IMG/VR virus record: IMGVR_UViG_3300042867_001762
DNA from: an uncultured virus (IMG/VR IMGVR_UViG_3300042867_001762)
Lineage: Duplodnaviria > Heunggongvirae > Uroviricota > Caudoviricetes
DNA length: 64,000 bases
Direction: 5' to 3' (one strand)
In this document: positions 1 through 64,000 of the stretch, piece by piece
How the letters are laid out: the number at the start of each line of letters is the position of its first letter
How positions within the stretch are numbered: the stretch's first letter is position 1
The notes under the pieces: generated by a model
What the model saw: the letters and a program-made list of their open reading frames with translations, nothing else
Told to the model about the DNA's origin: nothing
The model's database searches: none
Program-made: the position numbers and the translations under genes

Positions 1-460
1 TGAACTTCTGCTTCATCAGAGCATAATACTCTTCCGCAGAAAGACCGGCAGGGAAGTTGAAGCGCGGATCGGTATGGGAGATACAACCCTCGGGCAGATC
101 CCAGTTGCCATGCTGGGGATCTGTGATGAGCTGATTGATTGCCATGTCCTTGGCAATGTTCTCCGTCCTGCGGCGATCAGGCTCCATGGTAAGACGAGTA
201 GTGCAGTGGCTCAGTGCCACGTGCAGATACTCGTGCACGATAACGCCAATCTTTTCACGGACCGAGAATGAGTTCATCATCTTCGGGTTCATGAGCAGCG
301 TTGGCTTGCCGTGCTTGACAAAGACGCCGGCAGCAAACTTCATTTCTTCGTCTTCGATAATTGAAGACTGGTGAAAGAAGTAAGCGATGAACGGCTCTTG
401 GTCAGTCATCTCTACAATTTCGCCGGTAGAGAGTGACTTGAGATTAAGTAGCGAGGTCAT
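1..460 (-). CDS. HExxH metallopeptidase-like protein (DUF2201/VWA-associated type), runs off the window edge
   Basis: Manual translation from ATG 460: MTSLLNLKS...GVIVHEYLHVALSH...ENIAKDMAINQ; directly downstream of a MoxR-like ATPase. Confidence 0.75.
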   Translation of the reverse strand, partial: MTSLLNLKSLSTGEIVEMTDQEPFIAYFFHQSSIIEDEEMKFAAGVFVKHGKPTLLMNPKMMNSFSVREKIGVIVHEYLHVALSHCTTRLTMEPDRRRTENIAKDMAINQLITDPQHGNWDLPEGCISHTDPRFNFPAGLSAEEYYALMKQKF

Positions 461-541
461 AATCTTCCTTGGTTAAGGGTTTAGTAAATCTGAATACCGG
501 CGACCTGACCGGTATTCAGTATATGCCTGGTACCAATTAGA

Positions 542-1705
542 TCAGACGCTCTTCTTCTTGCGACCCTTCTTGGCCGCATCGCTAGCGTCAGCCGTAGTCG
601 CGTCGGCCGTAGCAGCGGTCGCATCAGCGGCAGCAGCCTCTGGCTTGGCGTAGATCTTAGCCTTCGCATCAAGCAGGGCACGGACGGCAGCCTTCAGGTC
701 GGCGCTCTTGTTGATGATATCACCGTGGCGATCATCAAGCGCCTCGAAGAAGGCCGAGAATGGCTCGTGACCCATGCGGCTGTAGAACAGGGCAGCATTG
801 ATACGCTGCTCGTCCTTGATGTCATCGCGGTTCATCACCTCCATGACATCGCGCAGAGCCTGGATAACCTGCGTCAGCTGGAAGCCCTTGGGGCTCTTCA
901 GCTTGCCGTTGAAGATATCCATGATATCCAGCGGCTTGAAGTTATCACGAACCCAGCTAGAGAACGTGTTGGCTGCAACCTCGCCGATGAATGGCGCGGA
1001 GTAAACCATCAGACGGTTATCACGACCAGCAACCTCTGGCAGCGACTCGCGGGTATCCTCGCGATTCATGAGGGTACGACCGAGGAACGTCCAGCTACGA
1101 CGGCTCGTAACAGGCTCGTTCGGCACGCCGCGCTTACCCTCTGGAATATCCAGAAGATTCTTGTGTTGCGTGATGAACTGAACAACGGCAGAGTGAACGC
1201 CGTTGGCAGGATCGCTGGCCCAGCTGACCCACTCCGAAGCGGTCGGAGTAAAGTCGACAATCGCAAAACGATTGCAGAGCGCCTGGTCAAGCGTGGCAGT
1301 CTGGTACTTCAGACCGTTACCGGCAGCGAACACGATGGTGCTGTCGGGAAGGTTGCGACCACCGGCACGACGGTCGAGAGTCAGCTGCATGGCGAGAGGC
1401 TGCATGTCCTCGCGAGCACGGTCGATCTCGTCGAGGAAGAGAACAGCGTTCTCGAGATCGTACCACCACGTCGGGGCAGCGTAGCGGGTAACAGCAGTGC
1501 CGTCCGCCAGCTTATCGACGAAAGGCATACCGACAAGATCGGCGGGCTCAAGCTCCGAGAGACGGAGGTCGACAACCCGCATGCCGCGCTTCTGAGCGAT
1601 CATTCGCACAATACTCGACTTGCCGAGACCAGCGTCGCCAGTAAGCAGGCGGGCCTGGGTGTTCGGGAGAAGTGCGTCGAAATCAACAAGCTGCGAGATA
1701 TCCAT
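542..1705 (-). CDS. MoxR-like AAA+ ATPase
   Basis: Walker A GDAGLGKS, DLRLS..EPADLVGMP, Walker B LFLDEIDRA, AGN sensor, ALCNRF arginine finger. Confidence 0.9.
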   Translation of the reverse strand: MDISQLVDFDALLPNTQARLLTGDAGLGKSSIVRMIAQKRGMRVVDLRLSELEPADLVGMPFVDKLADGTAVTRYAAPTWWYDLENAVLFLDEIDRAREDMQPLAMQLTLDRRAGGRNLPDSTIVFAAGNGLKYQTATLDQALCNRFAIVDFTPTASEWVSWASDPANGVHSAVVQFITQHKNLLDIPEGKRGVPNEPVTSRRSWTFLGRTLMNREDTRESLPEVAGRDNRLMVYSAPFIGEVAANTFSSWVRDNFKPLDIMDIFNGKLKSPKGFQLTQVIQALRDVMEVMNRDDIKDEQRINAALFYSRMGHEPFSAFFEALDDRHGDIINKSADLKAAVRALLDAKAKIYAKPEAAAADATAATADATTADASDAAKKGRKKKSV

Positions 1706-1931
1706 CTGACTATCCTTGGTTAGTGTTACTCTGCGTCATAGACGGTCGGGTTAAGAGACTTGCACTTCCGACCCGGTGCAAGCCGTAGAGGAGAACGCTG
1801 GGTACGACCCAGTATAGCAGCCTCGCTGCGTTCTCCGTGGTGGCCGCCGGTCGCCGCTCAGGATCGGCCCGGCCCGGCTTTAGGCCCGGCGCCGCCTAGC
1901 AGCTGGCCGGTGCCTGATGAATTCAGACTAT

Positions 1932-2168
1932 TCAGGCATCATTGCGACCAATGCTTGCTCGCAGCGTATCGATCTCTGCAACGAGAGGCGCGACATGATG
2001 ATCATATAGCTGCGACATATTATCCCAAATGGCACGGCGCTCAGCCGGCGACAGGGTGCCGAACTGACCTGGATCATCGGCCACTAGGCCAAAAGAATGA
2101 TCTGTGGTCATGCACATACTAAAAATGATTTCTTCCCGACTCTTCAATTGCAACCTCCCGCTGTGCAC
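1932..2168 (-). CDS. hypothetical protein
   Basis: ORF in the co-directional array; start uncertain. Confidence 0.5.
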   Translation of the reverse strand: MHSGRLQLKSREEIIFSMCMTTDHSFGLVADDPGQFGTLSPAERRAIWDNMSQLYDHHVAPLVAEIDTLRASIGRNDA

Positions 2169-2437
2169 AGCTTTTTACGCGGCACTCTGATGTACATCGA
2201 GGCGCTTCTCTCTGGGGCATGATACGCATCTTCAAGAAAACCAATGCCGCGATACCACTTGTACGACATGTTGTTCTGAAATAGTACAACATGCGGATCA
2301 TTTGCAAAAGACTCATTAACATATATGCGCGGGTCGATTTGCTCTTCTGTGCGGAAATGCCGGCACATGATGCCGTATGCGCGATGCCAGTCTTCTGCGC
2401 CGATTGCAATAATCATTTCTGCGTTAATCAGCTTCAC
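2144..2437 (-). CDS. MKL-family paralog
   Basis: MKLINAEMIIAIGAEDWHRAYGIMCRHF...YKWYRGIGF. Confidence 0.8.
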   Translation of the reverse strand: MKLINAEMIIAIGAEDWHRAYGIMCRHFRTEEQIDPRIYVNESFANDPHVVLFQNNMSYKWYRGIGFLEDAYHAPERSASMYIRVPRKKLCTAGGCN

Positions 2438-2705
2438 GCCTATATATCCTTATCGAGGGGCCCTGTACGTTTTTCTGAAAAGATATAAGTCCAAAGCCTT
2501 CGGAAGAATCCCAGTAGGCATAGGTTCCACCAATGATTATGGATATGCTCTCGTCTGGCCCTCGGGCATCATCTACGAACGGCTTCTTAATTATACCTAA
2601 GACCGCCTCCTCAGAAAGCCCAACAGCTCGGCATAACATGCGCGTCGCAGAATCCCAATTGCTCTGCCGGAAAGCCTCGCGCATCAAGTAGGATTCAAGC
2701 TTCAA
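2424..2705 (-). CDS. MKL-family paralog
   Basis: MKLESYLMREAFRQSNWDSA...YWDSSEGF. Confidence 0.8.
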   Translation of the reverse strand: MKLESYLMREAFRQSNWDSATRMLCRAVGLSEEAVLGIIKKPFVDDARGPDESISIIIGGTYAYWDSSEGFGLISFQKNVQGPSIRIYRREAD

Positions 2706-2708
2706 GCG

Positions 2709-3041
2709 CTAGCCCTCTGCCTCAGCAATTACTCGCCGAAGATAATTTATTTCTGCCTGCATGGTTTGTCGCGTGCCGGGAGAATCCACATCCAAAATGC
2801 GATCCTCTAGATCGCTCAGGGTAGACTTGCATGCTCGCAGCAGAGCAGGGGCGGCAGCAATAAGGCGAGCGTCTTCTTCCTCGCCGACATAACCGCCCCA
2901 GGCTTCACCGTCGCTACAGCCCATTGTACAGATGGTTATATGAAAACCATCGGGATGGCGCTGATAGACTTGGATATAAGGCGTGCCGTCTTCTGCCTTG
3001 TCGGTGTGCACTTGCCATGGGCCCGGAGTAAATTTTCCCAT
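2709..3041 (-). CDS. phage TPGPW...ARLIAAAP family hypothetical protein
   Basis: MGKFTPGPW...DARLIAAAPALL; GGAG RBS upstream. Confidence 0.75.
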   Translation of the reverse strand: MGKFTPGPWQVHTDKAEDGTPYIQVYQRHPDGFHITICTMGCSDGEAWGGYVGEEEDARLIAAAPALLRACKSTLSDLEDRILDVDSPGTRQTMQAEINYLRRVIAEAEG

Positions 3042-3042
3042 G

Positions 3043-3345
3043 CTACTCCTTATCAGCCGGGGCATCGAACGCAGCTAGCGCCTCTGCAAGTTCGGCATGA
3101 GCTTTGCGATGACCTTTGGCAAGCACCTTTAATCCAAGATTAGGCCAGTCGGTATCTGGCGCATCAAGGTAGCTTGGCAAGATGGCAAGCTCAGATAGAG
3201 CGCTGAGCGCGGCCTTTCGCAGCGCTCGCAGTTTGACCGCTTGCTCTTCCCAAGCCCTGCGAGAAGCGCAACCAGGACATTCGGGCGCAGCCCAATCATA
3301 GTCCTGATCGCACGCCTCGCAGAACTTCGTATCCATATATCTCAT
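3043..3345 (-). CDS. hypothetical Zn-ribbon protein
   Basis: CEAC...CPGC. Confidence 0.6.
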   Translation of the reverse strand: MRYMDTKFCEACDQDYDWAAPECPGCASRRAWEEQAVKLRALRKAALSALSELAILPSYLDAPDTDWPNLGLKVLAKGHRKAHAELAEALAAFDAPADKE

Positions 3346-3773
3346 GCAGGATCAACCTGCTGCACGGCCAGCTTGACCGTGACATGGCCACGCTCACGGA
3401 TAGGAGGAAGGCTGGCCATCATAGTGCGCAGGCTCTCCTCGCAAGTAGCAATCTCTGGAAAATTTTCCAGCAGCGTATCGCGAGCATTCTTGTCCATGGC
3501 GATTGCATCATGCATACAACTAAGCAGCACGGACGTCGCTGCCTCACGCTGGAAGCCCATACGCTGGATAAAGAGTGCCATGACCGCAAGATGAGGAAGG
3601 CGGGCGGTAGGTGCCTTCTCGGTATCTTCGCCGATCTTCACGGCACCCTGAACTCGGACAGTGAAGTCGACAACATGATTGCCTGGCGACACGGCATCCC
3701 GTGCGTCGTCAGCCTTGAGACGCGAGAGGGCAACGAGTTCAATAGGAGAAAGACCACCAATGCTCTGAACCAT
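3342..3773 (-). CDS. hypothetical protein
   Basis: First gene after the motif at 3821; GGAG RBS. Confidence 0.7.
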   Translation of the reverse strand: MVQSIGGLSPIELVALSRLKADDARDAVSPGNHVVDFTVRVQGAVKIGEDTEKAPTARLPHLAVMALFIQRMGFQREAATSVLLSCMHDAIAMDKNARDTLLENFPEIATCEESLRTMMASLPPIRERGHVTVKLAVQQVDPA

Positions 3774-3878
3774 TACTATGCTCCTGGTTAGGTATTCTGC
3801 GTGGCGGGGTCGCCGCCGTTCGGGATCGGGCGGTGCGGGGTTTAGGGCCGACGCGCCGTGTCCGCTTAGACTGATGAA

Positions 3879-4067
3879 TCACTTGCTAGGACGATTGCGC
3901 TTCTGAAGAAATTCCTCTTCCTTCTTCGTGATATAGGTATGCTTTGTTCGCATATCCAGCTCCCATGCGATCTGAAGAATTACTTCCTTCAGTCTATCCA
4001 CTTGGCTTTCCAACAGCTCAATCTTTTTATTTGCTGCTTCCAGTTGCTTGTCGGCAGTGCCTTCCAT
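3879..4067 (-). CDS. hypothetical coiled-coil protein
   Basis: ORF with GGAG RBS. Confidence 0.55.
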   Translation of the reverse strand: MEGTADKQLEAANKKIELLESQVDRLKEVILQIAWELDMRTKHTYITKKEEEFLQKRNRPSK

Positions 4068-4078
4068 TGCGTTCTCCG

Positions 4079-4342
4079 TTATTCTACTGGCTTGTAGCCA
4101 GCACCTATAATAGCTTCTTCCGCTGAGAGTCCGCCTCGGTACGAGCCCTTCAGCTCTTCCCAGCTTACAATCTCTCCAGTAGGCGTAGCAGGGAATACGT
4201 ATGTCTCTGGACCAGTGAACGGCACAACTACTGCCGATGTGATGACATAAGCGCTGCCATCAAGGGGCGGGCACAGCTCCCAAAGGATTTTTGTACCGAG
4301 TCCAGAAATATCTCGAATACGACTTGCTGTATATTTTGCCAT
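4079..4342 (-). CDS. hypothetical protein
   Basis: MAKYTASRI...ETYVFPATPTGEIVSWEEL. Confidence 0.65.
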   Translation of the reverse strand: MAKYTASRIRDISGLGTKILWELCPPLDGSAYVITSAVVVPFTGPETYVFPATPTGEIVSWEELKGSYRGGLSAEEAIIGAGYKPVE

Positions 4343-4717
4343 GCTATTTCCTTTATTCCCAGTAAGCATCACAGCTGTACTGATTATCGCCAATCTGATA
4401 GCAAACGATATGCGGTTCCCTTACACGCAGAGCATTCGCAAGGACGGGGCTAAATGCGTGCAGAAGAATGGCAAGCATTGCTGTGAGCATGGCAATCCTT
4501 TTAGTTAATAGTTGCCGTTACATTGAAGTCTGTTACTGGCGAATCATAAGCAGTGAGCGATGCCTGATCAGTGTAGAAATCAACCATAGCATCCTTGATG
4601 GCCTGTGACTCGTGCTCGTCATCTACATCAAGCTCGAAATCAATAACTAGAGTAATACTGCGCTTCATTGCGTCTCCGGGTCGGGGGTTCGGCCTTCAGG
4701 ATCGGCGGTCCCCGGCT

Positions 4718-4999
4718 TTAGGGCCGGGGCGTCTGCCTCATCTTATTATAATCAGCTAGAACGCGGCGGTATGAATCTAGGTGATCATCAATACAATTCA
4801 TTGCTACGACAAGAGGGATACTGCTATAGTCAGGCGGGTCATCCCCGTACCGCAAAATAATAGATCCACCTAGAACAGCGCCTGCGCAAAACCAGCCATC
4901 TACTTCCCTGCCTTCTGCAGTGTAATGGCCCGTGAAGCAACACCGGTCGCAGTCGTGAGAGAAGCGCGGGCGCGTCTCAGCGCTAGACATTGTCGCCAT
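4718..4999 (-). CDS. hypothetical Cys/His-rich protein
   Basis: PRFSHDCDRCCF; stop codon lies inside a motif copy. Confidence 0.6.
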   Translation of the reverse strand: MATMSSAETRPRFSHDCDRCCFTGHYTAEGREVDGWFCAGAVLGGSIILRYGDDPPDYSSIPLVVAMNCIDDHLDSYRRVLADYNKMRQTPRP

Positions 5000-5282
5000 A
5001 GCTCTCCTCTAGCCTTATATGGCCTTTGAACATGTAGGTGTATTTGGTTTCATCCCGCACAAAGCCATCATCGGCGGACCACAGCGCAAAGCCGCCTTCT
5101 AAAAAATAGATCGCCAGCACTGGCTCGCTAGGCATCATGCTTATTCCGACACCTTCCTTGCTCGAGATGACATAGCGACGCAAGTCGGCATCTATAGAGA
5201 AGTGTCGCAGGATAACGCCTGCGGCAGCGCGAATATCTCTCGCATCCAGTGCAAGTCGGATCTCGGCCTCATCTAGCTTCAT
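4983..5282 (-). CDS. MKL-family paralog
   Basis: MKLDEAEIRLALDARDIRAAAGVILRHF...WSADDGF; ATGA overlap. Confidence 0.8.
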   Translation of the reverse strand: MKLDEAEIRLALDARDIRAAAGVILRHFSIDADLRRYVISSKEGVGISMMPSEPVLAIYFLEGGFALWSADDGFVRDETKYTYMFKGHIRLEESYGDNV

Positions 5283-5566
5283 GCGTTTGTATCCCACCAC
5301 TTCTTGCCGATGCGGATTTGAAACGCAGTATAAGTCCACGCATAGCCTGTGCTAATAAAGCCGTGATCACTACTCCAGCGCACAACCCTCTGCCAATCAG
5401 ACGCGCAGACGATTGCACGATTATCATTGTCATCCCATATAATATCTGGAAATGTTTTAGTGTGAGACAAATGCTTCATGCCAGAGTACTTGAGCATCAA
5501 TCGCTTAACCGCCTCCCAGTCAGAAGCAGCAATTGCAATGCTCATTTCCGCGTGATCGAGCTTCAT
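5279..5566 (-). CDS. MKL-family paralog
   Basis: MKLDHAEMSIAIAASDWEAV...WSSDHGF. Confidence 0.8.
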   Translation of the reverse strand: MKLDHAEMSIAIAASDWEAVKRLMLKYSGMKHLSHTKTFPDIIWDDNDNRAIVCASDWQRVVRWSSDHGFISTGYAWTYTAFQIRIGKKWWDTNA

Positions 5567-5572
5567 ATATCC

Positions 5573-5788
5573 CTAGCAAATAGAAAGGCAGATTATCCAG
5601 CCGACGTTCTGCGCATACATATACTGGCCAGGCAGCAGATTGCCGGCGTCTCGCAGGAGCTGCTCGGGATCGTGCTTGCTAGCCAGCATACGAATGCAGC
5701 TGCAAAGTTCGTCAAAGGGAATTGTGCTTAGGCCTTTCTTGCCACCAGGAGATGAAATGCCAGTTATATAATATCGATATAACTTCAT
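5573..5788 (-). CDS. hypothetical protein
   Basis: MKLYRYY start, coupled to upstream gene. Confidence 0.55.
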   Translation of the reverse strand: MKLYRYYITGISSPGGKKGLSTIPFDELCSCIRMLASKHDPEQLLRDAGNLLPGQYMYAQNVGWIICLSIC

Positions 5789-5973
5789 TTGCTTCCGGAC
5801 TCAACCTGCTTGCAGCGCATATCACACAGGCACTTGCCTTGATAGTCGCTAGACAAAACGAGATAGGGAGCGCAAGCGGCAGAGCAGGCAGCTGCCTGCT
5901 GCTCATCAACGCAGCCGCTAAGCAACAACGCAGCACCTACCAGTATTCGCATAATCACTCCCACCATGCCCAA
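5785..5973 (-). CDS. small putative lipoprotein, Cys-rich
   Basis: MRILVGAALLLSGC lipobox-like; start probably the internal Met. Confidence 0.5.
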   Translation of the reverse strand: MGMVGVIMRILVGAALLLSGCVDEQQAAACSAACAPYLVLSSDYQGKCLCDMRCKQVESGSK

Positions 5974-6176
5974 TGAATGGTAATAAAATCTTCCAGAGCT
6001 TGCTCATCACTCTCATACTGAAAGCCAGGACGAGCCACCTTGGAGGCAGCCAAGGCCGCACGCTGTCGCTCAATTGCTTCTGCAACAGTTACCGTAACGG
6101 TAATGCCGCTGCCGTCTTCACCGGGCTCACAGTAGCTCAGGCGATCAGAGAGAGGTCTCATCCATCTTCCTCGCAC
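5955..6176 (-). CDS. hypothetical protein
   Basis: ...SDEQALEDFITIHWAW. Confidence 0.55.
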   Translation of the reverse strand: MRGRWMRPLSDRLSYCEPGEDGSGITVTVTVAEAIERQRAALAASKVARPGFQYESDEQALEDFITIHWAWWE

Positions 6177-6481
6177 TCTTCACAAGAGATGCCCGTAGTG
6201 TACTCGGCATCAGTCAGGCGGTTTGGCGTACCACAGCAGGTACACGGCATATTGCGCTTGGGCGCCTTCACCCGGAAGCGGGGGCGATCCTGGGGAAAGA
6301 AACCGTCGTCATCAAGCTCGAGAAAATTAACCTTGGCCAAGAAGAAGTATCCTTTGCTAGCTTTTGCGTTTACTTGTTTACGGACAGCGCCGCGATGCTG
6401 CGGGGCTCGGTCAGCAGGATCGGCGGGGGCGGGCTTTAGGGGCGGCTTCACCTGCCATAGCGGGCAGGCATCGCATTCCAT
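6158..6481 (-). CDS. hypothetical Zn-finger protein (true start probably downstream of the motif at 6415)
   Basis: PCTCCGTPNRLT...CEEC resembles 41250-41462 (PCPTCKEPNRLT...CDSC). Confidence 0.5.
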   Translation of the reverse strand: MECDACPLWQVKPPLKPAPADPADRAPQHRGAVRKQVNAKASKGYFFLAKVNFLELDDDGFFPQDRPRFRVKAPKRNMPCTCCGTPNRLTDAEYTTGISCEECEEDG

Positions 6482-6759
6482 TTCTCAATAGCAATCCGCC
6501 GGATTTCTGCGTCAGTATCCTGCGGTTCATAGTCTTCTACAGGAAACGTACCCATCCAAGTATTAACCCTGTACTTGCTGGTTACGCGTGGTCTTGGAAC
6601 GTCTCGCAGCGAAGCAGACCCGCCCCGTAGACCACACTGTGTACAGGTAATATGGAACTCTGAAAAGCCACCGGGCCCGAAGCTAAATTCATAGTCCGGC
6701 TGAACTTCAATGTATTGTACATCGCGGTTGCCACAATAATGACACGGCAAGGGCTTCAT
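6448..6759 (-). CDS. Lar-like Zn-ribbon protein
   Basis: PLPCHYCG...ITCTQCG...AIEKWN layout typical of Lar-family phage proteins. Confidence 0.5.
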   Translation of the reverse strand: MKPLPCHYCGNRDVQYIEVQPDYEFSFGPGGFSEFHITCTQCGLRGGSASLRDVPRPRVTSKYRVNTWMGTFPVEDYEPQDTDAEIRRIAIEKWNAMPARYGR

Positions 6760-6841
6760 TGCTGCCTCGGAAACAACATGGCTATAACTATCTCAATCCC
6801 AACTAGTGCAACTGCAATCCACCACATCCGCACTCCTGTTT

Positions 6842-7246
6842 TTATTTTATCTTAGGGTTTACCATTACGCAACCAATATCTACTCGCTTTATTCCGGCTG
6901 ACTCTAGCACATCAAGAAATGCAGCCGACTCTGGAATGTCACCTACATTGTAGACTGGCACAAGCCGTAGTCGAGGGATATCCTCTATGCTGCAATCATG
7001 AAAGCCATAACGGCCTTTACCATTGCGACTATCCGTAATGCAAACGCCATGATGATATATCCACTCATGCGAAAGGCTTCGCCATCCCATGAAAATAGAC
7101 GCGCCCGATTTGGATACAGATGTTCTAGGAAAGCTTTCTAGAGCCGCCATTACCCGGTCTAGATTCGGCCAGCGGTCCTCGGTATGTGAGATTGCGGCAT
7201 TTACCTTGAAGATATCTTCGCGTGCAAACCAGTCTTTAATTTTCAT
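6842..7246 (-). CDS. hypothetical protein
   Basis: MKIKDWF start, overlapped with upstream gene. Confidence 0.65.
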   Translation of the reverse strand: MKIKDWFAREDIFKVNAAISHTEDRWPNLDRVMAALESFPRTSVSKSGASIFMGWRSLSHEWIYHHGVCITDSRNGKGRYGFHDCSIEDIPRLRLVPVYNVGDIPESAAFLDVLESAGIKRVDIGCVMVNPKIK

Positions 7247-7454
7247 CTTTTATGCCGTCGGCATTCAGCCTTTCCTCTGAAAGCCAAAGAGATGAGGTAA
7301 TGAACCCGGCAGCATGGTTAACAAATCGGCGCCACTCTTCTTCTGTGAAGGTTGCGCGAAAGACCATGAGGTCCTCGTCGCATTCAGCTAGATTATCAAA
7401 GGCATCACGAAAGCGGGCAATTAAGTTGCGGCTGGAGATATTTAATGTTTTCAA
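7236..7454 (-). CDS. hypothetical protein
   Basis: ORF in coupled array. Confidence 0.5.
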   Translation of the reverse strand: MKTLNISSRNLIARFRDAFDNLAECDEDLMVFRATFTEEEWRRFVNHAAGFITSSLWLSEERLNADGIKDEN

Positions 7455-7711
7455 GCTGCATCCTTTTCGGCAACAGGCTTTGCCCAGTCATTCGCATCAT
7501 GATCCCAATGACGATGATCATAGATGCCGAAGCCAAAATAAAAGCCAAGTATCTCTAGGCGAAACTCTGGCCCAGCGTGATGTGTGCGCACAGTCCACTT
7601 CAGGCGTGCCTCAAACAGACTACTGGAAAGAGAAAAGTATGACAGCTGCAATTCAAACGACTTGTTGCGCGTCAGTTGACGATCAAAGATTACGAAATGT
7701 TTGCTCGCCAT
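7451..7711 (-). CDS. hypothetical protein
   Basis: ...HHAG...IYDHRHWD; GAGG RBS. Confidence 0.65.
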   Translation of the reverse strand: MASKHFVIFDRQLTRNKSFELQLSYFSLSSSLFEARLKWTVRTHHAGPEFRLEILGFYFGFGIYDHRHWDHDANDWAKPVAEKDAA

Positions 7712-7728
7712 TTAAATCCTCACAGAAG

Positions 7729-7806
7729 TGGTAGGCCCCCCCAGGATACTGCCTCCTGCTTAGGCGATTTATAAGATCGTTCGTGACAACTAGCCACCCG
7801 AGGCCC
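7729..7806 (-). tRNA. tRNA-Ile(TAT), atypical
   Basis: Acceptor GGGCCTC/GGGGCCT + A-CCA; anticodon arm CGAT-CTTATAA-ATCG; T-arm CAGGA-GGCAGTA-TCCTG with non-canonical loop; two surplus G in a G7 run. Confidence 0.65.
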
Positions 7807-7822
7807 ACAAATATATTATGTT

Positions 7823-8149
7823 CTATGAGAACAACTTCGAATCTTCAGGATGCAAGTAAATGGTACAGCCAGCATCTTTGCCCATGAATACAGAATGCTC
7901 GATCAGAATTGCTCCAGACACCGGAGCAAAGTCAGGCGCGCCCTCACGACCAAACGGTCCCCAGGTAGGAGGGGAGATTGTTCGACCGTCCTGCACAACA
8001 ACAAAAGTGTCTCGGCTCCCGCCATCCCAGTAAGAGGCGAGACGGCGCGGGCGATCAGAAACGACTACACGAAACTTACGCCCTTTATAGCCGGGGAAAG
8101 CACGGCGAGCGACAGCAGCAAGAGGGTGCTTGGCATCAATGCGGTCCAT
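7823..8149 (-). CDS. hypothetical protein
   Basis: AFPGYKGRKF...SYWDGGSR; first gene after the motif at 8179. Confidence 0.75.
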   Translation of the reverse strand: MDRIDAKHPLAAVARRAFPGYKGRKFRVVVSDRPRRLASYWDGGSRDTFVVVQDGRTISPPTWGPFGREGAPDFAPVSGAILIEHSVFMGKDAGCTIYLHPEDSKLFS

Positions 8150-8227
8150 GTTTTACTCCGGGGTTGCGGTTCGGGCTTCAGGATCGGGGGCACCGGGCTT
8201 TAGGCCCGGCGCGACCTGACAGAATTA

Positions 8228-8464
8228 TCAGGCCCCTGTCTTTGCAGCCTCATAAAGCGCAGTCATATCTGCAAGGATCTTTGCCTTGTTTCCCTTCAAT
8301 CCGAACTCGCGGCGGGCGATAGTGAAGCAAGAAGGAGCCTTGGCAGTGAGGCGCATGCCCACCATTTCCAGCTTCATGCCCCTGACAATCGTGGCCATGC
8401 GGAAAAGGCGAACGCCATCTTCACCAGAGAAAACGATTGCCGACTTGCTAGCTTCAACTGGCAT
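8228..8464 (-). CDS. hypothetical protein
   Basis: GMKLE..GMRLT...EFGLKG; GGAG RBS. Confidence 0.65.
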   Translation of the reverse strand: MPVEASKSAIVFSGEDGVRLFRMATIVRGMKLEMVGMRLTAKAPSCFTIARREFGLKGNKAKILADMTALYEAAKTGA

Positions 8465-8594
8465 ACTAACTCCGTGTAAAAAAGAAAGCTGCTTTTACCG
8501 GGAGCAGCGAACCCGTGTGACCGACTTGCATCCGCTATCAGGATTATGCCGGACTCTCGAGCCTGCATCCCTGTGGACCGTCCAGACGCCATCA

Positions 8595-8668
8595 TGGTTG
8601 GGGAACTAGGACTCGAACCTAGATAAACGGAATCAGAATCCGTTGTCCTGCCATTGGACGATTCCCCA
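8595..8668 (-). tRNA. tRNA-Gln(CTG)
   Basis: TGGGGAA...ACGGA-TTCTGAT-TCCGT...CTAGG-TTCGAGT-CCTAG-TTCCCCA-A-CCA. Confidence 0.95.
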
Positions 8669-8776
8669 GCAACCTCCCCATGTTGTTGCGAGGGGAGCCC
8701 GCATCTCTACTGCCTAGAGCCGCGCTGGCTTTTTTATGTAGGCGATCAATCTACATAATAGCATTCAGCCTGCTGT

Positions 8777-8862
8777 TGGTGCCCCGAGTCGGACTCGAAC
8801 CGACAAACTCTTGCGAGCGACAGATTTTAAATCTGCTGTGTAAACCATTCCACCATCAGGGC
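8777..8862 (-). tRNA. tRNA-Leu(TAA)
   Basis: GCAGA-TTTAAAA-TCTGT, long variable arm, GGTTCGAGTCC, ACCA end. Confidence 0.95.
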
Positions 8863-8932
8863 TCATCGGTTTTATGCAGGTCCGAAAACTACCGCGCCTT
8901 TTTACAGGAGGCACGCAGACTGCGCAGGATGA

Positions 8933-9451
8933 TCACTTCCCGCTCCAAAACTCATCACGTTGATAAGCATCTAAAAAATCTGTTCCAAGATCCCATTGCA
9001 TCCATTCTTGATACATTAATCTGCGAGTGGTTGCATCGTATTCGGCTACTGCGTTTCGCGGGTGCTTGACCGTTGTCTTTGTACAACGGTGCCAGCCCGG
9101 CACCAGTAGAATAAATCTACGGCTTCTAGAGCAGTGTTCATCCCCGCCGCAAACCGTCCCAATAAACGCAGCAGGATCGCTATCGTATTCTTCATATTGC
9201 AGTAGCCCTACTCCATATTGTCCAAGAGCTCTTATCTTTCCTGCGTTGCATTCTATAATCCAAAATGCTCGTGGTCGCACAGAAATATATATGCAGCCAT
9301 GCTCTTTGGAAAGTCGCTCAAACGCCACAGCATGACTGTCGCCAAGAAACAATCTGTGCGGCAATTCTACTTGTCCGTGTACTTCGCGGATCGCCGCATC
9401 CCTCTTAGCAGGCGGCATGATTGCAAGTAACATAGCTAGCAGCATATGCAT
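8933..9451 (-). CDS. hypothetical protein with hydrophobic N-terminus
   Basis: MHMLLAMLLAIM, 172 aa. Confidence 0.6.
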   Translation of the reverse strand: MHMLLAMLLAIMPPAKRDAAIREVHGQVELPHRLFLGDSHAVAFERLSKEHGCIYISVRPRAFWIIECNAGKIRALGQYGVGLLQYEEYDSDPAAFIGTVCGGDEHCSRSRRFILLVPGWHRCTKTTVKHPRNAVAEYDATTRRLMYQEWMQWDLGTDFLDAYQRDEFWSGK

Positions 9452-9468
9452 GCTGCATATTACACCTG

Positions 9469-9964
9469 CTATCCCGCAAGGAAATCCTGCGCAACAAACC
9501 TGCCGTGGTGGTTGCCGGAATACCTATTCAGGAAGTGGCGCGTGATCTCGGTCGGATGCCCAATCAAAGCAACCATGTCACGAGGCTTGAGCGTGCTGAC
9601 AATCCCGTCGTCATTCACGTAAACAACACGCGACACACCCGTCTCCTTAAGCGCGTGCTGACACAGCATGCACGGACGACCATTCTTATTGCACCGGGAT
9701 TGCGGTCCGTCTGCATTGTTGAAACGATAAATATAAATCTTGGCGCCGGCAGTACGATCACCGAGCTTGCGAATCAGGTCCATCTCAGCGTGCATTGACT
9801 GGCGGAAGACCGAGCTGCCGCGAGAATAACGCCGCTGATTTACACCGAACCCCAAAACGGTGCCGCCTCGAATTGCAAAAGCAACAACCTGGTGTTGCAG
9901 AGAATCATCACGAAACTGAGTAGCAAGCGACTCAGCGAGGCCCTACAAAAGCGGTATAGCGCAT
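9469..9964 (-). CDS. Zn-dependent cytidine/CMP-dCMP-type deaminase with a one-base frameshift near the 5' end
   Basis: HAE and RPCMLC motifs. GGAG RBS and ATG at 9964 join the frame only if CCC at 9941-9943 is read as CC. Confidence 0.8.
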
Positions 9965-10167
9965 ACCTGACTCCTTTCCTTTATGCTTCCCCACGGGGAA
10001 CGTTTTCTTCAATCTCTTTTACAAGAGCATTCATGCTGGACTGTGCAAGACCTGCATCTCCCTCTGGCGTAAGCGGATCTTCATAAGTTGCGATTAGTTT
10101 AATCAGGCTGTGCATCTGCACCAGATTGATTACCGCCTCGCGATCAATTACCATGCCATCTGGATTC

Positions 10168-10425
10168 TTAAACGTTGGGTTCATTGCGACTCGTCGGGCG
10201 GCTAGAGATAAAGAAAAGAATTTCCTTCGCAGGAAGTGCAGTGCCATCAGCAACGAGCACATCGGGCAGTACGCCGTTTACAAGATCGCTAATGGCTGCG
10301 CAAAGAGCGGCCTCACGGCTTGGCGCAGCATCCAGGTAGTTGCCTGCGATCTGCCACGCATTTTTGTCAGACTGGCCAATCCTCTGCGACAGGCTAGAAA
10401 CAAACTTGATATCCATCGTACTCAC
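10168..10425 (-). CDS. hypothetical protein
   Basis: First gene after the motif at 10448. Confidence 0.55.
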   Translation of the reverse strand: MSTMDIKFVSSLSQRIGQSDKNAWQIAGNYLDAAPSREAALCAAISDLVNGVLPDVLVADGTALPAKEILFFISSRPTSRNEPNV

Positions 10426-10497
10426 TCCGGGTTCGGGGTTCGGCCTTCAGGATCGGCGGGGGCCGGCTTTAGGCCCGGCGGGGACTGCGTACGATTC

Positions 10498-10842
10498 TTA
10501 TCGCGAATCATTAGAATTGTCACGTACAAGTGCGGAGCGCAGCACGCTTTGTGCGTTAACCAAGGCTGCGTTCTGAGGCGGGTTAGATAGCAGGATAGCC
10601 GTGTCTATCGTGCTCCAGGACAGAATTTTCTCGCAGGCAGTACGTAGGCGCTCAGCCTCTCTGTGTGCAGATTCAAGCTGGAGCGTGAGGGAGTCGATAG
10701 TACGACTGAGGTCTGCCGTCATATCAGTGCTAGAGTTAACGGCGCATCCGGCTTCGTAGCCTCTCTGGTACGTCGCTCTGGCCGAGTAGTCTGCGGCGGT
10801 CCCTGCCGCGTCGAGGGCCGATTGGATTTTTTGATTGCTCAT
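10498..10842 (-). CDS. hypothetical coiled-coil protein
   Basis: ORF coupled by ATGA overlap. Confidence 0.6.
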   Translation of the reverse strand: MSNQKIQSALDAAGTAADYSARATYQRGYEAGCAVNSSTDMTADLSRTIDSLTLQLESAHREAERLRTACEKILSWSTIDTAILLSNPPQNAALVNAQSVLRSALVRDNSNDSR

Positions 10843-11045
10843 GGCTTCACTTCGTCATAGGCGGCGGCGACCAAGGGCGCGATGGTACGCACGGCATCGA
10901 CCACCTTGTCTGCTGCAATAAACTTACGCTCCAAGAAGTCAAGGCGGTCAAGGGCGGCAACAAGCGCCATACCGACGACGTCGCTGTCCGGCTCGTACTT
11001 GTCCAAGACGACGCGGCGTTGAAAATCTGTCAGCGGTTTGCTCAT
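10839..11045 (-). CDS. hypothetical protein, short relative of 47103-47672
   Basis: MSKPLTD N-terminus and RLDFLERK...YDEVKP C-terminus shared. Confidence 0.65.
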   Translation of the reverse strand: MSKPLTDFQRRVVLDKYEPDSDVVGMALVAALDRLDFLERKFIAADKVVDAVRTIAPLVAAAYDEVKP

Positions 11046-11207
11046 ACATTCTCCAGTGCGGCCACGACGTCGTCGGGCGATGGGAACAAGGTAGGGTTGG
11101 CAAGAACGGCAGTGAGGTAAGGTGGGTTTGGTTTAGACGACATCATGCAAGCCACTGCCACCGCCCGCTGTTGCCCGAGGATGGCTCGCACGAAAGCGGC
11201 GCGACCA

Positions 11208-11606
11208 TCAGTCGTACCAGCAATACAGCCCTTTGTTGCTGCACATACGCTCATCTGCCTGATAAAACAACGCATCAAAAGCAGAGCGCTCCTCGTCCGT
11301 AGGCTGCGCCTTCAGCTCTACGCCTTCAATTGACAACCGGTAGTCATAACGATCTGGACCGACTGCGTACCCATGCGCTGTGAAACGGGGGTGCGCCGTA
11401 AGAAATTTTGCAAATTCATCAATACTAGGACCATCATTATGGCGCTCGAATGGATCAGCATGACCGGCTGCCAGTAGGATGTTCAGCCTGCCAACGTCCA
11501 GTCCGGTAAAGCTCTCAATGCCGCCCAGCTCATAGGAAGAAGAGATACCAAGAATAGCGTCGCGTTCAGCCGCAGCAATAATACGCTGTGCACGATAAAG
11601 CTTCAT
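11208..11606 (-). CDS. hypothetical protein
   Basis: HGYAVGPDRYDYRLSIEG...CWYD. Confidence 0.7.
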   Translation of the reverse strand: MKLYRAQRIIAAAERDAILGISSSYELGGIESFTGLDVGRLNILLAAGHADPFERHNDGPSIDEFAKFLTAHPRFTAHGYAVGPDRYDYRLSIEGVELKAQPTDEERSAFDALFYQADERMCSNKGLYCWYD

Positions 11607-11890
11607 AGCGCAGGTTCCTTTACGTAAACATCATCTCGAACTAATATTTTGTGCGAGCCGTCAAAAGAAAAAACGCCGCGATCTACTATGAACTGGAAAT
11701 CATCCCAGCAAAAGCTGCCACTAGGAGTCTTGAGGCGGACCTCTACGATCTGCCAAGGAGCGCGCACCCAGCGCCAGTCCATATCGCGACGCGCATCAAT
11801 CTCCGGGAAACGCTGCGAAAAAATGTTTATGATTGCGGATGCATTCCGTTCTCGCACGGCTTCGAGCATCAGGTAGCTGTCTAGCTTCAT
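11603..11890 (-). CDS. MKL-family paralog
   Basis: MKLDSYLMLEAVRERNASAIINIFSQRF. Confidence 0.75.
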   Translation of the reverse strand: MKLDSYLMLEAVRERNASAIINIFSQRFPEIDARRDMDWRWVRAPWQIVEVRLKTPSGSFCWDDFQFIVDRGVFSFDGSHKILVRDDVYVKEPAL

Positions 11891-12225
11891 ACTATCATGC
11901 CTATCTTGATATAAAGATCTCGCGGTGCATAGAAGATGATTTTGGACTCCTTCGTAGTGCATCCCCAGCATTTAAATTCATCTTCATTGTTCCAGCCATA
12001 ATAATAAGATTTGGAGCCGACCGCTTTCTCTGCGCATCCCTTGACATAGGCTATCACTACATAGTCCGCGACGTCGCCATCGGCGGACAGACGAAAGCGC
12101 GAGTTCCTCGCAACAAGCGCAGCCACCAGCCCAGAGAGTCCGAAGTGCCGGTCTAGGACCATCGCTGCTTCGTCCCAACGAGCATCCATCATGGCGCTCT
12201 TTATCTCATAAGAATCTAGCTTCAT
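11887..12225 (-). CDS. MKL-family paralog
   Basis: MKLDSYEIKSAMMDARWDEAAMVLDRHFG. Confidence 0.8.
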   Translation of the reverse strand: MKLDSYEIKSAMMDARWDEAAMVLDRHFGLSGLVAALVARNSRFRLSADGDVADYVVIAYVKGCAEKAVGSKSYYYGWNNEDEFKCWGCTTKESKIIFYAPRDLYIKIGMIV

Positions 12226-12307
12226 TGCGAAGGCGTCCTATTTAAAATAGCGGCGGGGACCGTCGCCGCACAGGATCGGGCGCGTCCGGTTTTAGGCCCG
12301 GCCCGCG

Positions 12308-12613
12308 CTAAGAAAATAACCTCTTAACAACATAAGGGTTGGTTGTTCCTTCGTCATCATCTGAATCCTCAAGCATACGGTACGCCAGCTCTAATGAGCT
12401 TTGTGTAATCTTGGCAAGATTAGGAGAGAAGTAGTCAGTATTAATGACTGACCCGCCGATGCTTATCTTTTCACCGAACTGGTATATTCTAAATCCAGGC
12501 TTAACGACCCAGGCATATAGTATGCCGCCAGGGTCCAATCTATCAAAAGCATCATCGTATTCGCCAATAACTTCTTGCAAGTGCTCCCTGATTTCCCACT
12601 CTCTAATCTTCAT
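12308..12613 (-). CDS. hypothetical protein (MK..EW.IRE subgroup)
   Basis: MKIREWEIREHL, resembles 15983-16342. Confidence 0.65.
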   Translation of the reverse strand: MKIREWEIREHLQEVIGEYDDAFDRLDPGGILYAWVVKPGFRIYQFGEKISIGGSVINTDYFSPNLAKITQSSLELAYRMLEDSDDDEGTTNPYVVKRLFS

Positions 12614-12884
12614 CGCAGTACTCTAGAGCGACATGAGGACTGTACCTAGCCTCATCCACGTAGTATGTATAAAAACTAGAAAGCTCATCCCAGCGCCAAA
12701 CAGTACGCCTATAATAAAGTGTCATGCTCCGGGGCGCGTGCAATGAGCCATACCTCTGTACATTAAAAGTATCTAGCGGCGGGAGCCGGTCTATTATGTC
12801 AAAGTGACGCATCAAGCAATAAACCGCGGCCCGCCAGTCACGAGCGCGTATCGCTTCCAGCATTTCGTAGTTTTCAATCTTCAC
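12603..12884 (-). CDS. MKL-family paralog
   Basis: MKIENYEMLEAIRARDWRAAVYCLMRHFDI; close relative of the adjacent gene. Confidence 0.8.
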   Translation of the reverse strand: MKIENYEMLEAIRARDWRAAVYCLMRHFDIIDRLPPLDTFNVQRYGSLHAPRSMTLYYRRTVWRWDELSSFYTYYVDEARYSPHVALEYCDED

Positions 12885-13158
12885 AGGGATATTCTTCGCA
12901 ATAGGTTATAGTCGCTTTAGGTGCGCTAGGTTCTGCCAAGTCCTCTGCATAAAACCCAGCAAAATCATCCCAGTGCCAAGCAGTGGTGCCATAATAAATT
13001 GACAAGGACCAAGAGGTCCAATCAATTGCTTTAAACGAAAATGTATTTAGCGGCGGGAGAACATCCACTATATCAAAGTGACGGATTAAGCAATCGGCGG
13101 CGCGTCGCCAGTCACCAGCACGCAGCGCTGCCTCTATCTCGTATTCGTCGAGCTTCAA
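12874..13158 (-). CDS. MKL-family paralog
   Basis: MKLDEYEIEAALRAGDWRRAADCLIRHFDI...WDDFAGF. Confidence 0.8.
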   Translation of the reverse strand: MKLDEYEIEAALRAGDWRRAADCLIRHFDIVDVLPPLNTFSFKAIDWTSWSLSIYYGTTAWHWDDFAGFYAEDLAEPSAPKATITYCEEYPCED

Positions 13159-13172
13159 TGTTGCTCCAATTA

Positions 13173-13372
13173 AAAAGCGGCCGGCACTCCTGGTAGGCTA
13201 CGGCCATCGCCCGATAAAACCGCGGGTAGTGCTCCCGCTTCCGAAGGGTCTAGCCCTTTTCGCGATCAGTAACTTTTTCTAGAATTGTTACTGGCGCTAT
13301 CGGTTAAGCGCCCGCAAGCGCTTGTTCGAAAAGTGGTGTTTTGATTTCTTATAGGAAGAACACCGAACCTCG
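13173..13372 (-). ncRNA. candidate structured ncRNA with multibranch core and two possible loop-loop pairings
   Basis: ORF-free; perfect stems CCGATA/TATCGG, CAGTAAC/GTTACTG, AAGGG/CCCTT, GCGGG/CCCGC, AAGCGC/GCGCTT, GGCCG/CGGCC; loop complements TCTAG/CTAGA and GCACT/AGTGC. Confidence 0.55.
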
Positions 13373-13373
13373 T

Positions 13374-13448
13374 TGGCAGCCCGTGTAGGAGTCGAACCTA
13401 CCTGATGCAGCTTTAGAAGAGCCGCCACTGAATTCCGTCAGACGAGCC
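13374..13448 (-). tRNA. tRNA-Arg(TCT) with degenerate D-arm
   Basis: GGCTCGT/ACGGGCT + G-CCA; GCGGCT-CTTCTAA-AGCTGC; GTAGG-TTCGACT-CCTAC. Confidence 0.8.
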
Positions 13449-13528
13449 GTATAAACGTCTTACTCGTAATGTAAGTTACATCGGAGGGCAAATGAAGACA
13501 TGTGGAAAGTGCGGAGGAAAATTTCCTT

Positions 13529-13606
13529 TCACAAAAAGATTGCATAGCAAGCCGCGGCGTCTCTGGCCCGAAAGACTTGTAGCATCTTGTAATGATGGAG
13601 CTTCAT
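13529..13606 (-). pseudogene. truncated MKL-family paralog (25 aa)
   Basis: MKLHHYKMLQVFRARDAAACYAIFL then stop, abutting an opposite-strand CxxC gene stub. Confidence 0.6.
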
Positions 13607-13607
13607 C

Positions 13608-13866
13608 TCATATCCTTAGAGTAATGGCGCAAGATGTTCTGCGATCAAACTTGGAAAAAGACTTACAGAAGCCGGTTGTCGGCGACCAGGTATAATATCC
13701 TGGCCCATCCCAGATATGAATCTTGTACCCATGAAAACTGGTAGGATGAATCTCGATGAACAGATCTTGAATGCTTAGACAGAAATGGTCTTGTAAGATT
13801 TGCGCAGGCCTTTGCTGTGTCAGCCTGCTGGAAAGCTTCCAGCATTTGATAGTGGTCGAATTTCAT
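13608..13866 (-). pseudogene. MKL-family paralog with one-base frameshift
   Basis: Removing one T from 13799-13801 gives MKFDHYQMLEAFQQADTAKACAILQDHF...YYTWSPTTGF, restoring both family motifs. Confidence 0.7.
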
Positions 13867-13919
13867 CCTCTTATCCAGACTTTAAAAAGGTGGTCGTCCG
13901 TAGCTATGTAGCTTCGCGC

Positions 13920-14222
13920 CTAGTACTTGAACAAGAACCTAACAGATTTTATAGGGCACTTACTGAAGTCTGCCCAGTCGGGATGACCCCGCGGCGCATA
14001 ATTTGAATCACGGAAAAGCCCGCCCCTACAGGTAATGAAAGCTGAGTTTACAAAGTAAACCACTAGCTGCGGCTGCGGATGCCCGTCCGTATGAAACTGT
14101 TTTGCCTGGAGTGCTTCGCCTATGCGATGACCTAGGCCAAAGTGATCGAGTACGAGGCGCAGTGCGTAATGCCTATCGGCAGCACCCATGGCTTCGACAA
14201 AAGCGTATGACTCTAGTTTCAT
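13920..14222 (-). CDS. MKL-family paralog
   Basis: MKLESYAFVEAMGAADRHYALRLVLDHFG. Confidence 0.8.
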   Translation of the reverse strand: MKLESYAFVEAMGAADRHYALRLVLDHFGLGHRIGEALQAKQFHTDGHPQPQLVVYFVNSAFITCRGGLFRDSNYAPRGHPDWADFSKCPIKSVRFLFKY

Positions 14223-14223
14223 G

Positions 14224-14517
14224 CTATTCCGCTGGCACGGTAATGACCGCCGCAATAGGCGAACGAGTGCCTGGACTAGATGCAACCGTGCTAGCGAAAT
14301 AAGTTCTCACGCTTCCTGCCGATCCTATCCACCATCTATATGTTGCGCCATCTTTATGTATGGCAACCTCTGATACGCTGCGCGAAAAAAATACCTTAAT
14401 ATCTTCTGGGCGGATTTCTTCTGCGTCCAGCCCGAAGTGTCCGGCAAGCAGTCTTACTGCAAGCGGGTAATTGCGCTCGCTAAAAGCAATACGCATACCG
14501 AAGTTGTGTAGCTTCAT
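14224..14517 (-). CDS. MKL-family paralog
   Basis: MKLHNFGMRIAFSERNYPLAVRLLAGHFG. Confidence 0.8.
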   Translation of the reverse strand: MKLHNFGMRIAFSERNYPLAVRLLAGHFGLDAEEIRPEDIKVFFSRSVSEVAIHKDGATYRWWIGSAGSVRTYFASTVASSPGTRSPIAAVITVPAE

Positions 14518-14538
14518 GGTGCCTCCGGCGTTCGGGGT

Positions 14539-14850
14539 TCAGGATCGGGGCGACCCGGCTTTAGGCCCGGCGGCCTCTGCGGGCGGCGCATAAATATCTA
14601 CAACGATGCTGTTCTCGGGATAAAGCTTACGCCATTTGGGCCAGCTTTCAAAGCCTAGTGACTTGCGCCAGGAGTAGATGCGATTACCGTGATTGATCTC
14701 TATCTCCGGCTGGAAGCCATTGTGACGCAGCAGATACAACCGATAGTCCGCTGGCATAGGGATATTAAAGTGCGCAGTGAGGGCTGCAATGGCCGCTGGC
14801 CAATCCTCGCGCTCGAATGCTTCACTGATACAGTAATGGTCCAGCTTCAT
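14539..14850 (-). CDS. MKL-family paralog
   Basis: MKLDHYCISEAFEREDWPAAIAALTAHF...YSWRKSLGF; C-terminal tail encoded by a motif copy. Confidence 0.8.
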   Translation of the reverse strand: MKLDHYCISEAFEREDWPAAIAALTAHFNIPMPADYRLYLLRHNGFQPEIEINHGNRIYSWRKSLGFESWPKWRKLYPENSIVVDIYAPPAEAAGPKAGSPRS

Positions 14851-15098
14851 CTAGCGAATATCCTGACATAGCTGCCGGGTACTGATGGCCTGCTCCAAAA
14901 CCCATCGTATTCTTCCCAGACATAGCGATTGCCATCAAGAATAATATTAACTTCCAGAGGTGCGACGGTAGCTTTTGTCAGGCCAACATTAGCGATAGTG
15001 CCGAATGGTTTGCCAAAATATTCTGACATGACCTTGATTGCCCTCGCCCAGTCTTCGGTTTCAAAAGCGAGAAACATTTCCGCAGCGGCCAGCTTCAT
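14847..15098 (-). CDS. MKL-family paralog
   Basis: MKLAAAEMFLAFETEDWARAIKVMSEYFG...YVWEEYDGF. Confidence 0.8.
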   Translation of the reverse strand: MKLAAAEMFLAFETEDWARAIKVMSEYFGKPFGTIANVGLTKATVAPLEVNIILDGNRYVWEEYDGFWSRPSVPGSYVRIFAR

Positions 15099-15385
15099 GC
15101 TTTCACCCAGATGTCAAAGGCTTGGTAATACTGAGGGCGGGCTACTGTTTGTTTTGGTCCAATGAAGCCTATTGTGTTGTACCAATAGTATGATACATTT
15201 TGATACGTAACACACGCCATGTGTTCAAGCGTGTCGTTCGCACCTAGCCTGCCAATAGCAGGACTTAGTGTGGAGGTTATCCGCGCAATCTCTGGCACAC
15301 TAAAGTACTCCGCCATTATATCGCCAGCAGCAATATAGTCGCAGGCCTTCATAGCGCACAGCATCAGATAAGAGTCCAGCTTCAT
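15095..15385 (-). CDS. MKL-family paralog
   Basis: MKLDSYLMLCAMKACDYIAAGDIMAEYF...YYWYNTIGF. Confidence 0.8.
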   Translation of the reverse strand: MKLDSYLMLCAMKACDYIAAGDIMAEYFSVPEIARITSTLSPAIGRLGANDTLEHMACVTYQNVSYYWYNTIGFIGPKQTVARPQYYQAFDIWVKA

Positions 15386-15669
15386 GCTAAGATAACTACT
15401 CTGCCCAATAGGCCGTTGTTGATCGAGCGCATGTGTTCATATGAAGCTCCCTTGGCAAAGCCTGTCTTGGCATTCCATGATAGCTCCTTCCCATCATAAT
15501 AAGATATGCGCACAGAGTAATGCGGAAAAGTCGGCCCGCGCGACCAAGTGGCAATCTGAAAAGCCAAGTGATTATAGTTCTCGCCAAAATGCGCAAGAAG
15601 AATATCTACAGCTTGGCCGTAGTTGCCGGCGGCAAGAGCGGCTGTTATCTCGTAATAATCTAGCTTCAT
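15382..15669 (-). CDS. MKL-family paralog
   Basis: MKLDYYEITAALAAGNYGQAVDILLAHFG...SWNAKTGF. Confidence 0.8.
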   Translation of the reverse strand: MKLDYYEITAALAAGNYGQAVDILLAHFGENYNHLAFQIATWSRGPTFPHYSVRISYYDGKELSWNAKTGFAKGASYEHMRSINNGLLGRVVILA

Positions 15670-15986
15670 AGTTGCCGTGTGCTATTGTGTAGTTCGCTGA
15701 TCGCTTGGCGGTAATAGCGGTCATAGGTGCATGCAATCTTTTTATCTGTGTCCAGCAAAAACTGTAGGCTGAGCTTGCCCATATCTGGCCAGTAGTGTGG
15801 CGTAGCAATTGCATAGCCACCGATAAAGAATTGTACCCCTATGGGCTCATCAGCATGCATGGCGGCTATAAGCGCGGTCCCTGCCCAGTAATCTATTCCA
15901 GACATTTTGTACATGGAATTGCGAGTGCCCGCAGCACGAGCATAATCATTCAGCAACTCTTTGAGCTCCCATCTCACAAGCTTCAA
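15666..15986 (-). CDS. hypothetical protein (MKL..W subgroup)
   Basis: TTG start, MKLVRWELKELL. Confidence 0.6.
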   Translation of the reverse strand: MKLVRWELKELLNDYARAAGTRNSMYKMSGIDYWAGTALIAAMHADEPIGVQFFIGGYAIATPHYWPDMGKLSLQFLLDTDKKIACTYDRYYRQAISELHNSTRQL

Positions 15987-16342
15987 GCGGGCTCCCAGAT
16001 AAGAACAGAAGGTCCTTGCTCGCGCGCATCGCTTCTGTGGCAAAACAGTTCCACTGAATACCTGCCGCTTTCTACTGGACCTATTCTAAAGCCATCGGGC
16101 AACTCAAGGCCTATGATTGTTGGGTTGTCGCTGTTGCGGGCGAACAAGGTCTCTTCGTTTGCGATAAGAAATATTTCATTCGAAGACACGGGGCCAATAA
16201 CCGGGTACTTGCTCTTGCAGTCTATATCTACAATAATCAGAGAGTCTGTTGCTACCGATACCCATATAGAAGAGATGGCGATCTCGCCTTCGCTTACATT
16301 GACCCTGATGCGTTCACGAATGTCCCACTCATTTAACTTCAT
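15983..16342 (-). CDS. hypothetical protein (MK..EW.IRE subgroup)
   Basis: MKLNEWDIRERI. Confidence 0.65.
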   Translation of the reverse strand: MKLNEWDIRERIRVNVSEGEIAISSIWVSVATDSLIIVDIDCKSKYPVIGPVSSNEIFLIANEETLFARNSDNPTIIGLELPDGFRIGPVESGRYSVELFCHRSDAREQGPSVLIWEPA

Positions 16343-16619
16343 AATGATCAGTCCATATTCTTATGCGAGTGCCACCTGTATCGGTCCACGGACGAGCACG
16401 AGATTCACCCGCAATCCAAGTGTATGCCAGGCCCCCGTGAGCTATTCTAATTTGCTCAGGGACAGTAGAGTAAAACTTGCCAGTGATAACCATTGAGAGT
16501 ATAGCTGGATCATCCGGCGCATACTGCGGCAACCCTAGTACAAAAGCAGCCGTGTTCACAGCGGCAAGTATATCGCCGCTCCTTATAGCTTCCTGTATAA
16601 CCCAGTCGTGCAACTTCAT
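16329..16619 (-). CDS. MKL-family paralog
   Basis: MKLHDWVIQEAIRSGDILAAVN; close relative of the adjacent gene. Confidence 0.8.
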   Translation of the reverse strand: MKLHDWVIQEAIRSGDILAAVNTAAFVLGLPQYAPDDPAILSMVITGKFYSTVPEQIRIAHGGLAYTWIAGESRARPWTDTGGTRIRIWTDHYEVK

Positions 16620-16625
16620 GCTGGT

Positions 16626-16895
16626 TTACCCGCGCGCCCAAATAACTATCCATGGACCGACAATGGCGGTACTACGCATCTTGGTAATGCCTGGCTGCCA
16701 CATGTATAGCTCGCCATTTAATCCTATGCGAATCTGCTGAAGGCTGTCGCCAACTATATTCACCCTCATGCCTTTGATGGCATCAAGGTTAGCAGTAAAT
16801 CTAGGTAACTCGAACAGGTCGGCAACCTCGTTGACTGCCGCAAGCCAGTCGCCCGCTCGCAGCGCTTCGCATATGACCCAGTCATGTAGCTTCAT
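16626..16895 (-). CDS. MKL-family paralog
   Basis: MKLHDWVICEALRAGDWLAAVN. Confidence 0.8.
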   Translation of the reverse strand: MKLHDWVICEALRAGDWLAAVNEVADLFELPRFTANLDAIKGMRVNIVGDSLQQIRIGLNGELYMWQPGITKMRSTAIVGPWIVIWARG

Positions 16896-17394
16896 GAACG
16901 CTCAGCCAATCCTTTACGGCTCGCAGATGCTGGGCAGTCAAGCCAACCGTATGGTCGGGCGCAAGCTTGAGCAGATTGCTTGTACCCTCGTGCTTCCACT
17001 CGGGCGCGGCCTTCAGCCATTCCTCCCACAGCAATTCACAGTCATCATCAAGCCACACAACCGGCCGGCCAGTCTTTAGGGCCGCAGCTACAGCGCGTGG
17101 CTTCCATAGCTCATCGCGCTCGGGATAGTTAAGCGGTGCCGCAGCCACGGGAAAAGGGCCGACGCCTAGCAGTGGTGACAGCAGCGTATTTGCTTTGTCG
17201 TCCTCGTTCCAGGTAGTCAGCCAGTGTGTCTCTGCGATTGACGAGACAGCCGCTGCCATGATCCTGCTTGTCCAAAGAGTAAAGCCGTCTGCTGTAGACT
17301 TTTCCCAGTCCGGCCAATCGGGATTAGGGGAGTCGCACCTGTCAAGCAGAGCATTCAATACGCCGTCAAAGTCAAGCAGTAGTAGCGGCGTCAT
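16882..17394 (-). CDS. HAD-superfamily phosphatase (Swiss-army-knife RNA-repair-like HAD)
   Basis: LLLDFDGVLN motif I, WLTTW, K, VVWLDDD motif IV, GLT C-terminus. Confidence 0.8.
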   Translation of the reverse strand: MTPLLLLDFDGVLNALLDRCDSPNPDWPDWEKSTADGFTLWTSRIMAAAVSSIAETHWLTTWNEDDKANTLLSPLLGVGPFPVAAAPLNYPERDELWKPRAVAAALKTGRPVVWLDDDCELLWEEWLKAAPEWKHEGTSNLLKLAPDHTVGLTAQHLRAVKDWLSVHEAT

Positions 17395-17396
17395 GC

Positions 17397-17714
17397 TTAT
17401 TCCTTTTCTGGGCGCGCACTGCCATCCAGAATACGGGCGGCAAAATGCGCAGTATCAGGACACGCTACACAAAATTCTGAGATATTCAGCAGGGCACGGC
17501 GCAGACGATCATTATCTGATTGCAGCTCTTTCATGCGCTGTATCAAGCTGCTGTCTTGGATAATCGAAGCAGGGGCCGCTTCCTTGTCCACTGGCATAGC
17601 GTACTCCTGATTAGCCTCGGCAGCGGAGAGATTAATCAGGCGTCCGACGCGCCAGCACATGTATGCCGCGTGGTCTGTCCGCCCACAAGATGGGCAAGTC
17701 TCTTCGGCGCTCAC
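17397..17714 (-). CDS. hypothetical protein with Zn-knuckle-like N-terminus
   Basis: CPSCGRTDH...C. Confidence 0.55.
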   Translation of the reverse strand: MSAEETCPSCGRTDHAAYMCWRVGRLINLSAAEANQEYAMPVDKEAAPASIIQDSSLIQRMKELQSDNDRLRRALLNISEFCVACPDTAHFAARILDGSARPEKE

Positions 17715-17742
17715 AAGATTTCCTTTGAAGAAAGTTTACATA

Positions 17743-17772
17743 AAAAAACCGGAGTTGCCTCCGGTCTTTTTT
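17743..17772. terminator. bidirectional intrinsic terminator
   Basis: AAAAAAA-CCGGAG-TTGC-CTCCGG-TCTTTTTT. Confidence 0.75.
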
Positions 17773-17791
17773 CAATGAAAATGTCCACGCA

Positions 17792-19195
17792 TCATGGCAT
17801 TGCTTGCCTGCCTTGCATCATAGGAGTGTTTGGTATGAATGGTGCTGCTACGGACATCGGTGGTGCTGCATCGGGAGCGACATCACTTTCGACACTGCCA
17901 GCATTAGCAGCTGCATCTGATACGCGTTTGAGTAGATCGCGGGTTACGCGACCGCCGCTAGCGGGATCGAAGGCGCTTATTGCTCCACGAGTATACTTGC
18001 CAACCAGACCGTCTTCTACTAGCTTGGCGGGCAGAGGCGTCTTGCCTGCTTCGTTAAGCTTGTTTAGGTTGACTTGAAGCTGACGAATGGCAGGAGAAGG
18101 TGCTACTTTTCGAGGTGCCTTGGCAGCAGCCAGTTCTTCAGTCGTTATCTCCATTACTGCCGGCGCAGACGAGGCAGCGGCAGCTACATCTGCGTCCATT
18201 TTTGCCTTCAATCCTCTGAACTTCTCTACTCCGTCTTGACCTAGCACGGGCAATGCAGCCGGATGCTTTATGATGTTGTTTATCAGATTCTCTATATTGA
18301 GGTATTTTTTGACCTTGGTCTCCATAGGCGTAGCAGGGTGGTCGATGATCTTGGCAGTCTTGTCAAATATCTCAATCATGTCTTTGAGCTGGCCAGCTTC
18401 AGCTGAAGCATCTTCTTTGGCTGACAAAGCTTGCTGGATCGCGTCTCCCAGCCCAGCTTCATTTATAGCGGTACCTATTACCCAACCTGCGAGGAGGGCT
18501 TTGCCCACAGGCGTTCCAGCGACTGTTGCGCCTGCTACGCCGCCTACAATCCCGCCTACCAGCTTTCCTGTATCTCCGCCTATAGCCTCGCCTATAGTTG
18601 CGCCAGCGTGAGTGCCTACTGCGCCGCCAAGAAGACCAGATACCATTCCGGGCTTAGCACCCTTAAGACCTGTCTTCCAAGAGTTGCTTGGGTCAGCTCT
18701 GTAGGCTTTTGCCTTGCCTGCTGCTTCTCCTACGGACCGGGCGCCCTCTTGGAGATTCGCCATTGCGCCTCTTACGCGAGCTTTGGCGGCCTCGATAATT
18801 TCTTTGCGTTGAGCTGCATTGGCCTTTTCCCAGCCAGGAGATTTACGAAGCTCTTTATCAAACTCTGCCCTCAGCTTCTTGTCGAGCTTCATCCTCTCTT
18901 TATGGATCTCTCTCTCCGCCTTCTGCGCCGATTCAGACCAGTCGCTAGGAGTTCTGGGCCTGCCTTGCTCTGCCGGAAAGTCCTTGATCTCTGGACCAAT
19001 ATCTAAATTTTTTGGCAGAGGCGGCTTTATCTGGGACATATCTCTTTTAGCAAGATCAGCTAACTGCTGTTTTTTTTGCTCGTTTAAATCAAAAGCCAGC
19101 TTAACAGCCAGCGAATCTATGCTATCCGCCAGATCATACAGTCCGCTCTCGTCCAGCTCATGCGCAATCTTTAACAAGTCTTTTGCAATCTTCAT
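17792..19195 (-). CDS. putative virion-associated protein: LDxxG leader, glycine-zipper segment, C-terminal peptidoglycan-binding-like domain
   Basis: IAHELDESGLYDLADSID; GGAVG/GGIVGG segments; IRQLQVNLN...LVEDGLVGKYTRGAI. Confidence 0.7.
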   Translation of the reverse strand: MKIAKDLLKIAHELDESGLYDLADSIDSLAVKLAFDLNEQKKQQLADLAKRDMSQIKPPLPKNLDIGPEIKDFPAEQGRPRTPSDWSESAQKAEREIHKERMKLDKKLRAEFDKELRKSPGWEKANAAQRKEIIEAAKARVRGAMANLQEGARSVGEAAGKAKAYRADPSNSWKTGLKGAKPGMVSGLLGGAVGTHAGATIGEAIGGDTGKLVGGIVGGVAGATVAGTPVGKALLAGWVIGTAINEAGLGDAIQQALSAKEDASAEAGQLKDMIEIFDKTAKIIDHPATPMETKVKKYLNIENLINNIIKHPAALPVLGQDGVEKFRGLKAKMDADVAAAASSAPAVMEITTEELAAAKAPRKVAPSPAIRQLQVNLNKLNEAGKTPLPAKLVEDGLVGKYTRGAISAFDPASGGRVTRDLLKRVSDAAANAGSVESDVAPDAAPPMSVAAPFIPNTPMMQGRQAMP

Positions 19196-19268
19196 GGCAT
19201 CTCCTCCGCTAATCCAGGAGAATTGCTAGATGCCGTACCAGTAAAAAGCGCGTTGGATAGCAATACAA

Positions 19269-19356
19269 TGGCGGGAAAAGTGAGAGTCGAACTCACGGTA
19301 CCTTGCGGTACGCCGGGTTAGTAATCCGGTGCCTTAAGCCACTCGGCCATTTTCCC
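19269..19356 (-). tRNA. tRNA-Ser with ACT anticodon
   Basis: GGGAAAA/TTTTCCC + G-CCA, long variable arm, anticodon arm CCGGA-TTACTAA-CCCGG. Confidence 0.85.
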
Positions 19357-19422
19357 AAGGCGCCATCATCTGTGGAATCGTCCACCTATTAAATCAATCC
19401 AAAATAAAACAGGTGACCACGC

Positions 19423-19698
19423 ATGATTAAAAAACTTTCTTCACTGGCCAACGAGCTAGACGCAGCTGGCGAATACGCAGCAGCCGACCGGATTGATTCG
19501 ATTATCGAATCCCTGACTAAGTCAGCCGGCAACCCAGATCAGCGCCATCCCGACTGGGTGGCCGCAGTCAGCGAGGCTCTGAAGCATTTTGATACGGGCA
19601 TGCAAATAATAATATCCAAGCAGATAACTATCCCGGCTGAGCTGTATGCAATGATATCAGAGTTGCGACGCCTAGTCAACGTCAACAAACCCCGTTAA
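19423..19698 (+). CDS. LDxxG-leader protein
   Basis: LANELDAAGEYAAADRIDSI; one of the few plus-strand genes. Confidence 0.75.
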   Translation: MIKKLSSLANELDAAGEYAAADRIDSIIESLTKSAGNPDQRHPDWVAAVSEALKHFDTGMQIIISKQITIPAELYAMISELRRLVNVNKPR

Positions 19699-19979
19699 TC
19701 TTGCAGCATCTTTGCTTGTAGGCTGCCGCCTTCTCGCCAGTAAAAGATTGCTTTAATATTATTGGCCACATCTCTGATCCCGCGAGTAATCACTCCTGGA
19801 CTGCGAACAATGCCAGTCACCTGCCCGTTGCTACAGCGGAACACTACTGCTGCTTCTGGCTTACAGGTGAAATCCTCCAGCAATTTGATAGGCAGATCGG
19901 CCCCAAATTCTTTCTGGATGACGGCCTGTAACTGCTGAGGATTGCCGTGGGTAATGGTTGTTTTCAAGTCAAGCTTCAT
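19695..19979 (-). CDS. MKL-family paralog (divergent)
   Basis: MKLDLK...LQAVIQKEFG. Confidence 0.6.
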   Translation of the reverse strand: MKLDLKTTITHGNPQQLQAVIQKEFGADLPIKLLEDFTCKPEAAVVFRCSNGQVTGIVRSPGVITRGIRDVANNIKAIFYWREGGSLQAKMLQD

Positions 19980-20613
19980 ACGTGCTCACGCTAATGCCAG
20001 TAGCTTCAATGCCAATGCTCCGAGCGACTGCCGCGGCAGCCAGATTGCGAAACAGCTTGGGAAAGTGCTGCGCCCAGATGGTACAGCCGTAGCGGTAAGT
20101 GGGAGACCCGCCTCCGCCTGTGCCGGTGCAAATGCCAATAGCTTTCAAGAAGTCGGTGGCCCGGCAGCCCCAATGCTCCTCTGACTTAATATCGCCCTTG
20201 AAGTGGATATTGCAAGAGATACCGGGATAGCTGCGCGGCACTCCCTCTTCGCCCGCTTCTCCACGCCCCCACCAGTTTGTGCTGCGGCCACGGGGCGCAG
20301 AGTGCGAGTTGCTGCAATTGCCAGCATAGATATCGCTAAAGCTAAAGTCAGTCAGCGTTGAGTTGGCGCCAGGATCATTCAGGAGGGCAAAGTCCAGGAA
20401 GAAAGAGCTATTATTTAGCCAGGCCTCTAGCTCCGCGATGGTCTCGCAGTTAGCTGCAAACTCATCGCCCGCAGCAATGATACGGGAACGACGGCGCTCG
20501 TACTGCTGGGTCTCGCGGCGGGCAAGCAGATGCTCTTGAAACTCTGCGCGATCCAAGAAGACCCTTCCTGTTTTACGGCACACCCAAACTGTTTGCTGGC
20601 GTCTCATTATCAC
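19969..20613 (-). CDS. hypothetical protein
   Basis: CSNSHSAPRG..TNW...SYPG, GTGGG. Confidence 0.7.
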   Translation of the reverse strand: MIMRRQQTVWVCRKTGRVFLDRAEFQEHLLARRETQQYERRRSRIIAAGDEFAANCETIAELEAWLNNSSFFLDFALLNDPGANSTLTDFSFSDIYAGNCSNSHSAPRGRSTNWWGRGEAGEEGVPRSYPGISCNIHFKGDIKSEEHWGCRATDFLKAIGICTGTGGGGSPTYRYGCTIWAQHFPKLFRNLAAAAVARSIGIEATGISVSTYEA

Positions 20614-20957
20614 TCCTTAGCAGGGGCATCAATCTTATAGCCGCGCGTCATCCAAGCCTGCGGCTGCATATGCTTAAGCCAATCCTCAATAGTAGGAACA
20701 CGGCCGCCGCAATCTTCTTTGATGTGTTGTTCTGCAATATAACGCACGGGTACCTTGCGCCCTTCGCTATTCACGATAGACTTGCCAAATACTCGCTCGG
20801 CCTCAAACACTCCAAAAGAATGGTGGCGCAGGGCGCGATGCCGGAAGTCGCAATACGCGATCTTCGTCTCATCGAGCCAGTCATGAATGGCTTGATAATC
20901 CTCAGCAGCGCCGCCAAAGATGCGTGCAGAGTTTTCAGCATGATGAATGGTATGCAC
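20610..20957 (-). CDS. DUF6915-like His-rich protein
   Basis: HHAENSARIFGG..EDYQAIHDWLDETK...DFRHRALRHHS; family name from memory, start GTG inferred. Confidence 0.7.
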   Translation of the reverse strand: MHTIHHAENSARIFGGAAEDYQAIHDWLDETKIAYCDFRHRALRHHSFGVFEAERVFGKSIVNSEGRKVPVRYIAEQHIKEDCGGRVPTIEDWLKHMQPQAWMTRGYKIDAPAKE

Positions 20958-20958
20958 A

Positions 20959-21375
20959 TCAGACCTCGTGCTCACTGGTTTTTTGCTCGGTATAATACTC
21001 GTTATGCGTCCAGTTGATCTTGCCGTTTTCGGTATCAAAGATGAACTCGCCGCTGCCGCCGTCATTATTTTCCCAGCCACCATGCTCGCGCTCGATCAGG
21101 TCGTAGCAATGCTGCTCGATTGCTTTTGCAAGCGGCATCGACTCTTCTACAATAGATTCATTCCAGCTCTCTCGGGCGCGGTCCCAGGCAGTCTTACTGT
21201 GAATGAATTTAACTTCCGGGCCGTCCCCCTTCATGCCTTCTACTTCGATTTCTTCAATACCACCGCTGTCGCCACTACCGCAGTAATATACTCGAACGTG
21301 GGGAAATGAGTGCTCCTTGAGGGCCTGAAGAATAGATTCACGATTAGCGAAAACCGAAGCATCCTTGATCTTCAT
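20959..21375 (-). CDS. DUF6878-like protein
   Basis: GSGDSGGIE...WENNDGGSG; family name from memory; first gene after the motif at 21408. Confidence 0.65.
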   Translation of the reverse strand: MKIKDASVFANRESILQALKEHSFPHVRVYYCGSGDSGGIEEIEVEGMKGDGPEVKFIHSKTAWDRARESWNESIVEESMPLAKAIEQHCYDLIEREHGGWENNDGGSGEFIFDTENGKINWTHNEYYTEQKTSEHEV

Positions 21376-21406
21376 AACATCCTTTGCCGTGGTTCGGGGT
21401 CGTCCT

Positions 21407-21982
21407 TCAGGATCGGGGCGGCCCGGCTTTAGGGCCGGGGCGCTCTACTAGCGTACCGGCGCGGGTCAGCAAAGCCTGTAGCTGTTCTTGCTTTGACTTA
21501 TCAAGCAGCTGCTTCCTGATGCTCCTTATGGCGCCGCCATAATACTTTCCTTGATTTTTTGCATCTTGCTCCCGATTGGAAGTTAGCTTGATGCCATATA
21601 GCGAATGAGCAACCGTAGACTGATTCAGACCGATCTCATTGGCGATCTCCCTCTGGGTCAAGCCAGAACCAAAATGCAACCGGATGCACTCCGCCTGCCT
21701 AGCGGTACAGCAGGTGGCTGCGATATGCAGCAGGAAGATCCAGAGATCTTCCTGGGTCAGGACTGGTAGCGCATCAATGGCACTGCAATCTGGAGCCAGA
21801 TTTATCTTGCTGTCTACGGGATCTGGGCTTGTGCACATTGCGGCAAATCTATTGCGGCTTACGGCAGCGGCATGACGAATATGCGCAGAGCACTTCGGCG
21901 AACAACAGCCGCCGGATCTACTGCGATCAGGCCTTGATACAAAAGCCCCGCAAATGCGGCACGAAAAGCTCACCTGGGTCAT
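21407..21982 (-). CDS. Zn-finger plus sigma-70 region-4-like HTH protein
   Basis: CRIC...CCSPKC; TARQAECIRLHFGSGLTQREIANEIGLNQSTVAHSL. Confidence 0.75.
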   Translation of the reverse strand: MTQVSFSCRICGAFVSRPDRSRSGGCCSPKCSAHIRHAAAVSRNRFAAMCTSPDPVDSKINLAPDCSAIDALPVLTQEDLWIFLLHIAATCCTARQAECIRLHFGSGLTQREIANEIGLNQSTVAHSLYGIKLTSNREQDAKNQGKYYGGAIRSIRKQLLDKSKQEQLQALLTRAGTLVERPGPKAGPPRS

Positions 21983-22094
21983 GATGATTTCCTAGGACTG
22001 GGACGTGTCGGGGTTGGCGTGCCAGTGCAATATCGTGTACGGATGGACATAGAAGTGGCTCAGGCGCGCAGTAAGAACCTCGTAGTCACAGCTA

Positions 22095-22406
22095 CTACTC
22101 AGTTTCATGCTTATCGACCAGCTGCACAATTACAAATGAGTCAGGCGTACCGGGCAAGGCATCGAGATCGTAGATGCCCATGAAATCCGATCTGTACTCC
22201 CGCCCTCCACACCTTATATAAATAATCGCAGCGAGATTGCGAGGAGTGGGCAGGTACAGCGACGCCTGACTGCGCTTGTATATTGAAGGACGTGTAGTCA
22301 TATCCCCGATTGCTGGCACGCCAAAGTGCCGTGAAAACGCACCGAGCACACCGGCCCAATCCCCCTCTCCGACTGCAATCTCGATCTCTACTCTACTAAG
22401 TTTCAT
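22095..22406 (-). CDS. MKL-family paralog
   Basis: MKLSRVEIEIAVGEGDWAGVLGAFSRHFG. Confidence 0.8.
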   Translation of the reverse strand: MKLSRVEIEIAVGEGDWAGVLGAFSRHFGVPAIGDMTTRPSIYKRSQASLYLPTPRNLAAIIYIRCGGREYRSDFMGIYDLDALPGTPDSFVIVQLVDKHETE

Positions 22407-22607
22407 TGCCGCCTTCCTGTACAGCAGGCGTCCACGGCACATCCGCTTCGCTGATAGCGCGATGCAGCTCGTCTATTAGCTCTGGCGGAGTAGGATAGTC
22501 AACCCAGTCTTTCAGCCTAGTCAGCAGATGAACCAGTCGCAGATACTCAGCATATGACACAGTGCAGTTACAAGCCTCAATCGGCCCGCAAGAAGAGCAT
22601 GAGAGTT

Positions 22608-22931
22608 TCATTGGGCGCACACCTCTTTCTTGAAGGCAATAAGAATTGAAACTATTTCTTCATGCCGGCAAGCCGCAATATCCGCATCTAATTGCCGCAG
22701 ATTGTCAACGCTTAGCGCGTACGGATCGGGCCAAAATGCAGGCAAACCTATTCCGGTATTACGAGCAGCAAAGCTAACGCCAACTCGCTCATGATTCTGC
22801 ATGACTATGTAAATAGCCCTGCCGTACCAATAGGTCATGTGATCAGAGCGAAGGGCATACACACGCCCTTCTGACCCAGAAACCCAGTCTTCAAGGACTA
22901 GCCGGATGGCCCCGTCACGCAGTTTCATCAC
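22608..22931 (-). CDS. hypothetical protein
   Basis: MKLRDGAIRLVL. Confidence 0.6.
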   Translation of the reverse strand: MMKLRDGAIRLVLEDWVSGSEGRVYALRSDHMTYWYGRAIYIVMQNHERVGVSFAARNTGIGLPAFWPDPYALSVDNLRQLDADIAACRHEEIVSILIAFKKEVCAQ

Positions 22932-23127
22932 AGTCCTCTCGCCGACTAATCTCTACTAACTCGCCTAGAGCATCTTCAGCCAGGAGACGGAGAGGCAGCA
23001 CATGCGAGTAGCCTGCTGTAAAAGCGTCCATATATTCCTGCATTGTCTGAAGCGTGGAATCTTCAAATCTATATAGTACGCGCCCGTACCGATCCTGTAT
23101 CTGGTAGTTGCCGGTCCACAGTTTCAT
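22915..23127 (-). CDS. MKL/VLG-family small protein
   Basis: MKLWTGNYQIQD...PLRLLAEDALGELVEI. Confidence 0.65.
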   Translation of the reverse strand: MKLWTGNYQIQDRYGRVLYRFEDSTLQTMQEYMDAFTAGYSHVLPLRLLAEDALGELVEISRREDCDETA

Positions 23128-23172
23128 GTCTTTCTCGCTAATAATAATCACGAGTCTATCAAGGGAGCGACC

Positions 23173-24201
23173 ATGTCAATTAAGAAAATAATGGAAGATA
23201 TTCGCATCGTAGCGGCAGACTTAGATGCCGCAGGTCTAGAAAAAGCGGCAGACGCTTGCGACGCAATCCTAGAAGAAGTGCTCGTCTCAGTAGCAAAAGA
23301 GACCAAGATAAAGACAAGGACATGGAGCGCTGGGTCAAAGGGAGCCAGTGGAGCCAAGACCCGTACTAAAATTATAAATCCTAGCAAAGCACGCACGCGC
23401 ATACCAACTGCCGCAGGCATAGTTGGTGGCATAGCAGGCGCAGTAGCAGGAGGGATAGTCGGCGATCAATCTGGCTCGTCGCACTCAGAGAAAGAATGGA
23501 ATGCCAACCTAGCAGGAAATGCGGGAGCAGTTGGCGGGGAAATGCTTGCTGGAGAAGCAGCCAAGCGGCTGATGTCAGGTCCGGGAGCAGCTACGGCAAG
23601 AGGGCTTGTTGGCCGATTACCGGGCGCCGCCGGAGGGCTGGCGGGCAGTATGGTTGGCGAGCAGATCGGCTATGAATTGGGAGGAGAGACTGGCGGCGTA
23701 GCAGGGGCTATAGGCGGCTGGGCAGCAGGCGCCAAGGCCACCGAGATGGCAGGTGCTGGACTTGCCGCAGCCAAAGGCACTCTGGCCGGTGCTGGCGCAG
23801 CAGGAGCCGCTGGCGTTGCTCTAGCAGGGGCGCTAGGGGTTGCAGTCGGAACCTTACTAGTCAAAGCCTTTCCCTCTCTCGGGTCTTTCGGCGCCGGCTG
23901 GGTCCAGAAGGCAATTGGTACGCATGACGAGACACTTACCGATCAGATTTGGGGATGGCTTGAGGCGGCCATGAATTCACAAAACGCTGATGATGTAATC
24001 AGGAACCTCAGCAAAGCTCAGCTGGGCCTCGATATGTATGAAAAAGAATACGCAGGGGAGCTGAACCGAAAAGAGCTAGATGGCGTTGCCAATATGATGA
24101 ATGCAATTGGCGCGGTGCGAGGAGCCCTGCCCCAAGAAATGCAAGACCTGTTCGATCAGAGATCGGCAAAGATGGGACGAACACTAAGACGGAAGAAATA
24201 A
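23173..24201 (+). CDS. LDxxG-leader Gly/Ala-rich glycine-zipper protein, putative virion protein
   Basis: VAADLDAAGLEKAADACD; long GxxxG hydrophobic stretch; GGGAG RBS. Confidence 0.75.
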   Translation: MSIKKIMEDIRIVAADLDAAGLEKAADACDAILEEVLVSVAKETKIKTRTWSAGSKGASGAKTRTKIINPSKARTRIPTAAGIVGGIAGAVAGGIVGDQSGSSHSEKEWNANLAGNAGAVGGEMLAGEAAKRLMSGPGAATARGLVGRLPGAAGGLAGSMVGEQIGYELGGETGGVAGAIGGWAAGAKATEMAGAGLAAAKGTLAGAGAAGAAGVALAGALGVAVGTLLVKAFPSLGSFGAGWVQKAIGTHDETLTDQIWGWLEAAMNSQNADDVIRNLSKAQLGLDMYEKEYAGELNRKELDGVANMMNAIGAVRGALPQEMQDLFDQRSAKMGRTLRRKK

Positions 24202-24227
24202 AAGAGGCGCAACGCGCCTCTCTTTTT
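24200..24227. terminator. bidirectional intrinsic terminator between convergent genes
   Basis: AAAAGAGGCGC-AAC-GCGCCTCTCTTTTT. Confidence 0.75.
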
Positions 24228-24246
24228 ATCATTATGGCCACTGCAA

Positions 24247-24978
24247 TCAGTCCATGGCGATATCGTCTTTGATCTCCACAAGTGCTTTTTCTAGTGATCT
24301 TAGCGCCTGCATTTGCTCTGGCGCAGCTTCGTAACCAGGCTCTTTGCCTATCTTGCCGCGAATATCTTTTACTTTCAAAAGCCCGTAATCCGCGATGCGA
24401 TTAACAGCGGCATCATCCTTGTCGGCCGCTCTTTCTACCATTGCCTTGAGTGCCTGCATCTCTGTGTCAAGACGCTCGCTATCATTGGAGCTCTGCATAA
24501 AGTAACCAGCTATGGCCGCAGCCGCTACGCCTACTGCTGCAATAATCGCAGCCGCTTTTCCCTTTGGCATATGGCCGATGCCGGCTGGAGATGGCTTCAC
24601 CTTAGAGACAGCGCCTGCTATAGATGGCGAAGGGCTCATCTTTGCTCGAAGTCTTTTCTCTTGCAGCATTTCTGACATCTTTATTTCTTCGGGAATAGAA
24701 ATACCCATTCTGCCCGGCCGAGTATCTCCAAGGCCCGAATTTTTCATGCCTATGTCTTCCAGATACTTAGAAAACTGCTTGTCACTGCCATTAGGAAATA
24801 ACTTCAGAAAACTATCAACTAGATGTTGACGCAGCTCATCACTAACTGCCCTTGGGGCTGCCGAGGAAATTATTTTATTTGCAATGCCGTCAACCCGGTC
24901 TGCAAGTCCACGCTTTCCAAGCGCATCCAACTGGCTGGCAACCGCGTATAGATCCTGCGCAAACTTCTTATAGCTCAT
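24247..24978 (-). CDS. LDxxG-leader protein with one hydrophobic segment
   Basis: VASQLDALGKRGLADRVD; AAAIIAAVGVAAAAIAGYF. Confidence 0.75.
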   Translation of the reverse strand: MSYKKFAQDLYAVASQLDALGKRGLADRVDGIANKIISSAAPRAVSDELRQHLVDSFLKLFPNGSDKQFSKYLEDIGMKNSGLGDTRPGRMGISIPEEIKMSEMLQEKRLRAKMSPSPSIAGAVSKVKPSPAGIGHMPKGKAAAIIAAVGVAAAAIAGYFMQSSNDSERLDTEMQALKAMVERAADKDDAAVNRIADYGLLKVKDIRGKIGKEPGYEAAPEQMQALRSLEKALVEIKDDIAMD

Positions 24979-25341
24979 TGTAATGCTCCTAAATATCTAA
25001 ACAAGTGCCCCAAAAGACCGGACACTTTGATAGACAACGGAACATTTATTACAGCCGGCTAAGACCTTGCGCCGAGCAGCTCATGCTCTACAATAGAAAT
25101 ATAGCCGCCGTTATTTTTCCAGAAGCCCTCTTTCACTTTGCTGAATTCAAGGCAGGGGTCGTTCCACCACGAATCCTCCGCCCGGTAAGCCGCTAGCTGG
25201 TCCGCCTCCTCTTTCAACAGGGAGGTCACGGCAACGAGCGCCGACTCTCGGCTAGCGTGAACGGAATGTAAATCGCCGCCCTCGTAGAGGCAGCCGTGCA
25301 TTACTGCGTAGACTTTCATACGGGTGGGTCCTTGTGTCTTG

Positions 25342-25974
25342 TTACGCGGGCAGCACACTGCCGCTCTCGGCCTCTTTGGCATATTGCGCCGCCACGAGCT
25401 TGCCAACTACCTTGTGCAATCCTGGGTTTACCGCAAGTGCCTCTGGAATAATGTTATTACGAATTCTATTCCTGGCGTACTTAGTATCTTCATTACTCTT
25501 GTCGTGGACATATGGCACGCTATGGCGGCAGCACCAATCCATTAATTCAGATTTCTTGGTCATCATAAATGGCCGGATGACGTTCCTGTTTCGGATCGGC
25601 ATTACGGAGGGCTTGCCATGCAGTGCGCTGAGCAGCCATGATTCCATATTATCATCGAGATGATGCGCCATGACAACTGTTCCGGGGATACCGTGAAGAA
25701 AGGCATAGCGTTGAATTCTCCAGAATTCTTCTGGTGACTCGTCGCGCTGCCTGTCCCTAAGCAAGTTGCCAACAGACAGCTCTAGATTGTTGTCGGCGCA
25801 ATACTGCTTGACAAACTGGTAAGCTTCCTCTCCGTGCTCCGTGCCGTGGTGCATGTAGGCAACCCTAGGTCTGGTTTTTCTTTGTGAAAGAAAATGAAGT
25901 ACCGCCATGCTGTCAACGCCTCCGCTGCAAGCGACGGTAACATCTAAAGGAATTTTAAGCTTGAATTTAATCAT
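25342..25974 (-). CDS. tilS: tRNA(Ile)-lysidine synthetase, N-terminal PP-loop domain only
   Basis: VACSGGVDS, R..RY, AHHLDD..E, IRP, D.SN....YARNRIR; directly downstream of a CAT-anticodon tRNA. Confidence 0.85.
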   Translation of the reverse strand: MIKFKLKIPLDVTVACSGGVDSMAVLHFLSQRKTRPRVAYMHHGTEHGEEAYQFVKQYCADNNLELSVGNLLRDRQRDESPEEFWRIQRYAFLHGIPGTVVMAHHLDDNMESWLLSALHGKPSVMPIRNRNVIRPFMMTKKSELMDWCCRHSVPYVHDKSNEDTKYARNRIRNNIIPEALAVNPGLHKVVGKLVAAQYAKEAESGSVLPA

Positions 25975-25982
25975 TGTAAATA

Positions 25983-26011
25983 GCCCTCCCCGGTTATTGG
26001 CCGGGGAGGGC
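25983..26011. other. GC-rich hairpin between the tRNA and tilS
   Basis: GCCCTCCCCGG-TTATTGG-CCGGGGAGGGC. Confidence 0.6.
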
Positions 26012-26015
26012 GCAA

Positions 26016-26093
26016 TGGTCCGCTGTGTAGGACTCGAACCTACATATCTTCCCGTTATGAGCGGGCTGCCGTCACCAATTTAGCTAACAGCGG
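26016..26093 (-). tRNA. tRNA with CAT anticodon, probably Ile2 (lysidine substrate)
   Basis: CCGCTGT/ACAGCGG + A-CCA; CCCG-CTCATAA-CGGG; lacks the initiator GGG/CCC and C1:A72 features; next to tilS. Confidence 0.85.
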
Positions 26094-26251
26094 AAAACTT
26101 CTGATAAATCCTTACACCATTCTACAAACTTTTCAAACTCTTCTCCGACGAATTTTGGATTGTGCTTGCCCATATCCTTGACGACATAAGACCTGTATCC
26201 GTGCTCGCATATGTTTATTACAGTGCCGGACTACTGCTTGCTATGAAATCC

Positions 26252-26551
26252 CTACTTATATACTCTGTACAGGCCTAGCTTCGGATCGCAGAAGTATGCA
26301 GCTCGGCTTACTGATCGAAAGCCGTACAGGGTGGACCACTCGAACACTAAGAACGTCCCCCATATCTGGGCGGCCAACACTCCTTCTTTGTCATCGTCTT
26401 GCAAGGCGTAGTCGCTACGATGGCTATCCATAACGCTTATTACTGGATCAGCGGGGATGGCTAAGTCGAAGTGCTCGGCAATCCTCCCGATGATTACCTC
26501 GTATCGGCCTTCGCCAAACAGCAGTATCATTTCCCCTGTTTCGAGTTTCAC
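26252..26551 (-). CDS. MKL-family paralog
   Basis: MKLETGEMILLFGEGRYEVIIGRIAEHF...EWSTLYGF. Confidence 0.75.
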   Translation of the reverse strand: MKLETGEMILLFGEGRYEVIIGRIAEHFDLAIPADPVISVMDSHRSDYALQDDDKEGVLAAQIWGTFLVFEWSTLYGFRSVSRAAYFCDPKLGLYRVYK

Positions 26552-26615
26552 GTCGTCCTTCGCCGCTTCAGGATCGGGCCGGGCCGCCTTTAGGGCCGGG
26601 CGGTCCTGCTACCGA

Positions 26616-26807
26616 TTACTCCCAGCCGTGTTGCGTGCAGACATACTCCCCGCAAATTTTTCCTTTGGGTTCGCAAGCCCCACAGGCTCTCTCCAGTGTA
26701 TCGGCCTTAGTTGCTTCTATGGCGCCCACGATAATTGCGAGAGCAGCTAGTGTAGTGAGAAGGCTCCCGATCAAAAACGGCACAATGTCATCGCTATCCA
26801 TGTTCAC
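26616..26807 (-). CDS. small membrane protein, Cys-rich C-terminus
   Basis: One hydrophobic segment then C..C...C....C. Confidence 0.5.
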   Translation of the reverse strand: MNMDSDDIVPFLIGSLLTTLAALAIIVGAIEATKADTLERACGACEPKGKICGEYVCTQHGWE

Positions 26808-26808
26808 C

Positions 26809-27294
26809 TCACGAGTTATTTGACTGTGATGCGGCTCGCGCCTGTTGTAGCCGCAACCGGAATCTGCGGCTGATGCGTAGCGCGTCCCTGCGAATACCTG
26901 CCAAAAACTTTACCTCAGCATCGCTCGCAAGCGCCTCTTGAATTCTTACGCGAATTGCCTTGGGCGGCCGGGTACGCAAGATCTCCTGGTAAGCGCGCAC
27001 CTCACGAGCAGAAAGAACGCGGGTGTTTGCCAGCCCTAACTCGTAGCGAAATTGCCCGCCGTTATTGCTGATCAGGAAAGCTTGGCCGCTGTACTCGTAC
27101 CATTCGCGCTTGGCAATACGATCCCAGAACCAGCCGTCGCGGTGCATGATAGGTTGGTACGGAGGATAGCGATTCTCCTCCCTACCGTCCTCTTCGTCCA
27201 CGTAATACATCATCCATGGCTGGAGAGGCATGACAGCAATGCTGCGGTACATATGTATTCCTCCGTATACTGCAAAGCTCACGCCCGTATGCAA
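26809..27294 (-). CDS. hypothetical protein
   Basis: Probable start at MYRSI after a GGAGG RBS. Confidence 0.6.
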   Translation of the reverse strand: MHTGVSFAVYGGIHMYRSIAVMPLQPWMMYYVDEEDGREENRYPPYQPIMHRDGWFWDRIAKREWYEYSGQAFLISNNGGQFRYELGLANTRVLSAREVRAYQEILRTRPPKAIRVRIQEALASDAEVKFLAGIRRDALRISRRFRLRLQQARAASQSNNS

Positions 27295-27358
27295 GTGCCA
27301 TCAGCGGTCGTATGCCATGCTTTTGGTCTTTTAACTCCGCAAGAAGAACAGGGATATT

Positions 27359-27637
27359 TTACGCTATCTCCTTGATAAGCAAGACGCATCGCGCCATGTC
27401 GGTGTCGTCTTCTGGATTTGGTTCTAGCTCCAGATGACTAAACCCGTCGTAGTTCCATGAGTACAATTGGCCATCTTTAAAGAGCCCAACTTCACTCCTC
27501 TTGAGTAAACGACTACGGTTGATGGATGTCTGAGTCTCGGTGTGGCTCAGTCCGAAATGTTCGTGAATGATATCACACACTGCATCTGCATCTTGGCTCT
27601 CAAATGCAGCTATCATTTTAACGTGATGCGAATTCAT
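27359..27637 (-). CDS. MKL-family paralog (divergent start)
   Basis: MIAAFESQDADAVCDIIHEHFG...YSWNYDGF. Confidence 0.7.
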   Translation of the reverse strand: MNSHHVKMIAAFESQDADAVCDIIHEHFGLSHTETQTSINRSRLLKRSEVGLFKDGQLYSWNYDGFSHLELEPNPEDDTDMARCVLLIKEIA

Positions 27638-27664
27638 CGCTCAGTTCCTTGGTTGAGGCACTGT

Positions 27665-27762
27665 CTGCCCGCCCCGGAATCGAACCGGGACCGAGGAGAA
27701 TCCCTTGCCGGACTCTTTCAAGGCGGCTCTCCCAGCTACGGCAAGTAGCGCGAGAACGGGCA
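27665..27762 (-). ncRNA. tRNA-like element with non-standard body
   Basis: Acceptor TGCCCGT/GCGGGCA, T-arm CCCGG-TTCGATT-CCGGG; extended D-region hairpin; no clean anticodon arm; no CCA. Confidence 0.55.
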
Positions 27763-27794
27763 TGGGTGGGTGTAAGTTTTGTAAAAGGTTTTTT

Positions 27795-28358
27795 ATGCCA
27801 CGTTACAAAGCACCGCTGCTAGATAGAGAGTGCGTTTATTGCAAGGCGCACTTCAAGGCAAAAGCCAAGGACGTTGCACGCGGCGGTGGCAAGTATTGTT
27901 CCCGCGACTGTCTAGCGTTAGATCGAAAACCAAAGTCCACAGGCGAGCAACCTCCTAATGCTACATGCGCATATTGCGGAGTGGAATTCTTCAGAAAGAA
28001 ATTCTCTGAGGCAAAGAGCGGCTTGAGATTCTGCTGCAAGGATCACAGAGACAAAGGGCAACAGCTAGAGCACGGCATCAAAGCCATATGGCCGGATCAC
28101 TATGGCAAGCACAAAGTTGATGGAACTTATGTAGAGCGGGTCGACCCTGATACCAGAACCAGTTATCGCAAAACCGCAAAGGAATCTCTAGAACCTAAAT
28201 GCAGCAAATGCGGATATGACAAATACCCTGCCATACTACAGGTTCATCATAAAGACAGCAATAGGGACAATAACCATATCTCTAACCTAGAGATGCTATG
28301 TCCGCGCTGCCACTCCATTCACCATCTTGTTGCCGAAAGACAAAATGAACAACTCTAA
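27795..28358 (+). CDS. HNH endonuclease with Zn-finger repeats
   Basis: CxxC/YCSxxC repeats; LQVHHKDSNRDNNHISNLEMLCPRCHSIHH. Confidence 0.9.
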   Translation: MPRYKAPLLDRECVYCKAHFKAKAKDVARGGGKYCSRDCLALDRKPKSTGEQPPNATCAYCGVEFFRKKFSEAKSGLRFCCKDHRDKGQQLEHGIKAIWPDHYGKHKVDGTYVERVDPDTRTSYRKTAKESLEPKCSKCGYDKYPAILQVHHKDSNRDNNHISNLEMLCPRCHSIHHLVAERQNEQL

Positions 28359-28863
28359 TGTAGACCAGGTATGTTTGAACTGCGGCGGCGTATTCTCTGC
28401 CAGAAAAGCAGACGTCAAGCGTGGCCGGGCAAAGTTCTGCTGCCAATCCTGTGGCACAGTATATAGCAACAAGAACAAACCAAAGAAGCTGCTATCTTGC
28501 GCCTGTGCCTGGTGCCAAACTCCGCTACTGCGTAAAGCCCATAAGACGAGCAAGTCCGGCCTCTATTTTTGCTCAATAGAACATCAAGGGCTTTTCAAGC
28601 GCCAGGAGAACGGGCACAGCGAGATATGGCCGGAGCACTATACCGGACAGACCTCTTCGTACAGAGAGGTGGCATTCAGAGTGCAGGACAATAAATGCGC
28701 GGTCTGCGGATACTGCGAGCACAAAGAAGTCTTGCATGTTCATCACATTGATCACGACAGATCAAACAACGCTGTGAGTAACTTGCAAATACTTTGTCCT
28801 AATTGCCACGAGGAACATCACTACTTGACGGGTACCGGAAGATACGGCGGCAAACGCAAGTAA
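28345..28863 (+). CDS. HNH endonuclease with Zn-finger repeats
   Basis: LHVHHIDHDRSNNAVSNLQILCPNCHEEHH; paralog of the upstream gene. Confidence 0.9.
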   Translation: MNNSNVDQVCLNCGGVFSARKADVKRGRAKFCCQSCGTVYSNKNKPKKLLSCACAWCQTPLLRKAHKTSKSGLYFCSIEHQGLFKRQENGHSEIWPEHYTGQTSSYREVAFRVQDNKCAVCGYCEHKEVLHVHHIDHDRSNNAVSNLQILCPNCHEEHHYLTGTGRYGGKRK

Positions 28864-28867
28864 AAAT

Positions 28868-28893
28868 AAAAGCCAGATTTCTCTGGCTTTTTT
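28868..28893. terminator. bidirectional intrinsic terminator
   Basis: AAAAGCCAGA-TTTC-TCTGGCTTTTTT. Confidence 0.75.
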
Positions 28894-28908
28894 ACTAATC
28901 AATATTTG

Positions 28909-28985
28909 TGGACAATCTCGGATTTGCACCGAGCTGAATATCCTGAGTGCAAATCAGGCGACCACCCTCAGCAGTCCCATTGCCC
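28909..28985 (-). tRNA. tRNA-Ala(TGC), atypical T-loop
   Basis: GGGCAAT/ATTGTCC with G3:U70; CCTGA-TTTGCAC-TCAGG; T-loop TGCAAAT; no encoded CCA. Confidence 0.8.
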
Positions 28986-29148
28986 ATATCTATTTCTACA
29001 ACTTCTCGTTACCGATCTACAACCTTCTTTACAACAGATAGAAAAGCTGCCCGTTTTTTACAGACGGGCAAACTGCCTACTCTTTCGTGCCGGTATAAAC
29101 CGTGGTGTTTTTCGTAGGCGCGGATTCCACACTCAACCGCTGATGGTT

Positions 29149-29856
29149 TCACTTTAGGGCAACCTTGCCATACTTGAATCCCTGATCGAGTGCTTCCTGT
29201 ACAGTAAGCTGAAACGAGCCGGTGCTAGTGTCAAACTTCTCGGGATTCTTTGCCTGGATGGGCGACAGCTCGTGAGTGCCTACAATAACGCCCTCAAAAG
29301 GCGTGCCGGGAAAAATCGTCCAGAGAGCAAGAGGATCTTCTTTATTCTGACCAGGCCCAATTATCGCGGTGGTCTGTGACGCCTGCGGCAACTTAGAGGG
29401 GTCCAGAGGAACCTCCACTGAGTAGCCGCCACCTTTAGTGCCATGGGTTCCCTTTGGATCTGAGGCAGTAATAATCATGTCAGGCGGGAGCGTGTTGAGA
29501 CCTATCATTCCTACTGTGCCAGGAATATCTGCGACGTAGCCCTTTGCAGGAGGGATGATGTCTTTGTGCGAGTAGGGCTTCCAGTTGGCAGACTTTAGGC
29601 TACTGGCGCTTTGATCTTCTACAAAGAAAGATCCGAGTCGGTTTGGTGAAGATGGATTGCGCTGATCAAGAATATTCGCAAGATAACCGGATTTTTCTGC
29701 GCCTTCGATAGCTGAGGCAACAAGCTGTTTAGCGTCTGGCTCTGCCGCCGTTTGCTCTAGAACGGCATCAACCTTATCGGCCGCTGCGGTGTTGCCGGCG
29801 GCATCAAGTTCATTTGCAATGGCAACAAGCTCACGAGCAATTTGCGTCTTCTTCAT
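29149..29856 (-). CDS. LDxxG-leader protein
   Basis: IANELDAAGNTAAADKVDAVL; C-terminal globular domain. Confidence 0.75.
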   Translation of the reverse strand: MKKTQIARELVAIANELDAAGNTAAADKVDAVLEQTAAEPDAKQLVASAIEGAEKSGYLANILDQRNPSSPNRLGSFFVEDQSASSLKSANWKPYSHKDIIPPAKGYVADIPGTVGMIGLNTLPPDMIITASDPKGTHGTKGGGYSVEVPLDPSKLPQASQTTAIIGPGQNKEDPLALWTIFPGTPFEGVIVGTHELSPIQAKNPEKFDTSTGSFQLTVQEALDQGFKYGKVALK

Positions 29857-29908
29857 AGGTTCCTTTCAAAAGTGGCTCTTAGAGGCGCCCGATTAAAAGC
29901 GGCAGACC

Positions 29909-30331
29909 TCAAAGCTTCCAGAGAAAATAGGTGCAGCGCCCGGTGGTATTGTAGACTCGCACTTTGAAAGAGCTGGCTTGCGAGACAGTAGCGCGCACAA
30001 GAGGGCTAAGGCGCAGGGAGTCAAGTGCGACAAGATTGGTCCACTTGCTAGTCTCGATCCACATGCCATCATCCTGGGTGCTCCACCTGAGAAAAATAGC
30101 TTGATTCTCTGCGGAGGTGCGCTCAATGAAGTTTACCCAGCCTTGCTGACGGCGTTGCTCGTTCATGCTAGCAATCCGCTTGTTCTCCCATTCCAGCCAA
30201 TGCACAAGGTTCTTGAGGCGGCGCTTGCCAAGGGCGAGCGGCTTCAGATCATTAGCGGCAAAGAAGTTGGTGAGAGCAGCGTCAATAGCGTCAGCGCGCA
30301 CATGCGGAATATTGGAAAGTTTCACAAGCAC
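29909..30331 (-). CDS. hypothetical protein
   Basis: First gene after the motif at 30365, GGAG RBS. Confidence 0.65.
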   Translation of the reverse strand: MLVKLSNIPHVRADAIDAALTNFFAANDLKPLALGKRRLKNLVHWLEWENKRIASMNEQRRQQGWVNFIERTSAENQAIFLRWSTQDDGMWIETSKWTNLVALDSLRLSPLVRATVSQASSFKVRVYNTTGRCTYFLWKL

Positions 30332-30404
30332 TCCGGGGTTAGCGGTGCGGGGCGGTTCGACGGTCAGGATCGGGAGCCGCCGGCTTTAGGGCCGGGGCGC
30401 TCTG

Positions 30405-30674
30405 CTAGCGAATCCAGATGTCTGCTGATGTCCGTTCTACGGGAGAGTGCTGGCGCTCCCAGCAGTGGAGTCCTTTTTCCTCGCACCAAGCATATATCCA
30501 ATGGGGCGAAAAGATCTTTACTTGGAAAGTCTTCACGTAGGACCCGCCGCGCATTACGTCCATCCTATACTCAGGCGGCATGTCTACCCCGTAATGGCGT
30601 GCGAGGGCGGCAACAGCAGCGGACCAATCTTTACGGGATAGCGCTTCTCGAATCTCGTAGTCAGCCAGCTTCAC
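30405..30674 (-). CDS. MKL-family paralog
   Basis: (M)KLADYEIREALSRKDWSAAVAALARHYG...YAWCEEKGL. Confidence 0.8.
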   Translation of the reverse strand: MKLADYEIREALSRKDWSAAVAALARHYGVDMPPEYRMDVMRGGSYVKTFQVKIFSPHWIYAWCEEKGLHCWERQHSPVERTSADIWIR

Positions 30675-30710
30675 GGGCACTCCGGCGGGGTCGTGGGTTT
30701 TGCTGGATGT

Positions 30711-31094
30711 TCAGACAGCAATCAGCTTATACTTACGACCGTCAATCTCTACAACCTTGCCCGCACAAGTGTCTTCCTTGAGCTTTTCAATACCGCTATG
30801 TTGCAGCGCGAAGGCGAAGGCGGCGAGGAAGTAGGGGCGACCTAGGGCAAAGGAGAGGGCGAGATTATCCTTTCCACCAAAATCAAAAACAAAATTATGG
30901 TGTACGTAAAGTCCATTGCCCTCGCGAGAGAAGATATAATCCTGCTTATTGTTCAAAAGAGAATAACCGTATTCCTTGCGAACACGATTTGCCTCACTAA
31001 ACCAAAAGTCATTAAAGATATATTCGACGTACTCTTCCATGTTGTAGAAGGCTTCACGAATAGCAGCATCAGCCTGTTCAATAGTGAGCGACAC
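30711..31094 (-). CDS. hypothetical protein
   Basis: C-terminal CAGKVVEIDGRKYKL tail. Confidence 0.7.
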   Translation of the reverse strand: MSLTIEQADAAIREAFYNMEEYVEYIFNDFWFSEANRVRKEYGYSLLNNKQDYIFSREGNGLYVHHNFVFDFGGKDNLALSFALGRPYFLAAFAFALQHSGIEKLKEDTCAGKVVEIDGRKYKLIAV

Positions 31095-31103
31095 AAATGC
31101 CTT

Positions 31104-31472
31104 TCAATCCGCGTGCCAAAAGATGCGGAGAATTTTGCTATCGGTAGGATCTGTGATCACTAGTGGATCTAGCCCGTCGTTCAGTACATCATTAATGAAA
31201 TGCCGGCAATAGCAATCCTCGGTAAGTAGTTGCGGATCTAATATGTCATCCCACTCGCTGGCCCACGTCAGGTCGTCCGCAGCGAGGCCGGCAAGCGACA
31301 GCCCGTTGTCAGCCATCATTTTCTTTAGGCGGGATTTAGAGGTGCGCTTCCAGAGCCGGGGATTAGATGCCGCAGCAAACGCAGCGGTGTCAGCCGGGTC
31401 AAAGCGGGAGTGAACGTATACGGCAGCGTAGCGAATAATCGTAGGAATAATAGCGGCGGTGCTTAGCTTCAT
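31104..31472 (-). CDS. hypothetical protein
   Basis: NPRLWKRTSK; GAGG RBS. Confidence 0.65.
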   Translation of the reverse strand: MKLSTAAIIPTIIRYAAVYVHSRFDPADTAAFAAASNPRLWKRTSKSRLKKMMADNGLSLAGLAADDLTWASEWDDILDPQLLTEDCYCRHFINDVLNDGLDPLVITDPTDSKILRIFWHAD

Positions 31473-31479
31473 TGCTACC

Positions 31480-31683
31480 TCAATCTACCACTTCGTGCTC
31501 GGTTACGCTAAGTCGTCGCAACCAATTTCTCCAATGATCTGCGTCTACCTGGATCTTGCCGTGCGGATCCAAAGCGGCAAACATCTCGCCAGCGATACGA
31601 CGGGCGGACTCCCTTGAAGAGCAGATCGCACGGACACTGGCTCCTTCATAGTCCGCGCCTTCCTCGACAACCCAAACTTTCAT
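31480..31683 (-). CDS. hypothetical protein
   Basis: MKVWVVEEGADYEG..., similar to MKVYAVMHGCLYEG inside ORF 25059-25406. Confidence 0.6.
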   Translation of the reverse strand: MKVWVVEEGADYEGASVRAICSSRESARRIAGEMFAALDPHGKIQVDADHWRNWLRRLSVTEHEVVD

Positions 31684-31692
31684 GCTCGCTCC

Positions 31693-31908
31693 TTATGCCG
31701 CTTTGATGTCTTGACGAACAGAGTCGAGAGTGCAGTAAATGTGCTGGTAGTGTTGGAGAGCAGCTTCATAGGTCTGCCAGTTATGCCTGTCAGCAATACG
31801 GCAGAAGTCATCGAACCCGCAGCACTCTACAAAGTAATCCCAGCCTCCATTGCTATAGTTGGCAACGGCATGGCTATGTAGGCGCTCATAGATTGTGCGG
31901 TTGTTCAT
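31693..31908 (-). CDS. hypothetical protein
   Basis: HAVANYSNGGWDYFVEC. Confidence 0.65.
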   Translation of the reverse strand: MNNRTIYERLHSHAVANYSNGGWDYFVECCGFDDFCRIADRHNWQTYEAALQHYQHIYCTLDSVRQDIKAA

Positions 31909-31929
31909 TTGCTATTCCTGTGAAATAGA

Positions 31930-31999
31930 AACCGGCAGCAGGGCTCGCACCTGCATCTCCCGCAGACAATGCGGGGCTTTGCTACTAAGCTATGCCGAT
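31930..31999 (-). tRNA. degenerate tRNA-like gene, anticodon ambiguous (TGT or truncated GTC)
   Basis: ATCGGCA/TGCCGGT acceptor, GCTT/AAGC D-stem, CCCGC-ATTGTCT-GCGGG, GCAGG-TGCGAGC-CCTGC; no CCA. Confidence 0.6.
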
Positions 32000-32040
32000 A
32001 AAAAGCGCCCCTTTTTATAGGGAAGGGGCAAACCCCCTGA

Positions 32041-32457
32041 TCACTTCAGCCGAGCAACAACATCGGCCAAGCGATCAGCGAGGCGGTTGACTTCCCCACG
32101 GGCAGCATCAGTACCGGCCTGGGAATCACCGCCCACCTTTACCGAGAGGCGGTCGGCATTTTCCCGGAGGAAAGCCACGCCCTTATCGGTAGCGATGAGA
32201 TCGAGAACAATCCCCACGAAGTGCGGGGCGTAAAGAGTAACCGGGAACTTGGTATTCACTCCAAAGATGGAGATCGCACCCTTCTCCGAAACCTTTGCCG
32301 AGTAGCCACGAGACGCTGCCTTGGCAGCCTCAGCGGCATCAGCACGGGCCTTTTCAGCGGCTACCGCAGCCTCAGCAGCCTGCAAACGTCGCAGGAGATC
32401 CGCAACATCGGCATTGGCGTTATTGGCAACAGCGACCGTATTCGTCTTGACGAGCAT
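32041..32457 (-). CDS. SEKGA-family protein, copy 1
   Basis: Ala-rich coil + KVSEKGAISIFGVNTKFPVTLYAPH. Confidence 0.8.
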   Translation of the reverse strand: MLVKTNTVAVANNANADVADLLRRLQAAEAAVAAEKARADAAEAAKAASRGYSAKVSEKGAISIFGVNTKFPVTLYAPHFVGIVLDLIATDKGVAFLRENADRLSVKVGGDSQAGTDAARGEVNRLADRLADVVARLK

Positions 32458-32621
32458 GTGCTCTTCCTTTTCTGATGGACATTCGCCTAGCCCCTAACCA
32501 TTAGGGGTTTTGGTTCCTGTCTCTCCGCCACTTGCATTTACCGGAGGCGGCGACCGGCTCGACCTACAGGATCGGGCGGCACCGGCTTTAGGGCCGGCCC
32601 GACCTGTCAGTAAGTTGTATA

Positions 32622-32915
32622 TCATGAGTTCTTGAGCTTGTACTTGCTCCAAACCGTAGCGCTTACGATCTTTACTCTGCTGTAATCCCGGTCAGTGTTC
32701 CAGTCAGGCGCAGGAAAATAAAAATTACCTTCATACCATTCATAGGGATCTGAGCCAACCCAAGCCCTAATGCCGTAGCCTATATCATGTTCGGTCTGTA
32801 TGATGAGCTGCACACCTGGTAAGTTTATGCCGAAATGTTGCAGCAGCAGGCGCACCGCTTCTTCGTACTGGCCTTCGTAGATGGCGCTTTGCAGTACATA
32901 GGATTCCAGCTTCAT
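32622..32915 (-). CDS. MKL-family paralog
   Basis: MKLESYVLQSAIYEGQYEEAVRLLLQHFG; close relative of 33830-34117. Confidence 0.8.
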   Translation of the reverse strand: MKLESYVLQSAIYEGQYEEAVRLLLQHFGINLPGVQLIIQTEHDIGYGIRAWVGSDPYEWYEGNFYFPAPDWNTDRDYSRVKIVSATVWSKYKLKNS

Positions 32916-32996
32916 ATATTCCTAATCCTCGGGCTGCTATGCGGACTGCTTGCTCGTACTACTTAGAGAGGATCAGCTCATCAAGAAAGTAGGGCA

Positions 32997-33401
32997 TTAT
33001 CCTTTGCTGCCCGGCCCGGTACGGCGCTTCTTGCCATTACGGTACCAAAGCTGAGTGCCATCCGGATAAACGGCAGCAGGCCCGCCATCCCGATGAATCT
33101 CGCCATTCCGGTACCAAAGCTGACTACCATCTGGATACAATACAGCGGGACCTTTATCCCGGTGAAGCTCACCATTCTGGTACCAATATTGACTACCATC
33201 AGGGCATATAATAGCAGGTCCATCATCACGATGAAGCTTGTTATTTCGGCACCACTCCTGAGTACCATCCGGCTCTATAACAGCAGGCCCATCTTCCCGG
33301 TGAAGCTCACCATTATCATTTAGAAAGACATACTTTCCTTGATAAAACTTTCCACCAGCTTCAAGGATAGAATCTATTGCACCCCAGATATCAAGTTTCA
33401 T
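32997..33401 (-). CDS. HRDDGPA-repeat protein
   Basis: MKLDIWGAIDSILEAGG + four 22-aa repeats. Confidence 0.85.
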   Translation of the reverse strand: MKLDIWGAIDSILEAGGKFYQGKYVFLNDNGELHREDGPAVIEPDGTQEWCRNNKLHRDDGPAIICPDGSQYWYQNGELHRDKGPAVLYPDGSQLWYRNGEIHRDGGPAAVYPDGTQLWYRNGKKRRTGPGSKG

Positions 33402-33652
33402 TTGTCTGCCCGCTGGAGTCGACCATCCAGGTACCAATGTTTTTTACCATCTGAATAGACGACAGCCGGGCCGTCTTCCCGGTGAAGCTTATCGTTGCGC
33501 AACCAAAACTGATCGCCATTAGGATATATGACAGCTGGGCCGTCTTCCCGATGATAGTGACCTTTGTCATTTACAAGGCAATACTTATCGATAAAAAACT
33601 TACCACCGGCATCGAGGAGAGAAGATACGGCTTCCCAGGTATCTAGTTTCAC
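33398..33652 (-). CDS. HRDDGPA-repeat protein
   Basis: (M)KLDTWEAVSSLLDAGG + two repeats. Confidence 0.85.
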   Translation of the reverse strand: MKLDTWEAVSSLLDAGGKFFIDKYCLVNDKGHYHREDGPAVIYPNGDQFWLRNDKLHREDGPAVVYSDGKKHWYLDGRLQRADK

Positions 33653-33843
33653 TTGCTGTCCATTTTTGCAAACAACCAAGGGCGGATCATCTGACATATG
33701 CGGCAACTAAGTGGATGCTCGTGTTGCGGATCAGCCCAGTCGGGAATCCTGCCTACGCCATAATGCTCAATCAGAATGGGTAGTATGCGGGAGAAGTCTC
33801 CGCTGTCTACTGCATCCTGTACTGCCCACTCAGAGATTTTCAT
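33649..33843 (-). CDS. MKL-family paralog, short
   Basis: MKISEWAVQDAVDSGDFSRILPILIEHYG. Confidence 0.65.
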   Translation of the reverse strand: MKISEWAVQDAVDSGDFSRILPILIEHYGVGRIPDWADPQHEHPLSCRICQMIRPWLFAKMDSK

Positions 33844-34117
33844 TTTTGCTTCGTATCCATACCGTTGCGATTACTACTTCTGCGCGCAATGGCGTTCCTC
33901 TCACATAAGAGCTTGCAGAGAAAAAGCTACCCTCGTACCATTCAAAGTACTTAGTGCTTACCCATACGTAAATGCCATAACATGAATCGGTTGCTGCCTG
34001 TATGTTCAGCTGTGCATCCGGTAAGTTTATGCCAAAATGTTGCAGCAGACCTCGGACTGCTTCTTCGTGCCGCCCTTCATAGATAGCGTTTTGTAGTACA
34101 TAGGATTCCAGCTTCAT
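33830..34117 (-). CDS. MKL-family paralog
   Basis: MKLESYVLQNAIYEGRHEEAVRGLLQHFG. Confidence 0.8.
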   Translation of the reverse strand: MKLESYVLQNAIYEGRHEEAVRGLLQHFGINLPDAQLNIQAATDSCYGIYVWVSTKYFEWYEGSFFSASSYVRGTPLRAEVVIATVWIRSKNENL

Positions 34118-34371
34118 AGCGGAAACCATATCTGTACTAGCGGGGGATCTTGCACTTGTGGCAGTCGGCTTTTGCGAAAGCCGTGTGCGGCTGTCCAGCC
34201 ATACCACTCCGCATTATAGTAAATCATCTCCATAGTAGGAGATACGCGCCTTATTATTTGCAAATCCCCCGGTACTTCTCCAAGCCGGAAGTAGTGAAAC
34301 AAGACTTGCACGGCCCCTGTATTGTTGCCGGACTCTAGGGCGTGAATGATTGCAGACCGGTCTAGCTTCAT
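34114..34371 (-). CDS. MKL-family paralog
   Basis: MKLDRSAIIHALESGNNTGAVQVLFHYF...YGWTAAHGF. Confidence 0.8.
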   Translation of the reverse strand: MKLDRSAIIHALESGNNTGAVQVLFHYFRLGEVPGDLQIIRRVSPTMEMIYYNAEWYGWTAAHGFRKSRLPQVQDPPLVQIWFPL

Positions 34372-34471
34372 GGTGGCAATACCTTTATCGCTGTGCCTTG
34401 GAACCGCTTGCGGGCAGCCTCTCGAAAGCCCGCAGCAACAATAACAACACCAAGTAATCCAGCAAGCAGCA

Positions 34472-34753
34472 TCATGTCGGCTTCCTCTTCCGCAACCAGA
34501 TTACAGCACGGGTAGCTGGTAGGCTGAAACTAGAAGACAGTCCAGTCCTGAATCCCATGCGCTCGCCCCACTCGTACCAGTGCCCAGCAGTGTAAATAAT
34601 TATATGATCCCCATGAACTTCGCTGGGATTTACTCTTACTTCTGCACCTGTGGGCAGATCACTGAGGTTGAAGTTCGCTAGCAGGGCATTGCATGCGCCT
34701 CGCATATCGTTGGAAGCAAGCCGTTCAGCTACTAAGATAGACTGTAGCTTCAT
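34472..34753 (-). CDS. MKL-family paralog
   Basis: MKLQSILVAERLASNDMRGACNALLANF...YEWGERMGF. Confidence 0.8.
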   Translation of the reverse strand: MKLQSILVAERLASNDMRGACNALLANFNLSDLPTGAEVRVNPSEVHGDHIIIYTAGHWYEWGERMGFRTGLSSSFSLPATRAVIWLRKRKPT

Positions 34754-34820
34754 GAGCCATCCATCCCTGAGATCACTAGAGAAGTAATAAATAAAAAGCG
34801 TTTGCCAATCGGCTGTTTGA

Positions 34821-35381
34821 CTAGTTTAGCTTGGACAAGACCTGCTGTATCTTTGACTGTAGATCTGCAATCGCAACAAGCATTTCGAACTTAGGGCCAC
34901 TAGTGCGGGCATCTACCCGGTCTTTTAGTCCTTGGATTGCTCGGGTGGCTGATCCAAGTAAAGCACGGGCATGATCCCTGTCTTTTGATTCGACTGCCCG
35001 CATAACAGAGTCGCCGATTGCTTCAAGCGCAAGCTGCTCTCCGCTATCGAATGATATATCCATGATCGTTGAAATAGCACTGTCAACGCCTGCATCACCC
35101 AGCATCCTGCCTACGGCAAGGCCGGTGGACAAGGAACGAGCAACAGGATTTGGAATCAGGCTTATCGCATCCTGAATGGCTCCTCCCACATCCTCATCTT
35201 GAATATTCATGGTGAGGCTTGTGCCTTTTTTGAATTTAGATATAACCCGCAGTAAATCCTTTAGCTTTTTTACTTTATTGACCGGAGCAAAATGTGGAAG
35301 GGCTTTGCTGACTACAGAGGTAGCCAGGCCGGTAGCCGTCTCACTATCGGCTTTTTTAAATAACTTAAAGCTGTTACTCAT
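34821..35381 (-). CDS. hypothetical helical protein, possibly related to the LDxxG group
   Basis: GLAVGRMLGDAGVDSAI resembles GWVIGTAINEAGLGDAI in 17792-19195. Confidence 0.6.
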   Translation of the reverse strand: MSNSFKLFKKADSETATGLATSVVSKALPHFAPVNKVKKLKDLLRVISKFKKGTSLTMNIQDEDVGGAIQDAISLIPNPVARSLSTGLAVGRMLGDAGVDSAISTIMDISFDSGEQLALEAIGDSVMRAVESKDRDHARALLGSATRAIQGLKDRVDARTSGPKFEMLVAIADLQSKIQQVLSKLN

Positions 35382-35441
35382 GACAAGTCACTCGAGTATT
35401 CATAGCAAAAGGGGCGGGCGGCGTCTGGTAGCCAGCATATG

Positions 35442-35732
35442 CTATTTCCAAAGAATGATGCTTTCTATGCGGCTCGGTGCTACGTCGCTGCCTAGGGAAT
35501 AAGGATGCACGCCCCGGTCAAAGCCGGACTCAGAACTCCACTCATAGAAGTCGTCGCCGCACCAGAATAGCAGGCGTCTTTCTCTTTCAAAAGGCGGCAT
35601 GTTTTTGCCGATTACGGTAATCGGTATTTCTACCGGATCAGGAAAGCCATAGTAGGTCGCAAGCACGCGCACAGCGGTGGCCGTATCTCCGGCCTCCAGC
35701 GCCTCGCGCATAGCATACGACTCTAGCTTCAT
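35442..35732 (-). CDS. MKL-family paralog
   Basis: MKLESYAMREALEAGDTATAVRVLATYYG...YEWSSESGF. Confidence 0.8.
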   Translation of the reverse strand: MKLESYAMREALEAGDTATAVRVLATYYGFPDPVEIPITVIGKNMPPFERERRLLFWCGDDFYEWSSESGFDRGVHPYSLGSDVAPSRIESIILWK

Positions 35733-35995
35733 CTTGGCAACTCTGATATGATTCCGCAATCAAAGATGGAAACAGTAGGACTTGTTCTACTGCCACCACC
35801 ACGGCAATAGATATAGCGGGAGCCATCTTGATAAATAACCACTCGGCCCCAGCGCCAGTTGCCGGGACTAGATGTATCTATAGCCGCCCTCTCTCTTGGG
35901 AGCCGTATGCTTAGGTGCTGCGCAACTAGCGTCACCATGCCGTCATAATCACGGACAGCAAATGCTTCGTCCAGTTGGAGGTCAAGTAGCTTCAT
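35729..35995 (-). CDS. MKL-family paralog
   Basis: MKLLDLQLDEAFAVRDYDGMVTLVAQHL. Confidence 0.75.
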   Translation of the reverse strand: MKLLDLQLDEAFAVRDYDGMVTLVAQHLSIRLPRERAAIDTSSPGNWRWGRVVIYQDGSRYIYCRGGGSRTSPTVSIFDCGIISELPR

Positions 35996-35997
35996 GG

Positions 35998-36246
35998 CTA
36001 GAAGATGGTACCTATATTATCTAGCGGTGCTTTGAAATCAATAACTGAAGACGATCCATTAGCGTAAAAATAATAGCAATTGTTGCCATAGCTAATCACA
36101 AGCAGGCTCCACGCATCTCCCTTGTCGCGCATGTCGCGGACATTGTTTGGTAGAGGGATACCAAAGTAGTGGGCTATGGCGGCAATCATGCCTGTCTTAT
36201 CGCCGGCGTCATCTAGTTGTGCCAGTAACAATAGAACAAGTTTCAC
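35998..36246 (-). CDS. MKL-family paralog
   Basis: (M)KLVLLLLAQLDDAGDKTGMIAAIAHYFG. Confidence 0.75.
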   Translation of the reverse strand: MKLVLLLLAQLDDAGDKTGMIAAIAHYFGIPLPNNVRDMRDKGDAWSLLVISYGNNCYYFYANGSSSVIDFKAPLDNIGTIF

Positions 36247-36517
36247 TACAGAAATCCGGGGCAAACATAATGAGGTTTATCCCATTACGAGAGTAAAGCT
36301 TACTGTCATTGAAGTAATCAAGGCCGTTCCAGCAGGAAGATCCGCTAGATGTTCTTAGTCGCAGCATTCCTAGCGGTTCCCACGGACAAATCTTTATTTG
36401 CCATTGCTCATCCTTCCGGCGGGCTATGTCTTCAAAATGCACTGCGAACAAATCAAGGATTGTTTTTATGTCCTTGTTTGCAACAGCGTTTCGCAAAGCG
36501 AAAGCGTCCAGTTTCAT
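36209..36517 (-). CDS. MKL-family paralog
   Basis: MKLDAFALRNAVANKDIKTILDLFAVHF. Confidence 0.75.
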   Translation of the reverse strand: MKLDAFALRNAVANKDIKTILDLFAVHFEDIARRKDEQWQIKICPWEPLGMLRLRTSSGSSCWNGLDYFNDSKLYSRNGINLIMFAPDFCSETCSIVTGTTR

Positions 36518-36722
36518 TTGCTCACCTGAATGAAAGCAGTTTCTTTGATCTCTGCAACGCGGATCTCGTAGTATTGTCCGGGCGCTCGTTCGTTGGCGCT
36601 CCGCCAGACAATCAGCAGAGTATCTCCGGGACCGCTGCCTTCTAGAACAATAAACTTCTTATCTGGATTAGACTCCAGAGCTTTTATCATGAAGTCTATG
36701 TTGCTGGCGTGTGGGGATTCCA

Positions 36723-36932
36723 TCAGTCTAAACTTACCTCGCGCTGGTCGCCTAGTACGTTAACCTCAATAAAGCGCAGAGGCAACATGCGTCTGCGAAC
36801 AAAGTAGGCTAGACCGGATAAGAAGTATGCGGTTATTTGCGCGCGGGTTTGCGTGGTAAACCTTTCCGGTGGAATGCTTCCTCGCAGGAGATTGCGGTTA
36901 TCGTATACTAGATAGTGACTGATTAGCTTCAT
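36723..36932 (-). CDS. MKL/VLG-family small protein
   Basis: MKLISHYLVYD...PLRFIEVNVLGDQREV. Confidence 0.7.
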   Translation of the reverse strand: MKLISHYLVYDNRNLLRGSIPPERFTTQTRAQITAYFLSGLAYFVRRRMLPLRFIEVNVLGDQREVSLD

Positions 36933-37178
36933 ACTATGTCCGCTTTTTATAGCGACGGCGGCTGCCTGCCGGTGCCACATGCGATAGCAGGTAGCGTAAA
37001 TCTTCCTGGATTTCTTCCACTTCGTCGCGCAGCTCCTGTAGTTGTTTTAGGATATCTGCTTCGGCAGGACTGGTAGACTGCGGCAGCGCACCAGTAGAAA
37101 GGGTGCCATCGGCATGGGGCGTAGCGGCAATGCTATAGCAGTCGTGACAGAACGTGCCCGGAAGGTGATTGCAAACAC

Positions 37179-37376
37179 TCATGATCTAAAGCCCTCTGGA
37201 GTTATGTCGCGCTCATCGCCTAGCACGCTTATTTCATACAGTCGCAGCGGACGATCCTGAAACCATTGCAGTCTATGGTATTCTAAAATTGCCTCTTCGC
37301 GGGTATGTGAGCCGTGTACTTGCGAGTAGCGCAAGCCGCTGTCGGTGCGTATCTGATAAAAGCTAATCAGCTTCAT
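37179..37376 (-). CDS. MKL/VLG-family small protein
   Basis: MKLISFYQI...PLRLYEISVLGDERDI. Confidence 0.7.
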   Translation of the reverse strand: MKLISFYQIRTDSGLRYSQVHGSHTREEAILEYHRLQWFQDRPLRLYEISVLGDERDITPEGFRS

Positions 37377-37569
37377 GCCGGTCCAGATCTAGAACATGCA
37401 GCTCACCTAATACATCTACCGCAGCTATGTGCAGCGGGGCAAGATGCCTATAGATAACGCTATAAACATCCCGCATATGTAGCATGTGATGAGAGGACGT
37501 GTCGCTGCCAAATCTCAGCACAAACTTGCGATCCCTATCTACCAGTAGGTATTCAGCAAATAGTTTCAT
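37363..37569 (-). CDS. MKL/VLG-family small protein
   Basis: MKLFAEYLLVD...PLHIAAVDVLGELHVL. Confidence 0.7.
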   Translation of the reverse strand: MKLFAEYLLVDRDRKFVLRFGSDTSSHHMLHMRDVYSVIYRHLAPLHIAAVDVLGELHVLDLDRHEAD

Positions 37570-37572
37570 TTT

Positions 37573-38004
37573 TTAGGCAGAGGTATTCCATTCAATATCA
37601 TTTAGAATATCCCTTGGCACTTCTGCAAGACCTGCAAGGCGGCGTGTCAGTGTTACGCTACCATCGGCAGCGATCTTACCCTCATAGAGTTTACCGGGGG
37701 CAAAGTCTAGCTTATTTGGTGCAGGGCTAGGTGGCAAATGAGCTGGTGCAGAGATTTTAACTGCAATAAACCGGTCGACTTCTTGCTCAGTGGCAAGCCT
37801 AATTGTTTGTCCTTTTACAGGACGGCCACTCTTGATTGCGTTGTTTATAGTTGCTGAGCTAAGGACAAAGGCCTTGGCTGCGGCCCCTACATTTATGAAG
37901 AATTGTCCATTGCTAGACATTAGTGGATGACTTGCCTTGCCGGGAGAGCCGACAACTCGAACCTTTACGACGCCGCCTTCAACAATCTTTTCCAACTTAT
38001 TCAT
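37573..38004 (-). CDS. putative NUMOD1-like HTH DNA-binding protein
   Basis: FINVGAAAKAFVLSSATINNAIKSGRPVKG. Confidence 0.5.
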   Translation of the reverse strand: MNKLEKIVEGGVVKVRVVGSPGKASHPLMSSNGQFFINVGAAAKAFVLSSATINNAIKSGRPVKGQTIRLATEQEVDRFIAVKISAPAHLPPSPAPNKLDFAPGKLYEGKIAADGSVTLTRRLAGLAEVPRDILNDIEWNTSA

Positions 38005-38549
38005 TTACTTCTACCTGTTCTTTCTGCCGATATCGGCTGTCTAACAAGTAGACCTTACAGCAAAGGTTATTACTGTTTATAAAGAAAAGAAACTTCTTCA
38101 CTGGTCGCCGATATTCACATGCTTGAAACCGGCATCCAGATCATAAGCGCGCAGCGGCTCATCAGCAGAATAGTTCCAGGTTTCTGCTGCCATCATAGCG
38201 CGGGCAGCGGCTTCATCTAGGGCGATGACAATGCAGCAGCCTCGCCAGCCGGCATCCTGAATCCAAAGCTGCATCTTTTCATTATGGCTCATAAGCGATT
38301 CCCCCTTATGCCTTCCCGCCAGAAGCCCAGCGTATAGCAGCGCCTGTGTCCGAGAAGGCTACGCCCAGCGGACGTAGATAATCATAGTCCCAATCAGATA
38401 GCGGCTTGTTCCAAAGGCGGCGTTCCTTATAGAAAGCTCGCCAATGGCTATCGCCTGCATCAAGTAGAACAAGCCTGGTACGAGATTCATGCACATACTG
38501 ATCGGGCAGGGCGTGCCCGCGCAGTACAAAAGACACAAACTTTTGACCT

Positions 38550-38912
38550 CTAGTAGTCATCACCATCATCCTGATCAAAGTCTACGCGGATGGAGTAATA
38601 GCCATTAGAGCTGCCGCTCCAGCGGATTGTGACATAGCCTTTGACCGTAGCAAAGCGGTAAAAGGTCCAGCCTTCGCTGCCGTATTCCGAGTCTCGCTCC
38701 TTGAACACCACCTCTGCAATAGAGAGTGGCGGTCCAATAAGATCCGAGATTTCGCCATCGACCTGCTCGATGCCAACGCTCTCGCAGCATGACTGATGGT
38801 GGCGCATCCGATAAACGGTACCATCATCGCAATGAAAGCGGACGTCATCATCCTTGATACCGGTAATATCGGTAAGCGTTTTTCCACGGATAGGCAGGAT
38901 ATCAGCGGTCAT
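38550..38912 (-). CDS. conserved phage hypothetical protein, copy 1
   Basis: HHQSCCESV...WTFYRFATVKGYVTIRWSGSSNGYYS. Confidence 0.75.
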   Translation of the reverse strand: MTADILPIRGKTLTDITGIKDDDVRFHCDDGTVYRMRHHQSCCESVGIEQVDGEISDLIGPPLSIAEVVFKERDSEYGSEGWTFYRFATVKGYVTIRWSGSSNGYYSIRVDFDQDDGDDY

Positions 38913-39444
38913 GGGGGACTCCTTGGTAGATTAGGAATAGGCGGGCAGCGTGCCGAGGCCAGCTTTGTCTATGAATTTCGGATGAATACTACAGAGTCGC
39001 ATTCTTTGTGAGCTGGACGAGTGTGGTCATACGTCTCCCTCGAGTGCGTGCCGTGCTCTTTCTTCTTCACGGATGCGCCTCTTTTCAGCCAGAACACTTC
39101 GCCACGTCTCTGTGATGGTCACACCAACCGTGCGATCCAACAGCCAGAGACAGGCGATGACGAAGATCCAGTAGCTCGAGATCATCGTTTCTCCGGCCAG
39201 GGCTGCCGTGACGCGGCCTACTACAGCGCCGGCAAGAAGGGCAGCAATAATGGTGAGCATCATGCTTCCTGCGGGAGGATATAGCGCTGCACGTCCTCGA
39301 TGAGTACGTCATAGGTGGCATCAAACGCGAACGGGTCAAAGTCGCCCCCGTTATTGAAGGCTGTGAAAAAGCGCTCATCCGTCTCGCGGAAGCCATGCAT
39401 CAGTACGACGTTCAGAAAAAGATCAGACATTCGCTTGGCGCTGT

Positions 39445-39831
39445 TCATATTGCTCCTTGTTGGTGGCGTTCGGGGCACCGCTCAGGATCGGGCGGGTCCG
39501 GCTTTAGGGCGGGCGGGGCTGGCACTCTCTGTCCAGCCCTGTACCATTCCTGAGTACCATCTGGATAGATAATAGCTGGTCCGTTATCCCGGTGACGCTT
39601 GCCATTCCGGCACCAGTATTGAGTACCATCTGGATAGATAATAGCTGGCCCATCACCCCGGTGAAGCCCGCCATCCTGGTACCAACACTGAGTACCATCT
39701 GGATATATGGCAGCGGGTCCGTCATCCCGGTGAAGCCGGCCCCTGCTGTTGCGAACGCAGTAATACCCGTTTTTGTAAACACCACCGGCTTCAATGATTG
39801 AAGAAATAGTTTCCCAGGTATCAAGTTTCAT
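39445..39831 (-). CDS. HRDDGPA-repeat protein
   Basis: MKLDTWETISSIIEAGG + three repeats; tail reads through a motif copy. Confidence 0.85.
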   Translation of the reverse strand: MKLDTWETISSIIEAGGVYKNGYYCVRNSRGRLHRDDGPAAIYPDGTQCWYQDGGLHRGDGPAIIYPDGTQYWCRNGKRHRDNGPAIIYPDGTQEWYRAGQRVPAPPALKPDPPDPERCPERHQQGAI

Positions 39832-39846
39832 GATTTTCTATCTTGA

Positions 39847-40320
39847 TTATTCCCAGGGGGCCTTGGCTGCCAGGCAGGCCTCGACAGTCAGATCTGTCTC
39901 CCAGCGGGCCAACATACTACGAATAGCATGCAACGGTACGCCATGAGAGTTGCGGCGGGCACACTCTTCAGGATCTCGCGCCCATGCGGTTGCAGGCTCA
40001 ATAAACTGTACGCGATATCCACATCGCTCCGCGTTACGAACATACTCGCGGGCTTCCCAAGCCTGCGTGTTAGTATTGTCAATAATAATATGGGAAGTTC
40101 CTGCATCCATAGCAGCAACCGCACGGGCCAGATTAGCCGCATGGTGTTTGCCGAGGAGCTTGCCGTCAAAGCGGTACTCCCCATCCACCATGAAGAAATC
40201 ATCGGTGGAGAAGACCGGAGCGGGAGAAACTCCGGGAATGTTTGCAAGGGCGTGTGCGAGGTGGCTCTTGCCGCTACCGGGCAGGCCACGCATGATCGTG
40301 AGGGTACGGCTGCTCAGCAT
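39847..40320 (-). CDS. P-loop kinase, N4BP2/polynucleotide-kinase-like, copy 1
   Basis: IMRGLPGSGKS, STDDFF, IIDNTN, RNSHGVP. Confidence 0.85.
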   Translation of the reverse strand: MLSSRTLTIMRGLPGSGKSHLAHALANIPGVSPAPVFSTDDFFMVDGEYRFDGKLLGKHHAANLARAVAAMDAGTSHIIIDNTNTQAWEAREYVRNAERCGYRVQFIEPATAWARDPEECARRNSHGVPLHAIRSMLARWETDLTVEACLAAKAPWE

Positions 40321-40333
40321 GATTGCTCCTGAT

Positions 40334-40597
40334 TTATTTTGTGGTAAAGATTTGTATATCTTCGCCTATCGGAATGCCTAGCGGTCCCTGGGTAAAGCCG
40401 GATCGGCCTGACCAACCGTATTCAGCGCCGCCGCGTGGCATGCAGATCCAGATCTCTGGGTACTGAGAAAAGCCTCTATTGATTCTTGTAGGTCTGCCAA
40501 CCAGGGAGATACCGAAGGTAGATTCCATAATAGAAATAACCTCCGGCCAGTCTTCCTTAGCAAATGCGACCCGCATCTCCCAGTCATCCAGCTTCAC
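40334..40597 (-). CDS. MKL-family paralog
   Basis: MKLDDWEMRVAFAKEDWPEVISIMESTFG...YGWSGRSGF. Confidence 0.8.
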   Translation of the reverse strand: MKLDDWEMRVAFAKEDWPEVISIMESTFGISLVGRPTRINRGFSQYPEIWICMPRGGAEYGWSGRSGFTQGPLGIPIGEDIQIFTTK

Positions 40598-41249
40598 GGC
40601 TGCGGATTTTCTGTGTCAAGAATCTTCCAGATTTCTTCCATGGAACACCAGAGAGTTTCCGGGTCTGCGGTTTCATTCCCGAACATTACTTCTAGGCGGC
40701 AACCTTCAAGAGATTCTTCGCCGCTGTAGCCGATCTGGGTGCCGTTGTGCTCGCCATCTTCGCCTAGTTCAAACCAGCAATAATCTGCGGTATCATAGCG
40801 AATCTCGAAAGAATCAAAACCAAATGCCGCTCCACGTCTAATCCAGGCCACTTCTTGCCCGTCGCTAGGGCGTCGCTCGCTGATGGAATGAAATGGTAGA
40901 GAAATCATTTTATTCTTTCGGGCTGTGGTTAGATACACCAGAGAAAGAGCGGCTAATGAAATCCATCGAAGCCTTTAGACTTCTTTGGTCAGCCTCAGTG
41001 ATGCCATCTTTTCGATAGTCTTCCGTATAGGCAACAGGCCGGATCTCAAAGAAGGGTGGCAGGGTTCCCGCCCAGTATTCAGTGGTAGCGCAGAATACTT
41101 TGCCATCAATCTCGAGTTGTGCAATGCCACGATACCCGGTCATCTCACCAATGGCAGAACCCCACTCGATACGATGAGCGCCGCTGCCAGAAATAACGTG
41201 TTTCATATGCCGTCCTTGTTAGTGCTGTACAAGAATAGATATTTCTTAC

Positions 41250-41462
41250 TCAGTAGTCCCCGCCGCGTTCATCCCTATCTGCGCATGAGTCGCACTGATA
41301 GCCGCGAGCTTTATCAGCAGGAGTCAAGCGGTTTGGTTCCTTGCAAGTCGGGCAAGGGATGTTGCGTGGATTGCGGCGTGTAGCTGCACGCAATGCGGAG
41401 TTACCACCTGGATCTGCAAAGCAATAGTTGTCGTGATCAAAGTTGTCGTCGTACATAACCAT
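41250..41462 (-). CDS. small Zn-finger protein
   Basis: PCPTC...YQCDSC; first gene after the motif at 41512. Confidence 0.7.
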   Translation of the reverse strand: MVMYDDNFDHDNYCFADPGGNSALRAATRRNPRNIPCPTCKEPNRLTPADKARGYQCDSCADRDERGGDY

Positions 41463-41637
41463 CCTATTGTTGCTGGTTAGTGATGCGGTCGATTGCGGCG
41501 GGTTCGACCTTCAGGATCGGGGGACTCCGGCTTTAGGGCCGGGTCGTCGTGTCAGCTCTCAGTCCTGTGAGTATTTTCTTTTTTGTGGACATGGTGTGCC
41601 AGCATGCCTCATGTGTGGATTACTGGAGTAGTTTGCC

Positions 41638-41985
41638 TTACAGGAAGTATTCCTCGGGATCTTCATTTTCATCTTCCCCAAAGCGCTTGCCATTCAGGTA
41701 CCAGAACTGAGCACCATCTGAATATGTAATTGCTGGACCATCATCCCTATGAATCAGGCCATTGCGATACCAGTATTGACTACTTGGATATATGACGGCA
41801 GGTCCATCATCCCGGTGAAGCTGGCCATTACGGTACCACTCCTGCTTGCCATTTGGATATATGACAGCAGGTCCATCATCCCGGTGAAGCCCGCCATGAT
41901 TATTCCTGATCTCGTACCTCATGTGTTGAAAGGCACCTCCGGCTTGGAGGAGAGATGAGATAGCCTCCCAGAGATCTAGTTTCAT
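41638..41985 (-). CDS. HRDDGPA-repeat protein
   Basis: MKLDLWEAISSLLQAGG + three repeats. Confidence 0.9.
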   Translation of the reverse strand: MKLDLWEAISSLLQAGGAFQHMRYEIRNNHGGLHRDDGPAVIYPNGKQEWYRNGQLHRDDGPAVIYPSSQYWYRNGLIHRDDGPAITYSDGAQFWYLNGKRFGEDENEDPEEYFL

Positions 41986-42513
41986 TTATTTTTTACTCTG
42001 AAGTTTGCCATTCAGATACCATTTCTGAGTACCGTCTGGATAGATGATAGCTGGTCCATCATCCCGGTGAGGCTTGCCATTCCGGTACCAAAATTGTTTG
42101 CCGTCTGAAAATATAACAGCAGGCCCATCTTCCCGGTGAGGCTCGTCGTTCTGGTACCAATGCTGTTCACCATCTGGATGAATGATAGCTGGTCCATCAT
42201 CCCGATGAATCTTGTCATTCCGGTACCAATGATGACTGCCATCCGGATCTACAATGGCAGGCCCGTCTTCCCGGTGTAGCTGGCCATTCCGGTACCAGCA
42301 TTGCCTACCGTCAGGGAATACCTCAGCAGGCCCGTCATCACGGTGGAGCACGCCATTCCGGTACCAGTATTGGAAGCCGTCAGGGAATACCTCAGCAGGC
42401 CCGTCTTCCCGGTGAAGATGGCCCTTACTGTTCCTGATCTGGTATCTTCCGTGCTCAAACTTACCGCCAGCATCGAGGAGGGAGGATATTGCTTTCCAGA
42501 CGTCTAGTTTCAT
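41986..42513 (-). CDS. HRDDGPA-repeat protein
   Basis: MKLDVWKAISSLLDAGG + six repeats. Confidence 0.9.
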   Translation of the reverse strand: MKLDVWKAISSLLDAGGKFEHGRYQIRNSKGHLHREDGPAEVFPDGFQYWYRNGVLHRDDGPAEVFPDGRQCWYRNGQLHREDGPAIVDPDGSHHWYRNDKIHRDDGPAIIHPDGEQHWYQNDEPHREDGPAVIFSDGKQFWYRNGKPHRDDGPAIIYPDGTQKWYLNGKLQSKK

Positions 42514-42909
42514 CTAGTCTCCTGCCTTATGTTTACGCTGGCCATCCTGGCACCAAATCTCAGTGCCATCTGGATGGATAATAGCAGGGCCATCATCACG
42601 GTGAATCTCATCATTCTGATACCAAACCTGAGTACCATCCTGATATATAAGAGCAGGCCCGCCATCCCGATGAATAGTACCGTTCCGGTACCACTCCTGA
42701 GTACCGTCTGGACATGCGATAGCAGGCCCGTCTTCCCGATGAAGCACGCCATCCCGGTACCAATAGTGCCTACCGTCTTGAGATATAATGGCAGGTCCGT
42801 CATCCCGGTGAATCATGCCATTACTATTCCTGATCTCATATATTCCGTTTCGAAAGACACCACCTGCTTCGATGATAGATGACAAGGCTTCCCAGAGATC
42901 TAGTTTCAT
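42514..42909 (-). CDS. HRDDGPA-repeat protein
   Basis: MKLDLWEALSSIIEAGG + four repeats. Confidence 0.9.
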   Translation of the reverse strand: MKLDLWEALSSIIEAGGVFRNGIYEIRNSNGMIHRDDGPAIISQDGRHYWYRDGVLHREDGPAIACPDGTQEWYRNGTIHRDGGPALIYQDGTQVWYQNDEIHRDDGPAIIHPDGTEIWCQDGQRKHKAGD

Positions 42910-43202
42910 TTTATCTTCCCGGTGGAACCGGATTGACGATAACCCTCCCCGATCCGCTCATCAACAAGCGCGCCGTTCCAGTACCAATACTGTCTGCCAT
43001 CGGGATATGTAAGAGCAGGACCGTAGGCCCGGTGACGCAGGCCATTCTGGTACCAATAGCGCCTACCGTCCAGATATATCAGAGCTGGGCCGCCATCCCG
43101 GTGAATCTTTCCATTATTATTTGTAAGCTCGTACCTTCCGTTTTGAAAGGTACCGCCTGCTTCAATGAGGGAGAATATGTCTTCCCAGACTTCTAGTTTC
43201 AT
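42906..43202 (-). CDS. HRDDGPA-repeat protein
   Basis: MKLEVWEDIFSLIEAGG + two repeats. Confidence 0.9.
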   Translation of the reverse strand: MKLEVWEDIFSLIEAGGTFQNGRYELTNNNGKIHRDGGPALIYLDGRRYWYQNGLRHRAYGPALTYPDGRQYWYWNGALVDERIGEGYRQSGSTGKIK

Positions 43203-43522
43203 TTATCTACCCAGTGACGATTGCCATCCCGGTACCATTCCTGATCACCATCTGGATAGATGATAGCAGGACCGTCGGCCCGGTGACGCAGGCCATTCCG
43301 GTACCAGCTTTGAGTGCCATTAGGTAGTATGACCGCAGGGCCGTCGCCCCGATGAAGCGCGCCATTCCGGTACCATTCCTGAGTGCCGTCTGCATATATG
43401 ATAGCAGGCCCGTCGCCCCGATGGAGATGGCCATTACTAGCCCGGACCTCATACCTATCGTCTTGAAACTTACCGCCGGCATCGAGGAGGGAAGATATTG
43501 CTTCCCAGACATCTAGTTTCAT
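43199..43522 (-). CDS. HRDDGPA-repeat protein
   Basis: MKLDVWEAISSLLDAGG + three repeats. Confidence 0.9.
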   Translation of the reverse strand: MKLDVWEAISSLLDAGGKFQDDRYEVRASNGHLHRGDGPAIIYADGTQEWYRNGALHRGDGPAVILPNGTQSWYRNGLRHRADGPAIIYPDGDQEWYRDGNRHWVDK

Positions 43523-43529
43523 TTATTTT

Positions 43530-43997
43530 TTACTCTGGATTTTGCCATTTCTGGAGTTTGCCATTCAAATACCAGGATTTAGTACCGTCTGAATAAATGA
43601 TAGCAGGCCCGTCTTCTCGGTGAGGCTTGCCATCCCGGTACCATTTCTGAGTGCCATTTGAATAGATGGTAGCAGGCCCGTCATCCCGGTGAGGCTCGTC
43701 GTTCCGGTACCAATGCTGAGTGCCATCTGGATATACAACAGCAGGCCCATTGTCCCGGTGGAGCTTGCCATTCCTGTACCATTCCTGACTACCATCCGGA
43801 TAGATAATAGCAGGACCATCATCCCTGTGTAGCTGGTCGCTACGATACCAATACTGAGTACCGTGTGGATATACAACAGCAGGTCCGTCTTCCCGGTGAA
43901 GCTCGCCATTACTATCTACAATCTGATACCTTCCGTATTGAAAGACACCGCCGGCTGCAATGAGGGATGAGATGGCTTCCCAGGCATCAAGTTTCAC
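43530..43997 (-). CDS. HRDDGPA-repeat protein
   Basis: MKLDAWEAISSLIAAGG + five repeats. Confidence 0.9.
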   Translation of the reverse strand: MKLDAWEAISSLIAAGGVFQYGRYQIVDSNGELHREDGPAVVYPHGTQYWYRSDQLHRDDGPAIIYPDGSQEWYRNGKLHRDNGPAVVYPDGTQHWYRNDEPHRDDGPATIYSNGTQKWYRDGKPHREDGPAIIYSDGTKSWYLNGKLQKWQNPE

Positions 43998-44451
43998 TTA
44001 TCCATCCTACCTTGTGTTGATAGGCGCCATTCAGGTGCCAAGACCCCTTACCATCAGGATAGATGATAGCTGGGCCGTCTTCCCGGTGACGCATGCCATG
44101 CCGATACCAAAGCCGAGTACCATCCGGATAGATAGCAGCAGGCCCGTCATCCCGGTGACGCTGGCCATCACGGTACCAATGACAACTACCATCAGGACAG
44201 ATGATAGCAGGGGCGTCATCCCGGTGACGCTCGCCATTCCGGTACCAGTATCGTATACCATTAGACTCTATGGCAGCAGGGCCATCATCCCGGTGAAGCA
44301 AGCCATTCCGGTACCAAAGCTGAGTGCCATCAGGAAAGATGGCAGCAGGGCCGTCATCCCGGTGAAGCAAGCCATTACTGTTCCTGATCTCGTACCTTCC
44401 GTATTGAAAGACGCCACCAGCATCGAGGAGAGACCAGACGTCTAGTTTCAT
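43987..44451 (-). CDS. HRDDGPA-repeat protein
   Basis: MKLDVWSLLDAGG + five repeats; GGAGG RBS; first clear gene after the motif at 44567. Confidence 0.9.
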   Translation of the reverse strand: MKLDVWSLLDAGGVFQYGRYEIRNSNGLLHRDDGPAAIFPDGTQLWYRNGLLHRDDGPAAIESNGIRYWYRNGERHRDDAPAIICPDGSCHWYRDGQRHRDDGPAAIYPDGTRLWYRHGMRHREDGPAIIYPDGKGSWHLNGAYQHKVGWISET

Positions 44452-44605
44452 TTTGTCCTCCGTGCAAAGGCAGTCTAATGGGACACAACGTCACTGTGGA
44501 TGATTGTCCTGGTAAGAAATAATAAATTCTTTTGACGGGACTGATGCAGTCAGCAGGCTCCACCTACAAGATCAGGGGACACCGGCTTTAGGGCGGCCCT
44601 TTCTG

Positions 44606-44926
44606 CTATGCTGACTGCGGACCAATACCAGCTGCAATCGCAGTATCGACAGCCCGCTGTGCAGCACGAGAGGAAGCGTACGAGTGAAAAGTTCCGTGAG
44701 TTTGTACAGAGCCGGTCTGTGGAATAAATACCCGAACAGAATACTTGCGGTTTCCGCTGCGGGGTGCCTCAGAGCTGACGAACCATACTCTGCCGCCGTC
44801 ATCCATCTTACCAAGCAGGGGCAAGCGGGTGCGGAAGAATCGCATAGAATCTGGCTCAAACCAATGGGAGCCGGCAGCGAGAGAAGCGGACTTTACATCA
44901 GCCATCGGTACAAAACGGGTGCCCAT
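44606..44926 (-). CDS. conserved phage hypothetical protein
   Basis: GSHWF...MRFFRTR...FVSSE...RKYSVR; follows the motif at 44969. Confidence 0.7.
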   Translation of the reverse strand: MGTRFVPMADVKSASLAAGSHWFEPDSMRFFRTRLPLLGKMDDGGRVWFVSSEAPRSGNRKYSVRVFIPQTGSVQTHGTFHSYASSRAAQRAVDTAIAAGIGPQSA

Positions 44927-45018
44927 TTTATCTCCAGCGTTAGAAGGTTTGCGGCGGGGTTCGGCCTTCAGGATCGGGGGACGCCGGCTTTAGGGCCGGC
45001 GGGGACTGTCAGGAAGTC

Positions 45019-45393
45019 TTATTCCTCTGTATCTTCTCCATACAGTTCCTTCAGCATTTGCCGTACAGCACTTTCTGATTGACGGAGAATATCTTCTGAT
45101 TCTTTGCCGGTAGCTGCTGCAAGCGCAGCGAGCGCATCATCAATGCGATCTAGCTGGCCGTCATGGGAATGCCAGCGGGCTAGTACGCGCTCGGCAAATG
45201 CAAGTAGTGCTGGAGCGGCTGCGATTAGCCGGGCATTGGCCATAACTTCATCCCAGTTATCGGATGCACGGCCGCTTGCCAAGGCCAAATAAGAATCGTC
45301 TGGACCATAGATCCATTTGCAGGGATAACCTTCTACAATGGTCTGCATATCAGCTCGGCCGGCAGCCCATGGTCCAGGTGTGTGCTTGCTCAT
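45019..45393 (-). CDS. phage TPGPW...ARLIAAAP family hypothetical protein
   Basis: MSKHTPGPW...ANARLIAAAPALL. Confidence 0.75.
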   Translation of the reverse strand: MSKHTPGPWAAGRADMQTIVEGYPCKWIYGPDDSYLALASGRASDNWDEVMANARLIAAAPALLAFAERVLARWHSHDGQLDRIDDALAALAAATGKESEDILRQSESAVRQMLKELYGEDTEE

Positions 45394-45454
45394 GCTTTGC
45401 TCCAAAATTCTTAGAGAAAGTTGCCTCTCTAGATAATGTCAGCCGTTGTACGGA

Positions 45455-45847
45455 TCAAGGCATTTCCTTGGGCGCATTACTGAGTACAGCAATCAAGCGT
45501 TGCACATCCTCGGGATCGAGAACGGCAAAGCGGGCATCCTCGTCAAAGATGCCGTCGCGTCCATCGGCATCAAAATGCAGGTCTACCTGCTCGCCAGCCT
45601 CCGCGCGTTCCAGGAGAGAAATAGCTTCATAGGTATCGCTGCATGACTCACCACGACCGGGTTCCCCTACATTGAGCACCGTGTCAATATCAATGCGGAA
45701 GAAATCGTCCGGATATCCGTTATTCCTATTGAGTGGCTTTGGCTCGCATGTCTTGATAGAAAGACCTCCAAAGACTTGCGGCTTATAGTCAAAGAATACC
45801 GTGCCAGCAGGACAGCGCAGGAAGTTTTCACGATTTAGAATCTTCAT
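45455..45847 (-). CDS. hypothetical protein
   Basis: MKILNRENFLRCPAGTVF...RDGIFDEDARFAV. Confidence 0.7.
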   Translation of the reverse strand: MKILNRENFLRCPAGTVFFDYKPQVFGGLSIKTCEPKPLNRNNGYPDDFFRIDIDTVLNVGEPGRGESCSDTYEAISLLERAEAGEQVDLHFDADGRDGIFDEDARFAVLDPEDVQRLIAVLSNAPKEMP

Positions 45848-46508
45848 GGCTTTTATCCTTTTAGAACTCTGTAGAGGCAGGCAGGAACAGTTTGCCATTT
45901 AGGCGGGGCGCTTCGGCCTTCAAGATCGGGGGACTCCGTCTTTAGGGCCGGGGCGTCCGCACAATACGCAGCTGAGTGCTGCCGTCACAACGGCCTACAG
46001 GGCTTGCCTACTACCTCTGCAAAGAACCGGTCATAACCACCCCGCAGGCTCTCGGGTGCCCGTGACAATACTTCCTCTCGGAGCCGTTGAACGGCGTCAA
46101 GCGGCACGGCCTGTTGTAGGCGTGCTTCGGCCTCCAAACAGCGAATAGTCATCAGAACAAGTGCTTCGTCTTTACTCATGGTTTCACCACCTTGTCTAAA
46201 TCAGCAAAAATCTTGTCGGTCGACGCTTTCAACTCCTCGCGCTCGCGCTTGTGAGTCGCATGGCTGCTGCTGGAGTTGTCGACGGGGACGGAGTGAGCCG
46301 CGAAGGCTTCTGCCAGCGCCAGCACGTTGGAGCGCACGGTGCCCGCGCCGTAGCGTTTTTCGCCCGTCTCAATCCAGTGGGCAATGGTGAGATCCCACTC
46401 GGGCTGGTCGTGGAAAAAGGCAGCGGCTGCCGCCCGGTCACGTTTCATTGTCATGGTTTCTCCGGTACCCGTCCAGCCCGTAGAGGCGCGAGGTCGCGCT
46501 GTTGGTGT

Positions 46509-46820
46509 TCATGACTGCTCCTTCGTCGCCTTTGCGATGGCGGCGCGGGCTGACTCTAGCGCCGGGTCGTCGTCGTCTAATGTTTGGCGCATTTTAGATA
46601 CCATACGCTCCAGATGAACCAGCGCCGCCAGCAGGTCAGGCGCTGCACCGATCAGGGCTCGGTTGGCATCCGTCGTATCCAGGTACGGTCCACGATCATA
46701 ATCATAGGACGCACAGAGCACAGATTCGCCGTACCTCCCGTCGGTCCTCGTTGATTTCGCCTGACGCAAATCGGATGTGTCTCGCCAGTCCCACGGTCCG
46801 GGTGTGTATTTTGTGGTCAT
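46509..46820 (-). CDS. phage TPGPW...AAPDLL family hypothetical protein
   Basis: YTPGPW...ANRALIGAAPDLL...ARAAIAKA. Confidence 0.75.
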   Translation of the reverse strand: MTTKYTPGPWDWRDTSDLRQAKSTRTDGRYGESVLCASYDYDRGPYLDTTDANRALIGAAPDLLAALVHLERMVSKMRQTLDDDDPALESARAAIAKATKEQS

Positions 46821-47102
46821 GCCGTCTCCTTGTCGTCGCCGGGGTCAGGCAGATTCATGATGCACCCCTTCGGTCCCGGTGTGTGATTCGTCATCATGGT
46901 TTCACCCCTTGCACCAGCATATGGTAAATACCAAGGGACACGAGGGCGAATGCACAAGTAATCGCGGGGTAAAATAACCGCGCCCACCAGATAACCGCCC
47001 ACCGCTTGGCCTCACCCCCAAGGGCGAAGCACAGTACAGCAAGTAAGGCGTCGGCAGCAATGACCGGCAGCGCCAGCGAGACAACAGCGGCAACAAGCGG
47101 GC

Positions 47103-47672
47103 TCATGACTTCACCTCTTCTTCATAGTGCTGCACCAGCAGGGGTAAACTAGACCGGATCACGTCCATGACCTCCTCCGCCCGTCTGACCTTGCGTTCCA
47201 AGAACTCAAGACGTGCGATAGCAGCGGCATGTTCGCTCGCCAGACACCACCGACCGGCGATGGGGGCGGAGGATTCAAGGATATCGTAGGCACCCTCGAC
47301 CCACTGAGTGTGTTGGCGGCTGGTTTCGATGACGATGTCTCGACCAGTCGTCAACGTCTCCCGCAACTGCGCCACCATCTGCTCGGCGTCGTCACGCTCG
47401 GCGCGGGCGATGGCACGCTGGGTATCCATGTGCGCGCACGCCTTCTCTGACGAGCGCCACAACATGCGGGCTGCTTCGGCGTCGTCGACGAGCATCTCGA
47501 CCATGCCAGTCGACTTGTCGAGTTCCTGTCCGTAGTTGTCGCGCTCAATCGTCCGCTCCTTCGCCAACGCCTCCGCTGCGTCACGCTGGACGGTGAGGCT
47601 TTCGATGAGTGCAAGAGCGCCAGCGAGGTCGGCGGGTAGGCGGATAGCGTTGTCGGTCAGTGGTTTGCTCAT
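47103..47672 (-). CDS. coiled-coil hypothetical protein
   Basis: MSKPLTD..., ERD heptads. Confidence 0.7.
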   Translation of the reverse strand: MSKPLTDNAIRLPADLAGALALIESLTVQRDAAEALAKERTIERDNYGQELDKSTGMVEMLVDDAEAARMLWRSSEKACAHMDTQRAIARAERDDAEQMVAQLRETLTTGRDIVIETSRQHTQWVEGAYDILESSAPIAGRWCLASEHAAAIARLEFLERKVRRAEEVMDVIRSSLPLLVQHYEEEVKS

Positions 47673-47961
47673 GGTTGCTCCTTGAGCCACAGCATTGCCA
47701 ATGGCGATGGTTTTGATTTATTTTTTTGGAGGACTGCATCTTCGTCGGCGTATCGGTCGAATACTTGTACGCTGTAGCCAGGCTCTCGCGTTGGCTTTCG
47801 ATTGTAGTATTCCGGGCAGTAGGTTCCGTCGAAACCACCACCGCCTTCGTACTCATCGAGTCTGTCAAAGATCATGTGTCTCCCGGACAAAAAACTCACC
47901 GGCTGTCGGTGGCTCGCCGCTCAGGATCGGCGGTCCCCGGCTTTAGGACCGGGGCGGGCTG

Positions 47962-48318
47962 TCACTCCTGTTCAAGAGCAGCCTTGCACCAAGCTGTCAC
48001 GTCAATGTATGTGCCATCGGCCTCACGGATATTGACAATCTTTTTTTGTTCTACTAGGGATTGAATCACTTCACGCAAGCGCTCGTTATCATCTCGTGCT
48101 TCGTTGCGCTCACGGTGCATTTCCAACAGCCCATAGCGGGCTTCGTCGCGCTCAAACCACGCCGTGGCCCGTTCTCTCAGAAGACGTTCGCTCTCGGCGC
48201 GCAGGCGTTCGATCTCTTGCACCAGCCATACAACGTCGTCTTTTCCCCATGGAACAGACATAGGCAGCGTGTATGGTATGTTCCACTTTTCTTTGATCTC
48301 GTCGAGTAAATCATTCAT
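47962..48318 (-). CDS. coiled-coil hypothetical protein
   Basis: DVVWLVQEIERLRAE, ERDEAR. Confidence 0.65.
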   Translation of the reverse strand: MNDLLDEIKEKWNIPYTLPMSVPWGKDDVVWLVQEIERLRAESERLLRERATAWFERDEARYGLLEMHRERNEARDDNERLREVIQSLVEQKKIVNIREADGTYIDVTAWCKAALEQE

Positions 48319-48342
48319 GATTTTCTTCTTTCGCTCGGATCA

Positions 48343-48723
48343 TTATGACTTGCCCTTTGCTTTGGCAATAGCGATGCCTGCTGCTTGAACAGCATCGACA
48401 TAATACCCAAAGCCATCTCCCTCGCCTGCGTCTGCACAGCTTTGTGCCTTTAGCAGTAGTTCACAGGCGGCTAGCAGATCGGGAGCGGCAGCAGCGAGTA
48501 GGGCATCACTCTCCCTGCACTTGAGATAATAGCCGGTCCAGCCATTGTAGTCAATGTCAATAGGACCAATCGCTTTAGGCAAGCGCCATAGCACATCTCC
48601 AGCCTGAATATCTTTCCCGTGTTCTTCCTTTGCGTAGATAACATCCGCTTCATTGGCGTGCAGCGTGTACCAGTCAATGTGCCAGCCATTCTCGTCGGCC
48701 TCTAGGAAATCATCAATCTTCAT
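48343..48723 (-). CDS. AAPDLL family hypothetical protein
   Basis: DALLAAAAPDLLAAC...AIAKAKG. Confidence 0.65.
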   Translation of the reverse strand: MKIDDFLEADENGWHIDWYTLHANEADVIYAKEEHGKDIQAGDVLWRLPKAIGPIDIDYNGWTGYYLKCRESDALLAAAAPDLLAACELLLKAQSCADAGEGDGFGYYVDAVQAAGIAIAKAKGKS

Positions 48724-49176
48724 GGCTCATCTCTGGTTCGGTCAAGAGTATTTAGGGCGTGAATAAAAGCGTCGACAAGTTGTGTGCTGCCGTTGTCCTC
48801 TAAAGGGGCAGCATCCATCAACCGCTTTAGTGCCGTTCGCAGGCGTTCATTATCTTCGCGCAGAAGTTTCGCCTCGAAATGGGCAGCATCCCGCTCCTCG
48901 ACAATGCTTGTCAGACGGTCATCAGCAGCGGTCATGGATTATCCTTATGAGACTGCCTATCTTCCGGCACCTGCTGCTTGCCACACTCCCGGCAAACCGA
49001 CATCTTGAATAGTGCCAGACAAAAGGAATACTCGGGAGGCTCGTGCAGATAGCGCAAGCAGGTTCCACAATAAGGGTAATCGTTGTATTCGCTCATAGCT
49101 CTCCCGGTAAAAAGCGCACGTTTTTTTGCGGAACGTGCAAACCACTTGCTGTCCGTCGGCAGCAACCGATTACTTG

Positions 49177-49782
49177 TCAGCGACGAACCGAACGTGGCTT
49201 CCAGTTGGCGTCAAAGACACGGGTAGTGGTATCACCCTTGGGGCTCATAACAGTCCGGCTAACCGTGTCAGCGCCAACGTCCGCCCAGTCATCGCTCTTG
49301 CGGCGGCGGAACACAGCCTTGGGAAAACGATTGGGAATCTTATTGCCAGTTTCAGGGTCACGGGCCTCGCAAGTATTCCAGCTCTGCAACACGCTGTTGT
49401 ACTTGCAGAAAACACGGTGGCCGTTGGCGTGCTGGATAACCCGGTGGAGCTGGCCACGGTCACCACGCATACCACTCATAGGATTGCCGGCATCACGGGC
49501 GTAGCCTTCCCAGAGGATAAACTTGCCGTCAAAGTCCGGCTCGCGGCTAATCGGCGTAACAAAGTTCAGGATTTCTGGACATTCAACAATGTCATCATAG
49601 CGGACGGCCAGAGCCGACACCTTGCCATCCAGGTGCTGTTGGAGGATAGCCTGCACACGGGCAGCCTCAGTAATCTCCTCGATGACAGCACGCAGATTCT
49701 GCATGGCAGCAAAGCTGGCGCTCAGATTGCCACCGGTACGATTGCGGATAGTCTCACCAATCTGCGGGATACGCTCGGTCAT
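49177..49782 (-). CDS. hypothetical protein
   Basis: First gene after the motif at 49818, GGAG RBS. Confidence 0.7.
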   Translation of the reverse strand: MTERIPQIGETIRNRTGGNLSASFAAMQNLRAVIEEITEAARVQAILQQHLDGKVSALAVRYDDIVECPEILNFVTPISREPDFDGKFILWEGYARDAGNPMSGMRGDRGQLHRVIQHANGHRVFCKYNSVLQSWNTCEARDPETGNKIPNRFPKAVFRRRKSDDWADVGADTVSRTVMSPKGDTTTRVFDANWKPRSVRR

Positions 49783-50127
49783 ACTGACTCCGTTGTTGGG
49801 GTGTGGCGGTCGACCTACAGGATCGGGCGGCACCGGCTTTAGGCCCGGCCCCCTCAGTCATGGGCTGGTATCAGTCGATCACGAAAGAGGGAGAAAAGAT
49901 TTGTGAAGTTGACATAGCGGCGCTGCGTGTTGACGCCGATGACATCTGCAAATATACCACAGCAAGGGCAACCATAAACCCGCAATAGTCCTTTACGAAT
50001 GCGGCGCTTACGACCTTGCCGGTAGGCAAGTGCCACCTTTAGCTATCCACTAATGGCGGCATCTGCCTGTGCCGGACTAAGTGCCAATGCTCGTCCGGCA
50101 TGAACAATAGGCTTGCTCATGTCATTC

Positions 50128-50589
50128 CTAGAAGCGATCAGACAGGTAAACAAAGTCGGGATTTTCTTCCCCGTCCTCGTTTATCTCCAGATCATTATCA
50201 GTCATGTCCCGGCATTCATCGCCAGTCATGCGTCCTTTGGCAAAAGTAGCACAGCCATTGAAACACATACCAGGCTCCTCATAGAGATGGCGGATCTCCA
50301 GGCTGGGAAAGCGATCTGCCAGCCGGCCGGTGACGCCAAGTGACGGAGCCCAAGCTGTGTCAAAGGTCAGAGTAATGTGATCATCAGAATCCCGGCTAAT
50401 AGAGAAGCCGGTGGCATCCCACTTGGTGCCCCAGTTGGTAGTATTCCAATCATACCAATCCTCGTCAGGCGGACGGGGAAAGATAGCAGCGAATGGCTCG
50501 TCGGTATTGCAGAGTAGGGCCATGACCCCATCCATGTCAGCGGTGCTGTTGGAAGAAATCTCGACAATGTTACCACACCAGTTAGGCAC
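50128..50589 (-). CDS. DUF1281/YubB ferredoxin-like domain protein
   Basis: (M)PNWCGN...WYDWNTTNWGTKWD...FDTAWAP...YEEPGMCF. Confidence 0.8.
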   Translation of the reverse strand: MPNWCGNIVEISSNSTADMDGVMALLCNTDEPFAAIFPRPPDEDWYDWNTTNWGTKWDATGFSISRDSDDHITLTFDTAWAPSLGVTGRLADRFPSLEIRHLYEEPGMCFNGCATFAKGRMTGDECRDMTDNDLEINEDGEENPDFVYLSDRF

Positions 50590-50639
50590 AGGATCTCCGG
50601 GGTTACAGGTTACAGGATCGGGATAAACCGTCTTTAGGA

Positions 50640-51134
50640 TCAGGCAGCCCGGCGGGCAGCCCGGATCTTTAGCCAACGCTCAAGGCCTTCGGCATCACGG
50701 AAAAAGTATTCCTCGACAAACCAAAAGTTGCGAATAAGACCAGCATCATCCTGCTTGACATAGGTAGGAACACCGAGCATAATAGCGCAGGCATTGTGCA
50801 AGTAAGCGTAGTTGACGCTATACTTTTTGCCGGGAATAATATCCCAGTGATCAGACGGCTGACCTTCGGGAATCAGGACAAGCTCTAGCCCGTCATTCTC
50901 AGTAATACGCCCATTGAAAAAGCTATACAGAGTGCGAACAATAACAGCCGGGTCATTCAGGTCCGGCATGGCATCCGGGCGGCTTTCCCGAACATGATTA
51001 GCAACGGCCTCAGAAATAGCATTGGCAACATGCAGGGTCCAAGAGAAATAGTCTACCATCATGTCATAGCGACCGGGAGCAAAGTCAGCCGGCTTGAAGT
51101 TAGCGCCAAGCATTTCCGAAAAAGACTTATGCAT
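50640..51134 (-). CDS. hypothetical protein
   Basis: MHKSFSE..., GGAG RBS. Confidence 0.65.
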   Translation of the reverse strand: MHKSFSEMLGANFKPADFAPGRYDMMVDYFSWTLHVANAISEAVANHVRESRPDAMPDLNDPAVIVRTLYSFFNGRITENDGLELVLIPEGQPSDHWDIIPGKKYSVNYAYLHNACAIMLGVPTYVKQDDAGLIRNFWFVEEYFFRDAEGLERWLKIRAARRAA

Positions 51135-51153
51135 GTTGTCTCCTGTCAGGGCT

Positions 51154-51462
51154 TCAGCGACGGCGGTTGATGGTAGCGGCAAACCCAGTCCACAGCGCGT
51201 CTTCAAAGTCCTTCAGAGCAAACAGGTGGATACCACGACCACGGATGCCCGCATCCTCCTTCAACTGACAGACAGGCTCAATGCAAAAAACTCGGCGAAC
51301 ATCGTCAGGCTCTTGGTCTGCCATGTAGGTAGCGAACGCACCACCCAGCAGTACATTCTGTGCCATCCAGGCATCACGGGTGCTAGGAGCACGCATCCAA
51401 GTACGAATCTCCGACAGGCTGCCGGTATGAGCGGGCTTCTCACCAACAATAGGCAGGGTCAT
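51154..51462 (-). CDS. hypothetical protein
   Basis: First gene after the motif at 51492. Confidence 0.6.
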   Translation of the reverse strand: MTLPIVGEKPAHTGSLSEIRTWMRAPSTRDAWMAQNVLLGGAFATYMADQEPDDVRRVFCIEPVCQLKEDAGIRGRGIHLFALKDFEDALWTGFAATINRRR

Positions 51463-51577
51463 GGCGTCTCCGGGGTTTGCGGTTCGTCCTACAGGATCGG
51501 GGGACACCGGCTTTAGGACCGGCGCTACTGTTAGATCCACCGCATCCTGTATGCTGCGGCGGTTCGTCGGTCGTCCC

Positions 51578-52072
51578 TCAGGATCGGCCGGACCCGACTT
51601 TAGGCCCGGCCCCGATTGTCACGATTGCCATATTCTTTAGCTTATCAGCGGCAGCCTTATAGCTAACCTTCATACTCTCTATTTTCTCTACCTTCAATCG
51701 GATTATTTCCTTTATGCTTTCCCTGTCTAATGCGGCATTAGAACCCAGATCAAATGGATACAAAAGAGTGAAGTTCTTTTTCAGAACTCTTTTTGGAGAC
51801 TTTACCCACACCATGATAGAGTAAATGATTCCTGTGCTGCTAGGAAAGGCAGAAGGATCTGGCCATATCCTATGCTCGTACCAAGCAAACAGGGGTATAG
51901 TAACCTTGAAGACTTTATGATTATGGTTATTGCAGGCAACAATATATTTTGTTATCTTACGCAAATCATCAGGATGCAGCAGCGGGACAAACTCTGGTCT
52001 GCTCTCTGTTAGTATAGATATAGCTTCTTCGCTGGATCTTGCATAAGACAGCGCGACTTTGTCAAGTTTCAT
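51578..52072 (-). CDS. hypothetical protein (MKLD start)
   Basis: MKLDKVALSY...; AT-rich; tail GPKVGSGRS encoded by a motif copy. Confidence 0.65.
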   Translation of the reverse strand: MKLDKVALSYARSSEEAISILTESRPEFVPLLHPDDLRKITKYIVACNNHNHKVFKVTIPLFAWYEHRIWPDPSAFPSSTGIIYSIMVWVKSPKRVLKKNFTLLYPFDLGSNAALDRESIKEIIRLKVEKIESMKVSYKAAADKLKNMAIVTIGAGPKVGSGRS

Positions 52073-52328
52073 GACAACTCCATACAGCGGCATACCCGGC
52101 TTTAGAGCCGGCGCGGGTCAACTAGCAGCTGTCTAATACTTAGTACAGCTGTAATACCGGCATCAAGAGAGGTTTTAGCTCCCGGTGGGTGGTGGCGGTT
52201 CCCTTGGTATCTTTTGCCCATTATTCTTCAGACGGGTAAACGCTGCAAAGCGGTTGTCTGCCGGCAATAGGCCAGCCGCTCTAGGCACAAGAAAAAGAGA
52301 GAAGAAGCAAACAGCGGGGCAACCGGGA

Positions 52329-52695
52329 CAGGATCAGGGCACACCGTCTTTAGGACTGGAGCGAGTCTAGAAAAAAGAAAATGCTAACAGGATCAGGCGA
52401 GTATGTTTTTAGGACCGCGTGAAGTTGACAAAAAGACAAAGGGCGACAGGATCAAAAGAATCTGTTTTTAGGACCGGCGCGTTTCACATAGAAACAAGTA
52501 TATAGACACACACAGGTCAAACCGATACAGGATCACAGATCCCCGTCTTTAGGACGGAGCAAGGGCAGAGGATTGCAGGCAATCGGCAAACCCCTACAGG
52601 ATCAGCAACACCCGTCTTTAGGACCGGAACGCTGCAATCCTCTGCCTGACAGAGGGGCAACTGTATCAGGATCAGAAATCGCTGTTTTTAGGACC
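52329..52695 (-). repeat. tandem array of six motif copies with unique intervening sequence
   Basis: Copies at 52329, 52388, 52447, 52528, 52597, 52667 (periods 59, 59, 81, 69, 70); no credible gene. Confidence 0.85.
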
Positions 52696-52725
52696 GGAGC
52701 ACACAACGCGCGCGCGAATAGATCG

Positions 52726-54228
52726 CCCGCCCCCGGTTGTCCCGTTGGCAGGTGTGTTGCAGGTTGTAGGTACCGGGGAGAGTCGCCCCTCCCCGGTAGT
52801 GGCTTCAATCAAGCCAAAACAAGCCTTTTTCTAACCAGCTACAGGCAGCATGCATGGCCCGTGCCCTGTCCGCTTCGAGCGGCGCAAAGCGGGCACATTG
52901 AAAGGCCATCGCAATACACTCCGTCCACGTAGGCTCGACGTCAGGACGGCTAGGAGGAAGTTCCAAAAAGCGCAGCATTATTGCCACCTGTGTAGGGGTA
53001 AGCTGTCATTCTAACAGGAAAGGGAGCCGGGTTATCCCGGCCCCCACCTGCCTGCCTCACTTCAGCTTGGCGACAGCTTCAGCGAGACGGTCAGCCAGCC
53101 GGAGAACCTCGGCACGGCTAGCCTCGGTACCAGCGGTCCCGGTACCATCCACCTTGACAGAGAGCTTATCAGCGTTCTCCCGGAGAAACGCCACTCCCTT
53201 GTCGGTCATGATGAGGTCCAGCGCAATCCCCACAAAGTGGGGAGCGTAGACCGTGACAGGAAAGCGAGCGGACACACCGTAGATGCTGATAGCACCCTTC
53301 TCGCTGGCCTTGGCGGTGTAACCACGCGCCTCGCCCTTAGTCTTGGTAGCAGCATCGGCACGGGCCTTCTCTGCTGCCAGCGCAGCCTCGGCAGCCTTGA
53401 GACGCTCCATGAGAGCTGCCACATCCGGGCTGACAGAGGTGACGGTGTTGTTGGCGACGGGGGTTCCGACCTTGATGAGCGACATGATGCTCTCCCTGTA
53501 TTTAGGCTCCACGAGATACCCGACCACCGGGTATAACGCTTCACCTTTGCGGCTATGTAGTGGGCCGCCGTTCTGCTCTACAGGATCGGCGGACCCCGAC
53601 TTTAGGACCGCCGCCCCCTGTCAAGAAAAACTGCTTTCTAGCAGGTACTATCTAGCAACCTACCAAGCATCCCTATCAACGCGCGCGAGACAATAGCTAT
53701 CCAGCAAGCCCGGGCGGCCTGCTAAAGATTATAAAGTTATCTCCCAGCTCTCTACCGTTAGGGAAAGCCAGAATCAGTAAAAGCACAACAGGATCACACA
53801 ACACCGTCTTTAGGACTGAAGCCGCAATCCTAATAACAGATAGAAAAGATCCTGCAAACATTGCATCAGCATTACAAAGCCACTAGGCACACCGCACCCG
53901 TCCCCGGTTGTCCCGTTGACGCAGGTTACAGGATCGGCGGACTCCGTCTTTAGGACCGCCGGCCCCTGTCAGCTATCATAAAACGCAAAAACAAAACGGA
54001 TCTTTTGTCCACATAACTAATCCACCGGATACACCTCTCCCCGCCCCCGACTATAGCGTTGACGCGTAACAGGATCGGGAGAAGCTGTTTTTAGGACCGG
54101 CACAATAAAAAGGGGCATAAACTTTGCAGGCAATCCCGGTCCTAAAAACGGGCTTTCCCGATCCTGTTATTGTTCCCCGGTTTTTTCTTGCAATCGACGC
54201 ACCTATCCCGCCCCCGGTTGTCCCGTTG
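52726..54228. repeat. 22-bp direct repeat CCCG(C/T)CCCCGGTTGTCCCGTTG, three copies
   Basis: 52726-52747, 53897-53918, 54207-54228; partial copies near 54314 and 55058. Confidence 0.75.
53057..53485 (-). CDS. SEKGA-family protein, copy 2
   Basis: MSLIKVG...KASEKGAISIYGVSARFPVTVYAPH. Confidence 0.85.
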   Translation of the reverse strand: MSLIKVGTPVANNTVTSVSPDVAALMERLKAAEAALAAEKARADAATKTKGEARGYTAKASEKGAISIYGVSARFPVTVYAPHFVGIALDLIMTDKGVAFLRENADKLSVKVDGTGTAGTEASRAEVLRLADRLAEAVAKLK

Positions 54229-54457
54229 ACCCGTCTGTCAGGATCGTCGGCGTATGTTTTTAGGACCGACGACCGGACTGCCCCGCGCCGGGCAATAAAA
54301 AAAGGAATAGTTCGCCCGCCCCGGTTTGTCACCAGAGTACGTCCTACAGGATCAGGCGAGTATGTTTTTAGGGCCGGTGGCGAACCCGGCGGGTCCGGCC
54401 GGGCGCCGGTCGCCGGAAAAGGGGCAGGCGGGTCGCCCCGCCCACCCCCGGCCCGCC

Positions 54458-54901
54458 TCACTTCAGGCGGGCAACCGCACCGGCCAGCCGGTCTGCGAGG
54501 CGCAGCACTTCCGCCCGGCTCGCCTCCGTCCCGGCCTGCCCGGTGCCGTCCACCTTGACAGACAACTTATCCGCGTTTTCACGCAGGAAGTTGACCCCCT
54601 TATCCGTCATGATAAGGTCAAGGCACACCCCGACAAAGTGCGGGGCATACAGCGTGACAGGGAAGCGGGCGCTAACCCCGTAGATGGAAACCGCGCCCTT
54701 TTCCGATGCCTTCGCAGAATAACCCCGCGACTCCGCCTTGACCTTTTCAGCGGCGTCGGCGCGGGCCTTTTCCGTCGCGACCGCAGCTTCCGCCGCTGCG
54801 AGGCGGGCCATGAGCGCGGCAATGTCAGGAGACAGAGACGGCGCCGTGACGGGCGTGGCAACGGTGGCGGCGACAGGGGCGGGGAGCTTGATAAGCGACA
54901 T
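54458..54901 (-). CDS. SEKGA-family protein, copy 3
   Basis: MSLIKLP...KASEKGAVSIYGVSARFPVTLYAPH. Confidence 0.85.
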   Translation of the reverse strand: MSLIKLPAPVAATVATPVTAPSLSPDIAALMARLAAAEAAVATEKARADAAEKVKAESRGYSAKASEKGAVSIYGVSARFPVTLYAPHFVGVCLDLIMTDKGVNFLRENADKLSVKVDGTGQAGTEASRAEVLRLADRLAGAVARLK

Positions 54902-55207
54902 GGCTTGTATCCTGCGTTCTAGCCTATCCGCAACCCCCGACCATCGGGCGCTGCGTCATCGGCGCTGCGTCGCGGCGTCGTCGCCGGGACACCCTACAAG
55001 ATCAGGGGAAGCTGTTTTTAGGACCGGTGGCGACCGCGCTTTTCGGACAATAGGACGCCCGCCCCCGGACTCGCCGTTGGCCCTTGCAGATAAGTTTTGC
55101 AATCTTTTAGCCCCGCATGGCACACCTCCCACGTATGCGGGACAAGATCAGAGGAGTATGTTTTTAGGCCCGGTCCGGAGTCAGGTGCCCCCCCGGCACC
55201 CCGTCCC

Positions 55208-55408
55208 CTAGCGGACGTCCGCCAGCGCCCGCAGCATCTCGGCGCGGCGGGTCAGGTACTCCCGCCCCGTCATTTCCAGATTGCAGCGTTCCGCCGCCCA
55301 TCCCCGCAGCGCCCACGGGGCGCGGGCGAGCGCCGCTTCCATCCCGCCCTCGCGGGCGTTCACCGTCGCGTTGCCGTTGCCGTCAATCGCAATCTCCGTC
55401 ACCTGCAT
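55208..55408 (-). CDS. cassette gene, hypothetical
   Basis: Motif + GGAGG + ATG. Confidence 0.7.
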   Translation of the reverse strand: MQVTEIAIDGNGNATVNAREGGMEAALARAPWALRGWAAERCNLEMTGREYLTRRAEMLRALADVR

Positions 55409-55503
55409 GCAGCCTCCGTTGTGGCACCTATCAGGATCAAAAGTTTATGTTTTTAGGACCGGCCGGACTCGGGACCGGAGCTAGGCCCCGGTCCGTTGTC
55501 CGC

Positions 55504-55797
55504 TCACTCGTATCGCGGGCGCTGCCGGCTCTGCCATTCGGCGAGTGCTTCCGGGTCCCGCGTGCGGCGGACTTCTACATCGGTCCCGCCGAGAACCGAG
55601 AAGCGGTCATGACGCGGCGCGTAATGCGCTTCCTCGCGTTCCAGCCGCCGGGCAAACCGGCGCGCCCGGCGCGGGTTGTCAAAAGACCACGCCTTTTCTA
55701 CATTCGACCAGTCGAACCACCAGCCGCCTTCCTCATGCCCGCCAAAGTGGCGGGAGGTTGAAACGACTGCCACGAAAACCTGCTCGCTGCTGCGCAT
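55504..55797 (-). CDS. cassette gene, hypothetical
   Basis: FGGHEEGGWWF...RPRYE; motif + GGAGG. Confidence 0.75.
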   Translation of the reverse strand: MRSSEQVFVAVVSTSRHFGGHEEGGWWFDWSNVEKAWSFDNPRRARRFARRLEREEAHYAPRHDRFSVLGGTDVEVRRTRDPEALAEWQSRQRPRYE

Positions 55798-55881
55798 CGT
55801 CGCCTCCGTGTCTAACAAGATCAAAAGAATCTGTTTTTAGGACCGGCTCAGCAAAGAACCCCGCGCGTGCGGGGCCGGACC

Positions 55882-56175
55882 TCAGTCCGCGAGAAGCTGC
55901 GCCTCAAACTGGTAGGCCAGTGAGCTGCTTTGATAAGCGTAGCTGCCGACATAGCGGCGACTGACTTCCGCCTGTACCTGCGCCGCCGTCAACGGCGGGA
56001 ACACCTTGACGCCTCCGGTGTTGGCGCCCATCTCCCCCGACTTTTCAGTCAAGGCACCTAGGATGCCCCGGTCCCGGTCAACGAACACAACTTCGCCGGA
56101 AGGGCACTGCATAGCCACGATGCGTTGACCATGGGGACCATAAAGACGACCGGTGTTGAAGTGAACCTTGGACAT
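55882..56175 (-). CDS. cassette gene, hypothetical
   Basis: FNTGRLYGPHGQRI...FVDRDRGI. Confidence 0.75.
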   Translation of the reverse strand: MSKVHFNTGRLYGPHGQRIVAMQCPSGEVVFVDRDRGILGALTEKSGEMGANTGGVKVFPPLTAAQVQAEVSRRYVGSYAYQSSSLAYQFEAQLLAD

Positions 56176-56366
56176 AGCTGCCTCCTGCTAGTTGGTTTCG
56201 TTCCGGCTTCTGCTATACAGGATCAGAGGAGTATGTTTTTAGGACCGGTCGCGAGCCAGGTGGGGCTGGCGCCCCAGCCGGTCACTCGTCGTCGCGGTCC
56301 CGGCGGACTCGCCCCCGGCACGCCCGGCGTTTCGATTCCGCCTTGCGGTCGCGCATGACCCCGCCT

Positions 56367-56558
56367 TTACGGGTTAGGATCATCTGCAACAAGATTGCGT
56401 TTCGCGGCTTCATAGGCTACCCTCGCACGGCGGCGCGTGTCCGCCAGAAAATAGTTTTTCTCGTATGAATGCACCGCATGACCGGACACCGGCGCATAGC
56501 CGGGCGGATAATGCGGCGGGGCGAACAACGCCCGGAGCGTTTGTCGGAGCCGTTCCAT
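56367..56558 (-). CDS. cassette gene, hypothetical
   Basis: Motif + GGAGG + ATG. Confidence 0.6.
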   Translation of the reverse strand: MERLRQTLRALFAPPHYPPGYAPVSGHAVHSYEKNYFLADTRRRARVAYEAAKRNLVADDPNP

Positions 56559-56637
56559 CGTGCCTCCCGGCTATCAAGATCGGCCCGGTATGCTTTTAGG
56601 ACCGGGAAGGAAAGGGGCAGGTGTCCGCCCCGATCCC

Positions 56638-56820
56638 CTAGTTGTGAGCGTAGCCGTGGTGAGGTGCGATACCCGCCCACACCAGTTCGGCTAGATAGCG
56701 GTTGTTGAATACGAGCACCCCGCCGGGGAGTCCGCGCACTGCCCAGTGCCCGATCTCGCCGGGCAGGAACTCCCCGGCATCAACGTGTTCCTGATCAATG
56801 CAAAAGAAAAGCTCTTTCAT
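56638..56820 (-). CDS. hypothetical protein
   Basis: GGAGG RBS. Confidence 0.6.
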   Translation of the reverse strand: MKELFFCIDQEHVDAGEFLPGEIGHWAVRGLPGGVLVFNNRYLAELVWAGIAPHHGYAHN

Positions 56821-56838
56821 GCGCAGTCCTCCTACCCG

Positions 56839-57033
56839 CTAATCGCGGTGGTCGCGGGTCTCGTCCGCTTCGAGCATCATCGCACGGTGCTCCCATGCAC
56901 GTTGCAGGGCGGCAACATAGACGGCAGTCGACGGTGCATGCTCGCTTTCCCGGCGCATCCGGGCATAGTCCGGGGGTGCACAGTCACACGCAGGGCGTTG
57001 CTTACAAGTAGGGCAAGAAAACTTGCTTTTCAT
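56839..57033 (-). CDS. cassette gene, small Cys-rich protein
   Basis: CPTC...CDC; motif + GGAGG. Confidence 0.65.
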   Translation of the reverse strand: MKSKFSCPTCKQRPACDCAPPDYARMRRESEHAPSTAVYVAALQRAWEHRAMMLEADETRDHRD

Positions 57034-57134
57034 ACCGGCCTCCGTTGTGCTTATCAGGATCAGGTAAGTATGTCTTTAGGACCGGGGCCGGAAGGAAAGG
57101 CCGGGGGATTTCTCCCCCGACCCGCCCCGGACGG

Positions 57135-57527
57135 TCACACCTTGCGGATAGCATGACCAGTCAGGACCAGCCCGATGCCGTCGGGCACCTGCACCCCGGA
57201 GAACAGGGCGGCAGCTTCCGTCCCCCGGATGGTAAGGCCGAACCGGGTGCCCCGGCGGTCGACAAGGCCACGGCACCGGAGACAGGACAGCGCCCGCTCC
57301 ACGTTGGAGACCGGGATGCCTTGCGTTTCCGCAATCTCAGCGGCAGTAGCAGCCCGACGCCCGCGCCGGGTTGCCTTGCGGCGGGCAATATCTGCGAGGA
57401 TGGCCGTTTGACGCGGCCCCGGCGTGGTGGTATTCCCATAGTTAAGGCTTGACAGCTTGCCGACAAGCACGTCAGCAGCGGCACGGGAAAGAGCAAGGGT
57501 GAGGGAACGAGCAGACTGCTTGCGCAT
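57135..57527 (-). CDS. cassette gene, winged-HTH-like DNA-binding protein
   Basis: ATAAEIAETQGIPVSNVERALSCLRCRGLV...LTIRG. Confidence 0.7.
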   Translation of the reverse strand: MRKQSARSLTLALSRAAADVLVGKLSSLNYGNTTTPGPRQTAILADIARRKATRRGRRAATAAEIAETQGIPVSNVERALSCLRCRGLVDRRGTRFGLTIRGTEAAALFSGVQVPDGIGLVLTGHAIRKV

Positions 57528-57648
57528 CGCGTCTCCATTCGCGGCGTTTGTTTCGTCGTCGCCGCTTGTCTAACAGGATCAAAAGAATCTGTTTTTAGGA
57601 CCGGCGGGGAAGGAAAGGGCCGGGCGAACCCGGCCCCCTTCCTACCGT

Positions 57649-58161
57649 TCACGCCTTGCGGGTGACCCGATCAAGCTCATCGGCAAGGCTGCGCACTGCC
57701 GATTCCGAAGCACCCGTGCCCGCCTGGCCCGTGCCGTCGACCTTGACCGAAAGCTTCGCCGCATTCTCCCGGAGGAACGCCGACGCCTTGCCGGTCATAA
57801 CCAGATCACGGATGATTCCCACGAGGTGGGGAGCGTAGAGCGTCACCGGGAACTTGGTAGAGACGCCGTAGATCGAGATAGCGCCCTTCTCCGACGCCTT
57901 CATGCTGTATCCACGGCTACCGCCACTCGCCGCACGGGCAGCCTCGGCCGCATCGGCCCGGGCCTTCTCTGTAGCGAGCCCCGCCTCGGCCGCCGCAAGC
58001 CTCGCCATAAGAGCCGCAATGTCCGGGCTCGTGCTCGTCGCAGCGACCGGCGCCGGGAGAGGCATCGGCGCCATAGGGGCGGGCGCCGTCACACGGGGAG
58101 CGGGGAGAGCAAGGGTGTTGCCAGAGTTGCCGGTGTTGGAACCAAACTTGATGAGCGACAT
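57649..58161 (-). CDS. SEKGA-family protein, copy 4
   Basis: MSLIKFG...Pro-rich linker...KASEKGAISIYGVSTKFPVTLYAPH. Confidence 0.85.
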   Translation of the reverse strand: MSLIKFGSNTGNSGNTLALPAPRVTAPAPMAPMPLPAPVAATSTSPDIAALMARLAAAEAGLATEKARADAAEAARAASGGSRGYSMKASEKGAISIYGVSTKFPVTLYAPHLVGIIRDLVMTGKASAFLRENAAKLSVKVDGTGQAGTGASESAVRSLADELDRVTRKA

Positions 58162-58343
58162 TGTGCTTTCCCTTTTGTTTCTAGGGCCTAGCGTACCGCC
58201 GACCACCGGCGCTACGTTTAACCCGTTATGTGCGGCGCATCGTATCGTTTCGTCGCCGCCGTTCTGTCTAACAGGATCAAAAGAATCTGTTTTTAGGACC
58301 GGTAGGCTCGGGTCCGGGGCTACGCGCCCCGGCCCGTCACCCG

Positions 58344-58610
58344 CTAGTCTTCGAGCGCCCGGAGAATCGCCACCGCGTTAGCGGGACGGTTGGCGCGGAC
58401 CACCGCCGCAACCCAGTGGTTGCGACCCGTCTCGCGGCCGGCGAGGTGGCACACCTGCTTGAACCAACCCACCCGGCCCCGGTTCTCCACCGGGTAAGCG
58501 ACCGAGCGGTCGCCCCGGGCGATGCCCGCCGCACTGGCGAGCACGTCCAACCCGTCGTGCTGCGCGGCGAGAACGCGAACGTTGCGAGCTTCCTTCTTTG
58601 TCAGCTTCAT
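58344..58610 (-). CDS. cassette gene, hypothetical
   Basis: Motif + GGAGG + ATG. Confidence 0.7.
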   Translation of the reverse strand: MKLTKKEARNVRVLAAQHDGLDVLASAAGIARGDRSVAYPVENRGRVGWFKQVCHLAGRETGRNHWVAAVVRANRPANAVAILRALED

Positions 58611-58705
58611 CGTGGCCTCCATGTCTAACAGGATCAAAAGAATCTGTTTTTAGGACCGGGGAGGAGAGGGGCGGAGCCGGGTGAACCCGGCCCCCGCCCG
58701 GACGG

Positions 58706-59014
58706 TCATGCCGTCTCGGTAAGGTCAAGCTCCGAGACGAGCGCTTCGGTATCCCCGTCGCCCATGACAATCCCGTACCGGGTGCCGGCGGGCAGGCGCG
58801 TCACCCGCAGGAAGTCGGTTGACGGGACCTCATAGTCCGCCACTTCCGGGTGGAGGTCGATGAGACGAGCCGCAAAGGCGTCGTCGTCGGCCGCCTCCAC
58901 GGCCGCGACCAGTACCGGGTCACGGCGCAGGCGGGCAAGAGCGCCGGCCTCCACCCCCTCGATTTCGAGGGTGCCGTAGTCGGTAGAGAGAATAATGCCG
59001 ATGACGTTGGTCAT
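58706..59014 (-). CDS. cassette gene, hypothetical
   Basis: RRDPVLVAAVE...LPAGTRYGI. Confidence 0.7.
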   Translation of the reverse strand: MTNVIGIILSTDYGTLEIEGVEAGALARLRRDPVLVAAVEAADDDAFAARLIDLHPEVADYEVPSTDFLRVTRLPAGTRYGIVMGDGDTEALVSELDLTETA

Positions 59015-59170
59015 GCTAACCTCGGGCAGGGCGGGCCGGCAGGAGCGCCGGGAACCGCTGGACACCTATCAGGATCAAAAAGTTATGTTTTTAGGACCGA
59101 TGACGCCCGCAAAAAAAGACAAAAAAACCCCGGCTGATTAGGCCGGGGCCGGGCGAGGCCCGCTGTGAGG

Positions 59171-59581
59171 CTAGCTCTCACTGTGACAAACACATCCCCA
59201 CCCTGCGCAGGAGTGAGTATCTTCGAGCACGTCGTCCGGCAGGAACGCCCCGCGCCCGTCAAGAGCTTCCTCGACTTCATGACGGAACAGCATGCAGGCG
59301 GCCACGTCCTCCAACGTGTAGACGTATCCGACTTGCGGGTTGCGGCCCGGCTGAAAGCGCACGGTCCCCGTGCGGAAGGGGCGCACGCCTTCAGACTCCA
59401 TCCCGCCGAAAGCGGCATGGATATTTGGGAGAGCGGCCCAGAGCCGCTCGAATCCCGCACGGTCCCCACGAAACAGGAGCTTGCCGTTAACGTAGAACTC
59501 CAACGCCCGGCCCACGTCCGACGGGAAATCGATGCCAGCGAGACGAATGTCAAGGGCGAGAGAGCGCTTTTGCGAAGCCAT
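59171..59581 (-). CDS. cassette gene, hypothetical
   Basis: Motif + GGAGG + ATG. Confidence 0.7.
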   Translation of the reverse strand: MASQKRSLALDIRLAGIDFPSDVGRALEFYVNGKLLFRGDRAGFERLWAALPNIHAAFGGMESEGVRPFRTGTVRFQPGRNPQVGYVYTLEDVAACMLFRHEVEEALDGRGAFLPDDVLEDTHSCAGWGCVCHSES

Positions 59582-59725
59582 GCTATCCTCCGTTGTGCGG
59601 CCCGTGCCGCCGTTCCGATGTCTAACAGGATCAGAAATATCTGTTTTTAGGACCGCTGCCAGGTTCGAGACCTGGCAAAAGAAAAGCCCCGGCGGGGCCG
59701 GGGCGGTGGAAGGGTGGGCGGCGAA

Positions 59726-59983
59726 CTAAAATAGTTCGTCGCCGATGATAGCGAAAGCTTCCGACGCGGAAAGACAACCGGCGTCCCACTGCTCGCGGGC
59801 CTCAGCGGGCAGGCGGGCGAAAAGGCCCGCCTCCGTCATGAGCTTGGCAAGGCCGGCATCGACGCCGCACCAAGCGGCGCGGTCAGTTCCGTAGCCCGCG
59901 CGGCGCGCGGCAGCCGCATCGCGGTCGGCGCGCCGGAGCGCGACGATGTTGGATCGGGCAGTGAGGCTGTCGTTGTTGTTCAT
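59726..59983 (-). CDS. cassette gene, probably leaderless
   Basis: ATG only 6 nt after GATCTTG, no RBS. Confidence 0.6.
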   Translation of the reverse strand: MNNNDSLTARSNIVALRRADRDAAAARRAGYGTDRAAWCGVDAGLAKLMTEAGLFARLPAEAREQWDAGCLSASEAFAIIGDELF

Positions 59984-60315
59984 GCTTATCAAGATCAAAA
60001 GATAATGTTTTTAGGACCGGGCAGGTTCGGGACCGGGGATGCGACTCCCCGGGCCGGGACGGCTAATCCTCCGTCTCGATCTCCCGGCGCTCGGAACGCC
60101 GGACGGCCCGCGCCGTCTTGCGCTTGACGGCCGCCTTGCCCCCGCCGCCACGGGGACAACACCCCGGGCACAGGCAAAGCGCGTGCCCGAAGTTTCCAGC
60201 GATGCGAATCCGAACCGATTGAGCCATGCTGACCTCCGCCTATTAGGATCAGAAAAGAATGTTTTTAGGACCGGTCCGGCTCGGCACCGGGGACAAGCCC
60301 CGGCCCGATTCCTTA

Positions 60316-60528
60316 TCAGTAGCCCGCTTGCCGGAGCGCCCGCAGCGCATCGGAGTGGCGCAGGAGCCTTTGAATACTTGTCATGTCCATCTCGGCTATC
60401 GCCGCCCGGGCGCGGTGGGCCTCCCATCCGACCGTGGCCAGCGTACCGGGGAGCCCCATCGGAGCCATGGCCGTCAGCTTGCTGCCGTCGGGAAAGGTCA
60501 CCGTCATCTTGCCAGCCTTGTCTTTCAT
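60316..60528 (-). CDS. cassette gene, hypothetical
   Basis: Motif + GGAGG + ATG. Confidence 0.65.
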   Translation of the reverse strand: MKDKAGKMTVTFPDGSKLTAMAPMGLPGTLATVGWEAHRARAAIAEMDMTSIQRLLRHSDALRALRQAGY

Positions 60529-60928
60529 CGCTGCCTCCGTGACTAACAGGATCAGGAAAGAATGTTTTTAGGACCGGCGAGAAAGGGGGCACCGGCCCCG
60601 GAGACTAACCCGCCATCCCGTAGAACAAGACGGGATAGACGAACACGAGAACAAACATACCGGCAAGGAAGAAAAACGCATCGGCAGCATCGCGGCGGGT
60701 CATACTCACCTCTTGCCTATCAAGATCAAAAAAGAATGTTTTTAGGACCGGCGGAAGGCGGGCGGGGGATTGCTCCCCCGGTCCGCTAGTCGCGGCGCTT
60801 TTCCCTTCGGCGGGCATCCCACGAGCGGGGACGACCCTTTGTCGGGCGGGGCGACTCACCCGCCGGGCGGCCCCGGCCCATGCGGGCGGGGCGGTTATCG
60901 GTTTCGTCGTCAGGGATGTTCCACGGCT

Positions 60929-61243
60929 TCACAGCCCCACCCCCGGCTTGCGGACCGTGACCGTGGCATCGGCCACCGGCAGCCCGGCAGCTTCGCAGTC
61001 CCGGCGGATAACCGCCGGAATCTCGCGGCGGTTGAAGCCACGGCGTACCATCGCCGTTTCCAACTCTCCGGCGAGGTTGGCCAGTGCCTCCACCACCGGC
61101 CCGGCGTCGCCGCCGATGGCGAGCAAGGCAAAGGCGAGATCCGTGACCTGATCTGCACGGGCAGCCAGGCCCGCGTCCCCGGCCCGGCGGGCCATGGCAT
61201 TTACGATTCCAATGCGAACAGAGAGGGTCGTTTCGGTACGCAT
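60929..61243 (-). CDS. cassette gene, hypothetical
   Basis: Motif + GGAGG + ATG. Confidence 0.7.
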   Translation of the reverse strand: MRTETTLSVRIGIVNAMARRAGDAGLAARADQVTDLAFALLAIGGDAGPVVEALANLAGELETAMVRRGFNRREIPAVIRRDCEAAGLPVADATVTVRKPGVGL

Positions 61244-61346
61244 GTTGCCTCCTGCGGCGTGTTGTTTGCCGCTCTGCCTATCAGGATCAAAACTTTCTGT
61301 TTTTAGGACCGGCCGGGGAAAGAGCCCGGCCGGCGCCGGGCATCTC

Positions 61347-61814
61347 TCACCCCTCCCACGGGGCGCGGGCGTTCAAGCACGCTTCCGGGGTGAGGTCCGG
61401 CTCCCACCGGGCCAGCATCCCCTCGATTGCGGCGAGGGGAACCCCGTGAGAGTTACGGGCGGCGCACTCCGCCGCGTCCCGCCCCCACGGCGTGCGCGGC
61501 TCGACGAACTGCACCCTGTATCCGTGGAAGGTCGCGGCGCGGACATATTCCCGCGCCTCCCATCCTTGAGTCATAGTGTTGTCCACGATGACGTGGGTAA
61601 CACCGGCTTCCATCGCCTCCGCCGTGCGGCGGAGGTTGGCCGCGTGGTGGGCCCCGAGCTTCGACCCGTCGAAGCGGTACTCGCCATCGACCATGAAAAA
61701 ATCATCTGTGGAAAACACGGGAGCCGTCTCGACGCCCGGGACGTTGGCGAGCACCTTGGCAAGGGTGCTCTTGCCGCTACCGGGGACGCCACGCATAATC
61801 GTCAGGGTCTTCAT
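61347..61814 (-). CDS. P-loop kinase, N4BP2/polynucleotide-kinase-like, copy 2
   Basis: IMRGVPGSGKS, STDDFFMVDGEYRFD, VDNT, RNSHGVP. Confidence 0.85.
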   Translation of the reverse strand: MKTLTIMRGVPGSGKSTLAKVLANVPGVETAPVFSTDDFFMVDGEYRFDGSKLGAHHAANLRRTAEAMEAGVTHVIVDNTMTQGWEAREYVRAATFHGYRVQFVEPRTPWGRDAAECAARNSHGVPLAAIEGMLARWEPDLTPEACLNARAPWEG

Positions 61815-61928
61815 CGTATCCTCCGTGCCGGTTTGTTTCGTTCCGGCTTCTGTCTAACAGGATCAAAAGATAATGTTTTTAGGACGGGTGACGAGCCGGG
61901 CAGCCCGGTCGATTGACCGGGGAGCCGC

Positions 61929-62261
61929 TCACGCGGGACGGCTCAAGCCCCGGCAGCCAACCGGCTGACCATCGGGGCCGCGCACAAGCGCCCCGGGGGA
62001 AAGGACGTCGGTACGGCCCCGCACCGCCGGGTGTCCGGCGACGAGGCCGGAGACAACCCACGTCACGCCGGGGGCCGGCGCGGGGAGGCCGACGACCTCC
62101 CCGAAAGAGGTTTCGAAAATCTCCACGCCGTCGACGACGGCGGCCACGGCCGTCTTTGTCGCCACGCGGGCGACGGTCCCGTCGGCGGGCAGGACGAGCG
62201 CGGGCGCGCCCGCTTGGTCGACGACGGTGATGGTGTGGGGGGTCAAGTTCACAAACGCCAT
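61929..62261 (-). CDS. cassette gene, NLTPH-type hypothetical protein
   Basis: FVNLTPH...VARV...GLP...VS..VA...RTD. Confidence 0.75.
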   Translation of the reverse strand: MAFVNLTPHTITVVDQAGAPALVLPADGTVARVATKTAVAAVVDGVEIFETSFGEVVGLPAPAPGVTWVVSGLVAGHPAVRGRTDVLSPGALVRGPDGQPVGCRGLSRPA

Positions 62262-62401
62262 GCGAGCCTCGGGTGTTGCGGGTTGTTCTGACGCCTAACA
62301 GGATCAAGAGAGAATGTCTTTAGGACCGGCCGGGGCCGGGAAAGAAACGCAGAAAACGGCAAGGCCCCGCCTTGCTGGCGGGGCGGGGCGATGGGCGGGA
62401 G

Positions 62402-62611
62402 TTAGTTCCCGCCGCAGTGATAGCAATCGTGCCCTTGCCGGGAGCTGCACTCCCCGCTAAGCGGGCCATTGTCGGTCCCGCAGTAGTAGCAGATGTCCCG
62501 GCCCGGGGTGGGCCGCAGGCGCCACTCGGGAGTGGTGGCGGTGGGGGTCTCGGCCTTGTCGGCGGCCGAAGCCGCGCTCAGGCGCTCAAACATGCAGTCA
62601 TAGCTAGACAT
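62402..62611 (-). CDS. cassette gene, small Zn-finger
   Basis: CYYC...CYHCGG. Confidence 0.65.
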   Translation of the reverse strand: MSSYDCMFERLSAASAADKAETPTATTPEWRLRPTPGRDICYYCGTDNGPLSGECSSRQGHDCYHCGGN

Positions 62612-62749
62612 ACTGCCTCCGGGTGTTGCGGGTTGTTCTGACATCTAACAGGATCAAAAAGAAATGTTTTTAGGACCGGCCGGGGCCGGGAAAGAAAAGC
62701 GGAAAAGCGGAAACCCCGCCGGGTTAGGGCGGGGTCGGGGGGGCGGGGG

Positions 62750-63112
62750 TCACCAGTAAACCGGGTGCCCCCAGACGGAGTAGGAAACTCCGTCTTCGTC
62801 TTGGAGGACCTCGTCCCCCAGGGGATAGTAAGCGGGGTCGTTGACCACCTCCTCCGCGCGGGCGGGGGTGATGCGCCCCCCCTCGACGAGGGGGGCGAGG
62901 ATTGCCCCCTTTCGGGCGGCGGCGTCGCCGCTGGCCGCCCATGCGGCGGCGGCGGCTCCGTAGGCGGCTGCTTCGCCGCCGTCACCGTAGGCGGCGGCGG
63001 TGGTGGCGGCGAGGTCGGCGTCTTCAGCCGCTTGCGCGGCGAAGGAGAGGAGGGCGTGGGCGCGCCCGATGGCGGCGTTGACGGCGGCGGTGGTGGCGCG
63101 GGTGGTCTTCAT
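62750..63112 (-). CDS. cassette gene, Ala-rich hypothetical
   Basis: Motif, GAGG RBS, MKTTRAT. Confidence 0.65.
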   Translation of the reverse strand: MKTTRATTAAVNAAIGRAHALLSFAAQAAEDADLAATTAAAYGDGGEAAAYGAAAAAWAASGDAAARKGAILAPLVEGGRITPARAEEVVNDPAYYPLGDEVLQDEDGVSYSVWGHPVYW

Positions 63113-63264
63113 GGTTGCCTCACAGACAGGGGGAAGGGGTTGACGGACTGGACCCTGTCTCGACATACAAGATCAAAAAGAAATGTTTTTAGGACGGGCC
63201 AGGCTCGAGACCGGGCAAAAGAAAACCCCGGCAGGGCCGGGGCGAGAGAAGCGGCGGGCCGGGT

Positions 63265-63525
63265 TCACCGGAGCGGGCGGGCCGCGCCACCCATACGGGC
63301 GCGCATCGCCCGGATGCGCTCCGCTACCAACTCCGCTTCCGTCGGCGGGGGCGGAGGGGCGTCAAGCACCCCCACCACCACCGTACCGTCGTCGAGCTGC
63401 CCCCGATGAATGCGGGCCGCCTCAGCGTCACCGGCCTCGCTGTAGGCGGCCCGCAGACGGGCGGCGATGACCGCCGTGCGGACGGCGGTGGCATCAACGA
63501 TGGTAGCAGTGCGGCGGATGGTCAC
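63265..63525 (-). CDS. cassette gene, hypothetical
   Basis: Motif + GGAGG + GTG. Confidence 0.6.
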   Translation of the reverse strand: MTIRRTATIVDATAVRTAVIAARLRAAYSEAGDAEAARIHRGQLDDGTVVVGVLDAPPPPPTEAELVAERIRAMRARMGGAARPLR

Positions 63526-63657
63526 GGCGGCCTCCAAACGGGACTGGATTGTCCCGCGCATCAGGATCAAAAGATAATGTCTTTAGGACCGGCCGGGGCC
63601 GGGAAAGAAACCCGGAAAAGCGAAAGCCCCGGCAGGGCCGGGGCGATTCACTACGGG

Positions 63658-64000
63658 TTAGTAGTTGTCGTCGTCGTCGTTATCATAGAACGATATCGAC
63701 GCGGACTCTTTCGTCTGATAGAAAGAGACCTCGACTGAATAATACCCGTTGCTATTGCCTTGCCAGCGCAGGGTGACGTAGCCCTTCCCCGTGGCGAAGC
63801 GGTAGAACGTCCAACCGCTTGTTCCGAGCGAGTGGCCGTCCTCGTCGATGTCGTCGACAATCTCGCCCGCGCACTCCGCCATGACGAGCGGGGAGTTAAC
63901 AAGGTCGCACAGGTCGCCGTCGACCTGCGTGAGGCCAACATACTCGCAGCAGCTGCGCGAGTGGTGCATCAACCACTCGCTGCCGTCCGCGAACGTGAAT
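63658..64000 (-). CDS. conserved phage hypothetical protein, copy 2 of 38550-38912 (5' end outside the window)
   Basis: HHSRSCCEYV...WTFYRFATGKGYVTLRWQGNSNGYYS. Confidence 0.75.
   Translation of the reverse strand, partial: FTFADGSEWLMHHSRSCCEYVGLTQVDGDLCDLVNSPLVMAECAGEIVDDIDEDGHSLGTSGWTFYRFATGKGYVTLRWQGNSNGYYSVEVSFYQTKESASISFYDNDDDDNY

Follow-up and report, generated by a model that had tools for sequence, protein, structure and literature searches.

Dozens of diverged paralogs of one small protein family in a freshwater jumbo phage, a putative host-directed binding set

Results

Family members and their positions

The window, the whole 64,000-nt stretch of DNA analysed here, originates from an uncultured freshwater (lake-water) jumbo phage of ~372 kb and contains dozens of diverged copies of one small protein family. 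The family HMM, seeded with 30 hand-picked ORFs, recovers the family cleanly among the 960 six-frame ORFs of the window: 30 of 30 seeds, the additional ORF 27362..27640 and a frame-shifted remnant at 13611-13862 are found, with nothing further at E<=10. The HMM of the N-terminal module only adds a 28-aa fragment (13532-13615, E 2.6e-5). The total is 31 family ORFs and two decayed pieces, in line with the ~33 small paralogs counted in the initial annotation, and the corresponding part of a complete near-identical record (G001, 371,675 bp) also gives 33 matches. The complete record has 46 family matches, all at 3.9-76.9 kb. The family segment of ~73 kb is about a fifth of the phage genome, with members mixed with other genes. 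With its genome of >200 kb and tens of diverged paralogs in one region, the phage has what defines a jumbo-phage small-protein expansion. The proteins are 64 to 112 aa long, a wider range than the 85-110 aa given earlier, their pI ranges from 4.3 to 9.5, and no apparent signal peptide or membrane segment is present in the family (hydrophobic runs do not exceed 8 residues).

All members lie on the minus strand; values in brackets are protein length and E against the family HMM. The clusters initially described at 2.1-2.7, 5.0-5.6, 11.6-16.9 and 32.6-36.5 kb are found as listed, but single members also occur at 22.1, 26.3, 27.4, 30.4 and 40.3 kb. The first cluster comprises 2144..2437 (97 aa, 4.4e-22; leave-one-out N-part E 1.4e-11) and 2424..2705 (93 aa, 3.2e-18), the latter 91% identical to the external relative P0006. 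The second comprises 4983..5282 (99 aa, 2.3e-14) and 5279..5566 (95 aa, 2.6e-15).

The third cluster begins with 11603..11890 (95 aa, 1.1e-14), which forms a divergent subgroup with 36209..36517, and 11887..12225 (112 aa, 1e-19), a member with insertions and the first gene behind the promoter-like motif at 12271. The pair 12603..12884 (93 aa, 1.2e-22) and 12874..13158 (94 aa, 4.2e-23) is an old tandem duplicate. Decayed copies, which the initial annotation had noticed, are indeed present, though few: 13532..13615, an N-module in a 28-aa open frame, and 13611..13866, where a truncated 67-aa ORF (13663-13866) is followed in another frame by the C-part (13611-13862; E 5.3e-13 and 8.6e-5 in the two frames). 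Then come 13920..14222 (100 aa, 2e-17), 14224..14517 (97 aa, 1.1e-16; first gene behind the motif at 14540) and 14539..14850 (103 aa, 9.5e-25), whose C-terminal tail is read from that promoter-like motif. The cluster continues with 14847..15098 (83 aa, 3.9e-19), 15095..15385 (96 aa, 4.8e-22), 15382..15669 (95 aa, 1.7e-18), 16329..16619 (96 aa, 2.3e-19) and 16626..16895 (89 aa, 6.8e-19).

The single members are 22095..22406 (103 aa, 9.8e-14), which is isolated, 26252..26551 (99 aa, 4.8e-12; first gene behind the motif at 26569), 27362..27640 (5.3e-9; not an HMM seed), which begins MNSHHVKM instead of MKL, 30405..30674 (89 aa, 5.2e-24) and 40334..40597 (87 aa, 2.5e-20). The last cluster contains 32622..32915 (97 aa, 4e-23), 33649..33843 (64 aa, 1.5e-9), a short member with truncated C-part that matches model positions 1-53 only, 33830..34117 (95 aa, 5.5e-25), 34114..34371 (85 aa, 1.5e-19), 34472..34753 (93 aa, 5.7e-24), 35442..35732 (96 aa, 3e-22), 35729..35995 (88 aa, 1.6e-17) and the divergent 35998..36246 (82 aa, 5.6e-12) and 36209..36517 (102 aa, 3.4e-13).

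Gene packing and promoter-like motif

The genes are tightly packed. Fifteen of the 31 members overlap the upstream gene, nine of these by a 4-nt ATGA overlap, and in five further members the gap to it is <=6 nt. A promoter-like motif, CCTAAA-N13-GATCYTG on the coding strand, is usually located 17-50 nt upstream of a start codon. In the window it occurs at 56 sites in the gene orientation versus 2 in the opposite one, and in the whole phage record at 67 versus 1, marking one co-oriented arc of ~144 kb. Between 1859 and 41537 minus-strand sites start at 1859, 3821, 4697, 6415, 8179, 10448, 12271, 14540, 21408, 26569, 30365, 32567, 39483 and 41512. Judged by their positions, these putative promoters delimit multi-gene units that contain the family.

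Conservation and predicted fold

The N-terminal consensus is MKLxxYxIxxAxxxxDWxxAxxxLxxHFG, and a leave-one-out analysis finds the N-part much more conserved than the remainder. Across 144 aligned relatives M1 (96%), K2 (98%) and L3 (93%) are conserved above most core residues. The previously noticed Y-x-W-x4-G-F motif holds well, with Y59 at 84%, W61 at 97%, G66 at 81% and F67 at 84%; A20 and F28 reach 85% and 84%, and the conserved polar residues are D16 (72%) and H27 (60%). The conserved set (L3, Y6, I8, A11, W17, A20, L24, F28, I50, I52, Y59, W61, F67, I86, W87) is mostly hydrophobic or aromatic and lies on helices and strands alike with helical or strand periodicity, for instance at the alternating positions I50/I52 and I84/I86. 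Hence, we suggest that these residues form the fold core rather than a docking surface. Entropy is greatest and indels are most frequent in residues 31-48 and 68-83.

AlphaFold models predict a shared architecture for a central and a divergent member. Model 1 (14539-14850; pTM 0.80, pLDDT 90.8) is one compact domain of two long helices and five strands, in which helix 1 is a confident, integral part of the fold (block pLDDT 91-97). Model 2 (36209-36517; pTM 0.67, pLDDT 79.4) is also one compact domain, with two helices, one 4-residue helix and six strands. The fold is a prediction built on alignments of the family itself. The proposal of a detachable, constant module for docking with a variable domain for recognition is not borne out by the two models, which are predicted as single compact domains with core-type conservation in both parts; the predictions thus do not support an F-box-like arrangement of two independently folding modules.

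As the initial annotation supposed, the family belongs to no recognised group: searches of Pfam, PHROGs, NCBIfam and PADLOC yield nothing of use, and in PADLOC in particular none of the defence, anti-defence or toxin-antitoxin models is matched. Structure searches with the confident models give no match among solved or predicted viral structures. The top neighbours in Foldseek and VIA-align are inhibitor folds, PepSY-like 4exr and 2gu3 and cystatin-like latexin 2bo9, in which, as in the models, a helix lies across an antiparallel sheet; these matches are insignificant, and the neighbours of both models give no hint of activity.

Relatives, age and selection

Relatives form 253 clusters at 50% identity (E<=1e-3). 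Among the best 150 of these, 143 have lengths of 83-132 aa, and the MKL start is present in 122 of the 143. Related contigs carry arrays of their own (L001, 12 members in 15.9 kb; L004, 9 in 8.6 kb; L016, 3 in 2.2 kb), and their composition differs from that of the window. Members in L001 share only 23-48% identity with the window protein that matches them best, against 64-93% for shared non-family genes. The family is phage-borne and strongly diversified, as first described.

The paralogs are older than the split from the related phages, judging by identities: for each of the 30 members compared, some other phage has a relative (26-94%) that is more similar than the best paralog in the window (25-57%). 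Each paralog has therefore been kept separately. Constraint was estimated on one unsaturated orthologue pair, 32622 and its counterpart in L016 (79% identical), with dN/dS of 0.11 at dS 0.98; neighbouring non-family genes have 0.075-0.18. Fast birth-and-death evolution was thus overstated, and the supposed close duplicates are only 42% (12603/12874), 43% (16329/16626) and 57% (32622/33830) identical. In the sole unsaturated paralog pair, 12603/12874, dN/dS is 0.70 (0.87 in the C-part), and relaxed or diversifying selection fit equally well. The closer outside relatives of all 30 members, together with purifying selection on the one orthologue pair, point to many distinct jobs rather than redundancy.

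Discussion

Proposed role of the family

We suggest that the family is an old lineage-specific expansion of single-domain proteins, whose variable surfaces bind different partners, most likely of the host, and which form a standing repertoire. We give this reading a probability of roughly 45%. Each member would be a soluble cytoplasmic protein of ~90 aa, in which two N-terminal helices are predicted to pack on a five-stranded antiparallel sheet, with the Y-x-W-x4-G-F motif in a hairpin and I-x-I-W in the last strand. The conserved residues would go to the core of this one fold, leaving the sheet surface and the loops, at about residues 31-48 and 68-83, variable. The genes would be co-transcribed in tight units with frequent overlaps, downstream of a promoter-like motif specific to the phage. 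Every paralog would then bind its own partner stoichiometrically via its own variable surface. Most likely this partner is a protein of the host, and the repertoire would therefore act in taking over the host or in counter-defence. Jointly the members would make a standing set, not a rapidly turning over one. It is probably a host-directed binding set, and an anti-defence or host-directed role is plausible.

Alternative explanations

The same conservation could mean that the N-terminal helical hairpin docks all members on one hub, while the variable remainder recruits targets. F-box families likewise comprise numerous paralogs whose N-terminal helical part is better conserved than what follows it. 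The hub would be a phage or host protein, with a protease and the MoxR-type AAA+ ATPase encoded nearby as candidates; the ATPase gene (542-1705) lies within the family segment, with members on both sides in the complete record. The strongly conserved N-part, the nearly invariant M1, K2 and L3 and the conserved polar D16 and H27 are in agreement with such docking, and a single domain may still have a conserved surface patch touching a common partner. However, an F-box is a domain in its own right, to which distinct recognition domains are attached, and here one ~90-aa domain is predicted; after MKL the top conserved residue, W61, lies inside the supposedly variable part, and the conserved positions are mostly hydrophobic with fold periodicity. 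We consider such an adaptor library unlikely. Its fullest form is far-fetched: the MKL start and hairpin would be a common handle by which one machine, which may be a protease or the MoxR-type ATPase, engages ~46 target-binding proteins, and the phage may thus own an F-box-like viral receptor library for substrates on a fold that no solved structure has so far shown. The near-invariance of M1, K2 and L3 is poorly accounted for by a pure fold-core explanation, and the MKL start, with or without helix 1, could instead be an address signal outside the protein function proper, for capsid loading as ejected proteins, other sorting or efficient translation initiation. T4 internal proteins carry an N-terminal capsid-targeting sequence; proteins of this type have a short tag followed by a conserved protease site, are found in virions and come from hypervariable loci, and some are anti-restriction factors. 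The likeness is a short constant N-terminus on differing small proteins of a large phage. Unrelated window genes also begin MK[LIVFM]: ten MORN-like genes begin MKLDxWE, and ~24 other minus-strand ORFs have such a start versus 8 on the non-coding strand. ORFs 12308-12613 and 15983-16342 have helix 1 in common, not the remainder. Since the Leu codon varies synonymously (CTA 11, CTG 9, CTT 3, CTC 3), selection acts on the residue. The address signal is nevertheless quite improbable. Beyond K2/L3 the MORN-like N-termini score negative against the family position matrix (E ~3 against the N-module HMM), member 27362..27640 has no MKL start, and Glu at position 7, a possible cleavage site, is present in only 28% of the 144 relatives. 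Unlike in T4 internal proteins, the conserved stretch is ~30 residues long, is predicted within the fold and precedes a homologous body without a conserved cleavage motif.

The family could also be a divergent SUKH (SMI1/KNR4) poly-immunity set, neutralising nuclease or other toxins such as host abortive-infection effectors or competitors' toxins. SUKH proteins (SMI1/KNR4, Syd, US22) are, as PMC3113570 describes them, small alpha+beta proteins in tandem arrays of divergent paralogs with lineage-specific expansions, also in DNA viruses, and poly-immunity arrays resemble our family in principle, with a multitude of binders facing a multitude of targets. One member, 14539-14850, matches PF09346 at E 9.3e-5 and PF14568 at E 0.0096, with a G-x-x-hP-x-x-Y...NG stretch behind the weak match, and a language-model feature search places it near short SUKH clusters (86-93 aa) at 0.90-0.92. 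But the best Pfam score is 23.5 bits against a gathering threshold of 25.4, and the hit is confined to a single one of the 30 window members and a single one of the 144 relatives; a second member has no usable feature-search match. Family profiles found no SUKH chain among PDB sequences, and none is among the matches listed by Foldseek or VIA-align, an absence that is compatible with a SUKH fold. The models have two helices and five to six strands, whereas SUKH is defined in PMC3113570 by four helices and six strands in a split sheet. Toxin genes are not linked: a Pfam scan of 70 neighbouring ORFs gives no polymorphic-toxin architecture, and two phage-type HNH endonuclease genes (27705-28863, plus strand) adjoin only one of 31 members, 27362..27640. 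We regard this origin as very improbable. Scarcely credible is that the members bind each other, or are subunits of one phage-made assembly, instead of binding host proteins, with their diversity providing hetero-oligomer building blocks. They are neighbours that are transcribed together and coupled in translation, pairing is common among small domains whose sheet edges are exposed, and one complex of tandem paralogs is a possibility raised for SUKH arrays (PMC3113570). Yet the surfaces are the most variable parts, and a fixed assembly fits poorly because related phages carry differently composed sets.

Significance and related expansions

If the members are host-directed binders, as we suggest, this one uncatalogued family, which dots about a fifth of a giant phage genome, is a natural collection of inhibitors ready for use, and it points to host systems that are important when freshwater bacteria are infected. 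Such expansions are already known for other families, and the case strengthens the growing impression that making large repertoires from one small scaffold is a recurrent habit of jumbo phages. In Bacillus phage G a small-protein expansion has produced a ~35-copy zinc-ribbon family (PMC7824862). Both families consist of dozens of strongly diverged small-protein copies in one region of a genome >200 kb, and in both the role is presumed regulatory or host-directed. Unlike the zinc ribbons as that paper presents them, the family here has two helices and five strands in prediction and no metal-binding cysteines. Its members are interspersed across ~73 kb, unlike the expansions described as one array, and differ from them in that the divergence of the paralogs is here found to predate the separation from related phages.

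The family and its extent

The window is gene-dense and is coded almost wholly on the minus strand. A scripted listing of ORFs starting with MK[LIFMV] gave 73, of which 65 lie on the minus strand, and 30 of the 73 align as a single family. The HMM built from these 30 was run on all 960 six-frame ORFs of at least 40 aa in the window. At E ≤ 10 it recovered the 30 seeds, one extra ORF and one frame-shifted remnant, and nothing more. The extra ORF (27362-27640, minus strand; E 5.3e-9) starts with MNSHHVKM and not with MKL. The remnant (13611-13862, minus strand) is C-terminal and shares part of its span with the truncated ORF 13663-13866. A second HMM, restricted to the N-terminal module (the first 31 alignment columns) and run over all frames of at least 15 aa, detected a 28-aa fragment at 13532-13615 on the minus strand (E 2.6e-5). 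In total, the window holds 31 family ORFs and two decayed pieces. The complete near-identical virus record (G001; 371,675 bp with direct terminal repeats, CheckV 100% complete) has 46 family matches, all at 3.9-76.9 kb. Thirteen of them lie beyond the gene of the MoxR-like AAA+ ATPase (542-1705 in the window) and 33 in the part corresponding to the window, so that the figure of about 33 paralogs in the initial annotation is right for the window.

Leave-one-out HMMs were compared with 20 shuffles of each left-out sequence. In the N-terminal part all 30 members beat all their own shuffles, with E values, scaled to a database of 1000, between 8.5e-15 and 3.7e-3. In the C-terminal part E is below 0.01 in just 9 of the 30, and eight score under their best shuffle. 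Hence, the N-terminus is plainly homologous and the remainder is far more divergent, as was noticed at the outset. The uncatalogued family is real, and its genes cluster in a single segment of the jumbo-phage genome.

Conservation and predicted fold

Conservation was followed in an alignment of 144 sequences, comprising one window member and 143 metagenomic relatives. The C-terminal part retains W61 (97%), Y59 and F67 (84% each), G66 (81%) and I86 (59%), and position 87 is aromatic (W 50%, Y 27%, F 8%); by this pattern it is still constrained despite its divergence. Conserved positions in the N-terminal part are L3, Y6, I/M8, A11, L/F12, D16, W17, A20, L24, H27 and F28, and those in the sheet part are I50, I52, Y59, W61, G66, F67, I84, I86 and W87. 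They are largely hydrophobic or aromatic, with i, i+3/4, i+7 spacing in the helices and alternation in the strands, which is the pattern of a buried core to which helices and sheet both contribute. Entropy and indel maxima fall at residues 31-48 and 68-83.

The AlphaFold2 model of the member 14539-14850, built on the 30-paralog alignment (mean pLDDT 90.8, pTM 0.80), has helices at residues 2-13 and 17-28 and strands at 37-42, 49-54, 57-62, 66-71 and 82-88. The member 36209-36517 of the most divergent subgroup, modelled on an 87-sequence alignment, shows the same architecture with one extra C-terminal strand (pLDDT 79.4, pTM 0.67). The central and the divergent member are modelled alike, and not with the differing folds that would have counted against the family in the initial annotation. 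No match of the family models was found with Foldseek at E ≤ 0.001 in the PDB or in BFVD. The family is thus predicted to form one compact two-helix, five-strand domain without a detectable structural relative.

Relation to known proteins and spread

None of the 30 members matches Pfam above threshold. PHROGs gave just four unrelated single matches (E 0.012-0.094), and NCBIfam and PADLOC single weak matches only. The family, not recognised at first reading, has no usable match in these four collections. No publication naming it was found in the literature on jumbo-phage paralog families, phage MORN repeats and anti-defence multigene families. Jumbo phages are known to carry large expansions of a single small protein, for example the about 35 zinc ribbons of phage G (PMC7824862), and the present family is likewise such an expansion. 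Among small-protein expansions of jumbo phages, the family is new and, judging by the models, its fold is probably new as well.

Searched with the family profile, 1.84 billion representatives yielded 253 clusters at E ≤ 1e-3, 62 of them at E ≤ 1e-10. Of the best 150, 143 have lengths of 83-132 aa, and an MKL start is found in 122 of these 143. The other seven (Ig/PKD/CHU_C proteins of 1299-2315 aa) were treated as spurious, since they match the hairpin part only, through 5-11 summed weak stretches. No cluster member examined bears any name but 'hypothetical protein'. Searching GenBank phages by tblastn with two of the 31 members gave no match. The window sequence itself is present in lake-water metagenomes of several studies. 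Viral contigs yielded nothing with three single-member queries or with a strict DNA pattern. With a looser pattern, two of 19 loci in metagenome contigs were real, as were none of 20 in the genomes of bacteria and archaea; this pattern covers just part of the family. Three weak partial matches in a Marinifilum protein, about 530 aa long, were discounted.

Related contigs carry arrays of their own: 12 members in 15.9 kb (L001), 9 in 8.6 kb (L004) and 3 in 2.2 kb (L016). The MoxR protein of L001 is 93% identical to that of the window and the common non-family genes are 64-93% identical, in rearranged order, whereas the L001 family members reach just 23-48% identity with their best counterparts in the window. 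The family composition varies among related phages. Contigs from four lake or river runs are short and for the most part identical with the window; their joints fall at copies of the repeated motif and are probably assembly ambiguities. One contig of one run skips 13370-13831, that is, the decayed copies, with just 34 letters on one side. None of these contigs is used as evidence.

Possible function and the MKL start

We suggest, with a probability of roughly 0.45, that the members are soluble intracellular binders whose variable surfaces would each bind a different partner, in the most likely case a host protein. The initial annotation had proposed a constant module for docking plus a variable domain for recognition. 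The core-type conservation across helices and sheet, the entropy and indel peaks at 31-48 and 68-83 and the pTM values of 0.80 and 0.67 argue instead for one scaffold whose surfaces vary, and adaptors docking to one hub are accordingly unlikely. No fused forms of the family were found among proteins of 232-2000 aa, which is weak evidence of their absence. Remote kinship to SUKH-type immunity proteins is suggested by the member 14539-14850, which matches SMI1_KNR4/SUKH-1 of Pfam below threshold (E 9.3e-5; 23.5 bits, cut-off 25.4) and finds short SUKH clusters at 0.90-0.92 in a language-model feature search. The same search with a second member gave no usable match, and contact with any SUKH model is seen in just one of the 144 relatives. 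PDB sequences compared with the profiles of 30 and 144 sequences included no SUKH chain, the best matches (E 0.05-0.06) being unrelated helical stretches. The SUKH fold, as defined in PMC3113570, has four helices and six strands in a split sheet and does not fit the two helices and five strands (six in 36209-36517) of the family models. SUKH membership is rejected at the level of the family on these grounds, and a very remote relationship has an outside chance. Mutual assembly of the members is the least probable of the readings.

The single scaffold leaves the start of the proteins unexplained: M1 (96%), K2 (98%) and L3 (93%) are conserved above most core residues. The Leu3 codons in the window vary (CTA 11, CTG 9, CTT 3, CTC 3), which shows that the amino acid itself is under selection; the Lys2 codon is AAG 23 times and AAA 7 times. 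Because this invariance is unexplained, an N-terminal address or translation tag is kept as a rival, though quite an unlikely one. An MK[LIVFM] start is also found in the ten MORN-variant/DUF6745 repeat genes (MKLDxWE) and in about 24 further minus-strand ORFs. With a position matrix of family residues 2-13 the family ranks first, and the MORN-like N-termini score negative when K2 and L3 are omitted; with the N-module HMM the MORN-like genes reach E of about 3. A tag common to both groups is rejected, as their likeness ends at MKL(D)xW. The sole other ORFs picked by the matrix, 12308-12613 and 15983-16342, have helix 1 (MK[LI]xEWxIRE) in common with the family and nothing else.

Evolution of the paralogs

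In three pairs of neighbouring paralogs (12603/12874, 16329/16626 and 32622/33830) each gene is the other's best match within the window. These pairs had been described as close duplicates; with identities of 42%, 43% and 57%, respectively, they are not close. Outside relatives were taken from metagenomic proteins and related loci, most of them full-length, and near-identical matches of at least 95% were set aside. All 30 members tested have a nearer relative outside (26-94% identity) than their best paralog in the window (25-57%). Hence, the paralogs are older than the split of the related phages, and each has been retained as a separate lineage.

The only orthologue pair unsaturated at synonymous sites, 32622-32915 and its counterpart on L016 (79% identity, dS 0.98), has dN/dS of 0.11 and is under constraint. 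Values for neighbouring non-family genes range from 0.075 (MoxR) to 0.18. The sole unsaturated paralog pair, 12603/12874, has dS of 0.65 and dN/dS of 0.70 overall and 0.87 in the C-terminal part. All other compared pairs are saturated at synonymous sites.

Promoter-like motif and gene packing

The motif CA[AG]GATC-N13-TTTAGG on the plus strand reads CCTAAA-N13-GATCYTG on the coding strand. Between 1859 and 63587 it occurs 56 times in gene orientation (for example at 12271-12296, 14540-14565 and 58272-58297) versus twice in the opposite one, and the start codon usually lies 17-50 nt downstream. The complete record has 67 copies in one orientation versus one in the other, and none of the reversed control; all copies fall within a single arc, some 144 kb long, that spans 350.8-371.5 kb and 2.9-123 kb. 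Its placement and strand preference make the motif a probable promoter, specific to the phage and belonging to a single temporal class. The RNA polymerase beta subunit (PF00562) has no match in the complete record.

A variant with a GC-rich spacer occurs every 1-9 kb across the family region, up to about 53.6 kb, which places the family members in multi-gene units. Fifteen of the 31 members overlap the upstream gene, nine of them by ATGA, and five more lie within 6 nt of it, as read from coordinates. A variant with an AT-rich spacer precedes nearly every gene at 52.3-63.6 kb, in the 64%-GC part (52-64 kb). The G+C content climbs from about 0.51 to 0.64-0.67 at about 54000, within the same phage genome, and the rise coincides with the switch of the motif variant and with very short genes. 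At 52329-52692 six tandem motif copies, 59-81 nt apart, have no ORF of at least 50 aa behind them and might be small-RNA drivers or a regulatory array. The ORF 14539-14850 runs into a regulatory element: its final ~13 residues (…AEAAGPKAGSPRS) are encoded by the promoter-like motif that belongs to the following unit (14539-14588), and this C-terminal tail is modelled at low confidence.

Other genes and paralog groups

A second expanded family comprises the ten genes of 23-aa (69-nt) repeats at 32997-33652, 39445-39831 and 41638-44451. The repeat is of the type HRDDGPAxIYPDGTQxWYRNG, with MORN-variant/DUF6745 matches at E 7.5e-11 to 7.9e-4, and all ten start with MKLDxWEAISSLLxAGG. Small ORFs lie within or beside the family arrays at 12308-12613, 15983-16342, 15666-15986 and 22608-22928; the last two are alike by eye, with a common YW...G...WPD...L...IAC pattern. 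Three tandem ORFs of 65-69 aa (36723-36932, 37179-37376 and 37363-37569) have the start MKL(I/F)xxY and the end ...VLGD/E... in common and look, by eye, like another small paralog group. Four genes (32041-32457, 53057-53527, 54458-54901 and 57649-58206) form a group with a conserved stretch rich in Ala (direct-repeat families D9, D14 and D16), and the AAA_33 genes (zeta-toxin-like kinase fold) at 39847-40320 and 61347-61814 form a pair with 70% identical DNA.

Two adjacent HNH endonuclease genes, 27705-28358 and 28327-28863, lie on the plus strand, opposite to nearly all else, and adjoin the atypical member 27362-27637; they are probably homing endonucleases. Five tRNA genes lie on the coding strand among accessory genes: tRNA-Gln-CTG (8595-8668), tRNA-Leu-TAA (8777-8862), tRNA-Ser-ACT (19269-19356), tRNA-Met-CAT (26016-26093) and tRNA-Thr-TGT (31930-31999). 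Read depth over the tRNA-Gln region is very high in each of the four metagenome runs, in keeping with its conservation with cellular tRNAs.

Follow-up and report, generated by a model that had tools for sequence, protein, structure and literature searches.

The tRNA regions of phages repeatedly host structured RNAs, with T4 RNAC and RNAD, GOLLD and ROOL as examples. RNAC (species 1) and RNAD (species 2) of phage T4 have remained unexplained since the 1970s. Two publications present them as small RNAs of the tRNA region without known role (PMC3014915, PMC9697503). On the minus strand of the T4 locus, tRNA-Arg (71173-71247) is followed 1 nt later by rnaD (71053-71171) and then by rnaC (70908-71046). 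In riboswitch leaders of the cobalamin type, the sensor domain contacts a hairpin of the expression platform via a kissing loop. ROOL RNAs measure about 580 nt. Together with GOLLD, which owes its name partly to its lake origin and often exceeds 800 nt, ROOL is counted among the structured RNAs of phages and prophages that often lie near tRNA genes and in which kissing loops are central (bioRxiv 10.1101/2024.12.08.627333). Theta ribozymes, reported from gut phages, start a few nucleotides (5 or fewer) past the 3' end of phage tRNAs and have been proposed to process their 3' trailers (PMC10879173).

Here we describe an element of about 215 nt that occupies positions 13159-13373 on the minus strand of a 64,000-nucleotide stretch of viral DNA (IMG/VR IMGVR_UViG_3300042867_001762, hereafter the window), between a tRNA-Arg(UCU) and an open reading frame (ORF) of 94 amino acids. 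Like T4 RNAD and RNAC, the element belongs to a large virulent phage, directly follows a tRNA-Arg encoded on the same strand, and is small, structured, non-coding and absent from Rfam; its junction, a closing stem with three arms, also recalls the topology of RNAC (z -4.57). It differs from them in sequence, nhmmer finding no similarity to the T4 locus (L027) at E<=10, and in detail: RNAC has a tRNA-type T arm (GGUUCGAAUCC; rnaC CCGGGUUCGAAUCCCGG, UUCGAAU-type loop), whereas hairpin H5 of the element carries the loop AGCACUA, and RNAD ends in CACCA and RNAC in CGUACA, whereas the element ends in a hairpin and a U tract before a ribosome-binding site. Two RNAs, of 119 nt (RNAD) and 139 nt (RNAC), are encoded in T4, against a single block of about 215 nt here. 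GOLLD and ROOL form multimeric nanocages; the element, much shorter, gives no indication of forming multimers, although the loop of its hairpin H3 holds a palindrome (UCUAGA), and is matched by neither of the two Rfam models. Cobalamin-type leaders share with it a multi-helix junction followed by a hairpin and a U tract before the Shine-Dalgarno sequence, and the H5 loop complements the loop of that hairpin. Unlike riboswitch leaders, however, the element scores no higher than 14.8 bits with any Rfam riboswitch model (SAM/SAH), has no conserved antiterminator and precedes a gene for a small phage protein, not a metabolic gene or transporter. Theta ribozymes start at a comparable distance from the tRNA, but their double pseudoknot is not visible here on manual inspection, the element is much longer, and its phage comes from lake water.

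Genomic context

The window lies within a phage genome of 371,675 bp (G001) with direct terminal repeats, with which it has 100% of the sampled words in common. G001 is an uncultivated jumbo phage of a lake-water lineage. Its gene content includes rIIA, topoisomerase II, a family-B DNA polymerase (PolB), an SbcC-like nuclease, a terminase and a portal protein, and its terminase reaches at best only about 25% identity to that of any GenBank phage. The rIIA, topoisomerase II, PolB and SbcC-like genes are of the T4 type. Among the 22 sequencing runs listed, 20 (from 20 studies) carry part of the stretch, almost all of them from lake water; in 10 of the 22, half of its words or more are present, and 5 may represent the sample of origin. 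About 15 lake runs contain 36-68% of the element's words.

All plausible genes near the element lie on the minus strand and include a tandem array of small paralogues starting with MKL(D/E)xY. The array genes on either side of the element are co-directional, with frequent overlaps of a few bases, and the element must therefore be crossed by transcripts. It is located mid-operon, among small early-type genes of a long co-directional operon, and a nhmmer profile built from three sequences finds it in a single copy in the 372-kb genome. One array paralogue gives a sub-threshold match to SUKH-1. CTAG is not strongly avoided in G001 (observed/expected 0.80), so the two CTAGs in the element are unremarkable.

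Upstream lies an atypical tRNA-Arg(UCU) (13374..13449, minus strand), which at minimum energy folds into a cloverleaf; its stems measure 8 bp (acceptor), 4 bp (D), 6 bp (anticodon) and 5 bp (T), its anticodon loop reads CUUCUAA, and CCA is encoded. ARAGORN makes no call at 13374-13449, and the top Rfam score of this tRNA is a sub-threshold 22.3 bits with the tRNA-Sec model. The original prediction had placed the element directly downstream of a tRNA-Arg, and so it is: the cloverleaf with its UCU anticodon ends at 13374 and the conserved block begins at 13373. In two metagenomic relatives, L023 and L024, the orthologous position is held by very different tRNAs. That of L024 is a canonical tRNA-Arg(TCT) (55.6 bits); that of L023 (32.3 bits) has its D arm replaced by only 4 nt, a 17-nt variable insert and a UCU anticodon. 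The three tRNAs occupy one site, are 60-64% identical and have the UCU anticodon and a GCCA 3' end in 3/3 cases, and these comparisons indicate that the tRNA cassette just upstream of the element has clearly been replaced between relatives.

Downstream, a Shine-Dalgarno GGAG (13164-13167) and a TTG start codon (13156-13158; together 13156..13167, minus strand) open the 94-aa ORF (12874..13158, minus strand). GGAG and the first codons are common to all three sequences, and the start is weak throughout, being TTG in the window and GTG in L023 and L024. The ORF belongs to the tandem family of small paralogues, with orthologues in L023 and L024, and shares 42% identity with the neighbouring paralogue (12603-12884). 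It matches no Pfam and no PHROG family, and its AlphaFold model (pLDDT 86.7) has no match in the PDB at E<=0.001, so the downstream protein gives no functional clue.

Architecture of the element

The predicted architecture comprises two 5' hairpins, a four-way junction domain and a terminator-like 3' hairpin, all read on minus-strand RNA. The 5' hairpin H1 has the stem GGUGUU/AACACC (13359-13364 with 13335-13340), a variable loop of 17-18 nt and 6/6 pairs invariant in the three sequences. It may be extended at its base by P0 (13365-13368 with 13324-13327; H1 and P0 span 13324..13368), in which alignment columns 12/50 read C-G, U-A and A.A across the three sequences (alignment A4); single-sequence folds disagree on P0, which leaves its register uncertain. 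H2 (13306..13323) has a 7-bp stem, AAGCGCU/GGCGCUU, closed by a UGCG loop, with 7/7 pairs invariant in the three sequences, and is also predicted in the isolated 5' domain of the window and of L024.

The junction domain (13211..13303) consists of P1, H3, H4 and H5. P1, the closing stem, pairs 13293/4-13303 with 13211-13220/1 around a core of CCGATA (13211-13216) and TATCGG (13298-13303). H3 (13267-13293) carries a 13-nt loop, AAUUCUAGAAAAA, that holds UCUAG, and H4 (13244-13258) carries the loop CUAGA, with an extension pairing 13263-13265 and 13241-13243. H5 (13222-13238) has GCACU within its AGCACUA loop. The H3 loop includes the palindrome UCUAGA.

At the 3' end, GGCCG (13201-13205) pairs with CGGCC (13179-13183) around a 17-nt loop, 5/5 stem pairs being invariant; the loop holds AGUGC at 13184-13188 and could form a 4-bp inner stem. 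The stem is followed by GC and then by UUUUU (13172-13176) within a U-rich tract (13168-13176), so that the whole unit spans 13168..13205. These features agree with what had been read from the window beforehand. The closing stem 13211-13216/13298-13303 and the three hairpins it encloses (13267-13293, 13244-13258 and 13222-13238) are present in the sequence, as are the letters of both loop complementarities (UCUAG in H3 with CUAGA in H4, and GCACU in H5 with AGUGC at 13184-13188), the 3' hairpin ending in a U tract, with its stem at 13201-13205/13179-13183 and UUUUU at 13172-13176, and the two further 5' hairpins, which we locate at 13335-13364 and 13306-13323.

The 3' hairpin has a folding energy of -12.2 to -14.6 kcal/mol and a stem of five G-C pairs; by consensus rules it is a weak candidate terminator. 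The run UUUUU begins 2 nt past the stem in the window and is interrupted in L023 and L024 (UCUUUCUUAUU); a consensus terminator scan missed the hairpin because its 17-nt loop exceeds the 8-nt limit of the scan. The U tract and the Shine-Dalgarno sequence are 11-13 nt apart. Comparison of the window, L023 and L024 yielded no conserved antiterminator and no conserved structure sequestering the Shine-Dalgarno sequence, and the lack of a conserved antiterminator weakens a classic riboswitch reading. Two alternatives found in the window, a 9-bp pairing of the 5' strand of H1 with the Shine-Dalgarno and start region and a pairing of AAGCGG with CCGCUU, are not kept in L023 or L024 and were set aside. 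No sigma-70-like promoter was found inside the element.

The element shows no sign of coding: all sense frames contain stops, and no ORF within it is conserved among the window, L023 and L024. A 40-aa sense ORF in L023 lacks a start codon in L024 and is frameshifted in the window by a 1-nt indel in the H1 loop, and the coding reading was rejected.

Comparison with known RNA families

Rfam 15 searched over the whole window at gathering thresholds returns four tRNA matches, none of them in 13159-13373. At E<=10, the region 12800-13800 yields the tRNA-Sec match on the tRNA (22.3 bits) and a SAM/SAH riboswitch match of 14.8 bits, and no others; the L023 and L024 elements give nothing at E<=1. The SAM/SAH match was dropped, with its score far below the threshold of 40 bits, an E value of 1.9 and coverage limited to the 3' hairpin and the Shine-Dalgarno region. 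The original prediction could match the element to no riboswitch or ribozyme and named an Rfam search as a check; that search assigns it no family and no riboswitch or ribozyme identity, whether at gathering thresholds or at E<=10.

The T-box model (RF00230) likewise has no match at gathering thresholds or at E<=10. T-box-like letters do occur, UAGA in the H4 loop against UCUA in the anticodon loop and UGGC against GCCA, but they are 4-nt matches picked out post hoc. Neither ARAGORN nor Rfam calls a tRNA in 13211-13303, and the junction shares with tRNA only the four-arm topology. The 3' loop also resembles the cobalamin 'B12 box', a reading dropped for want of Rfam support. A catalogue of phage RNAs holds about 10,000 candidates (PMC10690425); six sequence words of the element have no occurrence in six of its supplementary files, files 1, 2 and 4, which may hold alignments, lying outside the search. 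Subject to those files, the element is an RNA family not yet described, of a kind that is known, the tRNA-linked structured RNAs of phages.

An island of conservation

Relatives were sought by a protein-anchored scan of JGI metagenomes with the downstream ORF family (alignment A2), which returned three loci. Two of the three, L023 and L024, carry the element; the third (L025) was spurious. The collection of homologues that the original prediction had envisaged thus amounts to two metagenomic relatives with the element, whose substitutions mostly preserve pairs. Nucleotide identity across the element is 93.0% between the window and L023, 86.0% between the window and L024 and 90.1% between L023 and L024. 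For the same three comparisons it is 61.2%, 60.0% and 64.0% in the tRNA, 60.6%, 59.0% and 87.2% in the downstream ORF and 74.1%, 74.6% and 94.1% in the next gene. In these alignments the element appears as an island of conservation against L023 and L024, far above the flanks of the window. In the three sequences the conserved block runs from exactly the first base past the encoded CCA up to the start codon. Between L023 and L024 the element is no better conserved (90.1%) than the flanks (87-94%), and the L023 element is nearer to that of the window (93%) than to that of L024 (90%); given this mosaic pattern, recent exchange between phages could account for part of the conservation.

Other searches added no further copy of the element. 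Comparing 12600-14000 with GenBank phages by blastn gave no match, and protein-anchored scans of IMG/VR with the 94-aa ORF, a 467-aa ORF and alignment A5 found no relatives. A pattern for the 3' half of the tRNA met a single, unrelated locus in IMG/VR (L021), and a gapped pattern joining the H5 loop and the 3' loop met a single chance match inside a coding region (L026), which was discarded. The H3 pattern and the gapped three-loop pattern had 0 matches, as had two sequence patterns run against genome contigs. A 24.8-kb fragment (L022) carries a 93% identical ATPase gene and stops short of the element locus.

Substitutions that preserve pairing

The pairing model comprises 58 pairs in the three full sequences (window, L023 and L024), or 174 cells, of which 98.3% are paired; the figure drops to 34-47% once partner columns are slid by 1-3. 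Three pairs are changed on both sides, at alignment columns 84/156 (P1), 123/129 and 142/152, and they point to compensatory changes in H4 and H5 and possibly in P1 too. All compensatory changes among the three full sequences trace to L024 alone, so a column-shuffle control cannot beat the observed 23/500.

Between the junction domains of L023 and L024 there are 14 substitutions, 10 of them in paired columns. One of the ten disrupts a pair; the other nine preserve or form one, being made up of 2-3 compensatory pairs, 2-3 wobble-compatible changes and one newly created pair. None of the 25 hairpin-loop columns is changed, and the loops are more conserved than the stems. Simulated random placement of the substitutions gives, under a model with columns 84/156 paired (model A), P = 0.0015 for at least three compensated pairs, P = 0.012 for at most one broken pair and a joint P of 0.00019; with column 84 paired to 110 instead (model B, two compensated pairs), the joint P is 0.0014. 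Each sequence further has 3-4 G-U pairs that are compatible with minus-strand RNA only.

A fourth variant comes from a 170-nt contig of a metatranscriptomic library, which covers 13173-13303, beginning in the junction and continuing past the 3' hairpin and U tract into the ORF start; 10 of its 11 differences from the window are listed. It repeats the compensatory pair in H5 (13225/13235) and makes G-U pairs at 13264 and 13269, and three differences are unpaired. The sole loop change seen lies in the last letter of the H4 loop (A to G, 13249), where the proposed kissing pair could still contain U-G. At the top of P1, the differences at 13220 and 13221 disrupt one pair or more, and by this comparison they speak against the longest version of the stem. 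The compensatory status of 84/156 in P1 may accordingly be doubtful, since column 84 can pair with 110 and this variant breaks the top of the stem. The contig hints at read-through, with which it is compatible; DNA carry-over is possible, so it is no proof of transcription, strand or RNA ends. Contig cover of the stretch leaves gaps at 13100-13138 and 13347-13480.

Taken with the Rfam result, the conservation above the flanks, the pair-preserving substitutions and the G-U pairs confined to the minus strand bear out the proposal of a new structured RNA made in the original prediction. The comparisons indicate a genuine structured RNA of about 215 nt that selection has maintained.

Folding and loop complementarities

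Folding statistics differ between the whole element and its junction. The full 215 nt reach z -1.10 against shuffles, 25 of 200 shuffles being equally good, so that folding at full length does not exceed chance; the opposite (plus) strand, at z -2.74, does better than the minus strand by the same measure. The 93-nt junction domain of the window, folded in isolation, adopts exactly the described structure as its minimum-energy fold (z -2.82, 2/200 shuffles), and the isolated junction domain of L024 gives z -2.09 (6/200 shuffles). Single-sequence minimum-energy folds of the full window and L023 elements deviate from the model, and the RNAalifold consensus of the three sequences, junction domain included, reproduces the described architecture. 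RNAalifold also paired the 5' end with the first codons in a long-range helix, which was left out of the model, being free of variation and inside a conserved coding motif.

The two candidate kissing-loop pairings are suggestive, not compelling. All ten pairs of these complementarities are invariant in 3/3 full sequences, and two loop-loop matches, each 5 nt or longer, arise in 616 of 20,000 loop shuffles (3.1%). By RNAalifold and single-sequence prediction, the pairing between the H5 loop and the 3' loop competes with the inner stem of the 3' hairpin, and it could in this way couple junction folding to termination.

Discussion

We tentatively favour, at a probability of roughly 0.4, the reading that the element is a tRNA-trailer RNA whose terminator-like hairpin, placed before the next ribosome-binding site, attenuates read-through, and which may also accumulate as a stable RNA. 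In the minus-strand transcript, the element would form the 3' trailer of the phage tRNA-Arg(UCU), and 3' processing of the tRNA would free its 5' end. The 3' hairpin would then halt part of transcription, acting as a cis attenuator that sets read-through into the downstream paralogues, and the terminated product of about 200 nt may accumulate in the manner of T4 RNAD and RNAC. Tertiary contacts of the invariant loops, with one another or with a partner, are probable and would couple the folded junction to the 3' hairpin. We favour attenuation because of the mid-operon site, the position of the hairpin before a Shine-Dalgarno sequence and a weak start, and the contig compatible with read-through.

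The parallel with T4 also admits a purely trans-acting stable small RNA, a functional analogue of RNAC and RNAD that would be cut from the tRNA-Arg precursor, end at a constitutive terminator and serve a host or phage partner unrelated to the downstream gene. Both T4 RNAs sit directly after tRNA-Arg, RNAC shares the closing stem with three arms, G001 has T4-type rIIA, topoisomerase II, PolB and SbcC-like genes, and loops without a change in 25 columns fit contact surfaces. Against this, nothing links the element to the T4 locus at E<=10 in nhmmer, it has neither the T-arm motif of RNAC nor a CCA end, and a strong terminator in mid-operon would silence the downstream genes, barring an unseen promoter. 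Nor did the phage genome offer a convincing complementary target, the best being a 12-nt match inside a 1444-aa ORF that we take as chance. We regard this account as rather unlikely. A further possibility, which we judge improbable, is that the RNA is a device specific to tRNA-Arg(UCU), either a sensor of the anticodon loop or a decoy for an anticodon nuclease, a synthetase or a modification enzyme. In all three tRNAs, letters 33-37 of the anticodon loop read UUCUA, as does part of the H3 loop; the H4 loop has the complementary UAGA, which includes the codon AGA, and the 3' hairpin carries UGGC, complementary to the GCCA end, in its 5' strand; three very different tRNAs at the same site all have UCU and GCCA while the H3 and H4 loops are invariant, and T4 also pairs a tRNA-Arg with small RNAs. 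Yet these matches span just 4-5 nt and were noticed post hoc, an arbitrary 5-nt kissing sequence would contain UCU or AGA in about 9% of cases (a rough estimate made without computation), no T-box match appears in Rfam, a 5-nt loop is a poor dock for an anticodon, and annotation at the Pfam and PHROG level shows no nuclease or synthetase gene nearby.

Conservation that begins at the first base past CCA in 3/3 sequences, at the place where theta ribozymes start and for which trailer processing has been proposed (PMC10879173), would suit a self-cleaving ribozyme or processing module of the HDV-like theta type that matures the tRNA 3' end. Rfam, however, shows no ribozyme family at E<=10, and the element is some four times as long as a minimal HDV-like ribozyme. 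On manual inspection the sole helix near its 5' end directly encloses H1, leaving neither P2 nor P1.1 and hence no nested double pseudoknot. We regard this identity as very improbable. The mosaic identities, in which L023 is nearer to the window in the element despite flanks 87-94% identical to L024 and 59-75% identical to the window, and the clear replacement of the upstream tRNA cassette are what one would expect if the block had no RNA function and were conserved through recent exchange among co-infecting phages, serving for instance as a homology arm in tRNA-cassette swaps, or acted as DNA. Pair preservation beyond random placement (joint P 0.0002-0.0014), strand-specific G-U pairs, loops more conserved than stems and the lack of any repeat of the element in the 372-kb genome speak against such an origin, to which we assign a low probability, much as for the tRNA-Arg device.

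To the structured RNAs of phage tRNA regions, the element adds a compact member, about 215 nt long, that combines a defined junction, invariant loops and a clear mid-operon setting as a tRNA-Arg trailer. Three different tRNA-Arg(UCU) genes turning over ahead of a near-constant RNA make for an unusual evolutionary pattern. If a role tied to tRNA-Arg were true, we would be dealing with a phage RNA of a new kind, one that senses the state of its own tRNA and gates the early genes downstream accordingly, or that serves as an anticodon-loop decoy for a host enzyme, for instance an anticodon nuclease; the same role might also account for T4 RNAC and RNAD.

Local sequence matches of the RNA element

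A perfect 12-nt complement of the loop of H3, a hairpin of the four-way junction in the conserved RNA element, lies at positions 13537-13548 of locus L014 (253537-253548 of G001, the 371,675-bp virus record that contains the window), within a 1444-aa ORF, and probably reflects chance. The SAM/SAH riboswitch model matches weakly at window positions 13159-13209 on the minus strand (14.8 bits, E 1.9), over the 3' hairpin and AUUGGAGCA, and GGAG-like motifs are found also in the loops of the junction hairpin H5 and the 3' hairpin.

Small genes flanking the element

The 94-aa protein encoded downstream of the element (12874-13158, minus strand) has a confident AlphaFold model (pLDDT 86.7), in which two helices precede three strands, of which the second and third are long; a comparison of this model with the PDB returned no match at E≤0.001. 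At least 12 tandem paralogous small genes of approximately 67-132 aa occupy window positions 11603-15669 on the minus strand, sharing an N-terminal or nearly N-terminal MKL(D/E/H)xY motif, and many have a few-base overlap with the following gene. The member at 14539-14850 matches SUKH-1/SMI1-KNR4 below the threshold (23.5 against 25.4 bits). The copy immediately upstream of the tRNA-Arg gene (approximately 13474-13660) looks frameshifted relative to its counterpart in the metagenome relative L024, which is intact.

tRNA genes of the phage and divergence at the tRNA-Arg site

T4-type replication genes occur in G001 alongside a terminase that shares only approximately 25% identity with the terminases of small Bacillus phages. 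ARAGORN identified five tRNAs in this record, all within approximately 24 kb (G001 12.5-36 kb), and none outside this interval across the whole 372 kb. Among ARAGORN predictions in the window is a tRNA-Ser with anticodon ACT (19269-19356, minus strand), that is, with A at position 34, which is unusual in bacteria and phages.

A tRNA-Arg(UCU) gene occupies the same site in the window (13374-13449) and in the relatives L023 (2708-2787) and L024 (2711-2787), with identities among the three of 60-64%. The L024 tRNA has the canonical form; in that of the window the acceptor stem is 8 bp and the anticodon stem 6 bp long, and that of L023 nearly lacks a D arm and carries a variable insert of 17 nt. 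The presence of such divergent genes at one site suggests either cassette replacement or rapid tRNA divergence.

Follow-up and report, generated by a model that had tools for sequence, protein, structure and literature searches.

Six gene-less copies of a putative early promoter as a candidate promoter stack in a large uncultured phage

The middle promoters of phage SPO1 that depend on its sigma factor gp28 have a bipartite consensus unlike that of the host and serve a single temporal class of genes, and the replication origins of T4 pair a promoter with an unwinding element. In phage T7, as published, the three host sigma-70 promoters A1, A2 and A3 lie co-oriented and stacked in a gene-free leader before early genes that act on the host, at a defined end of the genome (bioRxiv 10.1101/2021.08.23.457391). 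T4-like phages carry PeSL and PmSL (promoter-early stem-loop) cassettes (Arbiol et al. 2010, PMC2839356; Comeau et al. 2014, PMC4122927), described as short regulatory units in which a stem-loop or terminator, a near-consensus sigma-70 or MotA-box promoter, a Shine-Dalgarno sequence and a start codon precede many small ORFans in a plastic region; cassettes that are clustered, degraded or multiple indicate where genes were acquired or lost (PMC4122927). In TIGR arrays (Faure et al. 2025, PMC12045711), two repeats of 8-12 nt alternate with spacers of 9 (up to 12) nt to make units of about 36 nt, a gene for a Nop-domain Tas protein lies alongside, and the product is processed to discrete small guide RNAs.

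Here we analyse a window of 64,000 nt, the reverse complement of part of a 371,675-bp virus record, in which an earlier note had pointed to a gene-free run of six copies of a two-block motif and had offered stacked promoters, emptied cassettes, a factor sponge, a replication origin or a guide-RNA-like array as explanations. We propose that the six repeats are intact, co-oriented, gene-less copies of the phage's own putative early promoter, forming a stack, and we put the probability of this reading at about 0.6. The array would resemble the T7 A1-A2-A3 promoters in its workings and the PeSL cassettes in its evolution, and would be a member of neither family because the promoter type differs.

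Like SPO1 with its gp28 system, the phage encodes sigma-like proteins, whose tie to the element is that of candidates. As in T7, and provided that the element is a promoter, six co-oriented copies within 366 nt are followed by a 256-nt leader and then by a gene. Unlike the T7 promoters, however, they are not of the sigma-70 type and lie in the middle of a promoter-rich region rather than at its beginning; the ends of the record overlap by 127 bp, so the assembly closes into a circle whose true ends are not fixed, and there is therefore no genome end to compare with that of T7. The likeness to PeSL cassettes lies in a short regulatory unit repeated before many small ORFans in a plastic region, in the occurrence of clustered and multiple copies, and in the T4-like replication genes that the phage shares with the T4-like carriers of PeSL. 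The element differs from the PeSL promoters described in being neither near-consensus sigma-70 nor MotA-box, in its invariant 13-nt spacing and in serving about 37 genes beyond the ORFan island, and six consecutive intact orphan promoters are not among the cassettes described in PMC4122927. No relative carrying the array region was found, so for PeSL-type gene gain and loss the comparison is drawn from contig joints only. With the TIGR arrays as described, the locus shares a layout in which two short conserved blocks alternate repeatedly with two variable segments, in a phage. Its units, however, are 59-81 rather than 36 nt long, its second segment measures 31-53 nt, no Nop gene accompanies it in the search given below, and its blocks also stand singly before genes; the resemblance to guide-RNA arrays seen in the earlier note does not survive these differences.

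Geometry and upkeep of the array

Six copies of CAGGATC-N13-TTTAGGAC lie between 52329 and 52694, on the plus strand as first described (Table 1). The search pattern, CAGGATC-N(11-15)-TTAGGAC, permitted inner spacers of 11-15 nt, and all six copies have exactly 13. Gaps of 31, 31, 53, 41 and 42 nt separate the copies, and the array lies in a 963-bp gap (52094-53056) that is free of any credible gene, so the layout that had been claimed, six copies with no gene between them and outer spacers of about 30-50 nt, was borne out. The longest open reading frames over the array, one of 47 aa on the minus strand (52517..52660) and one of 119 aa on the plus strand (52573..52932) that spans copies 5 and 6, are both taken as spurious, the latter frame opposing the local gene direction. 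Three parts of the original description need amending. The inner spacer does have a constant length of 13 nt, but it is not wholly variable, four of its positions being semi-conserved and about nine free; and the six copies, while present, are not a self-contained tandem array, as the motif is widespread elsewhere in the window. The exact pattern has 28 matches there (47.9-63.6 kb; 27 on the plus strand and 1 on the minus strand), each with 13 nt between the blocks, where dinucleotide-preserving shuffles predict 0.01. Finally, since the local genes lie on the minus strand, the element is to be read as GTCCTAAA-N13-GATCCTG, and its fuller minus-strand form is CGG-GTCCTAAA-R-A-C-R-N9-Y-GATCCTG. 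Tandem Repeats Finder did not call the array because the likeness is confined to the cores.

Set against the core consensus of the gene-linked copies, the array copies agree at 121 of 126 positions; outside the core their pairwise identity is 0.39. Selection or homogenisation thus seems to have kept the cores intact, and the intervening sequence is free. Profile scores of the array copies (14-43 bits) fall under those of most gene-linked copies (19-60 bits, median about 53) because the spacers and flanks differ. Neither the flanks nor the unique segments have a match elsewhere in the phage genome or in 50,697 phage records. Between the copies we found no coding-sequence remnants, no known 5' leaders and no hairpin-plus-T-run sites, and no copy comes with a hairpin or a gene of its own; T-rich tracts follow copies 1-3.

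The 20 sequencing runs found for the stretch include no RNA run. Comparison of assembled DNA contigs from four runs with 47000-64000 yielded one contig that spans 52448-52835 with zero differences. Two contig joints, 51524>53932 and 58264>57567, land on copies of the element and may be assembly ambiguities; either the joined sides extend over just 27 nt or the copies involved are identical, and there is thus no solid sign of copy-number variation.

Table 1. Features of the array and its surroundings (window coordinates)
Feature	Position	Strand	Remarks
Array copy 1	52329..52356	-	Last in transcription direction; GC-rich-spacer type; core 19/21
Array copy 2	52388..52415	-	Spacer identical to that of the copy at 54347-54374; core 21/21
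Array copy 3	52447..52474	-	32-34 nt identical to gene-linked copies 57574, 58272 and 58629; core 21/21
Array copy 4	52528..52555	-	5-bp stem CCGTC/GACGG with CTAAA in the loop; core 19/21
Array copy 5	52597..52624	-	Core 20/21
Array copy 6	52667..52694	-	First in transcription direction; core 21/21
Perfect 15-bp inverted repeat (52564-52578 / 52632-52646)	52564..52646		Brackets copy 5; makes the main stem when the minus-strand RNA is folded
Leader, last promoter copy to next start codon (256 nt)	52073..52328	-	T-rich at its beginning
First gene downstream of the putative stack (164 aa)	51578..52072	-	No known family; 3' end enters the next family element
Gene-free stretch upstream of the putative stack	52695..53056	-	Terminator-like hairpins 53045-53022 and 52987-52972; copy of the 22-nt X repeat at 52747-52726
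Upstream gene (142 aa)	53057..53485	-	One of three paralogues (others 54458-54901 and 57649-58161); no family found
Second, looser group of seven copies	53581..54374	-	53581, 53789, 53929, 54070, 54239 and 54347 on the coding strand; 54139-54166 inverted
Run of gene-linked copies	55017..63589	-	Each 16-55 nt (one 110 nt) before the Shine-Dalgarno sequence and start codon of a small gene

The array sits at a border in composition. Upstream of it (54-64 kb) the G+C content is 64-67% and small ORFan genes each have a class I copy of the element (see below); downstream, the G+C content is about 51% and the copies are of class II. The AT skew is +0.127 in 52-54 kb. Within the leader lies a degenerate half-copy of the element, CCGGC-TCTAAAG-CCGG (52101-52125), that lacks GATCCTG, and the product of the 164-aa gene beyond has no Atlas match. 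The second group of copies, 900 nt upstream of the array, contains few or no genes, and several of its units carry the X repeat. Antisense pairing of this repeat with the unit starts was considered and set aside, as the duplex energies are no better than those of shuffles (z -1.8 to +1.3). A search of 47000-64000 with Rfam gave merely two sub-threshold matches, both outside the leader and array.

An element that stands singly before genes

The repeat of the array is the same element, with the same rules of strand, position and spacing, as one that occurs upstream of genes over much of the record. The form CCTAAA-N13-GATCC has 65 copies in the whole record, 65/65 on the coding strand. Of the looser form CCTAAA-N13-GATCY there are 75 on that strand and a single one opposite (in the window, 56 on the minus and 1 on the plus strand), and reversed-sequence controls contain none. 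The strict form has 31 copies in the record, all in 350.8-368.1 kb, of which 30 are on the coding strand and 1 is inverted. Nearly all genes of the record lie on one strand, in an order that starts at 350.8 kb, crosses the junction and ends at 348.7 kb. In 124-350 kb, where the terminase, portal, capsid and tail genes are, there is no copy of the looser form except for an isolated match at 289 kb. The upstream regions of late and structural genes carry different AT-rich words (e.g. CTATTAAT), which suggests a separate late promoter class. A repeat-rich non-coding region at 349.8-350.8 kb of the record, outside the window, directly precedes the first putative promoter of the series.

The family falls into two subclasses. 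Class I occupies 350.8-363.7 kb of the record, array included, and has the consensus cCGGTCCTAAAaACAt..tctt.TGATCCTGttagg with an AT-rich spacer, and class II extends from 364.4 kb through the record start to 123 kb with the consensus CGG.CCTAAAGCCGG..ccgcCCGATCCTGaagg.CGa.c. A GC hairpin of at least 5 bp with CCTAAA in its loop is found in 13 of 37 class II copies and in 1 of 37 class I copies; when stem partners were shuffled, the mean stem observed for class II was reached in 12 of 1000 trials. With such counts in the two classes, we rejected the hairpin as a defining feature of the element.

The position of the copies relative to genes is regular. Forty-eight of the 65 copies in the record lie at most 60 nt before a start codon preceded by a Shine-Dalgarno sequence (median 36.5 nt), and in the window 17 of 28 are followed at 16-55 nt by a strong Shine-Dalgarno sequence, in most cases GGAGG, and an ATG. 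Class II copies are usually found 9-27 nt past the preceding stop codon, or share sequence with the 3' end of the open reading frame before them. A hairpin followed by a T-run occurs within 85 nt upstream of 10/30 class I copies, 1/35 class II copies and 24/300 random places. The 34 proteins served are mostly small and belong to no known family; 5 have a Pfam match and 10 a PHROG match, one of these with a named function.

Because the element has two blocks at an invariant distance (13 nt in 65/65 copies), a freely varying middle of 9 nt and a common orientation shortly upstream of genes, the family is best read as a phage-specific bipartite promoter, and its placement after one gene has ended and ahead of the ribosome-binding site for the following gene, frequently after terminator-like sites, points the same way. 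With the shortest leaders, of 16-18 nt, transcription would have to start no more than a few nt beyond GATCCTG, which fits a -10-like role for that block. The element is unlike TTGACA-N16-18-TATAAT, and in a sigma-70 consensus scan of 51000-64000 none of the nine sites coincides with a copy, although the consensus of the host itself could differ. TAAA...CCGAT presumably resembles the sigma-28 consensus, with a spacing about 5 nt too short, and is a lead at most.

Two of the explanations offered in the earlier note fit these observations. Stacked promoters are what the array would be if the element that stands singly before dozens of genes is a promoter, as we suppose, and emptied cassettes agree with the single copies lying between the end of the prior gene, often with a terminator-like hairpin, and the next Shine-Dalgarno sequence. 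The combined idea is supported but unproven.

Candidate reading factors and relatives

Two proteins of the phage are candidates for reading the element. In one, of 262 aa, residues 50-248 align to TIGR02937, the sigma-70 superfamily model, across regions 2-4, in a match (E value 3e-6) that does not reach the model cut-off; the Atlas neighbours of this protein carry Sigma70_r2. The other, of 191 aa, combines a zinc ribbon with Sigma70_r4 (27.4 bits against a Pfam cut-off of 24.1), and its gene lies within the class II region (window 21,283-21,855, minus strand). No phage RNA polymerase was found with PHROGs among 85 of the 89 proteins of at least 300 aa, or with Pfam on the large proteins, and the DFDGD motif is absent. 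For the giant open reading frames of 2698, 2397, 2056 and 1554 aa the family searches were uninformative, and neither the 2698-aa frame nor the sigma-like protein has a sequence match in the PDB. Since sigma-like proteins are encoded and no phage polymerase was found, we think it most likely that the element would be read by the host RNA polymerase together with a phage-specified candidate factor, either sigma-like or of the sigma-region-4 type.

Among the same 85 of 89 large proteins, PHROGs identified a T4-like set consisting of RIIA, topoisomerase II, UvsX, SbcCD and a family B polymerase, along with DnaB, ribonucleotide reductase and RNA ligases. A search for the Nop domain (PF01798) in all six frames of the record at E <= 0.1 found none, with four archaeal control genomes positive, and PADLOC found no Cas effector among 80 of the 89 proteins of at least 300 aa, the nearest match among these 80 being a DinG-type helicase. 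The search for effectors of a guide-RNA system, one of the lines of inquiry raised with that idea, thus came back empty.

The motif appears to belong to this lineage. Searches of IMG/VR found no related carrier of the exact motif (one unrelated match) or of the class II pattern (four unrelated matches), and the proteins flanking the array have no relatives among viral contigs. A search with the capsid protein returned 47 loci; in five large relatives with 55-59% capsid identity the motif is absent save for one chance-like match, and in the whole sequence of one relative we found no comparable dyad motif. Neither megablast nor blastn matched any of 50,697 phage records, and the terminase is at most 26% identical to those of cultured phages. 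As the relatives are without the motif, the consensus is, on present comparisons, specific to this lineage, as would follow from a phage-encoded reading factor that evolves together with the sites it recognises.

Readings of the array and their meaning

From these features we infer the promoter status of the element, its transcription start sites, its reading factor and the effect of the stack; that the genes served are early ones is likewise suggested by gene content only. In the stack that we propose, GTCCTAAA would act as a -35-like block and GATCCTG as a -10-like block at a fixed distance from it, and single copies stand before most genes of the first ~145 kb of an almost one-directional gene order. 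Copies 6 to 1 would all fire leftward (in window coordinates), through one another and then through the leader, so that the output of the stack would enter the gene at 52072-51578 and those that follow it. The combined initiation rate would probably be high, as with stacked promoters elsewhere. The stack would lie at the border between the G+C-rich island of ORFan cassettes and the remainder of the early region; most likely it arose by recombination and deletion among near-identical promoter cassettes in which gene bodies were lost and promoters retained, and it would persist since its cores are still used. Against this reading count the distance from the last array copy to the next start codon (256 nt, the family median being 36.5 nt), the unlikeness of the element to the sigma-70 consensus, the lower profile scores of the array copies, the absence of the motif from the relatives compared, and the copies with no upstream terminator and the class II hairpins taken up below.

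Alternatively, the copies may be promoters that serve no purpose as a stack, left behind when genes were lost by recombination or deletion and kept alike in their cores by gene conversion. The identity of copy 3 to three gene-linked copies and the spacer that copy 2 shares with another copy are consistent with such debris, as are the second, nearly gene-less group nearby with its one inverted copy and the T-rich tracts after copies 1-3, which resemble terminator tails without hairpins; PeSL cassettes, too, are described as degraded or multiple near indels (PMC4122927). However, core matches at 121/126 positions against 39% identity elsewhere are more than unselected relics predict unless gene conversion is frequent, and the stretches between the copies hold neither coding remnants nor known 5' leaders. 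We regard this explanation as doubtful but a genuine possibility, and put the functional stack somewhat ahead of it because the cores are so well kept. That one or the other of these two readings holds seems to us highly probable.

A bolder version of the functional stack would make it a device of its own, serving as a loading site for a factor or polymerase, as a transcription-primed origin or as a source of regulatory leader RNA. One option would be an origin in the T4 manner, in which the combination of promoter and unwinding element is multiplied six-fold, and the reader would be a phage-specified candidate factor with an unusually rigid 13-nt spacing rule. We consider such a device rather unlikely.

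The main alternative for the family is that the element acts in RNA, where it would help to process or stabilise long early transcripts or to couple their translation, with the array as a run of such sites in a leader. Because 20/30 class I and 34/35 class II copies lack an upstream terminator-like site, a single long transcript bearing RNA-level signals is conceivable. Recognition by an RNA-binding protein or nuclease of phage or host would suit the strict 13-nt spacing, as would befit one such protein; class II copies lie close after the prior stop codon, several of them overlapping the 3' end of the upstream frame, and the 13 of 37 that form hairpins with CCTAAA in the loop would suit a signal in RNA or in a single strand. 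These points come largely from class II, however, and the array is of class I, in which only one copy in 37 has a stem of at least 5 bp and in which 10/30 copies follow a hairpin and T-run that would end the upstream transcript. The free variation of the middle 9 nt is, moreover, that of a -35/-10 spacer, and we think an RNA-level role unlikely.

Two further roles are a transcription-primed replication origin and a sink that holds the polymerase or its factor. The 963-bp gene-free gap, the T-rich tracts after copies 1-3 together with the AT skew, and the T4-like set of replication and recombination genes all favour an origin or sink to some extent. The RNA produced, however, would be pyrimidine-rich, and pyrimidine-rich RNA forms poor persistent RNA-DNA hybrids. 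A better candidate for an origin or packaging site is the ~1-kb non-coding region at 349.8-350.8 kb of the record, with its 80-nt and 10-nt tandem repeats. An origin or sink at the array is, in our judgement, very unlikely.

Hardly credible, and rejected here, is a guide-RNA or other small-RNA array, TIGR-like or CRISPR-like, with the unique segments as guides: each of the six units does hold two conserved blocks and two variable segments and could in principle yield a 59-81-nt RNA from its own putative promoter, but the supposed repeat is an ordinary gene-upstream element, blocks of 7-12 nt with segments of 13 and of unequal 31-53 nt do not have TIGR sizes, only 21 of about 28-34 positions are conserved between spacers of 31-53 nt (CRISPR arrays have near-identical repeats of 25-36 nt and unique spacers of regular size), six frames of the record gave no Nop domain and 80 of the 89 large proteins no Cas effector, no terminators separate the units, and the unique segments, whose matches to phage sequences would have spoken for guides, match nothing in the phage or in the 50,697 phage records.

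If the reading of the array as a stack of the phage's own promoters is correct, the family of about 75 copies, with its invariant spacing and two subclasses, would be among the largest and most uniform promoter families in a single phage. It would provide a ready map of early transcription units in an uncultured 372-kb lake phage and a defined DNA target for finding the reading factor. The layout of two repeats and two spacers can arise from stacked bipartite promoters, and before a guide-RNA array is called it would be worth looking for the same motif singly before genes. The main value of the finding would lie in the large, uniform promoter family and the factor behind it, as a variant of a familiar phage regulatory architecture. 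Orphan stacks of this kind would also mark the places at which promoter cassettes were shuffled or emptied, and so inform the question of how small host-takeover genes come and go in large phages.

Two subclasses of the promoter-like element

About 75 elements make up the promoter-like family, lying on the minus strand of the window at 1884-63587 and, in the 371,675-bp phage record (G001), running from 350.8 kb through the junction of the record ends to 123 kb. The structural-gene half of the phage genome contains no members of the family.

Two subclasses can be distinguished: class I elements have an AT-rich spacer and serve the genes of an ORFan island, and class II elements, which have a GC-rich spacer and often form a hairpin, serve genes of replication and nucleotide metabolism. 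One class II element contains the 3' end of the 191-aa sigma-like ORF. The gene for the other sigma-like protein is followed by a 2698-aa ORF that lacks any family.

Copies and repeats around the array

Units of the looser second group of copies near the six-copy array terminate in CC-T5-7-ATTG, and they could be small non-coding transcription units. A 22-nt repeat also occurs five times between 55079 and 52726. The gene that lies downstream from the array has the degenerate half-copy 30 nt upstream of its start codon.

A CRISPR-like array was observed in a 392-kb relative (G002) with a capsid 57% identical to that of this phage. It lies at 91.7-92.6 kb (11,700-12,650 of stretch L078) and consists of a 36-nt repeat present 14 times, with spacers of 35-37 nt.

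Features of the early region and its surroundings
Feature	Position	Strand
Second, looser group: seven promoter-like copies, few or no genes	window 53581-54374	
Inverted copy within second group	window 54139-54166	
Degenerate half-copy of element (CCGGC-TCTAAAG-CCGG hairpin, no GATCCTG)	window 52101-52125	
Non-coding DNA, ~1 kb, just past right end of window	L020 (stretch of G001) 9800-10790 = G001 349.8-350.8 kb	
Three paralogues, 142-170 aa, no family	window 53057-53485, 54458-54901, 57649-58161	minus
TPGPW...AAPDLL small-protein paralogues	window 45019-45405, 46509-46820, 48343-48723; stretch L003 484-5033	minus (window)
Five tRNA genes (Gln, Leu, Ser, Met, Thr) amid early genes	window 8595-31999	minus
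Sigma-like protein, 191 aa, zinc ribbon and Sigma70_r4 domain	window 21283-21855	minus
Sigma-like protein, 262 aa, sigma-70 superfamily match and zinc-ribbon-like insertion	stretch L001 1351-2136	

Early-region paralogues, repeats and the ORFan island

The 142-170-aa paralogues share the sequence SLIK...YGVSARFPVT...LSVKVDGTG, and each is served by one element copy. Multiple TPGPW...AAPDLL paralogues, which belong to phrog_1273 and match DUF6745 weakly, are dispersed across the early region. The non-coding stretch carries 80-nt and 10-nt tandem repeats and is flanked by a divergent gene and the first promoter-like copy of the series. This stretch is a candidate origin or packaging region.

At window 54000-64000, the island has a G+C content of 64-67%, versus ~50% for the phage. 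Its small genes lack known families, and each has its own AT-rich putative promoter and often a terminator as well. These features suggest that the island either came from a foreign source or evolves under selection of its own.
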